This document shows, in pieces, positions 1 through 64,000 of a stretch of 64,000 nt of DNA. Source of the DNA: Chiloscyllium plagiosum (lineage: Eukaryota). The notes under the pieces are model-generated. The model ran no database searches. It saw nothing but the letters and a program-made list of their open reading frames with translations, and was not told where the DNA came from. The DNA lies in NCBI RefSeq assembly GCF_004010195.1, contig NC_057718.1, positions 82,152,458 through 82,216,457 of the forward strand, read 5' to 3'. The position numbers and the translations under genes are program-made. The number at the start of each line of letters is the position of its first letter. The first letter of the stretch is position 1.

Positions 1-607
1 GTTAGAGTATTGAGTACAGGAGTTGGGAGGTCATGTTGCGGCTGTACAGGACATTGGTTAGGCCACTGTTGGAATACTGCGTGCAATTCTGGTCTCCTTC
101 CTATTGGAAAGATGTTGTGAAACTTGAATGGGTTCAGAAAAGATTTACAAGGAAGATGCCAGTTGGAGGATTTGAGCAATAGGGAGAGGCTGAACAGGCT
201 GGGGCTGTTTTCCCTGGAGCATCGGCAGCTGAGGGGTCACCTTATATAGGGGTGACCTTTACAAAATTATGAGGGGCATGGATAGGGTAAATAGGCAAAG
301 TCTTTTCCCTGGGGTTGGGGAGTCCAGAACTAAAGGGCATAGGTTTAGGGTGAGAGGGGAAAAATTATAAAAGAGACCCAAGGGGCAACGTTTTTACATG
401 TATGGAATGAGCTGCCAGAGGAAGTAGTAGAGGCTGGTACAATTGCAACATTTAAGAGCCATTTGGATGGGTATATGAATAGGAAGGGTTTGGAGGGATA
501 TGGGCCGGGTGCTGGCAGGTGGGACTAGATTGGGTTGGGATAACTGGTTGGTATGGATGGGTTGGACCGAAGGGTCTGTTTCCATGCTGTACATCTCTAT
601 GACTCTA
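1..607 (+). mobile_element. CR1 LINE 3' end
   Basis: LYRTLVRPLLEYCVQFWSP-type ORF2 C-terminus and a 3' UTR ending CTCTATGACTCTAT. Confidence 0.9.
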
Positions 608-3440
608 TACTTCATATAATGCGGCGACCAGAACTGCATGCAATATGTTTTTGTACAGTTGCAACATGATCTCATTACTCCAAAACTCAATCCCTCTACC
701 AATAAAAGCTAACACACTGTACACCTTAACAATCCTATCAACCTGGGTGGCAACTTTCAGGGAGCTATGCACATGAACACAGAGATCTCTCTGCTCATCT
801 ATACTACCAAGGATCTTACCTTTAGCCCAATACTCTGTATTCCTGTTACTCCTTCCAAAGTGAATCACCTCACACTTTTCTGCATTAAACTCCAAGTACC
901 ACGTCTCAGCCCAGCTCTGCAGCTTACCTATGTCCCTCTGTAACCTGCAACATCCTTCTGCACTGTTCACAACTACACCAATCTTAGTGTCAAACACAAA
1001 TTTACTAACCCATCCTTCTACACCCTCATCCACGTCATTTATAAAAATGACAAGCAACAGTGGCCCCAAAACAGATCCTTGCAGTACACCACGAGTAACT
1101 GAACTCCAGGATGAACATTTCCCATCAACCACCACCCTCTGTCTTCTTTCAGCTAGCCAATTTCTGATCCAAACCGCTAAATCAGCCTCAATCCCAGGGC
1201 TTCGTATTTTCTGAAAAAGCTTACCGTGGGAAACCTTATCAAACATCTTACTAAAATCCATATACACCATACCAACTGCTTTACCCTCAGCCACCTGTTT
1301 GGTCACCTTCTCAAAGAACTCAATAAGGTTTGTGAGGCATGACCTATCCTTCACAAAATCATCTCTTATAATCCTTTCCAACACTTTACCCACAGCTGAA
1401 GTTAAGGGTCACTGGTCTATAATTACCAGGATTGTCTCTACTCCCCTTCTTGAACAAGGGGACAACATTTACTATCCTCCAGTCTTCTGCCACTATTCCT
1501 GTAGACAATGATGACATAAAGATCAAAGCCAAAGGCTCTGCAATCTCCTACCTAGTTTTCCAGAGAAGGTTAGGATAAATCGTAAATGGCCAAGAGGACT
1601 TATCTATTTTCACACTTTCCAGAATTGCTAACGCCTTCTCCTTATGAACCTCAATCCCATCTAGTCTAATAGCCTGTATTGCAGTATTCTCCTCGACAAC
1701 ACTGTCTTTTTCCTGTGTGAATACTGAGGAAAGATATTCATTTAACACCACTCTTACCTCTTCAGACTCTCTGCACAACTTTCCACTACTGTCCTCGACT
1801 GCCCCTAATCTTACTCTCGTCATTCTTTTACTCCTGACATAGTTATAGAAAGCTTTAGGGTTTTCCTTGATCCTACCTGCCAAAGACTTATGTCGCCTCC
1901 TGTGTCTTCTTATCTCTCTCCTCAGGTCTTTCCTGGCTTGGAACTCTCCAGTCCCCTAACTGAGCCTTCACATCCCATCTTTACATAAGCCTCTTCCTTC
2001 CTCTTGACAAGTGATTCAACTTTCGTCAACCACGGCTCCCTCACTCGACCACTTGCGCCCTGCCTGACAGGTACATACTTATTAAGGTCACGCAGTAGCT
2101 GTTCCTTGAACAGGCTCCACATTTCCATTGTGCCCATCCCCTGCAGTTTCCTTCCCCATCCTATGCATCCTAAATCTTGCCGAATAGCATCATTTATTGC
2201 CTTTCACCCAGCTATAATTCTTGCCCTGCGGTATATACCTATCCCTTTTCATCGCTAAAGTAAACTTAATCAAACTGTGCTCACTATCACCAAAGCGCTC
2301 ACCCAACTTCAAATCTAACACATGGCCAGGTTCATTACCCAGTACCAAATCCAATGTGGCCTTGCCTCTTGTGGGCCTATCTACAAACTGTGTCATGAAA
2401 CCCTCCTGCACACAATAGACAAAAATTGACCCATCTGAGGTATTCGAAATCTGGCATTTCCTGTCAATATTTGGAAAGTTAAAGACCCCCATAAAACTAC
2501 CCTATTACTCTCACTCTTATCAAGAATTATCTTTGCAATTCTTTCCTCCACATCTCTGGAATTATTCGGAGGCCTATAGAAAACTCCCAACAGGGTGACC
2601 TCTTCGTTCCTGTTTCTAACCTCAGCCCTTACTACCTCAGTAGGCAAGTCCTCATCAAACTTCCTTTCTGCCACCATAATGCTGTCCTAGACTAACAATG
2701 CCACATCTCCTCCTCTTTTACCACCTTCTCTAAACTGCGGAACCTGTAACAACCAGTCCTGTCCCTGCCCTATCTGTGTCTCCGAAATGGCCACAACATT
2801 GACGTTCCAGGTACCAAGCCATGCTGCAAGTTCACCCACCTTATTCCGAATGCTGCTGGTGTCGAAGTAGACATACTTCAAACACCTTCCTATCTGCCGG
2901 TACACTCCTGCGACCTTGAAATCTTATTCAAGAGTTCACTACTCTCAATCTCCTGTAGTGGAGCTAAAATTCAGGTTCCCATCCTCCTGCTGAATTAGTT
3001 TAAATCCTCCCGAAGAGCATTAGCAATACATCCCCCCACCCTCCCCCAAAAGAAATTGGAACTCCTCTGGTTTAGGTGTAGACCGTCCTGTTTGTAGAGG
3101 TCCCACCTACCCCAGAATGAGCCCCAATTATCCAGGTATCTGAAGCCCTCCCTCCTGCACTATCCCTGTAGCCACGTGTTCAATTGCTCTCCCTCCCTCT
3201 ATTCCTCACCTCACTAGCACATGATATGGGTAACAAACCAGAGATAACAACTTTGTTTGTTTGAGCTCTAAGCTTCTACCCTAGCTCCTTGACTCACAAC
3301 CCATTTTCCTACCTATGTCATTGGTACTTATATGGACTATGACTTGGGGCTGCTCCCTCTCCCCTTTAAGGATCCTGAAAACACGATCAGAGACATCACA
3401 GGAGGCAACACACCAACCACGAGTCTCTCTCATTCTCACA
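608..3440 (-). mobile_element. CR1 LINE (APE endonuclease + RT, decayed)
   Basis: GVFYRPPN, FNFPNID, YMDFSKxFDKV, GVLQGSVLGPLL and FxxDTKIG motifs in broken ORFs. Confidence 0.9.
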
Positions 3441-3540
3441 GAAACGCCTTCCAAATCATCCTGACTCTTAAACAGATTACCATTCCTTCAGTCATTAGGT
3501 CAAGATCTTGAAGACCCCTCCCTAACAGCATTTTAGGTGT

Positions 3541-4039
3541 TGGATGGAGGCTTGCTCGCTGAGCTGAAAGGTTCATTTTCAGACTTTGCGTTACCTTACT
3601 AGGTAACATCTTCAGTGGACCTCGCACGAAGCAATGCTGAAAACTCCTGCTTTCTATTTATATGTTTGGATTTCTTTGGGTTGGAGATGTCATGTCCTGT
3701 GGTGATGTCACTTCCGGTTCCTTTTCTCATGGGTCTAACTCCTATGTGTTTGTTGATAAATCTGTCAACAAACTCAAGTTAGACCCCATCTTCCACCCCC
3801 TGAGAAAAGAGGAAGTGACTTCATCACAGGAAATGACATCACCACGGGAAATGACATCACCAACCCAAAGAGACCCAAAAATATAAATAGAAAGCAGGAA
3901 TTTTCAGCATTGCTTCGCATGAGGTCCACTGAAGATGTTACCTAGTAAGGTAACAAAACGTCAGGAAATGAACCTTTCAGCTCAGCAAGCAAATCTACAT
4001 CCAAAACCACAACCTGAGCTACAAATCTTCTCAAAACTC
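3541..4039. mobile_element. Penelope-like element remnant with inverted pseudo-LTRs
   Basis: Inverted arms of about 200 bp, each with a hammerhead-like motif. Internal remnant SVNKLKLDPIFHPLRK. TSD GCATTTTAGGTGT at 3528-3540 and 4040-4052. Confidence 0.8.
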
Positions 4040-4629
4040 GCATTTTAGGTGTACCTATACATGGACTACAGCAGTTCAAGACTTCTCACCAGCATCATCT
4101 CAAGAGCAATTAGAGCTGGGCAAATAAGTGTTTACCATGCTAGTGCACCAACACCCATGAATAAATATTTAAAGACTATATTTACAACCAATGAAATACT
4201 TTTCAAAAGTGTTTTAAAACATCCTGAAGGGATGAAATACACTAAATAATTTTCAAGTTCTTTCATCTTGTAAATTCTCCAATCTCAAACTTTAAAATCT
4301 CAGTGTTTACCAGACTTTTCTTTGTATTTTCACAACAACTTCTGTTTAAAGCCAAAAGAGCAATTTAATGACAGCTGCCTTTATTCACCTCACTCTATAT
4401 TTACTAAGTAAAGTTTATTATGATATACAATCTATTAAGAGGAATCTGAAAAGTCTTACAGTCCTGTCTTACTGTACAAGAGGAGATTGCAGTAATAAGT
4501 AATTTTACTTTCCATTTTAAAGGAGAAGCCAAAAATGCAGTTGCGATATCCCAGAAAATACAACTTCAAGAAATTTTATTATTTGCTTATCTGAAACTCT
4601 TTTTTGTTCAAATTAAAAACAGGCTAATA

Positions 4630-7420
4630 GACATTCACAGCACAGAGGATGCCTTCCAATTGCAAGTCAGCAAAGATCTGACTACACTACTCCCATTTTT
4701 CAGCTCTTGGCCCACAGTTCTGCGGACTATGGCGATGCAAATGAATATCTAAAGACTGCCTATGTGTTGGGAGAGTTTCTAAATCAATCTTTCTTTCAGG
4801 CAGTGAATTCCAAACTCCTGCTACCTTCTGGGTGATAAAGTTTCTCAACTTTGGTCTTACCCTTTTGCCTCTTTCTTTTAAAACTATACCATATTGTTAC
4901 TGACCCTTTCACAGTGGAAAAAGTGCCTTCCTATCCACCCTATCTATGCCACTCAGTCTTCTAGAACTTTATGAGATTCACCCTCAACCTTCCCTTGTCT
5001 AAGGAAAGCATAACATATCCAATCTTTTGTCACAGCTCAGACCGACCAGCCCAAAAAGCATTCTGGCAAATCTCCTCTGCACCCCCTTTTATGCAATCAC
5101 TTTCCTTCATATAATGCGGTGACCAGAACTGTACACAGTACTCCAGCTGTGGCCTAATTAACATTTTACTGCATTATCTTCCAACTCCTGTATTCTATAT
5201 CCCTCAACTAATAAAGACAAGTATTCAATATGCCTTCTTAACTACCTACTTGTTCTGCTACCTACGCAGATCTGTGCATATATACACCAAGGACCCTTTG
5301 ATCTTCAGTACTTTTCAGGGTCTTACCATTCATAGTATATGCCTTGCTCTTCCTAAATCTGCCAAGAAAACAAGGTTAAATTCCATTTGCCACTGCTCTG
5401 TCCACCTGATGAGTCCATTGGTATCTCAATGCAGTTTATACTTTTCCATCTAACTATATACCAGTCTACTAAATTTCATGACATCCACGAACTTTTCAAT
5501 CATACCCTCTACATTTATGTCCAAATCACTCATATGAACCACAAATAGCAAGGACATCAGCATAGTGTCTGCAAAACCCCACTGGAAACAGACTTCCATT
5601 CACAAAAGCATCTCTCCACCATTACCCTTTGCTTTATGCATCTCAGCCAATTTTGGATCCAAAGCACCACTTTGCCTTGGATCCCATGTCCTTAACTTTC
5701 TCGACCGGTCTGTCATGACAGTCCTTATTAAAAGTCTGGCTATGGTCCACGTAGACCACAACCTCAACACTTGTCTCCTCAAAACATTCAATCAGTTTTG
5801 TCAAACATGACATTCCCTTAACAAATCCAAGCGAACTATCCCCAACTCTTACATGTCTCTCTACGTGCAGATATACTCTATCCCCCAGAATTCTTTCTAA
5901 TAACTCCCCATCACTAAGGTTAAGTTGACTAACCTGCAATTTCCTCCCTTTTGTAATAATGGGACTTTAGCAGTCCTCCAGTACCTCATCTATGGCAACA
6001 GAATATTTGAAAGTTACTGCCAGGGCCCCAAATATATCCTTTCTTGCATCAACGAGGCCTGGGGATTTCTCCGCTTTTAAGATGCTAAACCCTTTAGCAC
6101 CTCCTCTCTGTCTCCATTAACTTATTCTAAAATATTTTTACAATTCCTCACTCTGATATCTATACATGGGTCATCCTTTTCGACAGTGAAGACTGACACA
6201 AATTATTCACTGAGGACTGTCCCCATGTCTTCCAAATCAACACACAATTTACCTCTGTGGTCTCGAATGGACCATACTCCTTCCCTAATTACGCTCAATT
6301 TTTATGTAATTTTTAAAAATCTTCTGTGTTTTCTTTTATTCTGCCCACTAAAGCTTTCTTATGCACTCTCCTAGCTTTCCTAATTTCCTATTTAAGTTAT
6401 ATTTTTCACTTTTTATACACCCCTAGGGATTTTGCCATATTGAGCACTTGGTATCTGCACAAGCTTCTCTTTTCCTGAATCCTAGCTGATATCTCTGGAC
6501 AGCTAGGGTTCTTCGATTTTGGTCATTTGCCCTATACTCGTGCTATTTCCTTGAATGTCTCTTGCTACTCTGACACAGGTTTATCTGCAAGTAACGGCTC
6601 CTTGTTCACTTGGGCCAAATTGCATCTTATCTTTGTAAAATTAGAAATATTATTCCCAGCTCATCCTTTCTTTTTCCATAACTATCCTAAATCTAACTAC
6701 CCACTATCACCAAAATACCTCCCTATAAACATACATTCCACTTGTCAGGCCACTTTTCCCAATATTACCTTTGTTGAACTTTCTATTAAGAGTTCTCCGA
6801 GACACAGTTTAAGAATTTTGCTCCCTCTTTACCTCACAAACTAAAACCATCCCAGTTAATGTCTGGATGTTAAAATCCCCAACTATTATTCTTACATTTC
6901 TCCAAAATTTGATTACACATTTGATCCTCTATGTATCCCATATTGTTGGGGGCCTATAATATATCCCAACAAGAGTCTACTTTTATGTTTTTACTTCATG
7001 TACATGGCCTCATTTGATGATCCTTCCAAAATATCATCCCTCCTCACTGCCATAATCGAGTCCTTGATCAACTTTATGACCCCCTAATATTCTAGTATCC
7101 TCCAATCTTGTCTGAATATCATATAAACCAAGAATATTGAGCTACCAATCCTCTCCATCTTCAGGCAAGCCTCTATCAAGCCTACAACATTATACTCTAT
7201 GCGTCCTCTTTGTATCCACAGCTGATATATATCATTCCTCAGGCTCCTTGTATTCAAATATATTCCATTCAGTCTTGTTAAACTCACTTCTTTTTAATCT
7301 AGCCTTTGTTTCCTCTGACTTTCAGATTCACCCATCTCAGCTTCACTCCCCTCTGAAATACTTGACAGGATCTCAATCCCCTGCTAATCTCGTTTCAATC
7401 CACCCCAAGAAAGTTTTCTT
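4630..7420 (-). mobile_element. Older CR1 LINE
   Basis: YLNTRSLRN and GFVKGMSCLTKLIECFEE remnants through to the 3' UTR. Confidence 0.8.
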
Positions 7421-7797
7421 ACATTAAACATTGTATCTAAAATATGCACACTTAGATAGCATCATTCACAACTTCAGGACAATCCAAAGAACTTTATAGC
7501 CATCAAAATACTTATTGAAGTATGAACACTGTTGAAATGTAGGGAGAATGCAATAGTAAATTGCCAATATAGCAAGGTCCTATTAACAGCAAGAAGATTG
7601 TGAACAGATCATTTGTTTAAGTGATTATAGTTACAGGATGGAGAAGAAGTCGCACACCTAAGCCCTCTGCTGTTCTGAAACCTTTCAACATGACCTCCAA
7701 GGGAAGATGGGCCTTAGAGATCTATCTGGAAGACACATCCAATCACCTTCTAGTATAAGAAGCAATCATAATCCACCACTACCAAATGAGTTCTTAC

Positions 7798-8214
7798 CAT
7801 GAAACAGTGCTTGGGGAGGCATGACATCAGGAATGAGGTCTGCCTCAGACAAGAGACTAGGAGTAGCTGAATGAGATAGTGGGGTACCAGGAGCTGAAAA
7901 ATCCAGTGAGGGGGATGGAGAGGGGCTAGTAAGTGGAGTCCGATCTGAAGAGCTCAGGGAGGAAAAGTCGATTACTTCTCCTTTTTCCAGGATCAGTTCT
8001 GACCTACGAGTTCGGCTGCAGAACTTTACTGGGGTTGATGACGTGCTCCTGTCAATGAATGTAGCAGCTTCCTTTTGAGCACGCCGAATGTCCTTAGCTT
8101 CCTGAGTCCGGGATCGTTTCTCTTTTAATTCCATAGCTGTTTCTACAGGGTTCCGACTCACTCGTTTTCGAAGTCCTTCCACTGTAATAATTGGATCCAA
8201 AGGAGGCTTGACAG
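7798..8214 (-). CDS. KAT14: KAT14 coding exon 5 (417 nt); the gene continues beyond the left edge and the GNAT domain is not in the window
   Basis: Acceptor CTTTTCAG|, encodes (A)VKPPLDPIITVEGLRKR...SPSPSPSLDFSAPGTP...DVMPPQALFH, donor G|GTAAGA. Phase 1 to 1. Confidence 0.95.
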
Positions 8215-11200
8215 CTGAAAAGTGAAGAAAATCAACACACTTGATAAAATATTTTATTTAGTTAATGGTGGCAACTCGTCTCCTCTGCCATTGAAATGAA
8301 TAAAAAGTGTAATTGACGAATCTCGGTGCATTGCAGGATTGCACAAATAGTAACATAGACTTAAATACAACACACAAGTAGTATCAAAAGGGTACAAGTA
8401 GTAAAACAGCACTCAATTTGAAATTGCTAAATTGCTAATTCTGCTGGATGGAATCTGATGCTTTTAAAACCAAGCTCATAAATGTGTAAGTCAAATTAAG
8501 TACACAAAAAAGGAGCATGGTATGGAAAAGCACTAGGTACACTAAGGAAAATAAAAGCTGCTGTCAATCAGCTCTCAGGAGAATGGAAAAGAAGACTGTC
8601 AACAATTCTGGAAATAATAGAACTTTTTAAAATTAGTTTTGTGAAGTGAACTATCAAAGTCTATATTTGCTCACTGGGACAGGTAAAAGCTTATTAGATA
8701 TGATAGAAATATTAAATAAGCACTTTGTATTGATTTTCACACAAAGGTCATGCTTGAATGTTAGAATTTAAAGATTATCTTAACAAAACAAGAAATATTA
8801 ATGCGTTAGATCGAACGATGTGCCTGAAAACAAACAAAGCAGCCAGAATTATTGCATTGCAGGATAACAGGTATTATGAAGCAATGCAAAGTTGCCTTAA
8901 AATATATTCAATTACTGCACTGAACACTGTATTGATTTAAAAGAATTATTAGTATATAATCCCAGAACAGCCTACCCTTTGCTTAAAACATTTCCTTGAG
9001 GTATTTAATTGCGTTAGTGATCACAAACTGCTACACAGCCAAAACTCTTCCTGTTGAGTCAGGATTGATCTGCTGAATCAAGAGAAAGTGAAACATAACA
9101 GCTGAGTATCCAGTTTCAGCTACAAGCAACTGTCTTCTGCTGGGAAAAAAAGACTGTGCATAATGACTTTGAGTAGCTACCTAATCCACCTGCAAGCTTG
9201 GTTTTTGGTCAAAGTTTTGCTGTAACTTCAATTACACACAATTTCCATTTATGTTTTCAATCACATGAACAGAACATTCACTGAAGTGCTGGTGGGAGGG
9301 CCTGGGGTCACAGAGACATCTTGCACAAAACAACAAAAAGGAGCTGAGTTCAGTGAAACTACCAAAGGCAAAAGATTATAAAGTGGAATGACTATTAGAG
9401 GCAAAAAAAGATTGTAAAAGATTGCTGTGACAACAAGGGAAGTAGAATTCACGGTCTAACACAAGCATGGATGACAAAGGAAAACACACTAACCAAGAAT
9501 AAGATTTGGAAAGGTACAAGAGTGACTAATGGGAGTAAAAAATATTTTGCACAAGAGTAACAATTAAAATCAGAAAGTGAAAGTAGACAGAAAATCATAA
9601 AAGGGAGAACAACAGAAGTATAGTTGAACAGCACAGAATGTTGGAAGGTAATAAGTTACAACAAAAGAATAGAAGAGAGAAAAGGGACAAATGAGCTGGC
9701 AAATAATAGAAGAGGCAAAATCAAACAGAAAGCATGACAGTGAAATAAATGGGAAGTAACACAAAAATGGGGGTAATAACAAAAATAGAGTAAGAAAGAA
9801 AGATTATTAGCAAAAGAGGTAGAAACACAAAGAGAAGGAAATATAACAACCCCCAAAGAAAATGAAAATGAGAGAGTCAGACATTTTTATCAACACCATA
9901 ACCACCAGAATTGAGCAAGCTTCCCATCTAGATCTCAGAAAATGATAAATGCAACGAATGTGTCTGGTCTGAATAGAATGCAAAATTCCAATCCAATTCT
10001 ATCCCAAAAAGCAAGTGAATCGCTAAACAGAATTAGGAAAAGGACCCAAACATACCACATATGAGTACAAAAATAAAATCAGAACTTTAAACATGGATTC
10101 GTGCACAGCATTTGCCTACAATAAAAATTTGACAAACAATAATGTATTAAGGCAGGGAGAAAAATCCACTCAGCTCCCCAGACTTCCTTAAGCCAGCTTC
10201 GAGGCAAGAGCTTACAGTCTGTCCTACAACTTAAGCCACACGGATGATGGCAGCTCCTACTTGATTTGTCATTACCAGGTAAATCACATTGAAAATTATA
10301 AATAATTAGAAAGTTTGAAAATAACACTTTGGGAAAGATCCCAAGAAAACTAAAACCAAACTTGCTAATATATGACAAAGTTCAACGTTATGGACAGATC
10401 TGTTATGAGGAATGCAGAGTAAATGAATGTACCTTTGTTGTTTTACAAATGAACACAACCAAAAGAAGCCATTTAGATGAAGAATTATTGCACAAAGTCC
10501 TCCCTTGGCAACTGGGCAAAAGTAGTTTTGCCAGATAGTCACAAAGCAGTCACAAAGCAATCCCAAAACAACATCAAATGACATACAAATGGCTAACTGA
10601 TTACATGAAGTGCCCAAACATGAAGTTTGTTTATTAAAAAAAACACATTGTGCCCCACATCAAGAGTTTTACTGATTAGAGAAAACACCCAAGAGTTTAA
10701 AATAGACAAGTAAAATAGGGACCTTTCTGTCCCGTTTGAACCAATTTTGCTACAGTCATCCAGAAATAAATAGGGCAAAGAAAGTTACCCCAATTTCAAA
10801 CATGTCAAACAGGTTGCTGAGCTCTAGATTACAATTCAAATATTCTCAGAACATACTTTTGGTTGGCTCCCAAACAGATGTCTAAGGGCTGATAATTTTC
10901 AATGATTTTTTATTCTTTGTTTTGGTGCTAAAATATAATTTCAAAAAAAAAGAGATGAGACCTTATCAGAACTAAGCCCACGTTTAATTCACCAAGTCCT
11001 GAAGCTTAACAATCAGAACACAAGACCCCTAGTTCAACACTAGCTGCTTTATAAAGAACTATATGCAAGTTCATCAGGTTATTATTCACTTTATTGTCTA
11101 CAATGTGGCTGGCAAATATTTCCATACATCTGATGTGTCTATCAACCAGTTATCAAAATATCAGAGATACATCGTGATTCCCCCTCCGTTCAAAGTTCTG

Positions 11201-11238
11201 CCATTACAAACATCTTGCATCTAATCATACCAGCTCAC

Positions 11239-11420
11239 CTCTTGCCTTCAGTGTTGTGCTCGATGGCCTCTCTCCTTCTGGCCTCATGACAGGAGGCTTG
11301 TTATGGACCAGTTTCCACCAGCCTGGTTCACCAAACTGCTGAGCACCCGATCGGAAATACATGGGGCTTCCCACAGAGAGGCAGCCTGCCACAGTGCTCC
11401 ACCAGGTTGAAGTCTTTTTC
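11239..11420 (-). CDS. KAT14: KAT14 coding exon 4 (182 nt)
   Basis: Acceptor GTTTTAG|, encodes KKTSTWWSTVAGCLSVGSPMYFRSGAQQFGEPGWWKLVHNKPP...LKAR, donor G|GTGAGC. Phase 2 to 1. Confidence 0.95.
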
Positions 11421-11454
11421 CTAAAACACGATGAGTACAAATATGACTAAAGTG

Positions 11455-11890
11455 AAAGAGAGAAAGAGTTGCATTTATATTGCCCCTTTCATAATTGCAG
11501 GATATTCCAAATCTCTTTACAATCAATTAAACACTTTCTTGAAGCATAGGCAGTATCCTAATGTAAGAAATACAAGAGTCAATTTGTATACAGCAAGTTC
11601 CCAATAACAGCAGTATGATAATGTTCAGGTCATCTGTTGTAATGACAGGAGTTACGAATATTGGCCAAAACATTTGGTAAGAAATAGTCTGGTCCTTTAA
11701 AATAGTGCCACATGATTTTCAGCACTTACCTGAGAAGGCAGACATGCCTTTAATGTCTCACCAGAAAGATGGCAATGCCCAAAATAATGCACTAAAAGTC
11801 TCAACATAAATGATGTGCTTTGGATTAGGGTTTCAAACTAAAATCTTCTGACTCAGTCAAGAATGCTACCGCTCAGCCCAGGGCTGACAC
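11455..11890 (-). mobile_element. Old DeuSINE-like (SacSINE1/AmnSINE-type) element; relatives at about 7430-7750, 21290-21540 and 23000-23230
   Basis: tRNA-like head (GGCTGAGCGGTAGCA..GAGTCAGAAG) and tail ..TGAAAGGGGCAATATAAATGCAACTCTTTC. Family name is from recalled consensus. Confidence 0.55.
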
Positions 11891-14563
11891 TGTGACTTGT
11901 AGTTAATGTTACTACCCAAAGATATTTTGGCATGCTGGAATTATTACTATATCTTTATATTCTTCAATTACTATGCACATACACTCTACTAAAATGTTAT
12001 GACCATATAATACTGACTTCTCTTTTTAAACACCCAAATTTTACCTATTTTCTAAAGTTTGTGCTGTTTTCTGCAATCTTTTTTCAACTAGAAAGCCATA
12101 GCCATCCAGGTAGTGAATGTTACAAAGACAGCCACCATTCTATAACTGTGAAATGGGAGGATATGTACATTCAGAGATTTTCTTTGTCAAAATTGGACGA
12201 ATCATTGTACGTGCCAACAATAATTAAATAAATAAATAAATATCTGGTCCCTAAACATAGGAAAGTTTCACCAGCACAATCTTGATCATCTCAAAAAACC
12301 AAATCACATTCAGGTATATGCATCTAGGTATGATAGAAAGGTGAAGCGATTCCCAAATACAAATGTGGTCTCCTCTAAATTGGACAGATGAAACACAGAC
12401 GAGGTGACCGATTTGCGAAACACCTACAAGTCCATAAAAAATGACCCCGACCTGCTACTCTCAGGCCTGCAGCAGTGCTCCACTGAAGCTCAACAGAAGC
12501 TGGAGCAACAATACATCATGTTCACCTAGATAATTTACAGCCTTCATGGACTCAACATGGAGTTTAACAATTTCAGAATAAGAAAACTCCTCAAAAGGTA
12601 ACCTTTGTTACCTACTCCCACACCCAGGTCCTGTTTTGTACAGGTTGCTCCCAGCCCAGTCAACCCATTTTCAACTATTCACGCTTCTTGTTAGCACCAT
12701 ACTCACCATTATCTCCCTCTTGGCTTATCATCAGCAATCCCCTTTGTTTGCCTCTCCTTTCTGCTCTCTTGGCACTGTCTCTGTGCCAACCCTTCAAGAA
12801 ATATAACCCTTTTCCAGCTGCCTTCAGTTCTGACATAAGCCTGTTTTTCAGTCTACAGATGCTGTCAGACCTGCTGAGTTTCTTACACTTTCTGTTTTAA
12901 CTTCAGAGTTTCAGCAATTGCAGTTCTTTGTTTTATATTAAAGAAATTAATTTCCTTATAACAATACAGGAGACTGCACTTTGAATAGGAATTCATACAG
13001 TCATCAGCCTTGGTCAATTCTCTACATTTCCAAACATCTTATGAATCAGTTTTCATTTACATCCTTTGGTTTCTTCCTTCCAAATGAAACATAGTACATT
13101 TATCTATAAAAAAAATTCAGCTGCTATTGGATGAATGTTAATGAATGTGATGAATTTCAATTATACTATCAGGGCACTAACTGAAAATATATCTGCCTCA
13201 ATGTCTAATTTATTTCCTGGATCTCAATTCCATTTTGTCTAAGCTTGTCTATTTTCTCATCCCTATCTGCTTTCACTGACTCTGATTGGAGTGCCTTCAA
13301 GAGGCTCCTATTCCACCGCTTCCCCTTTGCATGACTAAGAGTCTCCAATTCCCATACTTCCTCTCTATGGCTTTCATCTATTTACAATTTGCAAAAAAAA
13401 CCTCGTCTAATCACCATTTAGGTTTAGAGGTAAGTTCGTTGTTTTTTAATCCTCTGTGTTTCACCTGGTGGGGAGAGATAGACATAACAGGATAGGTGAA
13501 TGAAGACAGGGGAAGGAGGAAGGCTCAGGAATAGAGCAGGGGTGCAGAAATACATCAGGGATCAGGCAATGAGCAGGAGGATTGTGAAATGAATGAGAAG
13601 TAAAAGAGGATACAAAAGGGCAAGACAGCGATTTCAAAACAATAATAATAACTGAAAGGTGGTGCTGGGTGGGCAAAGAAATAGGGGGAAAGAAAAGAGT
13701 TAGGGAGGCAAAGCCCATATGCTCCAAATTTCCACAGTCAGATAGTGAAGGAGGTGGCACAAAACATGAGTGAGTATGGATGGAGGAAGGTAACAGTAGG
13801 TTGGACACCATAGGAAAAAAAATGCATTATAGTATGATGTGTAACAGTAGAGCAAGAGGCTGACTAGCGTACAAGGCAGACATACAGATGGAAAGGGCTA
13901 GATGCAACATCAGAGATTATGAGTCAAAGGAGTAAGGTACGAAATATTTCACACACTGGCCATTGCTCCTTCAATCCAAAACACAAACAGAATTAAGAGT
14001 TCAAACCTATAGGGAAGTAACTGATGCTGTGCTTAGACATTCATGGGAGATTTAGAAAAAAAATCACAAGATTTTCTAACAATTAACAAGATTATTATGG
14101 TTCCTGAAGGGAAATGCATTACCTTTCTTCCTGACGTTGAACAGAACATGCTTACAAACATAACTTTTACTGTAATTTGCAATAATCATTTCTAACAACA
14201 TCTACGACATCATCCTCTCTTTTAAACATTTAATTCTCAGTCATGCCGAGCTGAAAAGTATGGTACAAAACTTATATAAATGCCAAAATAACCTGTTTGA
14301 CGAGCAGCCGATAACACGGCAAAAATTAACATTTTACTAGTGCGTCAAAGGGAAATTAAAGCAGTACAAGTCACAGTTTATAGATTTGTCCCATCTCACC
14401 ACTATTCTCTAGTTGGTGAGCACAGCTATTAAAAACTGCTTCATAAAACAATAAGTAAGGATAGCACAGGCCAACACTGTGATAAACTCAACTGTCACAA
14501 CACTGCATGAGAATTACAATTTTTTTTGGTTGAATCCATGCCTATGTGGTGCACCTATTTTAC

Positions 14564-14685
14564 CTGCTTCCCAATAAGAAAGCCCAGTGTTTGTCAATAA
14601 AAGCACAAATATCTTCCTTCCAGCGAAAGTAACCTTGGCGACCAGTTCCTTCCAATGATAGATTGTACATGGCCAACATCACAAC
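14564..14685 (-). CDS. KAT14: KAT14 coding exon 3 (122 nt)
   Basis: Acceptor TTTTTCAG|, encodes VVMLAMYNLSLEGTGRQGYFRWKEDICAFIDKHWAFLLGS(R), donor AG|GTAAAA. Phase 0 to 2. Confidence 0.95.
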
Positions 14686-14948
14686 CTGAAAAATCCAGAG
14701 GAACAAGCTTAATTCAAATTTTATTTCACTTAGCAGCCCTTGAGAAAAAGAAAGACTCACATTTATATAATTTTCACAACCTTGGGATCTTGTCTTGCAG
14801 AGCATTGTTATTGTCTGGCAGTTGTCTGGTTTGAATGTGACTTGTCACTTATCAGCCCAAGCCTGAATATTGCCAATTGCATATCGGTGCAGGTTGCTAC
14901 TGTGCCTGAGGTATAAGAATGCTAAGATGAATGGCCTCCAACAACTAT

Positions 14949-15074
14949 GTCCTGTTGAGGGCTTATGCCCGAAACGTCAATTCTCCTGCTCCTTGGATGC
15001 TGCCTGATCTGCTGTGCTTTTCCAGCACCAAACTCTCGACTTTGATCTCCAGCATCTGCAGTCCTCACTTTCTT
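14949..15074 (+). mobile_element. Single-arm PLE-terminus element
   Basis: Same family. TSD CTCCAACAACTAT at 14936-14948 and 15075-15087. Confidence 0.75.
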
Positions 15075-16634
15075 CTCCAACAACTATAACCATCTTTTTT
15101 TGTACTAGGTATGATTCCAAGCTGTGGAGTTTTCCACTTATTCCCACTGACTTCAATTTTGCAAAAACACATTGATGTCACATTTGGTCAACTGCTACTG
15201 ACATCAAGGGCAGTCACTGTCATCTCACCTCAGGTTCACCTCTTTTGTCCATTTTTAGACTAAGGATAAAGAGGAAAGAAGCTGAGTGGCCCTGACATTA
15301 TCTAAATTGAGCATCAGTGCATCTTGAAAACTCTCCTCCAAACCACAGTATAATTACCATTCCTTCACTGTTGCTGGTTCCAAAGCCTAGAACTCAGTTC
15401 CTAACAGAACAGTACAGGGTCCAAGGACATTTGCTGTTCAGCAACATCTCCACAGCAATTAGAGATGGGCCATAAAAACTGGGCTAGCTAGTGATGATCA
15501 CATCCTATGGACAAATTTTTAAGAAAAATCAGGGAACAAACTATTGACAGTTAATTGATAGCACTATCAAGACCCTTTCCATTACCTTGCTGATGATAAT
15601 GAGGAAACTAATGAGAGGGTAACTAGCCTTGTTGGATTTGGAGGAGAGGATTTCATAGACAGGAGAACACAACCAGACAATTTTCTCATTACTGGTAGGT
15701 GCCAGTGTTCTGGTGCACAAGCTTTCAGGACTATTGCCAGGATGTTGTCAGGGTCCATCGCCTTTCCAGGATCTAGGGCCTTCAGCCATTACTTGATATC
15801 ACTTAAAGCAAATCAAGTTGGCAGAAGATTAGCATCTGTGATGTTAGGGGCCTCAAAAACCAAGATGGATCATCCACTCAGCACTTCTGTTTGAAGGTGG
15901 TTACAAGTATTTCAGTGTGGTCTTTTGTGTTGACACACTTAATTTCTGTATCATTAAAGATGGGAATATTTGCGAAGCTCACTAGATATTAGTCATTTAA
16001 TTCTCCACCATCATTCAGGTCTGGATGTGGCAAGACAGCTGAGCTTTGATACGATAATTGTTTGTGAAATTTCTTAACTCCATTGTTTAAAGCTTCCGCT
16101 ATTTGGCATCCAAGTAATTCTAGTTTGCAGCTTCACCAGGTTAACATCTCATTTTCAAATATGCCTGGTTTGCACTCTTCATTGTCCCTTTTGCAGTCAC
16201 CATTGAACCAGGGTTTATTCCTCGACTTGATGGAAAATGGTAGAGTGATGTATCTCCCAGTCCATGACATTACTGATTGTTGTCGAATACAATTCTGTTG
16301 TTGCGTTTCATCGATGCCTCATTTCAAATTGCTGGATCTGGTCACAATCGATCTCATTTAGTGTGGTGATAGTGCCACGCAACTCAATGGAATGAAGGAT
16401 ACAATCTGTGTAAAGACAGGACATCGTCTCCATAAAGACAATGCAGTGAATAATTCTACCCACACTGGTGAAGGCAGATGCAACTGTGACTATATATTAA
16501 TAAGGATAAGGTCAAGTAGTTTCTTACTTCTTGGTGGTTCCTCCATCACTGTCCACAAACAGATACACCGCTCAGTACGCAGCCAATAATGGTCCTCCCA
16601 CCTTTTGATTTTGTAAAACACTTCCTTCTGTTCT

Positions 16635-17165
16635 TTTCTAATTCATTCGTGGGATGAGGGCATTGCTGGCCAGGTCAGCATTTATGGCCCATTCCTAGAT
16701 GTACAGAGGGCAGTTAAGAGTCAACCTGGATTAGAGGTGCTGGAAAAGCACAGCAGTTGCATTCCTGATGAAGGGCATTTGCCCAAAACATCAATTTTAC
16801 TGCTCCTCGGATGCTGCCTGAATTGCTGTGCTTTTCCAGCACCTCTAATCCAGAATCTGGTTTCCAGCATCTGCAGTCATTGTTTTTACCTAGTTAAGAG
16901 TCAACCACATTGCTATGGGTCTGGAGTCACATGATGGCTAGACCACGTAAGAATGGTAGTTTCCTTCCCCAAAGGGTATTAGTGATCCAGATGGGTTTTT
17001 CCCACAATTGAGAATGGTTTCATGGTCTTCATCATCTGAATTCCAGAATTTTTTTTACTGAATTCAAATTCCACCATCTGCCAATGCAGGATTCCAACCC
17101 TTGCCCTGAACATAATCTGGGTCTCTGGATTTACAGTCCTGACATAATACTATCAGGCTGTCACC
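16635..17165 (-). mobile_element. tRNA-derived SINE with a LINE-type tail, interrupted by a PLE element
   Basis: B-box-like GGTTGGAATCC near the 5' end. The 3' end resembles the tail of the second LINE family. Confidence 0.5.
16727..16891 (+). mobile_element. PLE-terminus element inserted in a SINE
   Basis: CTGATGAAGGGCATTTGCCCAAAAC core. TSD AGTTAAGAGTCAACC at 16712-16726 and 16892-16906. Confidence 0.75.
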
Positions 17166-17599
17166 TCCCTGTTATTATAGTTTTTCTTATGTTCCCTACG
17201 CTTTTGAGACATTTATTAATGGCAATGTTGCTGATGCACACTGAAGTGCCCCATCTAGAGAACATTCTGTGCCACCTCCATTCTCATTGCTTCTTATAGG
17301 TGGCGTTCAATACAGAGGAGTGCAGTCTCAACAGCTGAGGAAGAGTGGTGGTTGTTATCAATTGAAGGTCTTTTTGACAGTGCAGTATCATCCAGCTACA
17401 CTGGACAGCCAGCATACATCTATGTGCTAAATCTTGAGTGTGAGTCTTGAAGCAACAATCTTCTGACTACAGGGTTTAAAGGAAAAACTATAGTGCAAAT
17501 TGAGGAGCTACTTTTCTTTCACATGCATTGATGAAACATAAATTTGATTTGATTTTGCAGCAGTGGGGAGTGGTGAGAGCAGGGACCAGAGGGTTACCG

Positions 17600-17955
17600 G
17601 GAAGATAAATTTCTCTCTTAAAGACTTACCTCATGAATAGGTGGAACGAAGGCTCAACAGAGTGGTTGTGGATACGGGGATTGCTGAGCATGTGAACTGA
17701 TATATTTGGGCTGTAATTGAAGGAAGGTTTAGAGGAGATGTCAGAGGTAAGATTCTTTACATACAGAGTGTGGATGTGTGGAATTCACTGCCAGTACTAG
17801 TAGTAGAGTCAGGGACATTTAAGCGACTCTTGGATAGGCACAAGGAAGATAGTACAATGAAGGGTATGTAGGTTAGTTTGATCTTAGAGTAGGATAAAAG
17901 GCTGGCACAACATCGAGGGCCACAGAGCCTGTACTGGGCTGTACTATTCTATGTT
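17600..17955 (+). mobile_element. CR1 3' end fragment
   Basis: FFTxRV..WNSLP-type C-terminus and tail CTGTACTATTCTATGTT. Confidence 0.7.
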
Positions 17956-19249
17956 TTCGATAACAATGTACACCATCTTTTGCAAAACTTGAGAAATATT
18001 TGCAAATTAAATACACTGAAAGTTGATTTGAGCTTGAGAGAAATGATATGCAAGGACAATTAACTTTGTTAAGCAGCTGTAGAAACCCTGTACATTGACC
18101 TGACAAGACAAACAGGCAAGAAGTCCATTTGATGTTTGGCAAATAAATATCACGAAAATCACAATCACAATATTAGAAACTTACTACCCTTCTGACTCCA
18201 AAAGTAAATTTTTATAGCTCTCCTTCAAGATCCTAAATTTAATTACAACATATTGAAATGAAAGCAAATGTTTGCTACAAAAATTATGAAATTGGATAGG
18301 TCAGTTTCAACCAGTTATTTATGGACTCACCACAATACGTTTGACCTCTCCCCTCTAAATTCTTAGATACAGTGAGAAATTAGCCTGAGACTGTTTTACA
18401 TCCTCCATGGAGAGTGAAGGAATGCTACCAGTATCCTGTGGCATAATTACTTGCGTTCAAGGCTACCATATATACTACAATTTCACAAATGTCAATATTT
18501 AACTGTTCTTACACAATTTTCATTAAGAGGCAAGATCAGTACCTCAACTCTCTTTACCCACCATATTCTTCCCAGTTTCTACTAAAAATATGAATCTTCA
18601 AAGCTTTCACTACTCTCATATCCACAGCCCTTTGATTTTTGACGGGGTTTAAAGTTCCAGATCTCCACCACCTTGTATGCAAAAATTTCCTTTTTGGTTT
18701 CCTTCCTGAATAGCCTAACTCTAATTTTAAGATTACACCCATCATTTTTGGTCTCCCCAGCAGTGGAAACAGCTTCTTGAAATCCATCCAATCAAATGTC
18801 TTCAATACTTCAAACATCTCAAATAGACCACTGCACAATTTTGCAGTCAAGATAATACAGGCCCAATTTAGAGGGCAACTTTCAGTTGTTCTAACCCTTT
18901 TACTAGCATTCCCTTGCCACTATTTTATAGAAAAGCATTAAACAGTCCCTGCTTAGCTATAAATCTTCTTGATTACCCTAACCGTGAACAAAGACCCTAA
19001 AATATATCAATTCCAACTGGCTACATGAAGCAGTCCATATTATTATTATTAGTCCACATCACAGAATGCAGCTTTCAATAATAATGATCTAATTCAATCA
19101 GAACTAATACAGAACATCAGACAAAGATATAGGAGACAAAGTGCAAGTTTTCATTCCAACATGTTTTGATCCTAACTTGCAAATTAACAAGTGATTTTAT
19201 TGAGGACATACAATCTAGGCACATGGGTATCTTTCATGCTTATACATAA

Positions 19250-20728
19250 AGGGCCTCAATGAATATTTCTGCTTCGTATTTACCATAGAGAAAGACATGA
19301 AGACTTGGGAACTTGGGGAAGTTAGTGGTGATAACTTGGGGACAGTCCATATCACAGTAGAAGTGGTGTTGGACGTATTAGAATGTATGAAGGTGGATAA
19401 ATCTCCAGGTCCTGACCAAATATATTCAAGAACATTGCAAGACACTAGAGAAGAAATTGTGGGAGCCGTAGCTGATATTTTTGCATCATCATTATCCGCG
19501 GGTGAGGACCCGGAAGACTGGAGGGTAGTGAATGCTCTGCCCTTCTTCAAGAAGGGCTGCAAAGAAAACTCTGGGAACGATAGATCAGTAAGCCTAACAT
19601 CTTGATAGATGAGTTATTTGATAAGATTCTGAGTAATAATTTACATCCTTTGATGAAGTGAGCAGGAAAGTCAACGAAGGCAGGGTGGTAGTCTATATGG
19701 ATTTCAGTAAGGTCTTTGGTAAAGGTTCAACATGGTAGGCTGCTCTGGAAGGTTAGATCGCGAGGAATCGAGGGCGAGCTGGCAAATTGGATATAAAATT
19801 GGCTTGATGGTAGGAAGCAGACAGTAAAAGTGGAAGGATGCTTGTGAGTGGAGTACCTCAGGGGTTGGTGCTGGGCCATTGCTGTTTGTTATCTATATCA
19901 AAGATTTGGATGAGAACGTACAAGGCATGATTAGTAAGTTTGCAGATGACACCAAAATAGGTGGTATCATGGACAGATGAGGAAGGGTATCAGAAACTGC
20001 AGCAGGACCTTGATCAGCTAGGCAAGTGGGCTGAGAAATGGCAAATGGAGTTTAATATGGATAAGTGTGAAGTCTTGCAATTTGGAAAGTCAAATCAAGG
20101 TAGGAATTTCACGGTGAATGGTAGGGCCTTTAGGTGCGTAGTGGAATAGAGGAACCTTAGAGTTCAGGTGCATGGTTCTCTGAAAGTGGAATTACAGGTA
20201 GACAGGGTAGCAAAGGAGGCTTTTGGCATGTTGATCTTCATCAGTCAGGGCAGTGAGTATAGTAGCTGCGAAGTTATGTTACAGTTGAACAGGACATTGG
20301 TGAGGCTGCACTTGGGAATATTGTGTTCAGTTCTAGTCACCTTGCTCTCGGAAAGATGTCATTAATCTGGAAAGAGTGCAGAAGAAATTTACAAGGATGT
20401 TGCCAGGAGTCAATAGTCTGAGTTACAGGGACAAGGACTAGAGAGCATCGGTTTAAGGTTAGAGGGGGAAAGAACAAAAGGGAACCAGAGGGGCAACTTT
20501 ATTTTTACACAGAGGGTGGTACGCACATGTAATGAACTGCTAGCAGAAGTGGTTGAGGTGGATACATTAACAATATTTAAAAGGTATTTGAACAAATCCA
20601 TAGATAGGAAAGGTTCAGAAGGATACGGTGAAAGTCCAGGGAAATGGGGTTAGAGTGGATGGATATTTTAGTTGGCACGGACCAGATTGGGCCAAAGGGC
20701 CTACCTCTGTACTGTAAGACTCTATGAC
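19250..20728 (+). mobile_element. CR1 LINE, RT to 3' end
   Basis: KSPGPDQIY, PEDWRVVN and WAEKWQMEFNxDKCEV motifs. Tail GACTCTATGAC ends about 40 bp from the KAT14 exon 2 donor. Confidence 0.9.
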
Positions 20729-20767
20729 ATATTATGCACTGAGCACAGTTTCAACAATATTACGTAC

Positions 20768-20889
20768 TTGTTGCCACGTGAGCTTCAGTCTCTCAAAGTG
20801 GTCCTTCCCGTCTTCCGCACAGTCTGAACAAGTGAATCGAAAGAAGTTATCACCCCGCAAGTAACTAGGATGTTCTGCCCTTAGCTGAG
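20768..20889 (-). CDS. KAT14: KAT14 coding exon 2 (122 nt)
   Basis: Acceptor CTCTGCAG|, encodes (T)QLRAEHPSYLRGDNFFRFTCSDCAEDGKDHFERLKLTWQQ, donor CAA|GTACGT. Phase 1 to 0. Confidence 0.95.
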
Positions 20890-22229
20890 CTGCAGAGAGA
20901 AAGAAAGAAAGAAAGAAAGAGAGGTTGAAAGAAAGAAAGGCAGGGCCTGATTTATGTTGAAACATGAAACGAAAATTACTTTTATAAAGATAACAAAGTA
21001 TTTCAAGTCAACGGATTATGCAATATATAGGATATGCTCTGCCAAGCTCCAAAATACAAGTTGCTTCAAGCAAAGCTGATGAGACATCTCATGCTAAATG
21101 ACGTGCACCATATGCCTCTTCCAAGTACTTTTTTCCATCTTCCATAATTATCAACCTCACAACTAGATTTCATACCAGAACTAAGTGATTGTTTTGAACT
21201 GTTCCAAGTGATGATAAGGATAATCACTTGGAACAGTAGCCAATTTTTACACTGCTGAGTCCGATGAACACTGAAATAAATTGTCACATATTACGTTTTA
21301 ACGAGTGACTGAGGGATAAATATTGGGCAGGAAAACCAAAAATAAATCCTCTATCCATCTTCAAAATACTAATGGATTTGAAAAATTCCATTAGCAGAAA
21401 AGACAGACAACTTCTAGATTCAGCAGAAAGCACCTCCAACAGTGCAGCACAACTTCAGTACTGCCCAGGACCATCAGCAAAGATTTTATGTTGAGGTCTC
21501 TGGAGTGACATTTGGACTGAAAGGCGAGTACCCACAAGCACTCCTTGTCTGGCTCTGCATTCAAATCCTCCACTTCGGGTGGTGAAGGCACTGAATATCT
21601 GATGCATACAGACTTAATATAACATCCAGGCCCTGGTGAATGGTGAGTTCAATGCTATCAACTAGACTGGCCCTGGAAGCACCAACTGGCCTTTTGGCTT
21701 AATTTAGAATGGCAAAAATAAGCCACAGTTCTCACTCTCCAGTGTGCTTGCTGAAAGTATGAAGTAGGTCAGGCAGATTTGTGTTTGAGCAGGATTCTAC
21801 TCTTACGCCAGTACATGCTCAAACAGTTTGCAAACAGCAAATGGTGAGGTGCTGGAAATAAATCAGTTTTCATAAGAAACGTACCTAGTGAGGAGTAAGT
21901 GACACAAAGAAAAGGAAATGGGAATAAGAGAAAAAAATTAAAACCATGAAAGCCACAGTTTTTTTTTTCAGAATATAAATCCACAGTATTTTGTTCATAA
22001 TAAAATTGATGTCAAATATCAAAAACCTCATTTTTGAAGTACATGTACATCAAATAATAATTGTAAAGATTCACCTTTGTATTCTACAACTAAACCTGTG
22101 TCACAAATGAGCAATCCCGAATTCTTAAGCAATCACGACTGGATGCTGTTTATTGTTTTAATTGAGTGCTAAGAGTATTTGCGTTGATATTTCCTTAAAG
22201 ATTCTGAAACCAACAAAATGCTATTGTGA

Positions 22230-22590
22230 CTGGGCTTGTATACCCTTTAGTTTAGAAGACTGAGAGGGGATCTGATTGAGACATATAAGATTATTAAAGG
22301 ATTGGACACTCTGGAGGCAGGAAACATGTTTCCGCTGATTGGTGAGTGCCGAACCAGAGGACACAGCTTAAAAATGGTAGACCATTTAGGACAGAGATGA
22401 GGAGAAACTTCTTCACCCAGAGAGTGGTGGCTGTGTGGAATGCTCTGCCCCAGATGGCAGTGGAGGCCCAGTCTCTGGATTCATTTAAGAAAGAGTTGGA
22501 TAGAGCTCTCAAGGATTGTGGAATCAAGGGTTATGGAGATAAGGCAGGAACAGAATACTAATTAAGGATGATCAGCCATGATCATATTGA
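22230..22590 (+). mobile_element. CR1 3' end fragment
   Basis: RNFFTQRVVAVWNALP and a (CTATTGT)n tail near 22635-22650. Confidence 0.8.
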
Positions 22591-22774
22591 ATGGTGGTGC
22601 AGGCTCAAAGGGCAGAATGGCCTACTCCTGCACCTATTGTCTATTGTCTACATTGCATTCATGATGATATTGCTGTCAGAATGGGATGTAGATTTTCTTT
22701 TGCTAGCATTCAGTGGCAACACAAAAACTAAACAGTTAATCAGCATGATGTATTTAAGTTTTGAAAATAAATAT

Positions 22775-22824
22775 CAATAAGCTTTTAGGGTACTGTTCAA
22801 TAAGCTTTTAGGGTACTGTTCAAT
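22775..22824. repeat. Perfect 23-bp tandem duplication
   Basis: CAATAAGCTTTTAGGGTACTGTT x2 followed by CAAT. Confidence 0.95.
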
Positions 22825-25399
22825 GTACATTTGAACAAGTTTATGATCAATTATTATATAAAGCACAGGAAACATCTATTCTTAGTTAAGTCCCTAATAA
22901 CATTGAAACGTGGTACTGAAAAGGATGCAGAAACAGTTCCATTAACAATCCTACAATGACTGAAATGAAGGAGCACAATGATGCAGTCAAAAAAACATTT
23001 GCTATCAATTTGTAGTACTATTTTGGTATGCTCTTAACTATATGCAGCAACCATTTCACACACAATACAGTATTATTAATAGCAGTGATGTGATTAATGT
23101 GCGTTCACACTAGGTGAGGAAAGAATGTTAGCTGGAAATACAAGATGAAACTGTGCATTTTTCTCACTGGATTGCCAGATCATCAACATCTGTCAGGATA
23201 ACCACAGCTTAATGTCTCATTCACTCAAAAGGAACTTATAACACGATTCATGGGTTATCACCAACAATGGCAGCATTTCTTGCTCATCTTCAATTTCGCC
23301 CAAAAAAATGCTGGTCAGCCATCTTGAAGAACCATTGTAGATTTGTGATAAGTACAACTTTAGTGCTGTTCAGGAGGGAGTTCTAGGACATCGACTTAGC
23401 AAAATTAAAGAAACAACAATACCCTTCCAAGTAAGCAGTTGCTATCTGGACTGTTTCTTGCAAGCAGTGAAATTCCCAGGTGCCTGATGGCCTCATCCTC
23501 ATATGGAGGAGATTGTGACTTTTGAATGTGCTGTCAAAGAAACCTTGATGCATTACTGCAGCCCATCTTGCATCGGCGGCACAAAGAGTCAATATTTGAA
23601 GTGGTGGACAAAGTACCATTCAGGAACGTCATTTGTTCTTGAACAGGCCCTCTTGAATATTGTTAGAGCTACATTCATCAAGGTAAGCACGAGGAATATT
23701 TTATCTTGCTCCTGACTTGTGCCTCGTGGATGGTGGAAAGGCTTTGCTGAATCAGGAGGCAAGTTACTCACTGCAGAATACCCAGATTCTGACCAACTCT
23801 TGTAGCCAGAGAATTTGCATGGCTGGTCCAGTTAGGTTTCTAGTCAATGATGACCCCTGCAGGACATTGATGGTGTGGATTCAATGACAGTAATACCATT
23901 GAATATTTAAGTGGTTAGATTGCTTAAATCTGGTATGGTGCTCATATTACTTGCCATTATCAACCCAAGCCTGAACATTCGACATGCAGCAGCACCTGGA
24001 CAAAGAGACTGCTTAACTACATGAGGAGTTACAAATGCAATTAACCCACTATTATCATCAGCAAACAACATTCGTTTCTGATACTGTGAAGGAGGTAGGT
24101 CATAGAAGAAGCTGTGAAGGATGGTTAGGGTGAAGACTCTGCCTTGACAAACTTTTGCAGCTGAGATGTTCGATTCCCAACAATAAACACCTTCCTAAAT
24201 TTGGCTCGAGTAAGTGGTAAGACTTCCCCAATACTTATTACTTCAATTTTACTGAGGCATTTGATGCCACATTTAGTCAAATGTTGCTGGAATATTAAGG
24301 GCTGTCATTCTCACCTTTTGAACTTAGCTCTTTTGTCTTTAGTTAGACCAAAGCTTTAACAAACTTTGGAGCCTAGAGGTTCTGGCAGAGCCCAAACTGA
24401 ACATCATTGAGCAAGTTGTTGCTGTTCCATAACACTATCAATGACTCCTTCTGTTGATTTGCTGATGAATGCAAATAAACTGAAGGATGCAATTTGCCAG
24501 GTTTGCATTGTACCAGTAGGTGGTTCATTGCAAAAATATCAAGGAGAAATCAGACCCGTAGAAATCAGACCCATTGCACATCAAGATTTCATGTAACTTA
24601 AGCTGCAGTGGACTTGGAACTATATCTCTTGGCAATGCATGACATATAGTTCTTTGTCCACTACACACTTTAATGGGTATTACTTCATTCAAATCTTCAT
24701 ATGATATGAACACAACTTAGAGAAATGTCCTACATTGGAGGAAAAGGAAGCCCATGAAAAGCCAAAATTGGAAAATACTGCAATTGTACAAAGCCATCAC
24801 CTTTGAAGACAGAAAATAATTTGGGTTTAGATCCTTTGCCAGATCTAGACTGAAGGCAATATCTTGAATCTGATTGCATTTAATACCATTAAGAAACTAA
24901 ATGAACTTTTGAGTTTCCAGTCCTGATTGAAATTCTTCAGCCCTGCTGTATTTATAGCACTTTCCATATTATTATGTTTTCTTTCCAGGAGATAATTGTA
25001 TTAAATTTATAAAAGAAAACAACTATGGTCAGTTCTTCTATAATGCAATGGTTACATTCTTCGGCAACCCCACATTATACAAAAATTGTGCTTTAGAGAA
25101 ACAGCGCTTAAAGTTTTGGTGCCGTAATCACATTAAGCCAACACACGTTTTTAAAGTTCACACTTTAGAAACAGCGTCCCCAATCCATCAATCGTGTTAC
25201 AACAAATTTGCATTTATGAAACACAGGTTATAACACTAAACCTAACTTTGCAACTGCAAGAATCAAGTTATGAAGGTGACAGCAAATTGTAAATATAAAC
25301 AAAGTTTCACTGTACTATTAGAAACACTGGGTCGAATTTATTTCTTTTTGATTCCAAGTGTGAAGGCTGGCCTAGTAGCAGGAAGGAAGCCTGTTCAAG

Positions 25400-25617
25400 G
25401 AGGAGAAAATGAGGCCTGCAGATGCTAGAGATCAGGGTCAAGAGTGTGGTGCTGGAAAAGCACAGCAGGTCAGGCAGCATCCAAGGAGAAGGAAAATCAA
25501 CGTTTCGGGCATAAGTCTTTCATCAGGGTTTTCTGAAGGGCTTATGCCCGAAACGTTGATTCTCCTGTTCCTCGGATACTGTCTGACCTGCTGTGCTTTT
25601 CCAGCACCACAATCTCA
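25400..25617. mobile_element. Fold-back PLE-terminus element
   Basis: Same family as 30773. TSD GAAGCCTGTTCAAG at 25386-25399 and 25618-25631. Confidence 0.8.
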
Positions 25618-26639
25618 GAAGCCTGTTCAAGCATGGGTCAGGTTTTAGAGTCAGAGTGACAGTCACACAGCAGAGAAACAGACCCTTCAGTCCAACAAGT
25701 CCCTGCCGAATAAAGCTCCAAACTAAAGTAGTCCCACGTATCTGCTCCTGGCCCATATTCCTCCAAACCTTTCCTATTCGAGTACCTATGATAACTTTCT
25801 TCTCAGTTGTTCATTACATATGCACAGAAATTAAAATGCCAAATTTTATGATGTTATAAAGTTATGTTAGGACACTATGATGCCCGCCAGGACATTACCA
25901 CCTTTGATATCAAGATGCCATATTTAAAAGACAGCTGGACAGAACTTCACTCTCTGCAACAAAGGAGCATCACTCAATCTGTGCTCATCAACCCACCCAC
26001 TCCAGGTAATATTAAAGACCAGGAAAAAAGCAGAAACTCTATTTGACAATGTCTCCATAACAGTTCTTCCGAATGCTGTCCAGGAGAGAAGGAAAGTTCT
26101 TTACCCTTTGAATATCAATAAGAGGCCATCCTAACTGATGAAGGCAACCTGGAGGGAGGCAGCTGCAGAGATCAGTACCATGAATGACTCAAACTACCTG
26201 GCTTCAGTGTCAGAGGACAAATGATCACTGTCTACTTCATTTGCCCATAGTTATGAATTAACACTGTAAGGTTGCCAGTGCAAAAGAGTGCCACACAGAG
26301 TTAGGTGTCAGGCATCACCATCAGATACCTGACACTTCATTGCTGATACCACAATAATACTGCCTCTCACACATGTGCCAAAGTGCACAACAGTCAGCAG
26401 GTCATCCACCATTATCACAACTAACAGATTTTCACCAAAAGCTTGCAAGATTTCAGAATACAATAACAAAAGATTGTCTTTTGAATTCAATACCACTTAA
26501 CTGTCCCAACAGGCCTGCTGGAGCTGGCTTGTTGGCTCAGTCAAGCTTCACTACTAACTCTAAGTATTTAACAACAAGTTAAACTACATGTCACTGACAC
26601 CTCTCATGAACTGATTAATATATTCCAATCACAAATAAG

Positions 26640-28150
26640 AATATACCAAGTTAATAGGTATGAATGGAGAGCTGACCAAGGTCAATCGGATGAATTGGCT
26701 AAAAGTTATGATAGTAAATAAACATATGGGAGATATTCAAAATATTCAACAAAAATACATTTCAATGAAAAACAAAGACTATGTGATAAAAATCTAAGCA
26801 TGGCTTATTAAGGATTTAAAAGGTAGTATTAAGTTAAAAGAAGCTTACAACACTATAAAGAACAGTGTTAAGTCTGAAGAATGTGTGTTTTAGAAACCAA
26901 AGAGCCATCAAAATGCTGATAAAAAGAGAAAAATTAAATGAGATTAAAGCAGCCAATAATGTACGAAACTGGTTAATGCAGAAAAATAGAGTAGCTGAAG
27001 TAATATTGATCCCTTAGAAGCAGAGACCGAAGAAACGATCATGAAAACTAAAGAAACGGCAGAGATGTTAAACAAGTATTTCAAAATCTAGAGATTAATC
27101 AAGAGTGAGGAAATTGAGCTAGTTAATAATATCAATAAAGCAAAAGCACTAGAAAAATTCATGGAATCAAAATCTAACGATTCACAGGATTGAATGATTA
27201 ACATCCCAGCACTCTAAAATTAGAGTTGGCTGGCAATATAGTGAGTTCATTAGTTATGATTTTTCAGAATTCCCTAAATTCTGGAACAGTTCCAGCAGAC
27301 TAAAAATTAGCCAATATAATTCTGATATTTAAGAAAGGAGAAAAGCAAAGAACTGTTAGCCAGATAGTTCAACTATGATAATCAAGAAAGTGCTGGAATC
27401 TATTATTAAGAAAGTCTGAACATTGTTATGCTTTTCGAATTACAATCAGATCAAGTCAACTTAGTTTTAAGAAAGGAGAATCCCGGATGATAAAATATAT
27501 TGAAAAGGTTTTGAGGATGTAATCAATAGTATAGATAAAGGGAACCAATAGATATAGTAGACTTGCATTTTCAAAAGGCTAGGTTCTCTTGAAAGCTTAA
27601 TAGACAAAATAAGAGTTCCTGGAGTTGCAGGTGATATATTAGCATGGATAGAGGATTAGTGAATAGGAACCAGCAGAAGGAATAAATGGAACTTTTTTTT
27701 TAAACAATGGAATACTGCAATATCAGTGCTGCGGCCTCAGCTACATAGAATCCATATTCATGACTTGGAGGAAGAGATAAAAAGTAATACATCTATGTTT
27801 GTTGCTGGTATGCAGCTAGGAGAGAATGCAAGTTGTGAAGAGGACAAACAGACTGAAAAAGAACATGCATATAGGTTAAGTGAGTGGAGTACAAGGTGGT
27901 AGGTGGAGTATGGTGAAGTATGAGGTTATTTACTTTGGTCTGAAAAGAAGATTTATAACTTTAAACAACTTGTAAAGATAGTCAATATCAATGTTCAGAG
28001 AGACTCGGACATACTTGTATAATGAACACAAAAAGCGTGTAGGAACAGCAAACAGCTAGGAAAGCAACTGGCATGTTGGCCTTTCTGACAAGGAGTTGGC
28101 ATAGAAGAATAAAGTCATCCTGCTACAACTGCACAAGGCTTGGGTGAGGG
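26640..28150 (+). mobile_element. Old decayed CR1 RT region
   Basis: Remnants of PxDWKLANI..IFKKG, DFQKA and LLQLxKALVR. Confidence 0.65.
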
Positions 28151-30772
28151 TGTCCTATGCCTACTTTGCTTGTGCCTCAATTCACGTCATCTGATGCAAA
28201 TTGTTCTTGATCCTGTGCCACCTGTTCAGAAGCTTCTCCACATTCTCATCAAATGAAGAATAAGGATCAATGATATGAAATTCCACAAGGCCTCCCTCTC
28301 TGCAGGGCTCGAGATTGTGCAGAGTACAGTGAACTACCATGGCACAAGACACCAGCACTAGAATATGCTGAAGGCCTCCACAGCCATCTTCAGTAACTCA
28401 ACGGCCTACATGTCACTTTAATGAGCAAGGAGAAAGTGCCATATTTCTCTGCTGTTGCAATGAGTGCTCCTCACAGGCATGGGCACCATATCCTCAAAGA
28501 ACAGCGCTTATGCTGATTCACTTTCAACAGTTGCAGAATTGCACACAGATGGCATGGAAGCTCTCCTTGTTCACAGAGGCCACTGACTGAGCACTGGGAA
28601 ACTTCACAATCATGTGTGCAGTCAATACCACCTCGGTGAATCCAGCCATAGTCCCCAAAGTCCCCTTTACAAATGTGACACTGCTCCAGAGTATCACTTG
28701 CAGAATATACTGTATATACTCAAATAATAGTCAATCTCATGTAAACGTTAACCCCCTATTTTTAACCAAAAACATCTGGAGTTTTCTATTTATCTCATGT
28801 AAAAGTCGGCCCTAGTTCTTCACATCAGATAACAGATCAACATTTGTGAGCCAGTCTGCCAGCCATCCAGTGTGCCAGCTGTCGCACTCTGCTCCTGGAA
28901 TCCATTCTGCCGGCCGTCGCACTCCGCTCCGGGTTTCCAGAATTATTGTAATTTGTTATGTTTTCTTTTAATTATTTAGAGATTAATTGGGCTTTTGCTA
29001 ATGATACAGTATGAATTGTGACAGCCATGAATTCCAGCCTTTCATAAGTAGAATCCATGTAATAGTTGACTCTGTAAATTTAACTTTAAAGTAAAAAAAT
29101 ATTTGACTAAATATGGTACATCCTGCCTCGCTGACACCTTTGTATGACCCCTTCGCAATAGTGCTGGGCACTCGTGTAGGCTCTTACTGCCAGCTAGAAA
29201 TGGTCATTGTTCACAACCCTTCCCCTTCCAGCACATTTTGCCTTTTAGATAATTAGTAGAGGCAACACTGATGTCCCACCTTACTGCTATGATTTCTAGC
29301 TGGTCAGGTTTTGAAGATATGTTAATCTCATGCACTGCTCAAAAATACAAACTGCATCATAAAATTCAAGTCAGTTACATTCAAACTTATGTTGATTACT
29401 TTCTATCAAGCTCAACTGATATCCCATGTCACAGCACAATGTTCAGCCATCTTTCCCACTGCTTGTAAATTCCCTACAAGGAATTCCTCCCCATATGCTC
29501 CACTGTGCCTCATACCCCACTTACAAACCCTGTAAAATTTCAGCTTGTCAGTAATCATCCTCTTCCTATGCTTATAACATTATCCACAACATATAAAATT
29601 AGTATTGAGTGGACAATTACATGAATCTTTCTTCCCTGAACTGCTCTCCCAACTTTCCCCTTATACAAAATAAGCTGACCTCCACTCATTATACATTTAT
29701 ACACAGCCCATTCCCAAGCTAGATTGATAACTGGGAGAAGCACAAAATGAATAAGAGTTAAGGAATACAAGGAAACTCTGATGTAGATTACTTACAGTGT
29801 GGAAACAGGCCCTTCGACCCAACAAGTCCACACCGACCCGCCGAAGCGCAACCCACCCAGACATTTACCCCTTCACCTAACACTACGGGCTATTTAGCAT
29901 GGCCAATTCACCTAACCTGCACCTTTTTGGACTATGGGAGGAAACCAGAGGAAACCCACGCAGACACGGGGAGAATGTGCAAACTCCACTTGGTTCATTC
30001 CTATTTTCATCCCCAAACTTTGGTAATACAGAAATAACACTTACACAAACCAAGAAGCTAGTGGACTGGCAGAAATAGGTTCCTGAACCTTATTGACAAA
30101 TTAAGGGTGATCTGGAAGCACCTAATGCACCTCCACAGATAGTCCACTCCAGAAGAAAATTTATTTCAGGTCACCTGCAGCGGCCCTCAGGTACGTTCAA
30201 TAAAAGGGTGATTGCTACGCTAAGTCATGTGGACATTACTGCTCTTCCAGAGAAAGTTATTTCTTACAAAGTATAAATTTAAACATATTTAGATGAAGAT
30301 CACAGCAGTCTGTGAAGAAGCCAAACAGGGAAGGTTGCCTGATTCAGAGGTAACTAATTTTTATATAGATGATCTTCAAAAGGCAGTATACTCTTAATTA
30401 ACCGATTCTGGGAGTCTTAGACTTCCAACCAATCTGCCTAATATATGAAACCCATGAATTTAGAAGTGTGCTAACAAATGCAGGTTCTCATTCATACAGA
30501 TTTGTTTTGCACACTTTTTAAACCTTATAAGAACCAGTGCAATACATACAATTTCAAAGAAATTAAAATGGCTACAATGTCTCTCGCATATCTGGGAAAT
30601 CTGGATTTTTATGATAAATTTTCAAAGGTGGTTGTAACCTTTTATCATTTTAGTAAACCTTGTAGCATTTTAGGCCCATGCAGTATCCTATTGCAATTCT
30701 GGTAATCATTTATTAGGTTTGGCAGCATTTGTGGAGAGAGGAACACATTTAACTTTAAAGTCTATTATGACT

Positions 30773-30985
30773 AGGAGAAAGTGAGGACTGAAGATGCTGG
30801 AGATCAGAGCTGAAAAATGTGTTGCTGGAAAAGCGCAGCAGGTCAGGCAGCATCCAAGGAGCAGGAGAATCGACGTTTCGGGCATAAGCCCTTCTTCCTG
30901 AAGAAGGGCTTATGCCCGAAACGTCTATTCTCCTGCTCCTTGGATGCTGCCTGACCTGCTGCACTTTTCCAGCAACACATTTTTC
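30773..30985. mobile_element. Fold-back PLE-terminus element, nested in an older fold-back element (~30715-31075)
   Basis: Inverted arms of about 85 bp. TSD AGTCTATTAwGACT at 30759-30772 and 30986-30999. Confidence 0.8.
30898..30925 (+). ncRNA. Minimal hammerhead core (GGGC-TTAT-GCCC family); stem I weak or absent
   Basis: CTGAAGA-A-GGGC-TTAT-GCCC-GAAA-CG-T-C. Related, mutated copies occur at about 14952, 16766, 25500-25556, 37101, 54380 and 60872. Confidence 0.65.
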
Positions 30986-31384
30986 AGTCTATTAAGACTC
31001 CTTCCCAGAGGAAGCCAGACCTACTGAGTTTCACCAACATTTTGTCTTTTAATTTAGGATCTCCAGTATTTTGGTCTTCTATTGACAATCAAAACTGGAG
31101 GCTAATACTGCATCTAATCTACAAATAGATTTATTTTGTCTTTTGGTGTTACTTATGGATATGATTAAATTTTCATAATCCTATTTTTTAAAAAGTGCAT
31201 TTTGAATGTACAAAACACATTACCATAAGCAGTTCTAATGCCTTTCATTTTTTACTGAATTCTACCACATAAGATCAATTTTCCACTGTAATTTTGAGAA
31301 AAGTTTTGGACATTAAAGCAATTCCATTATTTTAGTCTAACAAAAAGTACCACTGTTTCACTATTTCAGGAGTAAAATACATAC

Positions 31385-31652
31385 TTGCAGGTATCCATTT
31401 CTGGCATTTGTCACAGTAATACGACATCTCTTCCATCCAGGATGCTTCCCCTTCATCACCTAACTCACTGTTCAAAGAATCTCCACTGTGATCGTGGGAC
31501 AGATCTACCGAAGCCTGATCTTCTGACTCAACTATTAGTAAGGTTTCCCCTTCAACTTCTCCTTCCTCCAAGCCTTCAGAGGCAGTCATTCGTGCACATT
31601 CATCCTCCATTTGGCGAGCAGTTAAGCTTTTTGTCTCTTCATTATCATCCAT
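31385..31652 (-). CDS. KAT14: KAT14/CSRP2BP first coding segment (89 codons + 1 nt)
   Basis: Strong Kozak context AAG-ATG-G. Encodes SEGLEEGEVEGETLLIVESEDQASVDLSHD...YCDKCQKWIPA, recognisable as the KAT14 N-terminus. Donor A|GTATGT, phase 1. Confidence 0.95.
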
Positions 31653-31729
31653 CTTCCCAAACCCCTGGCAAAGCTTACACTAGAAAGAGTCAATGGCTAG
31701 AACATCACAGCAGTCACCCAAATAGCAGC

Positions 31730-31735
31730 TTTATT
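31730..31735 (-). terminator. Candidate polyadenylation signal between PET117 and KAT14
   Basis: AATAAA about 130 nt after the PET117 stop, followed by GU-rich TTTGGGTG..TGTGATGTT. Confidence 0.45.
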
Positions 31736-31864
31736 CTTTATAAGTTAAATAATACTAAGATGTGTTTTTCTAGAATTATGGTGGGTAAAAATATCTGTCA
31801 TCTATAAAACATCCAAAGTCATCACTGCTCATTTAAAGAAATGAGGCAATTGCTTTTCAGACTG

Positions 31865-32011
31865 TTAAGAGCTTCCCGGTGTCAATGAACTTTGCTGACG
31901 TCGATCTGCTTCCAATTTCTTTGTCAGACTAATCTGTTCCTCCAAAATTCGAAGATTCTCCTTTTTGCGTGCCTGTCGTTCAAGGTCTCTGAAAACTCCT
32001 TCTCTCAACCT
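31865..32011 (-). CDS. PET117: PET117 coding exon 2 (aa 33-80 plus stop)
   Basis: Acceptor TTTTTCTTTCCATAG| then RLREGVFRDLERQARKKENLRILEEQISLTKKLEADRRQQSSLTPGSS*, with TAA at 31867-31865. It matches the PET117 motif RLRxGVxRDxERQxRKKEN. It is absent from the ORF track because it has no ATG of its own. Confidence 0.95.
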   Translation of the reverse strand, partial: RLREGVFRDLERQARKKENLRILEEQISLTKKLEADRRQQSSLTPGSS

Positions 32012-32555
32012 CTATGGAAAGAAAAAAAAGATTTAGCTTCTTTTAAAAACTCAGCTAGTGATCAACACAAAAGTTACATGAATTTGCGCAACATTACTGT
32101 GCAACTTTAAAGATGCACATCCTAATCATCCAAGTGACTGGAAGTTCAAACGCAGAAGCAAAAAAAAATGTGATTTTCCAATTGAAGACCTTAATAAGAG
32201 CTGAGATAGTTTAACCAATTGAAATGTTGCCAAATACAAGACCTATATCATGTTTCGTGTTAACCTGTGTGTGGAGGTTTATCAAAAGCTGATCCTAAAG
32301 AACACCATCTCAATCACATCACATCAGCCTTTAAAATGTGAGATTCTAGATTCAAGTACTAAATATTCCTCAAGCGTCCATTCGTCTTCCAAAAATGCAG
32401 TAAGTATAATAAGTAGTTGAACTGCTTATCAGTTTAACTTTCTAGCAGTTACAGCAGGAGTCCATCTAGAGTTATTAATTTTTAAACTAAAATGATGGAG
32501 CAGGTACTTCACTGGGCCACGTCTGTAATGTTAATCTTAGAAAAGAACCAACTCC

Positions 32556-34938
32556 ATAGGTCTACTAATAATATTAGAAGAGTATTAAACATGGCCCAGG
32601 TATGCCAGCAAGGGTCGATTCCGGGCTTGGTAGTCTCCCTGGATGCAGAGAAAACGTTTGGCCAGGTGGAGTGGCTGTACCTCTTATGTACTGGAGGAGT
32701 TTGGTCTTCGAGGGTCTTTTTGCCAGGTGGGTGGCAGCGGTTCTCACTAATGGTATAAGGTCGGATAATTTTAGTATCAGCAGAGGCAGCCAACAAGGGG
32801 TGCCCTCTCTCGCTGCTATTATTTACATTGGTGATTGAGCCGCTCGCCGACGCCATCCAGAGGAACCCCAACATAATTGCTCCGGAGGTAGGGTTAGGGA
32901 GGCATATGATCATCCTGACGCAGATGACGTTCTTCTCTTTTTAACTGATCTTATGACATTTGTGCTCAATTTAATAGAAGGGATTAATCTATTTGGTTTG
33001 TTTTCGGGGTATAAAATTAACTTTATGAAGTCAGAGGCTATGACTGTGTGGGGGGAGGGCTTTACTAGAATATACAATCTTGGGAATGGAACCAGTTTCC
33101 CTTTCAGGTGGTCATAGAGTGGTCACAGGTAAGTTTCTTGTATGCAGACATTTTTATCACCCCAGCCTTTGATCAATTATATAAAGCTAATTTTGTGCAG
33201 TTGCTACAAAAGATAAGGCAGGACCTTCGGCACTTCCGATATCTTGGTTGAGTAGAATAGCTCTGGTCAAAATGAATATTCTTCTTCACATCTTATATCC
33301 CATGCGAATGCTCCCTTTGATGCTGCCTAGGCAAGCACTACGGAGGCTTGACAGTTGGCTTGGATCTTTTATCTGGCATCATAGGCGGCCTCTTATTAAG
33401 CTGGCCAAACTGCAGCTTCCGCATGGGAATGGGAAGTTTGAAATTCCTGGATTTTAAGAAATGTCAATCGAGTTCCTTACTATCCGATGTGACTGACTGG
33501 GCTTGCCAGGCTCTGTGGTCAATCTGACTGGACATAGAAATCTCCCAGGCAAAATGCCCCTCATCTATTTACTGTTATGGACCATTGTATAAACCCAATT
33601 GTTCTTAACACGGTTAAAGCATGGACAATGATACGATAAGGTGAGGGCAACTAACAAAAACTTCCCCTTTCACTCCCATAGTAGGAATGTTAGGATTCCA
33701 TCTGGGGCTGATGGACTCTGGCTTTAAGCTCTGGCAGTTTAGAGGAGTCTCTTGTTTGGGAAATTTATTTGATAGGGAGGTCATAATGTCTTTCAAGCAG
33801 CTGAGTCAGAAATATGAGTTATCTAGGAGGAACCTTTTTCGTTACTAACAGGTTAGGCACTTTATACAGAAAAAGATGACATTGATGGTTAGTCCCTATA
33901 AGTCTGATATGGAGAGGAGAGTGCTTCAGTCTACAGGCGCTCTCTCCATCAGCACCCTCTATCACTTGTTAAGAGGCAATGTTTCAAAGGATACTGAGCA
34001 GCTATGTGGAATCTGGACTCAAGAATGGGTGTAGAAATCTCAGAGGGATGGGAGGATATTTGGTAGAACATAAGAAAGATTTTGATTTGTAACGGGATGC
34101 AGGCTATGCAATTGAAGGAACTCCACAGGGCTCATTTGGCACAGGGGCAGCTTGTAAAATTTAAGACTGCAGCGACCCAATGTGCCCCAAATGTAAAACA
34201 GATGTTGGTATTCTTACTCATTGTTTGTGATCATGCCAAAAGCTTCATAGGTATTGGGGTACCACCGCGAGTGTTTTGGAAGAGGTTACTGAGGTTAAGG
34301 TGGATCCAGTGTCCCTCCTTTTGGGCTTGCCAAATCTCCCTTCTTTGGACACATGAGAAGAAACTGTTTAATATTATTTCATTCTGGAGAGGGAGAAACA
34401 TTCTAATGAGCTGGGTGTCAGAGAATCCTCCAGAACTCCCGGGATGGTGTAGATTAGTCATGGAGCACATCCCCCGGGATTTCCTTACAAGTATGGTGCT
34501 CCAGAATATGGAACTGTTTGACAGAACATGGCAGCCCTTTCTGAATTATATAGATGCAGACTTGTCGGCTATATTGGTCAGGGACTTTGTGTAGTCATGA
34601 GGACTATGTCTGGTGGTCGGGGGGGCCCTGTGAGGAAGAATCCCAAATAAATACGGGTTTGCCTACTGATGCTCCCGGTGGTGGGGAGCTTTGGTGGGAT
34701 TGCGCTGAGTGTAGTAACTTAACTGAATGTAATTTAATTTACATTGGTTTAACTTGGTTTAATTTAGCTTTTTTTAGTTATTTATTGAATTGTAGTTTTT
34801 GTAGGTTTTTTTCCCTCTCACCTCAGTGGTTTGTGGAGTAGAGTAGTAGTTTGGTTACTGTTACTGTCGTTATACTATAATGTTGTTTTACTATTTTGTA
34901 GTGATTTTGTAATTTTGTAAAAATATTTACAGAAAAAC
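32556..34938 (+). mobile_element. 5'-truncated L1-clade LINE (decayed ORF2 RT, C-terminal Cys region, 3' UTR), antisense to the gene
   Basis: SLDAEKxF, RGSQQGCPL and SRIALVKMNIL motifs with frameshifts, an A-rich tail, and perfect TSD AAAAGAACCAACTCC at 32541-32555 and 34939-34953. Confidence 0.85.
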
Positions 34939-34999
34939 AAAAGAACCAACTCCTCTGTTGCATCTTTTCAATGGCAGTCAGGAATCCACAATCCACTAA

Positions 35000-35594
35000 G
35001 TATAGGGGTTGGGAGGTCATAATGCAACTGTAAAAGACCTTGGTTAGGCCACTACTGGAATACCGCCTGAAATTCTGGTCTCACTCCTATAGGAAGGATG
35101 TTGTGAAACTTGAAAGGGCTCAGAAAAGATCTACAAAGATATTGCCAAGGTTGAAGGGTTTGAGCTATAGGGAGAAGCTGAGTAAATCAGGGCTATTTTC
35201 CCTGGAGCATCGGAGACTAAGGGGTGACCTTATGGAGGTTTGTAAAATCATGACAAGCACGGATAGAGTAAATAGACAAGGTCTTTTCCCAGGAGTAAGG
35301 AAATCCAAAACTAGAGGGCATAGGTTTAGGGGGAGAGGGGAAAGATTTAAAAGGAACCTAAAAGACACTTTTTTCACACAAAGGGTTGCTCTTGTATGGA
35401 ATGAGCTGACAGAAGAAGTGATGGAGGCTTGGTACAATGACAACATTTGAAAGGCATCTAGATGGGTATATGAATAGGAAGGGTTTAGAGGGATATGTGT
35501 CAAATGCTGGCAAACAGGACTAGATTTATTTAGGATATCTGGTCGGCATGGATGAATTGGACTGAAGGGTCTGTTTCTGTGCTCTGACTCTATG
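35000..35594 (+). mobile_element. CR1 3' end
   Basis: VRPLLEY..FWS..YRKDVVKLERAQKR..FSLEHRRLRGDL plus 3' UTR. Confidence 0.9.
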
Positions 35595-36975
35595 TGTGTT
35601 GAGCCACATGTATATTAAAGTTTCACATTCCTGAAAGTGCCAACAAGAAACAGAAAGTGATGGTGCAAGAGTGTAACATCAGGTACAGTATTAACCAGAC
35701 AAGTAGTACAAACCCAGTGTTAGAACTCTTGGCACATTCTATAATGATCTTAGCTGGTTTACTTTCCACTGATCATTCTTGCTTTTTCCATAAACAAGGC
35801 CCCCTTGATCGAAAAACAGTCTACATCTCAATATCAAGCATCACTAGCAACAGAACTCCTCAGTTAGTATGTTGGGTGCACTTTTTAGCCAAGTAATGAT
35901 TATTACAAAGTCAATTTTGGAACTTCTTTAACATAAGTTTCTAGCTTTCCTTGTGAGGTATTATCTAAGCTGAGATACTGCCTGTTTCTCTCTCCCATTC
36001 CCTATCTTAAAGCAAAGAAAAAGGACCAACCACTCAGAGGTAACAAAGTTATCTGAGCCAGACAACTAAAGAGAATAGATTGGATATAACACAGAAAAAA
36101 ATGAAACATCACACCACCATGGAGAGAAAGGATTATGAATTATCAACAGGAGGAAAGAGAAAATTGATGAAGACAAAACTGAACGATGGAGTCCAGAGCA
36201 AGCAGCTACATTGACGGAAACTTTAAAGCATTAATGGCTGCTAGAATGACCGGAAGAGAAGGAAGGGAGGTAAAAGTTAGAAGATTGAGAGGGAAGACAA
36301 GATAAGATGTCAGAAAGAGCAGTAGAATGGGGTATAATGGAAGAGACAATGTTGTGACAAGAAAGAAAGGAAAGGAGAGGTGCCATGACTGCTGATTTTT
36401 AGGATTCTAAAGGAACTGCCAAAGTCTGATGAGGAAAGGGCAACAACATATCGTTAATATTGCAACTTTTATGACATCTAATTTTACAACTCTGACATCA
36501 AAGCACCTTTCACAATTTAACATTAAGCAGCACAGCTGAGCAGGCTTGACTGCACAATGAAACCCAAAATAACCAAAAGGTTTCGTTAAACGATAGGTAA
36601 TATAGGCAAGTTGTAGATGTTTGTTCACACACAAAACTCCAATCAAAAAGGTGTTAGCCATTAGATAGAAAGAAATGTAAAAGAGTGAAGGGAAGAACCT
36701 TTCAAAGCAGGAAAATGTCATTTCAGACTGTAATTTGATTCTACTCCAAGGAACATACAAGATTATAGAGAGTTTATTTTAAATAAAAAAAGAAATATAC
36801 TAGAGCAGTACTACATTTTGTTGCCAACGCAATTCATTACTGGAAGTTCCAACACAACCATAATAGTAATATGAAAAACCGTGCCAAGAAACTCTTGCTT
36901 CAAAAATTATACACAATGTATCAGAAAGCAAAATCATTTGCAATTTTTTTTATCAGAGGGTTATCCAGTGTATTA

Positions 36976-37193
36976 GGAGAAAGTGAGAACTGCAGATGCT
37001 GGAGACCAGAGTTGAAAAATGTGGTGCTGGAAAAACACAGCAGGCCAGGCATCATCCGAGGAGCAGGAGAATTGGCGTTTCGGGCATAAGCCCTTGATTC
37101 CTGAAGACGGGCTTATGCCCGAAACGCCGATTCTCCTGCTCCTCGGATGATGCCTGGCCTGCTGTGGTTTTCGAGCACCTCATTTTTCAATAG
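36976..37193. mobile_element. Fold-back PLE-terminus element
   Basis: Same family. TSD CCAGTGTATTA at 36965-36975 and 37194-37204. Confidence 0.8.
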
Positions 37194-37947
37194 CCAGTGT
37201 ATTACTCCATTAACTTGTTAATCAATACCATGGGACACAAAGATAGCATGCAAACAACTTGATGGTGCATGCACAATCTGTCACAACTATCTGCAACATT
37301 ATGCCAGGGTGGAGGTCACAGGAATGCAGTTAAGGAACATGAAGGTGACTCTGGGATAATCTTGACCAAAGTGGCCAAGCACTGACTTTCACTAATGAAG
37401 TCTCTCAACATGTACATATGACAACAGCACTCACAAATTGGCAATGCCAAACATGTTCAGCTCAGGAGTTTTAAAAGAGTCTATCCTGCAGACAATGATT
37501 CTTGTATTGATAATTATGCAGCAGAATCACAAGATTATATATTCATTTTAGCAACAGGTCATTTTAATGAAAGTATCCTAATTTATCTGGAAAAAATGGC
37601 GAAGACCAAAACAATACAAGATCACAAGTCATCCTTCACTGGAATCAATTTTTCTCATCATGCAATGGCTTCAAAGGGAAAAATCCATATTGAACAGTAC
37701 AATAGTAGAAGAAACTCTGGACTATGCCAGCCCTCTTACACCAATAAAAAAGGAGGAACTGTTGCCAAAGTTAGTCAAGAAATCCATTTTTATACACTGG
37801 ATCATAACATAATGTTGACAGAAACTGCAATGTTACAGGTAATCAATCAGCTGTTAGTTAAAAGCTATTGAGCTAACTAAAAGCAAATGCTTACATTTGA
37901 GGCTAATTTTATTTGGGCTTTGACAATGCAACATTTAAAAATTCTGT

Positions 37948-38674
37948 GATTTTTGAGAAGATTTGTAGCTCAGGTTGAGGTTCGGGTTGTAAGTTTGCTT
38001 GCTGTGCTGGAAGGTTTGTTTACAGATGTTTCGTCACCATATTAGGTAACATCGTCAGTGAGCCTCCAGTGAAGCACTGATGTTATGTCCTGCTTTCTAT
38101 TTGTGTCTTGGTCTCTTAAGCTGGATGATATTTCCAGTTCTTTTTCTCAGAGATTGGTAATTGGGGTCCAAATTTGTGTGTTTCTTGATGGAGTTCCAGT
38201 TTGAATGTCAGGTCTCGAGGAATTCCTGTGTGTCTCTCTGTTTAGCCTATCCTAGGATGGATGTGTTGTCCCAATCAAAGTGGTGTCCTTCTTCGTCTGT
38301 ATGGAAGGATACTAGTGATAGTGGGTCATGCCTTTTGGTGGCTAGTTGATGTTTGTGTATCCTGGTGTCTGCCTGTCTGTCCAATGTAGTGTGTGTTACA
38401 GTTCTTGCATGGTATTGTGTAAATGACATTTGTTTTGCTGGTTTGTTTTGTATAAGATTCTTTAGTTCATCAGCCGCTGTTTAAATGTGTTGGTAGCCCC
38501 ATTTACCAACCTCTGAGAAAAAGAACCGGAAATGATATCACCCACCTTAAGAGACGAGACACAAACAGAAAGTGGGACACAACACCAGCATTTCATCAAA
38601 GGCTCACTGATGATGTAATCAAGCATGGTGACGAAAACAAACCTTCCAGCTCAGCGAGCAAACTTACAACCTGA
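37948..38674 (-). mobile_element. Penelope-like element: inverted pseudo-LTRs plus GIY-YIG C-terminal remnant
   Basis: TRIHKHQLATKRHDPLSLVSFHTDEEGHHFDWDNTSILG on the minus strand. Arms are homologous to 3541-4039. 15-bp TSD with 2 mismatches (37933-37947 / 38675-38689). Confidence 0.8.
38025..38058 (-). ncRNA. Hammerhead motif, slightly decayed (GTTACC/GGTRAC family)
   Basis: CTGACGA-T-GTTACC-taatat-GGTGAC-GAAA-CA-T-C. Relatives with core mutations occur at 3582-3615(-), 3929-3962(+) and 38607-38636(+). Confidence 0.6.
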
Positions 38675-39674
38675 ATTTGAGAATTCTGTTTATGGAGCAT
38701 TTGGTAGCATTCAAATTAGGATGGCCAAGAGTACTACCTATACAAGGGGAAAATAAAAGATGTACATGGAGTACTGAACTCACTTTCAAAGCCACATTTC
38801 ACTCTTCAGCAATTGTCCTCCATTCCATTTTACTCTGTGTGGATCCCAACCTAAATTCCACCCTTACGATTTCACATTCACTCATGATTATGTCTTCAAT
38901 ATATTCAGTGTTGCACTGTTTTGTCTGCATCCAGAGATCCACATTCAATGGCACCACCATATGCACATTCTTGACCTCTCTTCAACAGTACTGATTGTTC
39001 CCATTCACCAGCAATCTGTTCTACAGGATGAACTTGTTTGCACATTTTCGTTAATTCTATCACTTCTTCCAAGTGTAAAGTTCTGCTATGGGGGCATATA
39101 TTGATCTTAGCTATGCCTGCATTTCAATTGGTTATGTAGAACATTCTTTGTTCCAAAGCAAAAACAGAAATTGCTGGAGAAACTCAGCAGGTTTGGCAGA
39201 ACTGAATGGTCACCAGACTTGAAACATTAACACTTTTTCTTCCCACAAATGCTGCCAGACCTACTGAGTTTCTCCAGCAAATTCTGTTTCTGTTTCAGAT
39301 CTCCAGTATTCACAGTTCTTTGTTTTAATTCTACTGAATTCCCCTTCCTTACTTATTTAATAGTAACGACTGCATCAATGCCACTTGCTGGTCTTATCCT
39401 GAACCGGGAAATTTCATTTTTAATTTTTATATTTCTGTCACCCTCACATGATGAGTCTCCACTTCTTTCCTTCCCTTCCTTGACATCTCCACTTCTAGTG
39501 ATAGCTATCGACTAATATACACACGTCGACTGACTCCCCTGACTACACTTCCTTTTTTCCTCAGCTGAGGATCTTATCATCAGCAATCATTCATTAGTGA
39601 GTATGACTGTCTACCAAAGAGTCTGTCACTGGGCATGGGCTCCGCGGGTCCGCATGTAGCTGATAGACCCAGGT

Positions 39675-39678
<4 letters not shown>

Positions 39679-39714
<36 letters not shown>

Positions 39715-39763
39715 AAGCACACGAGAGAGAAAGAAAACGAGAGAGAGAGAGAGAGAGAGAGAG
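39679..39763. repeat. Interrupted (GA)n microsatellite
   Basis: Two pure GA runs separated by a degenerate purine spacer. Confidence 0.95.
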
Positions 39764-39949
39764 ACTGCACCTGCATCGTTGTGCCTGTCACATCAAACGG
39801 CTTGCACACTTGTCTTCTGGCCAGCCGTGGGCATGTACGTCACTTGATGCTTAGGCTCTGCATCTCCTGCAGCTCTGTCCTCGAACCCCACCCCCATAAA
39901 CCACAACAAAGATATAATTCCCGTCCTCACATTCCACTCCACTAATCTC

Positions 39950-40400
39950 CAAATCCAGCCGATTATCCTCCACCATTTTCACAAAGTTTAGCCAAACCTC
40001 ATCACTAAAAATATATTTCCCTCCCCACCCAATTTGCATTTCGTAGGGACAATTCTCTCTATGACTGCCTTGTTAGGTCCAAACCCCTCACCAACCACAT
40101 CTCCACATCTGGCACCTTCCCCTGCTGCTGTAAGAGGTGCAAAACCTGCACCCACACCTCCATTCAAGGTGCTGAAGGATCATTCCACATCTGGCAGAGA
40201 TCTACTTGCAATACCATCGAACCTCATTTACTGCATCCATTGCTCTCGATGTAGTCTCCTCTACACTGGAGAGACTGAGCGCAAACTCACAGAGTGGTTC
40301 AGGGAACATCTCTGGTCTGTACGTATCAACCAACCTCATCTTCCTGCAGCCATCCATTTTAACTTCCCCTTCCACTATCCCCACGACATGTCCATTCTGA
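39950..40400 (+). mobile_element. Penelope-like GIY-YIG endonuclease fragment
   Basis: SNLIYCIHCSRCSLLYTGETERKLTEWFREHL...AIHFN fits the IY-x-YxGET..R..EH pattern. A more decayed relative lies at about 12330-12940. Confidence 0.7.
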
Positions 40401-41720
40401 GCACTTTATCGGTCCAAAGGCAGCACTTAGATTGTGGAGATTCATCTTGTCCATGGATGTCAGCCCTAGAGGGAGCTTCCCAGGTAAAATTAATAGTCCA
40501 AGTTTTGGAGGATTTCTCTATCGATCTTAGTGACAGGACGATCTGGGACAGACTGGTAAAGGCTTTGCATCTTCTTGAGTCTGAAACCAATTCTTTGATA
40601 TGTTTCGACAAGGACATTAAAGGAGGCCTGAAGATTCTCTTCAACAAGAGCAGAAATGACATTGTCGTCCACATATTGAAGTCCGACAAGTGAAGTCAGT
40701 GACGTTCTGTCCTTGAATTTCAACCAGCTGATGTCTCCGCACAACAAAGATCATCCTGGGCTCCCAACTAGTTGCCATTAGACACAGAGTAGAAAAGCAG
40801 CAAACGTAGATGTGATTCCAGCAGAGCTTTTCAAACTTAAGAGGAGCAGAGGTTACCTGTCAGCTCCAAATGTTTTGAAAATCCCAGACAAAGAAGAAAT
40901 CACTGCTGATCTCAGGGATGCTACCATCATCACTGTCTTCATGAATATCCACACCACTGGGAAACTTGTTCTTGACAAGTAGAATGGTGATACATGCAGA
41001 TGGAGAAAACGGTGAGGCAATGACACATCCTGCTTGACCTCAAAGGTTTCTGTCATATTACCATTATTGAGGACTGTTGCCAACATCACAGTGTCGAAGA
41101 GACTGAGGATATTGATCAGATTCATTAGTTCTTGATTCAAACAGTTCACAAAAAAGCTCAACATTAAGTAGCTTCAAGAACCAAGCAGAACTTCTAACAA
41201 TGCCTTCACCAACATTTCCAAAAGGTTAACTTAAATGGAGTGGAGGAAATCTGGAAAAAGCTGAAATTGGCCATCACCTCATGCTGCGAAGAGACCAGAC
41301 GACACAAAGACTAGTTTGATGAAAATGTCCACATAATCCAAGATCTCATCAACAAGAAGGGGACGGCTCTCCATGCCTGGTATAACAACATCGCCACTGA
41401 GGCAAAGAGGACCTGATCAAGTGTATCCTAGGACATTGTGGAAAGTTAGGGAAGAAATTGTAGGGCCCCTAGCATAAATATTTGTATCATCTATAACCAC
41501 GGGTGAGGTGCCAGAGGACTGGAGAGTGGCTAATGTTATTCCTTTATTTAAGAAAGGCTGTAAAGAGAAGCCTGGGATCTACAGACCTGTGAACCTAGCA
41601 TCAGTGGTGGATAAGCTGTTGGAGGTGAATCGGAAAGAGAGACAGAGAGAGAGAGAGAGAAAGGCAGAGTTACAAAGTAGAATCAAAGAAACCAAGAACC
41701 AATGATGGATGCGAATCTAT
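40400..41720. mobile_element. Fragmented RTE-clade LINE, pieces in both orientations
   Basis: Minus strand: LQYVDD..EENLQ..QRIGFRL and NGNMTETFEVK. Plus strand: DLRDATIITVF and HKD*FDEN. Confidence 0.6.
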
Positions 41721-44550
41721 CCTACATTGGTTGACAGAGACCACAATCTTATTTGGAATAAGGCAAATTTTAATGGTTTGAGACAAGAACTTTTAAAGGT
41801 CGATTGGATCCCTTCGCAGATAACGGGATGACTGACAAATGGGAGACTTTCAAAAGTGTGTTAATGAGAGTTCATTTGGATTATGTTCCTGCTAGAATGA
41901 AGGGGAAGGCTAGTAAAAGTCAAGAACTACAAATGAATAAAGATATTCAGGTTCTAATCAAGAAGAAGAAAGAATCATATATTAGATATAAACAACTGAG
42001 ATTAAGTGAATCACTTGATGAGTATGAAGAGTATAACGGCAGCTTTAAGAGGGAAATCAGGAGGGCAAAGAGGATATATGAGATAGCCTTGTCAGATAAG
42101 GTTACGGGGAAATAAATATTGATGTTTTGAAAACAGTTCACATTACAGAACAGGTCTTAAAAAACATAAATCTCTGGGACCTGATCAAGTGTATTCTAGG
42201 ACATTGTGGGAAGTTAGGGAAGAAATTGTAGGGCCCCTAGCATAAATATTTGTATCATCTATAACCACAGGTGAGGTACCGAAGGACTGGAGAGTGGCCA
42301 ATATTATTCCTTTATTTAAGAAAGGCTGTAAAGAGAAGCTTGGGAACTACAGACCTGTGAACCCAACATCAGTGGTGGATAAGCTGTTGGAGGTGAATCA
42401 GAGAGGGGGAGGGAGAGGGAGAGGGACTGCAAAGAGAACGGTTTCAAAATTGTCAACAAAAGCACAATTAGCTTATTAAAATCTAGGGAAGTTTGAAATC
42501 AATGAGGAGATGTCCTACTTGCAAATGAATGAATAATCTCTATCTTAAGGCTACATGGATGCAGGAGCTGCTCAAGGGGAAACTACAGCAGATTCTATTG
42601 TCTATTATTGTTCAATATAAATCTGATATAATACAAGGGATAGTATCTAACTCCCTGTTTAAAATATTCCAACTTTGTGAATGTGATGAAAATGCATCAG
42701 CTGTGGATTTGCCAATCTCAAGAATGTCTTTCTTTTGGGCATGAATGGACAGCCAGTTAGTGTAGAGATGAGGGATTACTTCTCAAAAGTAGTGAATCTA
42801 TGGAATTATTTACCAAAACGCTGTAGAGGCAGTGTCATTAAGTACAAATTTAAGGCTGAAATTGATCACTGGGGAAATCAAGGTTATAGGGAAATGGTAG
42901 GAACATGGCCATTAGGAGGGTCAGATCAGCCATGATCCAACTTCATCAATGGCTTATTCCTGTTCCTATTTCTTATGGTCTTATAATCAAGGTCAAGGTA
43001 GATGGATTTTTAATCAAGAAATGAATTAAGGGTTGTAGGCTTAAAAAAACAGGAAAATGGAGTTGAAGAATATCAGATCAGCCACGTTCTTACTGAATGA
43101 TGAGCAGGCTCAATGGGCTGAAACGTTCCACTTCTGTTACTACATCTTAGTCTTATATATGTAGAAGTTATTTTGAAATAAACTTTTATTTACTTATGCC
43201 TGTTGTTTTATGTCAATTTATTTCCTGTAGATTATAGGAAATAAATCATAACATGTGCAAAGATTTAAAGTTTAATGGGGTTTTGATAATTATGTAGGAT
43301 ATTGATAAATTCTTCTAATTCTGCTTTGAAGAAAGCTCAAGTACATCAAGAAAAGAGAATACTTAATGTCACCACATGACTGCACTGAACAAAGGAACTG
43401 TTGAGAATGAAAAAGTATTCCCTGAAATTTGAAAGAAGCCATAAAAGTGTCCTGTGCCAAATGATTAGAGAATTGCTGGTGTTGCATCATTATTTAAAAG
43501 ATAATTTAAATAATAAAAATAAAGTCAGCAACAATAATTCAGAAAAAAACTAAATTACACAAGTTACATAAAGTAAAGACACAACAAAAATTTATTAAAG
43601 GCAAAAATCAGGTAAACTAACCTGTTTTTGGTGAAGTTATAGAAAGTTCATGAGGGTAATTGAGGGTACAAAAGACTTCAAAATACATTTAATTGGAGTG
43701 TCACACAATGAGCTTGTTAGTAAAGTCAATAATGAATTACAAGAACAACAACATATACGCAACATTCGCTAGGTGACAACAGAGTACTGCTGTAGATAAT
43801 TTAAAACACTTGTTCATGTGTGTTTTAGATTAGAGCACTTGAGTGTAATGGGGTTCCCCAGTGATTGGATACCGTTTGTTTATATATTTTAATGACCATG
43901 AATTGGGGGCACAGAATAGAGTTTCAAAATTTGCAGATTTACTCAAGGTACGTTCTTTAAAGAGAAAAAAAATTGTTCTCTGACAAGGTACCAAGAGAAC
44001 ACTAATTTAAAGGAGCTGGTAACAGAATCAAAGGCAACTTTAGGGTCTTGTGGGGGCCGATCAAATGCGGTTTTCAAAAGAGCATCCGAATGATAACAAA
44101 GGGGAAAAGGGACGGGGAAGCGTAAATAGGTAATTTTTTTCCGGGTGTGATGGACTTTAATATAAAACGGTAATATTGTGTGTGCTGGTGGTTGTTTGTG
44201 GTACGCAGGCGTACACGCGGTGCTGGCAGTTGCTGCAGTCCAGGCCTGATGGAGACGGGAGGCCCAGAGCCGCTGGCGAAAGGCGCCAGGAGACAACGCG
44301 GGGCCACACGCGCCATCCCCTTCACACCGTCACGTGCTCCAACCGTCGCCTCACGAGCCGGTGGGGTTTCGGCTCAAAATCCCGCTGCGAACGAAGCGCC
44401 CTCCCACACCTCAAAGCCCGCATCCTGAAGGGGGTTGGGGGTGTCCACGACTGGGATCAAACTTCAAGCTCCAGTCCGAGGCTGCGTCTGGCCTCGAACC
44501 CCTCGCCCCGCTCTCATTTTAGCGGCTCGAATGCCGTTTGAAATACCCAC

Positions 44551-44646
44551 CTCCCTGTCCAGATGCTGCTTAAAATGGACCCCGGCCACCGTCCCTACTG
44601 TCAGCACCACGGAAACACCGAAAACCGCCTTAGACACTGTCGACAT
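44551..44646 (-). CDS. PET117: PET117 coding exon 1 (aa 1-32, hydrophobic/TM segment)
   Basis: ATG at 44646 gives MSTVSKAVFGVSVVLTVGTVAGVHFKQHLDRE, then donor GAG|GTGGGT (phase 0). It closely resembles the vertebrate PET117 N-terminus (..VLLTAATVAGVHVKQ..) and lies in the CpG island. Confidence 0.95.
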
Positions 44647-44670
44647 TCTGCGGCCTGGAAATCCCGGCCC

Positions 44671-44684
44671 GTCACCATGGAGAC
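44671..44684. promoter_or_regulatory. RFX X-box-like motif, copy 1
   Basis: GTCACCATGGAGAC, a near-palindrome fitting GTYNCCATGGNRAC, about 25 bp upstream of the PET117 ATG. Confidence 0.6.
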
Positions 44685-44788
44685 CGAGACCCCATCAGCC
44701 GAACGCCGAGGACGAGATTCCAGGCGTGAACGGCCGAGTGAAGAAAAGGAGCTGGGCAGAGGGGAAGGTCCAACTGAAAGGAAACACC

Positions 44789-44802
44789 GTCACCATGGAG
44801 AC
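44789..44802. promoter_or_regulatory. RFX X-box-like motif, copy 2
   Basis: Identical GTCACCATGGAGAC 118 bp from copy 1. Confidence 0.6.
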
Positions 44803-45519
44803 CCTGGAGCGCGCCAAGAGTCAGATCTGACTTTGACCACACCTGAGAGCAGACGGACAAAGTCTGAAGCTTCCTTTGATTCTGATTTTGTAATCCTGAG
44901 GAAGAGCCTGTTTCGTATTTGACACAACATTCGGCTGAGAGGTCGATGTTTTTTTTTTAAACTTAGATTATACCGATGTAGTAACGGGGAACTTGGAAAA
45001 TTACAATTCGACTCTACAAAACCATCATGGCGTAATGACAGGGAAATGTATTTGACATTTAAACATTTTTAAGGGTGCAACTGGCTCTGCAGACTTGTTT
45101 TAAAATTGTGGAATATTTATTTTTGCAGAAGGCATTCAATAAAACATTAATGTCGCACGAAATAAATACACAAGATAGGGGTCATGGAATTGTGGTTTCG
45201 TTCAGAATCAGAATATACGGAGGGGACACGAGGTGGCAAAATAATTTAAAGAAGCTTCAAAAGGATTTCAACCAGTTAAGTGGGCGAAATAGCAATTGAG
45301 CAATTTTGATTGGAAGAATGAATAAGCAGAATATTTTTAAAAGCAACTAATTAATGAATGTTGGCATAAGCAACGACATTTTAAGATTGTACAAATTACA
45401 GTGTAAATATGCAATTATAGAGAACAATAAGGAAGGCAAATTACATGTAATTTCAAGCAGGAGAGGTGGCACGTATGGGGAAGGAAGTCTTGTTGCAGTT
45501 TTCTTAAGGATATGAGCAT

Positions 45520-46830
45520 TGCAGTCTAGAGAGCATTTATTGCCCATAGCTAATTTCTCTTAAGGTGGTGGTGAGCTGCCTTCTTGAACCACTGCAGTCC
45601 ATGTGCTGTATGTTGACCCACAATGACCTTACAGAGGGAATTCCAAGATTTTGACCCAGTGACAGCGAACAAACGGTGAAGTATTTCCCAGTCAGGATAG
45701 TGAGTGCTTGAAGGGGAACTTGTAGGTGGTGATGTTCCTATGTATCTGCTGCCTCTATCCTTCTCGATGAAAATGTTTATAAATTTCAAAGTGCTATCTA
45801 AGGATCTTTGAATTTCACATTTTGTAGATAAAACAGTGCTGCTACTGAGCCTTGATACTGGAGAGAGTGGATGTTTGTGGCTGTGTCAGTCTGCTTTGTC
45901 CTGATGGTGTCAAGCTTCTTGAGTGTTATTGGAGCTGCACCCACCCAGGCAAATGGGAAGTATTCGATCGCACTCCTCACGTGCTTTGAGAAATCGAAGT
46001 GAGTTATTCGCCTCTGAACATTGTGCAATCATTGGCAAAAATCCCCACTTATCTTGTGATAGAGGGAAGATAATTAACAAAGCAACTGAAGATGCTTGGG
46101 CCTAGAATACTACCGAGGAACTCCTGCAGAGATTACTGACCTCCAACAACTACAACCGGCTTCCAATGTGCCAGTGTTACTCCTACCAGCAGAGAATTTT
46201 CCCCCGATACCCATTGATTCCAGTCGAGAGTGTGGTGCTGGAAAAGCACAGCAGGTCAGGCAGAATCTGAGGAGCAGGAGAATTGACATTTCGGGCATAG
46301 GCCGTTCATCAAGCTCTTCAATTCTCCTGCTGTGTTTCTCCAGCACCACACTCTCGACTCTGGTCTCCAGCGTCTGCAGTCCTCACTTTCTCCTACCCAT
46401 CAATTCCAGTTTTGCTAGGGCTCCTTCATGCCACATTCAGTCACGTGGTGTTGGTGTCAAGGGCTGTCACTTTCACCTCGTCTCTGGAATTCAGCTCTTT
46501 TGTTCATTAACCAAGGCTGTAATGAGCTCAAGAACTGAGTAGCCCTGGCAGAACCCAAACAGAGCATCAGTGAGCAAGTTATTGCTGAGCAGGTGCCACT
46601 TGATAGGATCATTGATGACAGCTTCCATCACTTTAATGATAATTGAGAGTAGGTTGATGGGGACAGTAATTGGCTAAATTGATTTGTTCTGCTTTTTGTG
46701 TATAGGACATACCTGGGCAATTTTCCATATTATCTGGTAGATGCCAGTGTTGTAACTACTGTAATAGCTTGGCTATGGAAGCGGTGAAATCTAGAGCACA
46801 AGTCTTCAGTATTATTGGCAGAAATGTTAT
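45520..46830 (-). mobile_element. Second LINE family (CR1/L2 group), 3' part; related pieces at about 14810-16600, 23250-24480 and 63590-63890
   Basis: WVGAAPITLKKLDTI, KSWNSL and GLQWFKKAAHHHL. The same sequences recur at the other loci. Confidence 0.6.
46225..46393. mobile_element. Fold-back PLE-terminus element
   Basis: Same family. 17-bp TSD with 2 mismatches (46208-46224 / 46394-46410). Confidence 0.7.
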
Positions 46831-47273
46831 CAGTAAACTTTGCATGGTCAGGAAGTAGAGATCACATCTAGAGTGAGACACAGCCTGAGTGAGTACATAA
46901 TTAGGGAATTTGGTGCAGAGGGGAAAAGATGCTTTTTGCTTGTTTATTTTGAGTCAATTTCTAACTTTTTTTAACCAGGATAAATTGAAGCCCAGGAATG
47001 GGCCCAGCACTTGAGTGACACCACAGATAGTCCATAAACTCATTGGTGATAATTACTAATTTGTCTATGGAAATATTTACAAGGTACAAATTGAAAGACC
47101 TGTATGAATTTTTTTTAATCAAATTAAGAGCTAACTAATTAAAATAGAGATACTGAGCTAGATAATGTGTAGTAACTGCAAGATTATGGTCACTGGCCCC
47201 AAAGTGCTCCCCCACTGACACCTCAGTCACCTGCCCTGCCTTATTTCCCAAGAGTAGGTCAAGTTTTGCACTT

Positions 47274-47458
47274 NNNNNNNNNNNNNNNNNNNNNNNNNNN
47301 NNNNNNNNNNNNNNNNNNNNNNNNNNNNNNNNNNNNNNNNNNNNNNNNNNNNNNNNNNNNNNNNNNNNNNNNNNNNNNNNNNNNNNNNNNNNNNNNNNNN
47401 NNNNNNNNNNNNNNNNNNNNNNNNNNNNNNNNNNNNNNNNNNNNNNNNNNNNNNNNNN
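47274..47458. other. Assembly gap
   Basis: Run of N. Confidence 1.
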
Positions 47459-48642
47459 CTCCACCACCACCCTGTGTCTTCTACCTTTGAGCCAGTTCTG
47501 TATCCAAATGGCTAGTTCTCCCTGTATTCCATGAGATCTAACCTTGCTAATCAGTCTCCTATGGGGAACCTTGTCGAACGCCTTACTGAAGTCCATATAG
47601 ATCACATCTACTGCTCTGCCCTCATCAATCCTCTTTGTTACCTCTTCAAAAAACTCAATCAAGTTTGTAAGACATGATTTCCCATGCATAAAGCCATGTT
47701 GACTATCCCTAATCAGCCCTTGCTTTTCCAAATACATGTTTATCCTGACCTTTAGGATTCCCTCCAACAACTTGCCCACCACCGACATCAGGTTCACCGG
47801 TCTATAGTTCCCTGGCCTGAACTTACCACTTTTCCTAAACAGTGGCACCACGTTAGCCAACCTCCAGTTTTCCGGCACCTCACCTGTGACTATCGACGGT
47901 ACAAATATCTCAGTAAGAGGCCCCACAATCACTTCCCTAGCATCCCACAGCGTTCAAGGGTACACCTGATCAGGTCCTGGGGATTTATCCACTTTTATGC
48001 CTTACAAGATATCCAGCACTTCCTCCTCTGTAATATGGACAGTTTGCAAGATGCCACCATCTATTTCCCTACGTTCTATATCTTCCATGTCCTTTTCCAC
48101 AGTAAATACTGATGCAAAAAAATTGTTTAGTAACTGCCCCATCTCCTGCAGCTCCACACAAAGGCCGCCTTGCTGATCTTTGAGGGCCCTATTCTCTCCC
48201 TCATTACCCTTTGGTCCTTTGTGTTTGTAAAAGCCCTTTGGATTCTCCTTAACTCTATTTGCCAAAGCTATCTCATGTCTCCTTTTTGCCCTCCTGGTTT
48301 CTCTCTTAAGTGTATTTCTACTGCCATTATAGTGTTCTAAGGATTCACTCAATCTCTCCTGTCTATACCTGATATATGCTTCCTTCTTTTTCTTAACCCA
48401 GCCCTCAATTTCTTTAGTCATCCAGCATTCCCTATAACTACCAGCCTTCCCTTTCACCCTAACAGGAATCTACTTTCTCTGGACTCTCGTTATCTCAGTT
48501 CTGAAGGCTTCCCATTTTCCTGCTGTCCCTTTACCTGCAAACATCTGTGCCCAATTAGCTTTTGAAAGTTCTTGGCCTTTCTCCAATTTAGAACTTTAGA
48601 TTTTCGATCTGGTCTATCCTTTACCATCACTATTTTAAAACT

Positions 48643-48807
48643 TCACCTGATGAATTGCCTTCACAATCACAAAACTCCACAATCACCTGATGAAGGAGCG
48701 TCGCTCCGAAAGCTAGTGTGCTTCGAATTAAACTGTTGGACTATAACCTGGTGTTGTGTGATTTTTAACTTTGTACACCCCAGTCCAACACCGGCATCTC
48801 CAAATCA
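48643..48807 (+). mobile_element. Short hammerhead-bearing (PLE-type) insertion inside a CR1
   Basis: TSD TATTTTAAAACT at 48631-48642 and 48808-48819. It contains the intact hammerhead and interrupts the CR1 reading frame. Confidence 0.75.
48684..48718 (+). ncRNA. Minimal type I hammerhead ribozyme motif, intact core
   Basis: cac-CTGATGA-A-GGAGC-gtc-GCTCC-GAAA-GC-T-A-gtg. Stem I cac/gtg, 5-bp stem II, palindromic AGCT in place of stem III. Predicted cleavage after A48715. Confidence 0.8.
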
Positions 48808-49461
48808 TATTTTAAAACTAATAGAGTTATGGTTGCTGTCCCCAAAGTGCTCCCCTCGAACACCTCAGTCACCTGCCCTGCGTTATTTCCCAAGAGTAGG
48901 TCAAGCTTTGCACCTTCTCTAGTAGGTACATCCACATACCGAATCAGAAGATTTTCTTGTACACACTTAACAAATTCCTCTACATCTAAACCCTTAACAC
49001 TATGGCAGTCCCAGTCTATGTTTGGAAAGTTAAAATCCCCTACCATAACCACCCTATTATTCTTATAGATAACCGTAATGTAATCTTACAAATTTGTTTC
49101 TCACTTTTCCTCTGACTACTGGGGGATCTATAGTACAATCCCAATAAGATGATCATCCCTTTCTTATTTCTCAGTTCCACCCAAATAACTTCCCTGGATG
49201 TATTTCTGGGAATATCCTCCCTAAGTACAGCAGTAATGCTATCCCTTATCAAAAATGCCACTCCCCCTCCTCTCTTGCCTCCCTTTCTATCCTTCCTGTA
49301 GCATTTGTATCCTGGAACATTAAGCTGCCAGTCCTGCCCATCCCTGAGCCATGTTTCCGTAATTGCTATGATATCCCAGTCCCATGTTCCAAACCATGCC
49401 CTGAGTTCATCTGCCCTCCGTGTTAGGCCCCTTGCATTGAAATGAATGCAGTTTAATTTAT

Positions 49462-49706
49462 NNNNNNNNNNNNNNNNNNNNNNNNNNNNNNNNNNNNNNN
49501 NNNNNNNNNNNNNNNNNNNNNNNNNNNNNNNNNNNNNNNNNNNNNNNNNNNNNNNNNNNNNNNNNNNNNNNNNNNNNNNNNNNNNNNNNNNNNNNNNNNN
49601 NNNNNNNNNNNNNNNNNNNNNNNNNNNNNNNNNNNNNNNNNNNNNNNNNNNNNNNNNNNNNNNNNNNNNNNNNNNNNNNNNNNNNNNNNNNNNNNNNNNN
49701 NNNNNN
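49462..49706. other. Assembly gap
   Basis: Run of N. Confidence 1.
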
Positions 49707-52405
49707 CGGGTCGGTGTGGACTTGTTGGGCCAAAGGACCTGTTTCCACACTGTAATGTAATGTAATGTAATCTAAAATCTCCCTGCCAGTATATTAGTCC
49801 CCTTCCAATTTAGTTGCAATCCGTCCTTCTTGTACAGGTCACTTCTAACCCAAAAGTGACCAAATCTGCAGTATGTGTTGGTTGCTCGAGGAACTGCAGC
49901 TCAGAGTTGATTACCTGCAGTCTGAGCTTTGAATAGGGTGAACAGTGTATATCAGGAGGCAGTCACACTCCTTAGAATTACTTCTATCAGTGGTCAGGGA
50001 CAGGAGGATGGGGTACAGGTGAGGCACGTAGAAGGATTCAGGAGGTAGCCTCAGCCCTTGAGCTTGTGTGGCATGAGTTGTGTGGTTGAGAGTGGAATTG
50101 TAGGGTGGATGAGCAAACTGAACATAGCATTGTGGTACAGAGAGCCATTCAAGAGGTGCGAGAAAATAGAAATGTAGTTATAATTGAGGATAATATAGTT
50201 GGGGGAATAGAAACTATTTTGTCACCAGATTTGAGAGTCCTGAAAGCTTTGTGGCTTGGTGCCATGGTTCAGGATGTCTCATCTGGGCTTGGAGTGGGAG
50301 AGAAAAGATCCAGTTGTCATGGTCTACGTAAATACCAACAATTACAGTAGAAAAAGGAAAGAGGTTATGAGCAGCTAGGGGCTAAATTTAAAAGAACCAA
50401 AAAGTTAACAACATCAGATTATTACTTGACCAACAAACTAGTTGATACAGAGTCAACAAGATTAAAGAGGTAAACATATAACTCAAGATTGGTGTGGGGA
50501 AAAGGGGTTCAAATTCTTGGGACATTGGCACCAGTAGTGGGAAGGAGGAAGCTTCACCTGAATCATGCTGGAACCAGTGTCCTGGCGAACTATGTAACTA
50601 GGGCTGTGGATCAGACTTTAAATTAAATAGTGGGGGGTAGATTCAGTTGCATTGAAAAGATTAAAAGGGCGGAGGGCTCAACAGAATTGCTCTGAGGAGG
50701 GGTCACTGGACCTGAAATGTTAACTCTGATTTCTCTTCACAGATGCTGCCAGACCTGCTGAGCTTTTGCAGCAATGTCTGTTTTTGTGCCTGATTTACGA
50801 CATTTGCAGTTCTTTAAGTTTTTATTTAGTAGGACACAGAGTATGGAAAGGGATCAGGAATCTAACTTCAGGCACAACAGATGAGGGGACAACTATGAGA
50901 AGGGGACTGTCAGTGTACGTAAGAGGATGTTGTATTTAAATGCATGCAGTATATAAAACAATGTAAATGACCTTGTAATGCAGATTGAAATTGGCATGTA
51001 CAAAGTTGTGGGTATCACAGACATGTGGCTGCAAGGGATCAAGAGCCAGAAAACATAGAACCTATTTGGGCAGAGTTGAGAAACTGCAATGGGAAAAAGA
51101 TCTTGATGGGAGTTGTGTACGCCTCCAAGCAGTAGTCAAGATGCGGGGAAGAAAATAAATCAAGATATGGAAAGGGCATGTAGGAAAGGCACAATTACAA
51201 TAATCATGGAGGAATTCAATATGCAGGTGGACTTGAAAAATCAAGTTGGTAATAGATCTCAAGAAAAGGAATTCATGGTTTTCTGGAGCAGCTTTTGGTA
51301 AAGTCCACTAGGGAACAGGCAATTCTTGGCATCGCAGACTTGATGAGGGAGCTTAAGGTGAAAGAACATCTAGGAAGCAGTGACCACAATATGAAAGAAT
51401 TCAGCCTACAGTTTGAGGAATGAACATTGAATCAACAAGAAAGACATGAGGGAGGAGCTGGAAAGGAAACCTAGCAGGAGTTTCTGGAGGTAATTTGGGA
51501 GGCACAACAGAAATTCATCAAAAAAGAAGAAACATACTGAGGGCTGAATGAGGCAACCATGGACAGCATAAAAGCAAAAGAAAAGCTTAGAATGTGGTGA
51601 AAATTAATGGGAAGCTGTTAAAAGCAGAAGGGGATAACTAAAATAGCAGTAAGGATGGACAAGATGAAATATGAGAGCAAGCTAGTTAGTAATATAAAAG
51701 AAGATTGCAAGATCTCTTAAAAAGTAGGAGAGAAGCAAGAGTGGACATTTCACCACTGGGAAATGAGGCTGGAGAAATAATAACAGGGAACAATGAAATG
51801 TCGGAAGAATTTAATAGGTATTTTGCATTGGTTTTCACAGTAGAAGATACCAGTAGCACACCACAGCTTCAAGAGCTAAGGTGCAGGGATGAGTGCACTG
51901 GCTCTCCCTAAAGAGCAGGTGCTGAGGAAGCTGGAAAGTCTGAATGTGAGTAAGTAAGTCACCTAGACCAGATGGACTACACTCCAGACTTCTGAAAGAG
52001 ATAGCTGAGGCAATTGTAAAGGTCTTGATGGTGATCTTTCAGGAATCACTGGAGTCAAGAAGAGTCCCAGAGGACTGGAAAATGGTTAATGTAATACCCC
52101 AGTTTAAGAAGAGAAGGATGCAGAAGGTTGAAAACTCTAGGTCAGTTAACCTGATCTCAGTCATTGGTAACATTTTAGAGCCTATTATTAAGATGAGATT
52201 GTAGAGTACTTGGAGGTGCAATGTAAAATAGGGCTGAGTCAACACTCCTTTCTATAGGAGAGGTCATGTCTGACAAATCTGCTAGAATTCTTTGAGGTAA
52301 TGAGCAAGTTACTGAAAAGCCAGTAGATGGGATTGATTTGATTTCCAGAAGGCCCTTGACAAGATGCCGCACAGGAGGCTGCTAAATGAGATAAGAGCCC
52401 ATAGT

Positions 52406-52719
52406 CCCAAACAAAAACAAATTGCTGCAAAAGCGCAGCAGGTCTGGCAGCATCTGGGGAGAGAAATCAGAGTAAACTATTCTCTCTGTTTGGGGTCTAA
52501 CCCCAGCTATCGTTTACCCCTTCTTTCCCCCCCCCCCCCAACTTTATGTTCTGCATATAAACTGACATTTTCCTAGTTACCATCAATTCTGAGAAAGAGT
52601 CACTCAAGCAGAAATGTTATCTCTGATTTTCCTCTGCAGATACTGCCAGACTTGCTGTGGTTTTACAGCAATTTCTGTTTTTGTTTCTGATTTACAGCAG
52701 CCGCAGTTTTTTCGGTTTC
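52406..52719. mobile_element. Fold-back element of a second PLE-terminus family inside a CR1
   Basis: Inverted arms CAGCAGGTCTGGCAGCATCTG / CAGATACTGCCAGACTTGCTG. TSD TAAGAGCCCAT at 52392-52402 and 52720-52730. Relatives at about 12820-12940, 39155-39330, 50690-50830 and 57535-57740. Confidence 0.7.
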
Positions 52720-53310
52720 TAAGAGCCCATGGTGTTCGAGATAAGGTACTGATATGCATTAACTGACTGGCAGAAAGCAGAGATTGGAGATAAAGGGGTG
52801 TTTTTTGATGGCAGCCGGTGACTAGTGGAGTTCTGCAGTGGTCCATGCTGGGACCACAACTATACACATTATGCATTAATAATCTGGTCAAAGAAACCGG
52901 AAGCATTGTAGCTAAGTTTGCAGATGACACAAAGATAGAGGAGCAGATGGTTTTTGAGAAAACAGGGGGACTGCAGAAGGACTTGAACAGCCTAGAAAAG
53001 TGAGCAAACAAGTGGCAGATGGAATACAATCTGGGAAAGTGTGAGGTTATATGCTTTGGTAGGAAAAATGAGGTGTAGGCTATTTTCTAAATGGGAAAAG
53101 GCTTCAGTGATCTGACGCACAAAGGGACTTGGGAGTCCTAGCTCAGGCTTCTCTTGAGGTTAACATGCAGGTTCAGTTGGCAGTTAGGAAGCCAAATGCA
53201 ATGTTTGTGCGAAGATTTGTAGCTCGGGTGCTCGTTGCTGTGGTTCTGTTCGCCGAGCTGGAAGTTTTTGTTGCAAACATTTCGTCCCCTGGCTAGGCGA
53301 CATCATCAGT

Positions 53311-54101
53311 NNNNNNNNNNNNNNNNNNNNNNNNNNNNNNNNNNNNNNNNNNNNNNNNNNNNNNNNNNNNNNNNNNNNNNNNNNNNNNNNNNNNNNNNNN
53401 NNNNNNNNNNNNNNNNNNNNNNNNNNNNNNNNNNNNNNNNNNNNNNNNNNNNNNNNNNNNNNNNNNNNNNNNNNNNNNNNNNNNNNNNNNNNNNNNNNNN
53501 NNNNNNNNNNNNNNNNNNNNNNNNNNNNNNNNNNNNNNNNNNNNNNNNNNNNNNNNNNNNNNNNNNNNNNNNNNNNNNNNNNNNNNNNNNNNNNNNNNNN
53601 NNNNNNNNNNNNNNNNNNNNNNNNNNNNNNNNNNNNNNNNNNNNNNNNNNNNNNNNNNNNNNNNNNNNNNNNNNNNNNNNNNNNNNNNNNNNNNNNNNNN
53701 NNNNNNNNNNNNNNNNNNNNNNNNNNNNNNNNNNNNNNNNNNNNNNNNNNNNNNNNNNNNNNNNNNNNNNNNNNNNNNNNNNNNNNNNNNNNNNNNNNNN
53801 NNNNNNNNNNNNNNNNNNNNNNNNNNNNNNNNNNNNNNNNNNNNNNNNNNNNNNNNNNNNNNNNNNNNNNNNNNNNNNNNNNNNNNNNNNNNNNNNNNNN
53901 NNNNNNNNNNNNNNNNNNNNNNNNNNNNNNNNNNNNNNNNNNNNNNNNNNNNNNNNNNNNNNNNNNNNNNNNNNNNNNNNNNNNNNNNNNNNNNNNNNNN
54001 NNNNNNNNNNNNNNNNNNNNNNNNNNNNNNNNNNNNNNNNNNNNNNNNNNNNNNNNNNNNNNNNNNNNNNNNNNNNNNNNNNNNNNNNNNNNNNNNNNNN
54101 N
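53311..54101. other. Assembly gap
   Basis: Run of N between inverted repeat arms. Confidence 1.
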
Positions 54102-54164
54102 AGGGACAGGCCACTATAAACACCGGAGGAAACATCAAAGAAGCGCTTCGCAGGAGGCTCCCAA

Positions 54165-54204
54165 GCACTGATGATGTCGCCTAGCCAGGGGACGAAACGT
54201 TTGC
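54165..54204 (+). ncRNA. Minimal type I hammerhead ribozyme motif, intact core
   Basis: gca-CTGATGA-T-GTCgCCT-agcc-AGGgGAC-GAAA-CG-T-T-tgc. Stem I gca/tgc and palindromic ACGT. An inverted copy with ACGT>ATGT lies at 53273-53310 (-). Confidence 0.8.
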
Positions 54205-55499
54205 AACAAAAACTTCCAGCTCGGTGAACAGAACCACAGCAGCCAAATGCAATGCTTGCATTCATTTCAAGAAGGCTAGAATATAAGAACAGAAATGCAT
54301 TGCTGAAGCTGTATAAAGGTCAAGAGTGTGGTCCTGGAAAAACAGAGCAGACTAGGTAGCATTCGAGGAGCAGGAGAATCAACGTTTCGGGCATAAGCCC
54401 TTCATCATTCTTGACTGCAGTTGTCCAGACCTGCTTTGCTGCTGAGCCAAGGTAAGTCAGGATGAGAGTGTGAGGCTGATGATGTCCAATTCTCCTTCAA
54501 TCTGATCCATTTCAGACATGTCATGTTAATTTTTGTATCTACCATCTGCCATCCATCATCTACTTGTCACAAGTCTGAGGACGATTGGCAACAAAAGTTG
54601 CAGGTGTGGACTTAGCTACAGTTGTAACTGAACCTGCATTCAAGTGGTTTTAAGGCTATAAGGACTTTTTACTGGAAGGAAGCAGAAATGGAACCTGTTA
54701 GCACCTAGAGCATGTGTGCATCCTTTTCAGGACCACACTGCCCAGCTCCCTAGTATTAGGAAGGAGCTGAAACTGCCCTAAATATTGTATGCTTCATCTC
54801 CAGCCATGGCTGTCAGAGGTCCCAAGAACACAAATGTAAATATATCTCCAAGTAAGGATCACACCATTTACCGTTAGTACACAAAGTATTTTATGGTAAA
54901 TGTTATAGTCAGACCTGAGAGAGGTACTTCTCATTGGTAGAGTGCTGGCATGTTATCCAGATCACCACTCTTCTCACTTCTAGAGTAGGATTAGTTCAAG
55001 GAAGTCGGTGCATGTTACATTTTCTTTTCGAGTAGTGTAGAAAAGAAGAACAGTGCAAAGCTGTTGTGTCATGAACCATCTCACCAATTAGTGACTTGCC
55101 TTCTCAAGGGTGTTAAATATCACCTAATGGTATTTAAACTTCCCCTCCATGGCAATAAGCAACTTCTGTTGGTGTGTACATCCCCTTCCATGATCTACCA
55201 AATCAAGAACTAATTCTATGATGAACTCCAATTCTTGTGTCAAGCTAATTATTTTTGATGACTTCAGATCAGATGGCGGGACATAAACTAGGCACTGAAA
55301 TGTTTGTCTGAGCTGGCATACTAAGTATCCACATTATATTGAAGTAATTGCAACTGAGTTGAGCTGACTTTATAACCAGGCTACCTGACACTCATTTACT
55401 AAAGCAAATTGTTTGAGAACACTTGTGCATTTTCATGGTCAAACAAAAACACTCCGACAACACTCTCAAGGTTTCAGCTAGGAGTTTTGGTGTTGACCT

Positions 55500-57040
55500 A
55501 GAAACAGAACATTACAATGCAGTATAGGCTCTTCGGCCCTCGATGTTGCGCCGACCTTTGAAAATAATCTGATGCCCATCTAACCTACACCATTCCATTA
55601 TTATCCATATGTTAGTCCAATGCTCATTTAAATGCCCTTAGCGTCGGCAAGTCTACTACTGTTGCAGGCAGGCTGTTCCACATTCCTACTATTCTCTGAG
55701 TAAAGAAACTACTCTTAATGTCTGTCCTAAAGCTATCACCCCTCAATTTAAAGCTATGTCCCCTCATGTTAGCCTTCACGATCTGAGGAAAAAGGCTCTC
55801 GCTGCCCACCCTACCTAACCCTCTGATTATTTTATACATCTCGATTAAGCGACCTCTCGACCTCTCAACCTCCTTCTCTCCAATGAAAACAGCCTCAGTT
55901 CCCTCAGCCTTTCCTTGTAAGACCTTCCTTCCATACCAGGCAACATTCTAGTAAATCTCTTCTGAATCCTTTCCAAAGCTTCCACATCCTTCCTACAATG
56001 TGGTGACCAGAACTGCATGCAATACTCCAGGTGTGGCCTTACCAATGTCTTGTACAGCTGAAGCATGACCTCTGGCTCCGAAACTCAATTCTCCTATCAA
56101 TAAATGCCAATACACCATATGTCTTCTTAACAACCCTATCAACTTGGATGGCACCTTTCAGGGATTTATGCACCAGGACACCGAGACCTTTCTGTTCATC
56201 CACACTGCCATTAGCCTAGTACTCTGCATTCCTGTTACTTCTGAAGTGAACTACCTCACACTTTTCCATGTTATCTCCATTTGCCACTTCTCAGCCCAGC
56301 TCTGCATCTTATCTATGTCCCTCTGTAACTCTCAACATCCTTTAACACTATCCACAACTCTGCCTACCTTAGTGTCATCTGCAAAGTTACTAACCCATTC
56401 TTCTACACCCACTTGCAGATCATTTATAAAAATGACAAACAGCCGTGGCCCCAAAACAGATCCTTGTGGAACACCATTGGTAACAGCTCCAGGAGGAACA
56501 TTTCCTATAAAACTACCCTCTCTATTCTTTCAGCTCGCCAATTTCTGATCCAAACTGCGAAATCACCATCAATTCTGAAACTCTATTATGTGCAATAGCC
56601 TACCATGTGGAACCTTATCAAATGCCTTACCAAAGTCCAATTACACCACAGCAACCGCTTTACCTACATCCACCTGTTTTGTCACCTTCTCGAAGAACTC
56701 AATACGGTTAGTGAGGCACGAGTTACCCTTCACAAAACCGTGTTGACTATCCCTAATCAAATTATTCCTTTGGTTATAAATCCTACCTCTTATAACCTTT
56801 CCACAGCCTTACCCATAACTGAAGTAAAACTCACTGGCCTATAATTACCAGGGTTGTCCCGACTACCCTTCTTAAACAAGGGAACAACATCAACACTACT
56901 CCTGTCGACAACGATGACATAAAGATCGAAGGCCAAAGGCTCTGCATTCTCCTCCCTGGCTTCCCAAATAATCCGAGGATAAATCCCATCCAGCCCAGTG
57001 TTCTTATCTATTTTCAGCTCTTCCAAAATTGCTAAAAACT
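55500..57040 (-). mobile_element. CR1 LINE, RT to 3' end
   Basis: [37 protein letters not shown] and FFTQRIVGMWNSLP. Confidence 0.9.
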
Positions 57041-60000
57041 CATCTTTGTCACTTGGGGAAAAGCTCACTCAAGATCAATGTACCTAGAACAAACAAATAG
57101 AAAATGGGTCCTCTTTCAAATTGAGTACTTATGAAAAGCAGAGAGAAATGCAGTAAGAGGGAATCCTGTTCCAGCAACTTGTCCAAAACTCAACTCAATT
57201 CCCTCATTATCACTTTCTATTTGAGAGTGTCTGATTGGTCTTAGTAGTCATCTACAAAGCCACTAGAACTCTATCAAACATCCCTGATGTTGAATATAGT
57301 TAGTTTTAACTCAAAGAATAAACAGTGATTCAATTACTTGGTTTTAAGTAAGGTGACTGAATCATGTGTGGTTCAAAGGAAGTCTACTAACAATGTTTTT
57401 CTGATTTTTTTTGGAATGTTTTACAAGGTGTTTACAGCACAAAAAGGCCATTCAGCCCATCAGATCTATACTGATGTTCATGCTCCACACACACTTTCTT
57501 CTATCCTCTTCATTTAACCTCAGCAACATCATTTTATAAAAGCAAAAATGTTGGAGAAGCACCACATTTGATTGAATTGTCAGAGCCATTCCAAAGAAAT
57601 TATATCAGACTAAAAATGTTAACTTAGTTTCTCTCTCTATATGTGCTGCCAGGCCTGCTGAGTGTCTCCAGCTTCTGTTTTCTCCAGCATTTTCTGGTTT
57701 CATTTCAGATTTCCAGCAGCTGCAGTGCTTTATTTTCATTTAAGCATACTCTTTTAGCCCTTTTCTCATTCGTGTGCATATCTAGGTTCCACTTAAAGCA
57801 TCTGTACAATTTACCTCACTTCATTTTGATAGCACATTTCACATCTTGTACATTCTTGAATAAAAAGCTTCAATTTGATGCGATCCTCGCAAAAAAGTCT
57901 GGTAGCAATAGGGGAAAAAAGGGCTGAATTTTAGGTCTAAATCAAATGCGTAGTCCATGTCAGGAAGAATGAGAGACTCACTAAATGAATCTCTTGAAAA
58001 GGATGTAGAGCAAAGTTGTCACTGACATCATTTTGTTCAATACCTTTATTGTTAGCGTGTTGAACGACAATGCTGCAAAAACAGGATGAAGGACACTCAA
58101 ATCCATGCCAAGTGAGTAATGCCCAAACTGACCTCTGAGGATTCCCTGGTTTCAACCATCTTCAAAGATAGTGGACTGTATCCAACCAAATTTTCAAAAA
58201 GCATGATGATGCCAGCTGCTCCTCAAGTGCAAGAAGAGACCAGACCTGAAGTACAAGTGCTGCCGTACGGCCGTACGTTCCCGACAATGGAACATATTTC
58301 AACCTGTCCAATTACTTCTATTATAGGGAGCACCTCATTTTTCTACGAAGCATCCTAGGAGGCCATTAGATGAATAGCCAAACTTGATATTTATTGTTTG
58401 CTGTTCTCATATGAAAATAAAAGAAGGAAACAGACTGTTTTATTCCAGTGATACCTCCTGGTCAGTAGAATTGTCATTTGATGTGCACTTTGCTCACCAT
58501 GTTGAACAATACTTTAACCAATAGGATCTGTTATGTGTCCCAAGGGTGGCATTATCGCTGTACAGAGCTTAAAGGAGGATGTTGCAGATATTGATTAGAA
58601 GATTCAAGCAGTACTCATTCCATAGTTGACATAGCAACATGTGAAGGTGCTAATTGATGCCAAAGTTTTGAACACAATTATTTGGAGCCATACTGAGATG
58701 AATGGAGGTTCATCTGGTATCCGCATCTTCTTTAATGACCACAAAGCACCAATGAAGGTTAGGTTTATGTGCAAGTCGGGTGTTTAAATAGTTTTTATGC
58801 TAAGAGTTCTCAGACAGATTTTACCAGATGTCCATCAGCTCATTTTGAAGATCCAAGTCCAAAACATTTGGCAAAAGGAACAAATAGTCACAGCGTAGGA
58901 GGGAGGGCTCCAAACTACTTGTGCCTTTGTAATGGACATTAGTTTCTTTGCTAAAGTCTGCCATTTTAAGACGTGGATTATACTTAGCTGCTGTGTTAGC
59001 CTGGTAACAGGTGCTAAACTTGCACATCAAGAGGATTTGCTCATCATTAATTATTCTGCATAGATTATTTTATAACATTGAAATTGTCCTGTGCACTTCA
59101 GTCCTTTCCAAGTTTAACTGTTCCAATACTGTTGGTTTTATGAAGGATAAATATTGTCCTGTGTACCAACAGAACTCCCATGCTGTCCTTTGCAATAATG
59201 GCCACTTTTTTTTTAAAGGGCAATTAGGATTTCAGTTTAACATTCCCAGATGAAACACAGTGCAGTTCTCCTTCAGTACTACATTGGAGTTTCAGCTTGA
59301 AATAGACACAAGTCTCTGGAATGATACCTGAACTCATGATCTTCTATTTCAGAGTCACAATAAATAGGCAGATGGACCTCTTGTTGTGAGTAGATGAGGA
59401 CAAGATATTGTCCTTGCACATCAATACACCAAACAGCTGAAGACCAACAGTAAACCTGGTCAGAAAGAACCAAGTACCAACTTGGAAAGCCAGGGTAGAT
59501 TACCATGTCATAAGAATGAAGAGTACTGTTGGGGGATACTGGGTCATTGACAGCGTACCAAATGGTCCAAAGCAACACCGTAGACCTTTGGTGCCTAGTG
59601 TATTTTTTCTTTGGATATTTGCCACTCCCAGGTGATTATATGGTTGGGAGAGTGAGGGACAAGAGGATCTAGTCATGAATGAGGGGTGGCCTTCATGCAC
59701 CCATTCGTATTTTCCTATTTGTCAATTTTGTATATTCATAGGACCTGAAGTGCTGATGTGTGCTTCAAAGCTTTGAACTCCCAATGTAAAGCTATGCAAT
59801 TATTTAATAAGTGAGAATATTACCCAGACACTCCCAAGAAAATAAACAGGAATGGGACCACCCACTAATTTTGCCTGAAGTGAGATTGGGGAGCTGTAAT
59901 TATCTTCAGAAATGGAAATCAATTGCATGGTTGAAATATTTTTATAATTACATTTTCTGCCTCTCAATTAGTTTTAGTGGATGCTTGCCCACAAAGTGGA

Positions 60001-60869
60001 TATATATTTCATCACAACCGAGCAGCTTCCAGCTAGTTGTCTTTAACCATTGACTCTCTATTATTGAGATAAACTAAAGGATTGGTTGATTTAGGTCAGC
60101 AAATGATGATGGTTAGATGACTCATTTACTCAGAAATCTATATTATTCATTGTTCAGTTACATCAGCCAATCAGAAGTGCTAATATCAGATCTAAATCAA
60201 TATTGCTATCAAACAAAGAGATACCTGAGATACACTTATGAATGTTGACAAAAATAATCTTTTAAAATTTCATGCTGAGAGATGCAGTTGGCATCCCTCT
60301 GGATCGTATCTGAGCCAAAATGGTGAAGTTTATCAGGTTATTCAACTATAAAACATTTCGAGAATGCCTGATCCTATCTTCACACAATGTTGACATGAAG
60401 AGCTTTTCGGCAAGGATGGAGGTGGGAGGGCATTATATCATGATTATAAACAGGAATCTATCGCCTGATTTTTCTCCAAACTAAAACACCAACCACTTTT
60501 AATTGTTGACAACCTAATTGAGTACAATTTGTTCATTCGTTTTTACCATAGCTGAAGCATCATCTTGCTTCTTCTCTGTCTTAATTAAAGCATCCCTTGA
60601 TCGATGTCTCAATATTATCCATCCATCCAATTTTTATTCTTCCATCTCTGTTTTACCCTTAGTTTCAGAACAAGTCTGTCAGTTCTCTGTTTCCAATGTT
60701 CTGCCTGATTTTCTCCTTGTTTTTGCTTTGTGTGAAGAGTTCTGTTGTTCAACAATTGCTTGGTCACTGGTGGTGGAGGACACAGTGGACACTTGCTTCA
60801 GAGTTGGAGTGCAAGGTAAACAAAATGCCTGCCTCCATATTAGGTTTTGGCCTGAAAATTGGCCACCTT

Positions 60870-60997
60870 TCCTGAAGAAGGGCTTATGCCCGAAATGTCG
60901 ATTCTCCTGTTCCTTGGATGCTGCCTGACCTGCTGCGCTTTTCCAGCAACACATTTTCAGCTCTGATCTCCAGCATCTGCAGTCCTCACTTTCTCCT
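60870..60997 (+). mobile_element. Single-arm PLE-terminus element
   Basis: CTGAAGAAGGGCTTATGCCCGAAATGTC...CAGTCCTCACTTTCTCC, same family as 30773. Confidence 0.75.
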
Positions 60998-62754
60998 TCA
61001 TCTTTAAATAATGTTTAGTTTAGAAAATTGTAACTATGGCTTTTAAAAATCTGCAGGTTGTGTTGAGGCATCAAGTGGTCACCACATAAAAACAACACAG
61101 TGGAAGTAGGCTGGAGGCCATCATAATATGCAAGATCTTGACTTCACAGGTTTACATCTCCTTTCCAGTAGTAGCTAAGCATGATTAGCTAATTCTGCCC
61201 ACCTTTCTGAGACTGAACCCAAAGAGCAAACAGATCAGCCTTAGCACATCAACCTCTGGGATCAACATGTGCAAATAAAATTTAGAGCTCTTTTTGCAAA
61301 TGTGTAAGTTATGCAATGCTTTTATGAGCTGAGGCATCAGGATAGGTTGAGCTGTGCTGAGCTATAGTCTCAATGTTTTGAAACAATGCCAATATTTTGT
61401 TTAGGTTCATGTCCTGTTACTTTATAATAAGATAACTGGAAAGACAACATTGTAGCTCCATTAGTAACTGTAAGTTTTGGAATCCACAATTAAATACGTT
61501 CACCTCAAGATACTTTTGCAGTTGTGCGTCAGATGATGTTCAAAGGTTTGTCGGTCCAAAGATTTCATTTTGCAGTAGTTAATAGGTGAACAAATCCACT
61601 AATTAAATCACTAACAACTGCAGTAGTTATTAAACGGTTGCTACCAGTGTTTAGAATAGACTATCCAGTCACCATTCCATAGAATGTGGTCAGATACAAA
61701 TGTTTCCCATGACCTTGCTGATTTCTCTTTTGATCTGACATTGTTCTTAAAATATTTTGTCCCATATGCTGTAATGTGTACACGTGTTGAAATGCTGAGA
61801 TCATTATGGTGATTACATTGGTCCACAGTGTTGATGGTAAAGATTGATTATCCATAATGCAAAATGAATCACCCACATGGACACTCGGGGCCACAATGTT
61901 AGCTGGCCACAACAGGCTACAAAAAAAGTCAGTGTATTCACAGGTGATGTCATTATGCCTGGATGCGTATGTATGTACGTTGCTGACATCTCTGTGTTGC
62001 ATGCATTGTGACAGCAGTAGTGTGTGGGCCACAGCCCAACACAAGACCTTTGCAATTTTCTTGGGCATGTTTTATTTTCTAGTAGGGCCTCCCTTGGAAG
62101 TTGCTGTACTTTTTAACCAGCTAGCTGGTGTGTGGTTTGGAAAGAGGGTGACAGAAGCAGTTGGTGAAGGAACCAGGGAGACAAACTGATGAGGAGGAGC
62201 TTCCACTGCCCAGTGGTGCCTTGGCTGCTGTGCTTGCTCTGCTGCCACTATCAGCCCTCTCCGTTGATTGCACTGGCCAGTGAAGGCCCTTCTCAGAGCT
62301 TGGAGGCAACTGCTGTGTGTCAGGAGGTAGTGAGGATGAGCAACAGATTACCATCAGTTCCGCTAAAACGCAGTAGTTCTGTACTCTTGCAATCCCGTGG
62401 GGAAGGGTTTGGAGGTTTGGCCGGGTGCTGGCAGGTGGGACTAGATTGGGTTGGGATATCTGGTCGCCTTGGACAGGTTGGACCGAAGGGTCTGTTTCCA
62501 TGCTGTACATCTCTATAAACAAATTGTGTAATAACAGCACCATTTAAAGTAAAAAGGCCAGAATTGCATTAATACCAATACATTAAAACTTTGCACTTTA
62601 TAAACAGTAACTCCAATTTGTCAATTGTGTTATAGCAAATTCATGTTAATGAAACACGCGAACAACCTGTACAATGTTTTAGACAGTCCTGTATGCCTGC
62701 TATTTTGGACATTGTGACTATACTTTTGCAATACTATTTACCTTGTGTCTACGT

Positions 62755-63060
62755 TTTAGATTAGATTACATTACATTACATTACATTACAGTGTGGAAAC
62801 AGGCCCTTCGGCCCAACAAGTCCACACCGACCCGCCGAAGCGAAACCCACCCATACCCCTACATTTACCCCTTACTTAACACTACGGGCAATTTAGCATG
62901 GCCAATTCACCTGACCCTGCACATCTTTGGACTGTGGGAGGAAACCGGAGCACCCGGAGGAAACCCACGTAGACACGGGGAGAACGTGCAAACTCCACAC
63001 AGTCAGTCGCCTGAGGCAGGAATTGAACCCAGGTCTCAGGCGCTGTGAGGCAGCAGTGCT
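62755..63060 (-). mobile_element. HE1-like V-SINE (tRNA-derived head, V core, CR1-like tail)
   Basis: B-box GGTTCAATTCC, core GTGGAGTTTGCACGTTCTCCCCGTGTCT..GGTTTCCTCCCACAGTCCAAAGA, and a (TAATG)n/TAATC tail. Partial copies at 29785-29990(-) and 49707-49775(+). Confidence 0.85.
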
Positions 63061-64000
63061 TTTCTTATGATGGATCTATTACTGTTCTGCCACCCACTTT
63101 TAGTGCTCCTACAAGTATCTATGATCTTTCCCTTATCCCTTTCCAATCTTGATGAACTTTGTAAATTTTCTCACCTTTACGTATCTAAGAGTCTAGTTCC
63201 ATTTTGTTTAAATTCCCATCTTTATTATTTCTGCTGCTCCTTCAGTACAGACCTGCATTTAAAATTGGGATTTTTCTTCTGTCAAGCTGTGTACCACACT
63301 CTATGTTCACTGGAAGAAATGTGTAACACTCCAATATTTTTCACTATAGTGTAGATGATGTAAGTTGGTGCCTGGAATTTTTATTCTATATTGTAGCAAT
63401 AGATGTTATTTTTGAAAAATACTGAATAAACCATGCACTTCACTGCACAGAAGTAATATCCCAAATGCACCTCAAAATCAACATCTAACTGGATTTGTCA
63501 AGTTCCATTCATGCAAAGTGGCACTCATTGCCCTATTTTGACATGTTAATTTCCTTGAATGTTCATTAGGTCATGGGGTCTTCAAAGTCCCTTAGAAGGC
63601 ACCTTCCAAACCTGTATCCTCTATCAACTCAAAGTGATAGGGCAGCAGACACATGAGAACACCTCTGTCCTGGCATGTTCTCCTCCAAGTCACACATGGC
63701 TCTAAAGTGGCATTTCTTCACTGTTACTGGGTAAAATTTATGGAACTCCCAAACTGCAGCAGTGTAGGTATTTATGCAGCATGGACTGCAGCAATTCAAG
63801 AATGTGGCCTACCACCACCACCACCTCAAAGGCAATTAGGGATGGAGACTTATTGCTGGCCTAGTCAATGATACCCATATCCTGTGAACTAATGATAAAA
63901 TGAGCCTGATGTTTTCACTCATGCAACAGTCAAAATTTGGCATCTGTGATGCAGTAAGAAGTGTAATAACTGAAAGGTTTATTGTGTGTAGAAGTTGTGC

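Follow-up and report, generated by a model that had tools for sequence, protein, structure and literature searches.

Short motifs resembling minimal hammerhead ribozymes recur along a 64,000-nucleotide stretch of the genome of the shark Chiloscyllium plagiosum (GCF_004010195.1, NC_057718.1:82152458-82216457; hereafter the window). This raises the question of whether they are ribozymes of Penelope-like elements (PLEs) and, if so, whether the copies that carry them were made from cut or from uncut RNA. An earlier note on this DNA had described the layout CTGANGA, one extra nucleotide, stem II, GAAA and NN-T, with five types of stem II (at 48687, 54168, 30898, 3929 and 38058, and 50692), ACGT or AGCT palindromes and the stem I pairs cac/gtg and gca/tgc. 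We verified the layout, the stem types, the palindromes and the stem I pairs at these positions. The accompanying count of more than 12 recurrences is true if decayed copies are included: 19 motifs were parsed by hand in the window, and 26 element ends matched tail profiles built from the non-ribozyme part of the repeats.

Motif number, family linkage and conservation

A strict descriptor of the motif matched the window eight times (7945, 30898, 38058 on the minus strand, 48687, 50692, 53309 on the minus strand, 54168 and 60872), compared with 0.1 ± 0.3 (maximum 1) in 30 dinucleotide shuffles; with one mismatch allowed there were 10 matches against 2.0 ± 1.5. The match at 7945, with a stem of just 3 bp and no repeat family around it, looks like chance. 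Across the 3.56-Gb genome, a loose pattern matched 231,569 times and its reversed control 1,291 times, and an exact 28-mer of one family (A) occurred 13,959 times, against none for its control. The shuffle counts in the window and the reversed-pattern control in the genome led us to reject a chance origin of the motifs. The window gave no match to the hammerhead families of Rfam 15 at E≤10, as is to be expected where stem III is missing. The miRNA-like Rfam matches were far under the gathering score and located on long inverted pairs, and we rejected them as miRNA genes.

To this we added a sample of 898 kb, made up of the window and of 10-kb stretches, 16 of them nearby and 70 spread more widely. 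It contained 58 matches to the loose pattern and 282 ends identified by tail profiles, which extrapolates to about 1.1 million ends genome-wide and roughly 160,000 intact motifs. The genome is therefore densely seeded with PLE ends, as had been proposed from the window. That these ends bear ribozymes stands for the master elements, judged by sequence, and fails for about 85% of the sampled ends, which are decayed or shortened (42 of 282 are intact).

Neptune-type PLE proteins precede the motif in families A, B and C, and Poseidon-type proteins in families D and E; a sixth family, F, also Poseidon-type, was found outside the window. At one family A locus (L011; stem II GGAGC/GCTCC) the motif is followed by a PLE N-terminus, an RT and, 2.5 kb on, a second motif, with an additional inverted copy upstream. 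At many of 30 family B loci (GGGC/GCCC), among the matches listed, the motif lies ~290-335 nt past a Neptune-type GIY-YIG frame with a Cys linker, and a Neptune-type endonuclease lies ahead of the motif at 6 of 25 family C loci (GGGTC/GACCC). The CX2-5CxxC linker lies ahead of the endonuclease in B, in C and in frames of A type, as in Neptune-type PLEs with an RT followed by GIY-YIG, and the Neptune assignment of these families rests on this linker, which is common to Neptune and Nematis (10.1101/2021.04.23.441226, in the part compared). In families D, E and F the motif follows a linker-free GIY-YIG frame, and the RT, the linker-free endonuclease and an ORF start inside the pseudo-LTR (pLTR) are all of Penelope/Poseidon type. 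Pfam matches were weak and consistent with this, as RVT_1 was found in two of nine frames and GIY-YIG in three of nine, all below the curated cut-off. None of the 12 stretches examined held a full-length family B or C element, and host-gene look-ups in Atlas and PDB found nothing.

We then evaluated conservation using majority consensuses of nine subfamilies, with copies assigned through flanking motifs and B1c and B4 omitted as having too few copies. CTGANGA, GAAA, NUH and the palindrome (ACGT in seven, AGCT in two) are retained in all nine, as is the extra base, which is A in the Neptune and T in the Poseidon families; among 169 strict copies, 168 have C, T or A at N17. The G10.1-C11.1 pair is present except in an F subfamily, which has G-U there. 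Covariation analysis found 60 of 63 variable stem pairs paired, compared with a shuffle mean of 30.7 and with none of 20,000 shuffles as high, and across the five independent families the figures are 33 of 35 against 17.0. Pairing fails in two B subfamilies, where the third pair of stem I is T-T, and in E, where stem II contains an A-G. Free-energy folding recovered stem II and did not recover an active monomer or dimer fold.

The test set in advance, an excess conservation of core and pairing over the rest of the repeat, gave a positive result between families and a negative one within them. Among 81 B copies, non-CpG core positions are 0.89-0.98 identical, much like the tail, and the CpG sites (G12 and the CG of the palindrome) decay fastest, at only 0.64-0.74. 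Selection on individual copies was rejected, since their core is not better kept than the neighbouring tail. This within-family failure is what would be expected of copies that are dead on arrival. On these alignments, selection is acting on master elements and the copies decay neutrally. The PLE reading is supported in that every family is tied to a PLE protein, the motif of families A-F is located in the pLTR and the published minimal hammerhead consensus accommodates those of all nine subfamilies. By these sequence features, the motifs belong to the minimal type I hammerheads that PLE pLTRs carry, as these are defined in the compared part of Cervera and De la Pena 2014 (PMC4209133).

Element ends in the window

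Only 2 of the 19 window motifs are complete in stems I and II, core, GAAA, palindrome and NUH. One belongs to a family A stub (48681..48800, plus strand), with C3 at 48687, GGAGC/GCTCC, AGCT, cac/gtg and a predicted cut after 48715. The other lies in the short-tail arm of a family E element (54102..54245, plus strand), with C3 at 54168 and a predicted cut after 54201; it contains an AUG (54174-54176) and the TAG of the upstream frame (54182-54184). The long-tail arm of family E (53200..53310, minus strand; C3 53309, palindrome broken) adjoins an assembly gap at 53311-54101. The remaining Poseidon ends are of family D. A short-tail arm (3536..3718, minus strand; C3 3615, GAAA decayed) and a long-tail arm (3780..4056, plus strand), in which the last endonuclease codons are followed by a motif (C3 3929) that has lost G12, form an inverted pair enclosed by a 12-bp target duplication. 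A second inverted pair, of subfamily D2 (37945..38690), has C3 at 38058 on the minus strand, with a broken palindrome, and a decayed motif at 38607 on the plus strand.

Family B is present both as head-to-head pairs and as stubs. The pairs lie at 16724..16892 (plus-strand C3 16765, decayed), 25399..25625 (motifs at ~25526 on the minus and ~25530 on the plus strand; target duplication of ~14 bp), 30772..30995 (core-centred, plus-strand C3 30898, first stem I pair gone; 12-bp target duplication), 36974..37190 (plus-strand C3 37101, U16.1 lost; 14-bp target duplication) and 46222..46394 (plus arm partly deleted; minus motif at ~46311, decayed). One stub begins within the core (14952..15079, plus strand), one at the core with C3 lost (54315..54408, minus strand), and a solo stub with a long tail (60869..60997, plus strand) starts 3 nt ahead of its C3 at 60872 and has a broken palindrome. 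Family C is represented by a stub (50686..50824, plus strand; C3 50692, palindrome broken), an old head-to-head pair (39159..39330), an old inverted pair (52413..52721; plus motif at ~52589, decayed) and old tail remnants on the plus strand at 12846..12938, where the motif is unrecognisable, and at 57630..57740. At 40057..40408 (plus strand) lie the broken remains of a Neptune-type linker and GIY-YIG endonuclease, which have no adjoining motif and no Pfam match.

The 3' ends are bimodal in each of the families B (~62 and 99 nt past the cut site), A (57 and 92) and D (45 and 80), indicating two sites ~35 nt apart. A head-to-head partner lies within 120 nt of 24 of 42 A ends, 78 of 164 B ends and 18 of 52 C ends. 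As read from the table, 48 of 53 pairs join one short arm to one long arm, and a target duplication of 10-17 bp encloses 37 of the 53, compared with 11 of ~300 random flank pairs; each pair is therefore one insertion. A 30-40 bp tail on one end, an inverted partner and a target duplication are the marks of EN+ PLE insertion, and all are found here. In the anole element PAc such a 30-40 nt tail was traced to two internal RT start sites (Frangieh et al., PMC11167929, in the part compared). For the pair at 30772-30995, folding predicts a single long hairpin of ~100 bp (-182.7 kcal/mol, z -21.6); folded in this way, the ribozyme would be masked. Tight head-to-head pairs of this kind take in about half of the ends of families A and B, and for them a hairpin is predicted instead of a hammerhead.

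Copy starts and the state of the template

We surveyed where copies start. Among 149 family B copies, 68 start at -7 to +3 relative to C3, 9 at -50 to -13 and 3 at the cut site. In family A, 16 of 37 copies start at -14 to +1, and family C copies do so at -5 to -7 in 15 of 24 distinct loci, as judged by eye with a pattern that itself required -5. Poseidon ends have no pile-up at the motif, and 10 of 11 copies extend at least 67 nt upstream. The long-copy control of this survey (22 of 22) was picked for upstream homology. Genome-wide, B copies with a purine replacing the consensus pyrimidine just before the start number 6,366 at -4 against 379 at -7, a 17-fold ratio that is inflated because the -7 control pattern spans only some B subfamilies. 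In Neptune families the start is sharply defined, to the single base that opens stem I. In families B and C, base -4 is the A of an initiator-like sequence of YYANWYY type. As many of the starts lie at the motif edge and not at the cut site in three families, these copies were likely made from uncut RNA.

We favour, at a probability of about 0.7, the reading that the repeats are end-stubs of Neptune- and Poseidon-type PLEs with minimal type I hammerheads, likely reverse-transcribed from uncut element RNA. As with the anole element in vitro, the element protein would nick both target strands, and RT would be primed internally, at two places that lie 60-100 nt past the cut site. Judging by the stub ends, the Neptune transcript likely starts at the initiator-like sequence 4 nt ahead of the core; with such a start the enzyme would run off after ~95-135 nt to leave motif-sized stubs, and two cDNAs joined at their run-off ends would form the head-to-head pairs. 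Master elements would keep a functional ribozyme whose cleavage would be slow, would depend on protein help and on dimers formed through the 4-nt palindrome, and would serve some stage other than the making of templates. The slow, dimeric cutting comes from the literature, in the parts compared, and in the compared part of the PAc study protein-assisted cutting is not needed for insertion (PMC11167929).

Alternatively, the 5' pile-up could be an RT stall or a fold-back hot spot in a longer RNA, with synthesis stopping or switching template at the 5' strand of stem I, aided by short complementarity among stem I, core and tail. This would account for the 15 perfect snap-back hairpins among the 100 first-listed genome-wide -4 starts, for micro-homology at many pair junctions and for the 44 of the 68 piled-up B copies that stand in pairs; it is harder to reconcile with the 24 of 63 solo B copies that begin at the same place with unrelated flanks, and with a start that is sharp to one base on a YYANWYY-type sequence in B and C. 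Stem I, at 2-4 bp, would also be a weak barrier. A G derived from a cap would argue for a transcript start, and its absence as an excess in raw counts favours the stall (the G:A ratio of the preceding base is 64:36 for -4 and 60:40 for the control). After post hoc hand removal of element-derived flanks the ratios became ~40:19 and 23:29, which is a hint only. In keeping with the favoured start, a raw single-cell RNA run holding the repeat gave 109 loose ends at -4, with reads on both strands, a step that looks like read-through of many copies; a second sequencing run gave no reads. Overall we regard a stall or fold-back as unlikely, with some chance of being correct.

A proposal made in 2014 holds that the ribozyme cuts, and perhaps circularises, the template before RT, so that copies derive from cut or circular RNA. 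The cores are under selection in the masters, and after filter correction the cut site has more starts (2,339) than +3 (984) or -3 (792), yet cut-site starts make up only ~1.2% of copies, against 0.4% at nearby positions, and the sampled B copies start there far more rarely than at the motif edge. By hand count, ~30 of the 100 first-listed cut-site starts are inversion junctions formed through micro-homology and ~10 are small indels. The main substrate in the anole system is uncut RNA, according to the compared part of PMC11167929. The single-cell RNA run showed no pile-up of ends at the cut site, and its reads are unsuited to show cleavage. The small excess is thus a weak, confounded footprint; some templates may be cut, and cutting as the general source of templates is improbable.

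Least credible, to the point of being very improbable, is a non-cleaving fold conserved as a promoter, a protein-binding site or the Poseidon stop/start overlap: the D, E and F motifs hold an AUG and an upstream stop, and published activity in vitro is low (PMC4209133, in the part compared), but the catalytic bases and NUH are all kept in nine consensuses from two clades, Neptune motifs encode neither codon and are conserved nonetheless, and the related motif of the anole is active in cleavage when protein is present, an activity that core mutants lose (PMC11167929, likewise in part).

Known systems, the Poseidon overlap and implications

In the compared part of PMC4209133, the minimal hammerheads of metazoan PLE pLTRs share with those described here CUGANGA-H, G10.1-C11.1, GAAA, palindromic 15.2/16.2, NUH and a short stem I, as well as several families per genome, mostly dispersed singles and opposite-strand pairs. 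Differences are the G-U at 10.1/11.1 of the F subfamily, the mismatched third stem I pair in the main B subfamilies and the number of loose matches, ~230,000 here compared with ~4,000 in coelacanth and ~9,000 in Xenopus, counted with differing descriptors. The searched part of supplementary file 2 of that paper held no shark entry. EN+ PLEs, in the compared parts of Craig et al. 2021 (10.1101/2021.04.23.441226) and Arkhipova et al. 2013 (PMC3846280), have the same 5' truncation, inverted head-to-head copy, 30-40 bp one-end tail, target duplications and initiator-like pLTR sequence, and Neptune is marked by the CX2-5CxxC linker; unlike in these canonical elements, the dominant product here is a ribozyme-centred stub of 95-135 nt or a pair of such stubs. 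Non-LTR retrozymes, of which the compared part of 10.64898/2026.07.22.740005 reports a presence in one chondrichthyan, likewise have type I hammerheads related to those of PLE pLTRs. We rejected a retrozyme origin, as tandem hammerhead arrays are absent from the window and the copies are dispersed solo or inverted stubs.

The Poseidon families share with PAc of Anolis carolinensis an ORF start inside the motif (PMC11167929, in the part compared). In the element at locus L126, a 276-codon frame with a PLE N-terminus starts at A9-U-G10.1; with its first 120 residues as the query, 14 of the best 30 matches start from residue 1, and most of these 14 read AUG there in frame. The extra nucleotide of the earlier note is thus the U of this AUG in the Poseidon families. 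In 93 of 111 copies, the upstream endonuclease frame traverses the motif and reaches its stop, TAG or TAA, within loop II. Relative to PAc, the data here are a genomic record of six families, and the Neptune ORF starts outside the motif; the compared part of the PAc study makes no mention of an upstream stop in loop II or of a 5' pile-up.

Relative to the published work in the parts compared, the motif class, pLTR location, palindrome, extra base and inverted pairs are already known, and the host group, the very high copy number and the end statistics are new. Searches of the open literature listed no study dealing with PLE hammerheads in sharks or with the 5' pile-up. For annotators, ribozyme-like and miRNA-like matches in such genomes are mostly transposon debris.

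The hammerhead of PLEs is kept across animals though it is a poor cutter. In this genome the copy number suffices to infer mechanism from the points where copies start and stop, and these point to uncut templates and a start at the motif. We tentatively propose that the stubs, about a million in number, are a natural read-out of transposition, a reading we hold as plausible and short of probable: Neptune RNA would begin at stem I, its uncut front end, from that start to two internal priming sites, would be the most mobile unit, SINE-like and with no separate element involved, and the ribozyme would act later or elsewhere. In the same proposal, the Poseidon fold, which lies over stop and start codons 8 nt apart, could couple cutting to the translation of tandem units.

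Penelope-like loci and the Poseidon pseudo-LTR

In the family A (Neptune-type) locus L011 (G000:C1:13305500-13314000), outside the window, the start codon of the element falls at the long 3' end point of family A, about 92 nt past the predicted hammerhead cut site. Five loci of family C (L223 and L241-L244) are near-identical and share their flanks, and probably represent a segmental duplication or assembly redundancy. Within the window, a tandem repeat with an 18-nt unit (3810-3862) lies inside the Poseidon pseudo-LTR, and this period keeps the endonuclease frame open as far as the stop in the motif.

LINE debris and sequence gaps

Numerous broken LINE reverse transcriptase fragments, which we take to be of CR1 type, are spread across six stretches of the window (605-1955, 19215-19613, 34987-35600, 41408-42426, 47135-49771 and 55600-56900), with RVT_1 matches at 608-1408 and 47461-47953. 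Runs of N occupy 47274-47458, 49462-49706 and 53311-54101; the paired arms of family E lie on either side of the last one.

A putative host gene

GC content is raised at 44100-44950, possibly a host promoter, where several GTCACCATGGAGAC-like motifs, presumably RFX-type, are found. Two exon-like open frames on the minus strand (7769-8257 and 31335-31679) look like exons of a single host gene. Atlas and PDB look-ups yielded no identity; the frames resemble vertebrate KAT14 (CSRP2BP), a tentative name. As exons of one gene, they would make the hammerhead motifs between them intronic.

What the first reader, a model, noticed from the sequence alone, without database searches (positions are those of the whole stretch)
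31385..44860. PET117-KAT14 bicistronic-type transcription unit in a shark
Seen: PET117 ends at 31865 and KAT14 starts at 31652 on the same strand, only 212 nt apart. No CpG island or obvious promoter lies between them, and the only clear island is at PET117 exon 1. The simplest model is one exon (32011-31385) carrying the PET117 3' CDS, the spacer and the KAT14 start. The PET117 CDS has no internal ATG in any frame, its start has a weaker context (AGA-ATG-T) than KAT14 (AAG-ATG-G), and the two ORFs are out of frame (212 mod 3 = 2). Known, from recall: human PET117 and KAT14 overlap and share 5' exons. Inference: the coupling of a mitochondrial complex IV assembly factor to a nuclear ATAC acetyltransferase on one mRNA predates the shark/bony-vertebrate split.
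Basis: partly seen in the sequence, partly recalled or inferred. Interest (0 to 1): 0.75.

Follow-up and report, generated by a model that had tools for sequence, protein, structure and literature searches.

The report
Ancient two-protein mRNA with cut-off switch
In a bamboo shark, the genes for a mitochondrial assembly factor (PET117) and a chromatin enzyme (KAT14) share one exon and likely one messenger RNA, as already reported for humans, and a poly(A) site used between them yields a shorter RNA that likely makes PET117 alone.

Summary
The finding is real and largely right; the human case is already in print. All coordinates hold. RNA contigs cover the shared exon and join it to PET117 exon 1 and the next KAT14 exon; one contig spans all three. 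Human PET117-KAT14 is one of 14 bicistronic pairs in Guo et al. 2026 (supplement, 179/195 long reads), but their evolutionary table omits it. A teleost contig (L001) has the same layout, so the unit likely predates the shark/bony-fish split.

The spacer holds an AATAAA that is used: 9 of 40 shark reads carry poly(A) tails at 31714-31716, giving a PET117-only RNA. The spacer also holds five ATGs, so simple leaky scanning is incomplete.

The frame offset is not conserved (2, 1, 0 in shark, teleost, human). Vertebrate PET117 avoids internal methionine, which fits leaky scanning. How KAT14 is translated is inferred, not shown. The scan had not noted this locus before.

The parts
44081..44920 (.). 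CpG island; likely the shared promoter
   Evidence: GC 0.57, 60 CpG, o/e 0.88; the only substantial island in the window. The start site itself is not mapped; a related shark's contig reaches about 44704 if colinear.
44787..44803 (-). 17-bp direct repeat, copy 1 (RFX X-box-like, label recalled); contains an ATG at 44796
44669..44685 (-). 17-bp direct repeat, copy 2; its ATG (44678) opens a 25-codon ORF overlapping the PET117 start out of frame
44551..44646 (-). PET117 CDS in exon 1 (96 nt, 32 codons, phase-0 donor)
   Evidence: same 96 nt in L001 and human; joined to 32011 in contigs of X7 and X11
32012..44550 (-). intron 1 (12.5 kb)
   Evidence: GT..AG ends; absent from the X7 and X11 contigs; 62 nt of it kept in the X1 contig
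31385..32011 (-). composite exon 2: PET117 3' CDS, spacer and first KAT14 coding segment
   Evidence: covered end to end by one contig in X11 and one in X1, and by two overlapping contigs in X7
31865..32011 (-). PET117 CDS in exon 2, ending in TAA
31653..31864 (-). 212-nt spacer with five short uORFs (18, 6, 4, 18, 2 codons), all closed 44-149 nt before the KAT14 ATG
   Evidence: arrangement not distinguishable from shuffles; 9 variable sites in the 5' half against 1 in the 3' half in two related sharks, p=0.02
31730..31735 (-). AATAAA polyadenylation signal
   Evidence: unchanged in X7 and X11
31714..31716 (-). poly(A) cleavage site that gives a PET117-only RNA
   Evidence: 5 + 4 of 40 reads in run X19 carry poly(T) loose ends here; only 3 A in the next 20 genomic nt, so not internal priming
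31665..31693 (-). candidate second 3' splice site (branch-like TTGAC, A at 31690; CAG ending 31665), in frame with the KAT14 ATG; not seen used
   Evidence: same geometry in L001 (24 against 25 nt); no joint or loose end here in 4 of 4 runs
31385..31652 (-). KAT14 (CSRP2BP) first coding segment, 268 nt, phase-1 donor
   Evidence: 100% identical to bamboo-shark KAT14 P0001
20768..20889 (-). KAT14 next exon (122 nt)
   Evidence: loose ends at 31385 in X1, X7 and X11 map to 20860-20889
14564..14685 (-). KAT14 exon (122 nt)
11239..11420 (-). KAT14 exon (182 nt)
7798..8214 (-). KAT14 exon (417 nt); the remaining exons were not found in the window
   Evidence: five exons give 370/370 identity to P0001

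Best explanation
PET117 and KAT14 share a composite second exon and likely one CpG-island promoter; RNA that runs past the spacer is spliced to KAT14 and likely forms a two-protein mRNA, while RNA cut and polyadenylated at 31714-31716 would encode PET117 alone, and KAT14 is likely made from the long RNA by ribosomes that slip past the PET117 start. Shown: the exon joins (contigs), the poly(A) site (raw reads), and the same layout in a teleost and in human. Inferred: (1) one molecule carries both complete ORFs in the shark; (2) leaking 40S subunits cross an ATG-free PET117 ORF, bypass or briefly translate the short spacer uORFs, and start at the strong KAT14 ATG; (3) the short RNA has no exon junction after the PET117 stop and would escape nonsense-mediated decay, whereas the long RNA would need KAT14 translation to do so; (4) the choice of poly(A) site sets the PET117:KAT14 ratio.
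For:: one X11 contig spans 31385-32013, with loose ends matching exon 1 and KAT14 exon 20889 (mapped). In X7 the KAT14 contig (2649 nt, depth 29.3) reaches 31776, upstream of the poly(A) site, and overlaps an exon1-exon2 contig of depth 26.7. X19: 9 of 40 reads have poly(A) tails 14-16 nt after the end of the AATAAA; depth is 10-14 at 31710-31947 and 0.3-4.7 from there to the donor; all read pairs have the orientation expected of minus-strand RNA; human ENST00000688188 has both ORFs in 179/195 long reads, both PhyloCSF- and Ribo-seq-positive. L001 has a 96-nt exon 1 CDS, a 217-nt spacer and a phase-1 KAT14 donor. Gene models fuse the two ORFs in Albula glossodonta (P0100) and Alosa alosa (P0226), which implies adjacency there. 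KAT14 has the stronger start (+4 G) in shark and L001. Met avoidance: in ray-finned fish PET117, 1 of 44 substitution types at L/I/V columns is Met, against 22 of 129 in fish KAT14 (p=0.01). In residues 2-65, Met is 1 of 576 in nine vertebrate-clade representatives and 96 of 4480 in 70 others.
Against: Contigs are not molecules, and no shark long read was seen. The X1 contig (same organism label as the window's best holder) keeps 62 nt of intron 1 and shows no exon-1 join. The poly(A) site rests on 9 reads from about 2% of one run of one sample, and L001 has none of 12 tested poly(A) hexamers in its spacer. Spacer ATGs are not depleted (5 seen against about 4 expected in both species; one in L001 is in a strong context) and their layout matches shuffles, which is odd if scanning were under selection. 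The PET117 start has a -3 purine. 22 of 70 non-vertebrate-type PET117s are also Met-free over residues 2-65, and vertebrates are a single lineage. The human Ribo-seq call for PET117 was made on another transcript id, ENST00000377681.
Confidence: 0.72

Rival explanations
1. Same two RNAs, but KAT14 is made by re-initiation after ribosomes finish the 80-codon PET117 ORF, not by leaky scanning.
For: The PET117 start has a -3 purine in shark and L001, so many ribosomes would start there. A spacer of 212-303 nt is kept in three lineages and would give time to re-acquire factors (inference).
Against: Re-initiation after ORFs this long is generally inefficient (recalled). It does not predict avoidance of internal Met. 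Human CSRP2BP translation falls normally under arsenite (TE fold 0.19, Z 0.04), unlike ATF4-type delayed re-initiation.
Confidence: 0.12
2. KAT14 protein comes mainly from a minor isoform that splices to a second acceptor at 31664 and so drops the PET117 3' CDS, the spacer ATGs and the poly(A) signal; the long RNA then mostly yields PET117.
For: A branch-like TTGAC and a CAG 24-25 nt apart sit 12 nt (shark) and 27 nt (L001) before the KAT14 ATG. Spacer similarity between the two species falls in this stretch (6 of 300 shuffles score as high), and the 3' half of the spacer is the conserved half among sharks. It would explain why spacer ATGs are not depleted.
Against: No joint or loose end at 31664 or 31679 in 4 of 4 runs (contigs drop rare forms). 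In the shark, exon 1 joined here would give an in-frame PET117(1-32)-KAT14 fusion, which none of the 15 listed (of 19) shark cluster members shows; in L001 a stop intervenes. 92% of human long reads hold both full ORFs.
Confidence: 0.1
3. KAT14 has its own start site in intron 1 or in exon 2, and the two genes merely overlap; unstranded contigs join separate RNAs.
For: The X1 contig begins in intron 1 at 32073 with no exon-1 join. A marginal CpG window lies at 32651-32930.
Against: That contig end carries adapter letters, as a fragment end would. The marginal window lies among short reverse-transcriptase-like ORF remnants (my reading, not searched). The X7 contigs on both sides have similar depth, and human long reads hold both ORFs.
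Confidence: 0.06

Closest known systems
Human PET117-KAT14 transcript ENST00000688188 / NM_001392073 (Guo et al. 2026, PMC13303939, Dataset EV1)
   Same: Orthologous unit: 96-nt exon-1 CDS, PET117 3' CDS followed closely by the KAT14 start, and KAT14 exon sizes 259/119/122/182/417 against 268/122/122/182/417 here.
   Different: Spacer 303 nt (in frame) against 212 nt (out of frame). The main text never names the pair and has no occurrence of 'polyadenylation'. Its evolutionary table covers seven pairs and has no hit for PET117 or KAT14 names.
STREMI (SLC35A4-MP)-SLC35A4, MIURF-MIEF1, PYURF-PIGY, ASDURF-ASNSD1 (named in PMC13303939)
   Same: A small conserved upstream protein shares an mRNA with an unrelated larger protein; STREMI is mitochondrial, and STREMI-SLC35A4 is also linked in cartilaginous fishes.
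   Different: KAT14 is a multi-exon downstream ORF, not an intronless retrocopy like SLC35A4. Human KAT14 was not stress-resistant in Andreev et al. 2015, whereas SLC35A4 is stress-induced. Here a used poly(A) site can detach the downstream ORF.
Drosophila sloth1-sloth2 (PMC9681215, passages read)
   Same: Bicistronic mRNA with a small mitochondrial protein upstream, and a sub-optimal first start with an optimal second start; leaky scanning was supported by reporters.
   Different: There the spacer is 5 nt and both products are paralogous mitochondrial peptides; here the spacer is 212 nt with five uORFs and the proteins are unrelated.

Membership tests
Vertebrate bicistronic mRNA (criteria of Guo et al. 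2026) | Two non-overlapping ORFs, each a full-length conserved protein | tested here: met
   PF15786; KAT14 370/370 to P0001; homologs
Vertebrate bicistronic mRNA (criteria of Guo et al. 2026) | Both complete ORFs on single RNA molecules | tested here: inconclusive
   Contigs bridge exon 1, the shared exon and the next KAT14 exon, but no shark long reads were available; 179/195 long reads in human
Vertebrate bicistronic mRNA (criteria of Guo et al. 2026) | The two-ORF form is the predominant one | tested here: inconclusive
   Similar contig depth on both sides in X7 (26.7 and 29.3) points to predominance there; the 3'-type library X19 shows a PET117-only form but cannot give a ratio
Vertebrate bicistronic mRNA (criteria of Guo et al. 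2026) | Ribosome footprints on both ORFs | not testable with these tools
   No shark Ribo-seq; human scores 77 and 120
Vertebrate bicistronic mRNA (criteria of Guo et al. 2026) | Purifying selection on both ORFs | tested here: inconclusive
   Across X7 and X11, 4 of 6 distinct coding differences are silent: too few to test. Protein conservation across vertebrates is high.
Leaky-scanning bicistronic mRNA (sloth1-sloth2 type) | First start weaker than second | tested here: met
   +4 T against +4 G in shark and L001, though both starts have a -3 purine
Leaky-scanning bicistronic mRNA (sloth1-sloth2 type) | No ATG between the two starts | tested here: not met
   None in the PET117 CDS, but five in the spacer in both species
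Stress-induced uORF mRNAs (ATF4 / SLC35A4 type) | Downstream ORF resists eIF2 repression | tested here: not met
   For the human ortholog only: CSRP2BP TE fold change 0.19, Z 0.04 in PMC4383229 source data. Not testable in shark.
Retroposition-born bicistronic genes ('gene symbiosis') | Intronless downstream ORF | tested here: not met
   At least five KAT14 coding exons in the window

The most novel reading that the evidence does not exclude
PET117-KAT14 is a unit at least as old as jawed vertebrates in which a poly(A) site in the spacer works as a regulated switch: cutting there gives a stable PET117-only mRNA and silences the chromatin acetyltransferase, while read-through makes both. The need to let ribosomes through has purged methionine from most of vertebrate PET117, so a translation constraint has shaped a protein's sequence. 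PET117 disease variants and knock-downs would then also change KAT14.
Probability: 0.25. Interest if true: 0.68.

Novelty: new member of a known kind. Interest (0 to 1): 0.4.

Why it matters
It extends a barely studied human bicistronic gene back to the common ancestor of sharks and bony vertebrates, and adds a way to uncouple the two proteins (a poly(A) site between them). If the human locus behaves alike, work that targets PET117 exons, including the patient stop variant c.172C>T (PMC5429353, passages read), could also alter KAT14 output, and the reverse. It also poses a testable translation puzzle: how a ribosome reaches a start codon behind an 80-codon ORF and five uORFs.

Tried and rejected
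Whole-genome search: none is held for this window. Run search: no RNA holder listed on record; X1, X7 and X11 are guessed to be RNA, and their spliced joins support that. Only 31200-32200 was laid, so exon-1 and start-site coverage were seen only as loose ends.

Out-of-frame spacing as a design feature: rejected (mod 3 = 2, 1, 0). ATG-free CDS as codon-level selection: rejected. Selected uORF layout in the spacer: not supported. Structured spacer or IRES-like element: the spacer folds worse than 199 of 200 shuffles (z +2.06). Global spacer alignment of shark and L001: uninformative. A real PET117-KAT14 fusion protein: 1 hit among 280 long candidates, one more model, and the A. goreensis model is unfused; read as gene-model artefacts.

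The promoter scan is bacterial and irrelevant. The Atlas search only confirmed the PET117 family. The careful PET117 tree did not finish; only the quick tree was used. No complex prediction was run, since no binding is claimed.

Literature: ten searches. PET117+KAT14 gave 4 papers, PET117+CSRP2BP 2, PET117+bicistronic 3, Atac2+dicistronic 0, three of KAT14/CSRP2BP/uORF/bicistronic 0, PET117+ribosome profiling 8. No listing or passage read describes the shared transcript, apart from the Guo supplement. Most subscription papers are not searched. Four Guo zip archives were too large to read, one file was cut when stored, and figures are not held.
Full report
Observation. The minus strand carries PET117 in two exons (44646-44551 and 32011-31865), giving an 80-residue protein that matches Pfam PF15786. 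KAT14 starts at 31652, 212 nt after the stop. Five exons in the window translate to 370 residues identical to bamboo-shark KAT14 records (Chiloscyllium). The only substantial CpG island, 44081-44920, covers exon 1.

RNA evidence. I laid 4 of the 24 listed runs on 31200-32200 only. Three are assembled contigs guessed to be RNA. X11 (organism C) gives one contig across 31385-32013 whose loose ends map to exon 1 and to the KAT14 exon at 20889. X7 (organism B) gives an exon1-exon2 contig (depth 26.7) and a 2649-nt KAT14 contig (depth 29.3) that reaches 31776, upstream of the poly(A) site; the two overlap by 22 nt. X1 (organism A) covers the exon and the 20889 join, but extends 62 nt into intron 1 with no exon-1 join, which counts mildly against the model. 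Contigs show no single molecule.

The poly(A) site. X19 is a raw poly(A) single-cell run of organism A, about 2% read, 40 reads laid. Five reads have poly(T) loose ends at 31714 and four at 31716, 14-16 nt past the end of the AATAAA, where the genome has 3 A in the next 20 nt. Depth is 10-14 just upstream and 0.3-4.7 downstream. A PET117-only RNA therefore exists in this sample. A library of this kind cannot give its share. Of 20 partly laid reads, 11 are not accounted for by a listed loose end.

Conservation. Guo et al. 2026 (PMC13303939; I read the abstract, passages, sections 13 and 14, part 1 of Datasets EV1 and EV6, and supplement searches) list human PET117-KAT14 among 14 bicistronic pairs, with both ORFs in 179/195 long reads and Ribo-seq support. 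The human coordinates give a 96-nt exon-1 CDS and a 303-nt spacer. Their evolutionary table covers seven pairs and has no hit for this one. This locus, L001, resembles teleost proteins best and has the same layout with a 217-nt spacer. Gene models in Albula glossodonta and Alosa alosa fuse the two ORFs, implying adjacency. By parsimony the layout was present in the last common ancestor of jawed vertebrates; jawless fish and invertebrates could not be examined. The frame offset is 2, 1 and 0 in shark, L001 and human, so it is not a conserved feature. L001 has no tested poly(A) hexamer in its spacer, so the switch may be lineage-specific.

Mechanism of KAT14 translation (inferred). The KAT14 start has the better context in both species, though the PET117 start has a -3 purine (context rules recalled). 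The ATG-free PET117 CDS is dictated by the shark protein sequence, so the test has to be at protein level. Of 44 homologs found, the 40 of 69-91 residues hold 3 internal Met in 3191 residues. Among 38 full-length fish PET117s, 1 of 44 substitution types at L/I/V columns is Met, against 22 of 129 in 18 fish KAT14s that I picked (p=0.01). From 150 listed representatives (546 hits) I kept 79 with near-full matches. Nine form a clade with fish PET117 in a quick tree (labelled vertebrate by likeness, not by name) and have 1 Met in 576 residues over positions 2-65. The other 70 have 96 in 4480, spread over 27 columns; four of nine looked up are a sea star, a whelk, a coral and an annelid. But 22 of those 70 are Met-free too, and vertebrates are one lineage. 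This favours leaky scanning without proving it.

Against a clean scanning model, both spacers hold five ATGs, as many as chance gives, in a layout like that of shuffles. All five uORFs are short and closed before KAT14, so bypass or re-initiation after them is possible. A candidate second acceptor with the same branch-to-AG distance in shark and L001 could remove them, but it was not seen used. The human ortholog is not resistant to arsenite stress (one row of the source data of PMC4383229). By the recalled exon-junction rule, the long RNA would be exposed to nonsense-mediated decay at the PET117 stop and the short RNA would not; this is untested. Human PET117 mRNA is reported as a SYNJ2BP client at the mitochondrial surface (PMC8370977, passages); which isoform is not stated in those passages.

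Comparison and verdict. This is the shark ortholog of a human bicistronic gene that is in print only as a supplement entry, as far as ten searches show. Passages of PMC5429353, PMC3334569, PMC3012649 and PMC4716680 do not mention the shared transcript. It fails the tests for the retroposed and stress-induced subtypes and one feature of the plain leaky-scanning type. New here: evidence in sharks and a teleost, a used poly(A) site in the spacer, and Met avoidance in vertebrate PET117. No functional link between complex IV assembly and KAT14 (ATAC membership recalled) was shown. Earlier findings of the scan had nothing on this locus. Interest 0.4.

Noticed in passing
window 31234-31384 (intron after the KAT14 donor): X19 reads cover this intron stretch at depth 3-5 and stop near an AGTAAA (31256) and an A-rich run: either a second, intronic poly(A) site for PET117 or internal priming on pre-mRNA. 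I recall the human PET117 reference mRNA ending in the matching intron; not checked.
   Followed up: partly
window 44669-44685 and 44787-44803: Perfect 17-bp direct repeat in the island, resembling an RFX X-box (label recalled); each copy holds an ATG.
   Followed up: no
run X11, contig record 2 (5' of window 32013): The contig has 1052 nt upstream of exon 2, far more than exon 1 seems to offer; a longer leader or a divergent transcript joined in an unstranded assembly.
   Followed up: no
window 31385-31456, minus strand: Annotated 'X2' KAT14 isoforms of four shark and ray species (P0171, P0176, P0177, P0184) begin in another frame of the last 72 nt of the shared exon, and that 24-residue stretch is recognisably kept; probably frame-shifting downstream splices.
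   Followed up: partly
L001 2333-2344: A consensus-like splice donor lies 6 nt before the teleost KAT14 ATG; its use would skip the KAT14 start.
   Followed up: no
P0100 (Albula glossodonta), P0226 (Alosa alosa): Public gene models wrongly or unusually fuse PET117 to KAT14.
   Followed up: partly
window 31761: T/C difference in 8 of 14 X19 reads, with C in both related sharks; likely a polymorphism.
   Followed up: no
window 605-2686, 32486-33457, 47135-49771: Broken ORFs that look like LINE reverse-transcriptase and endonuclease remnants (my reading, not searched); 1221 N in the window.
   Followed up: no
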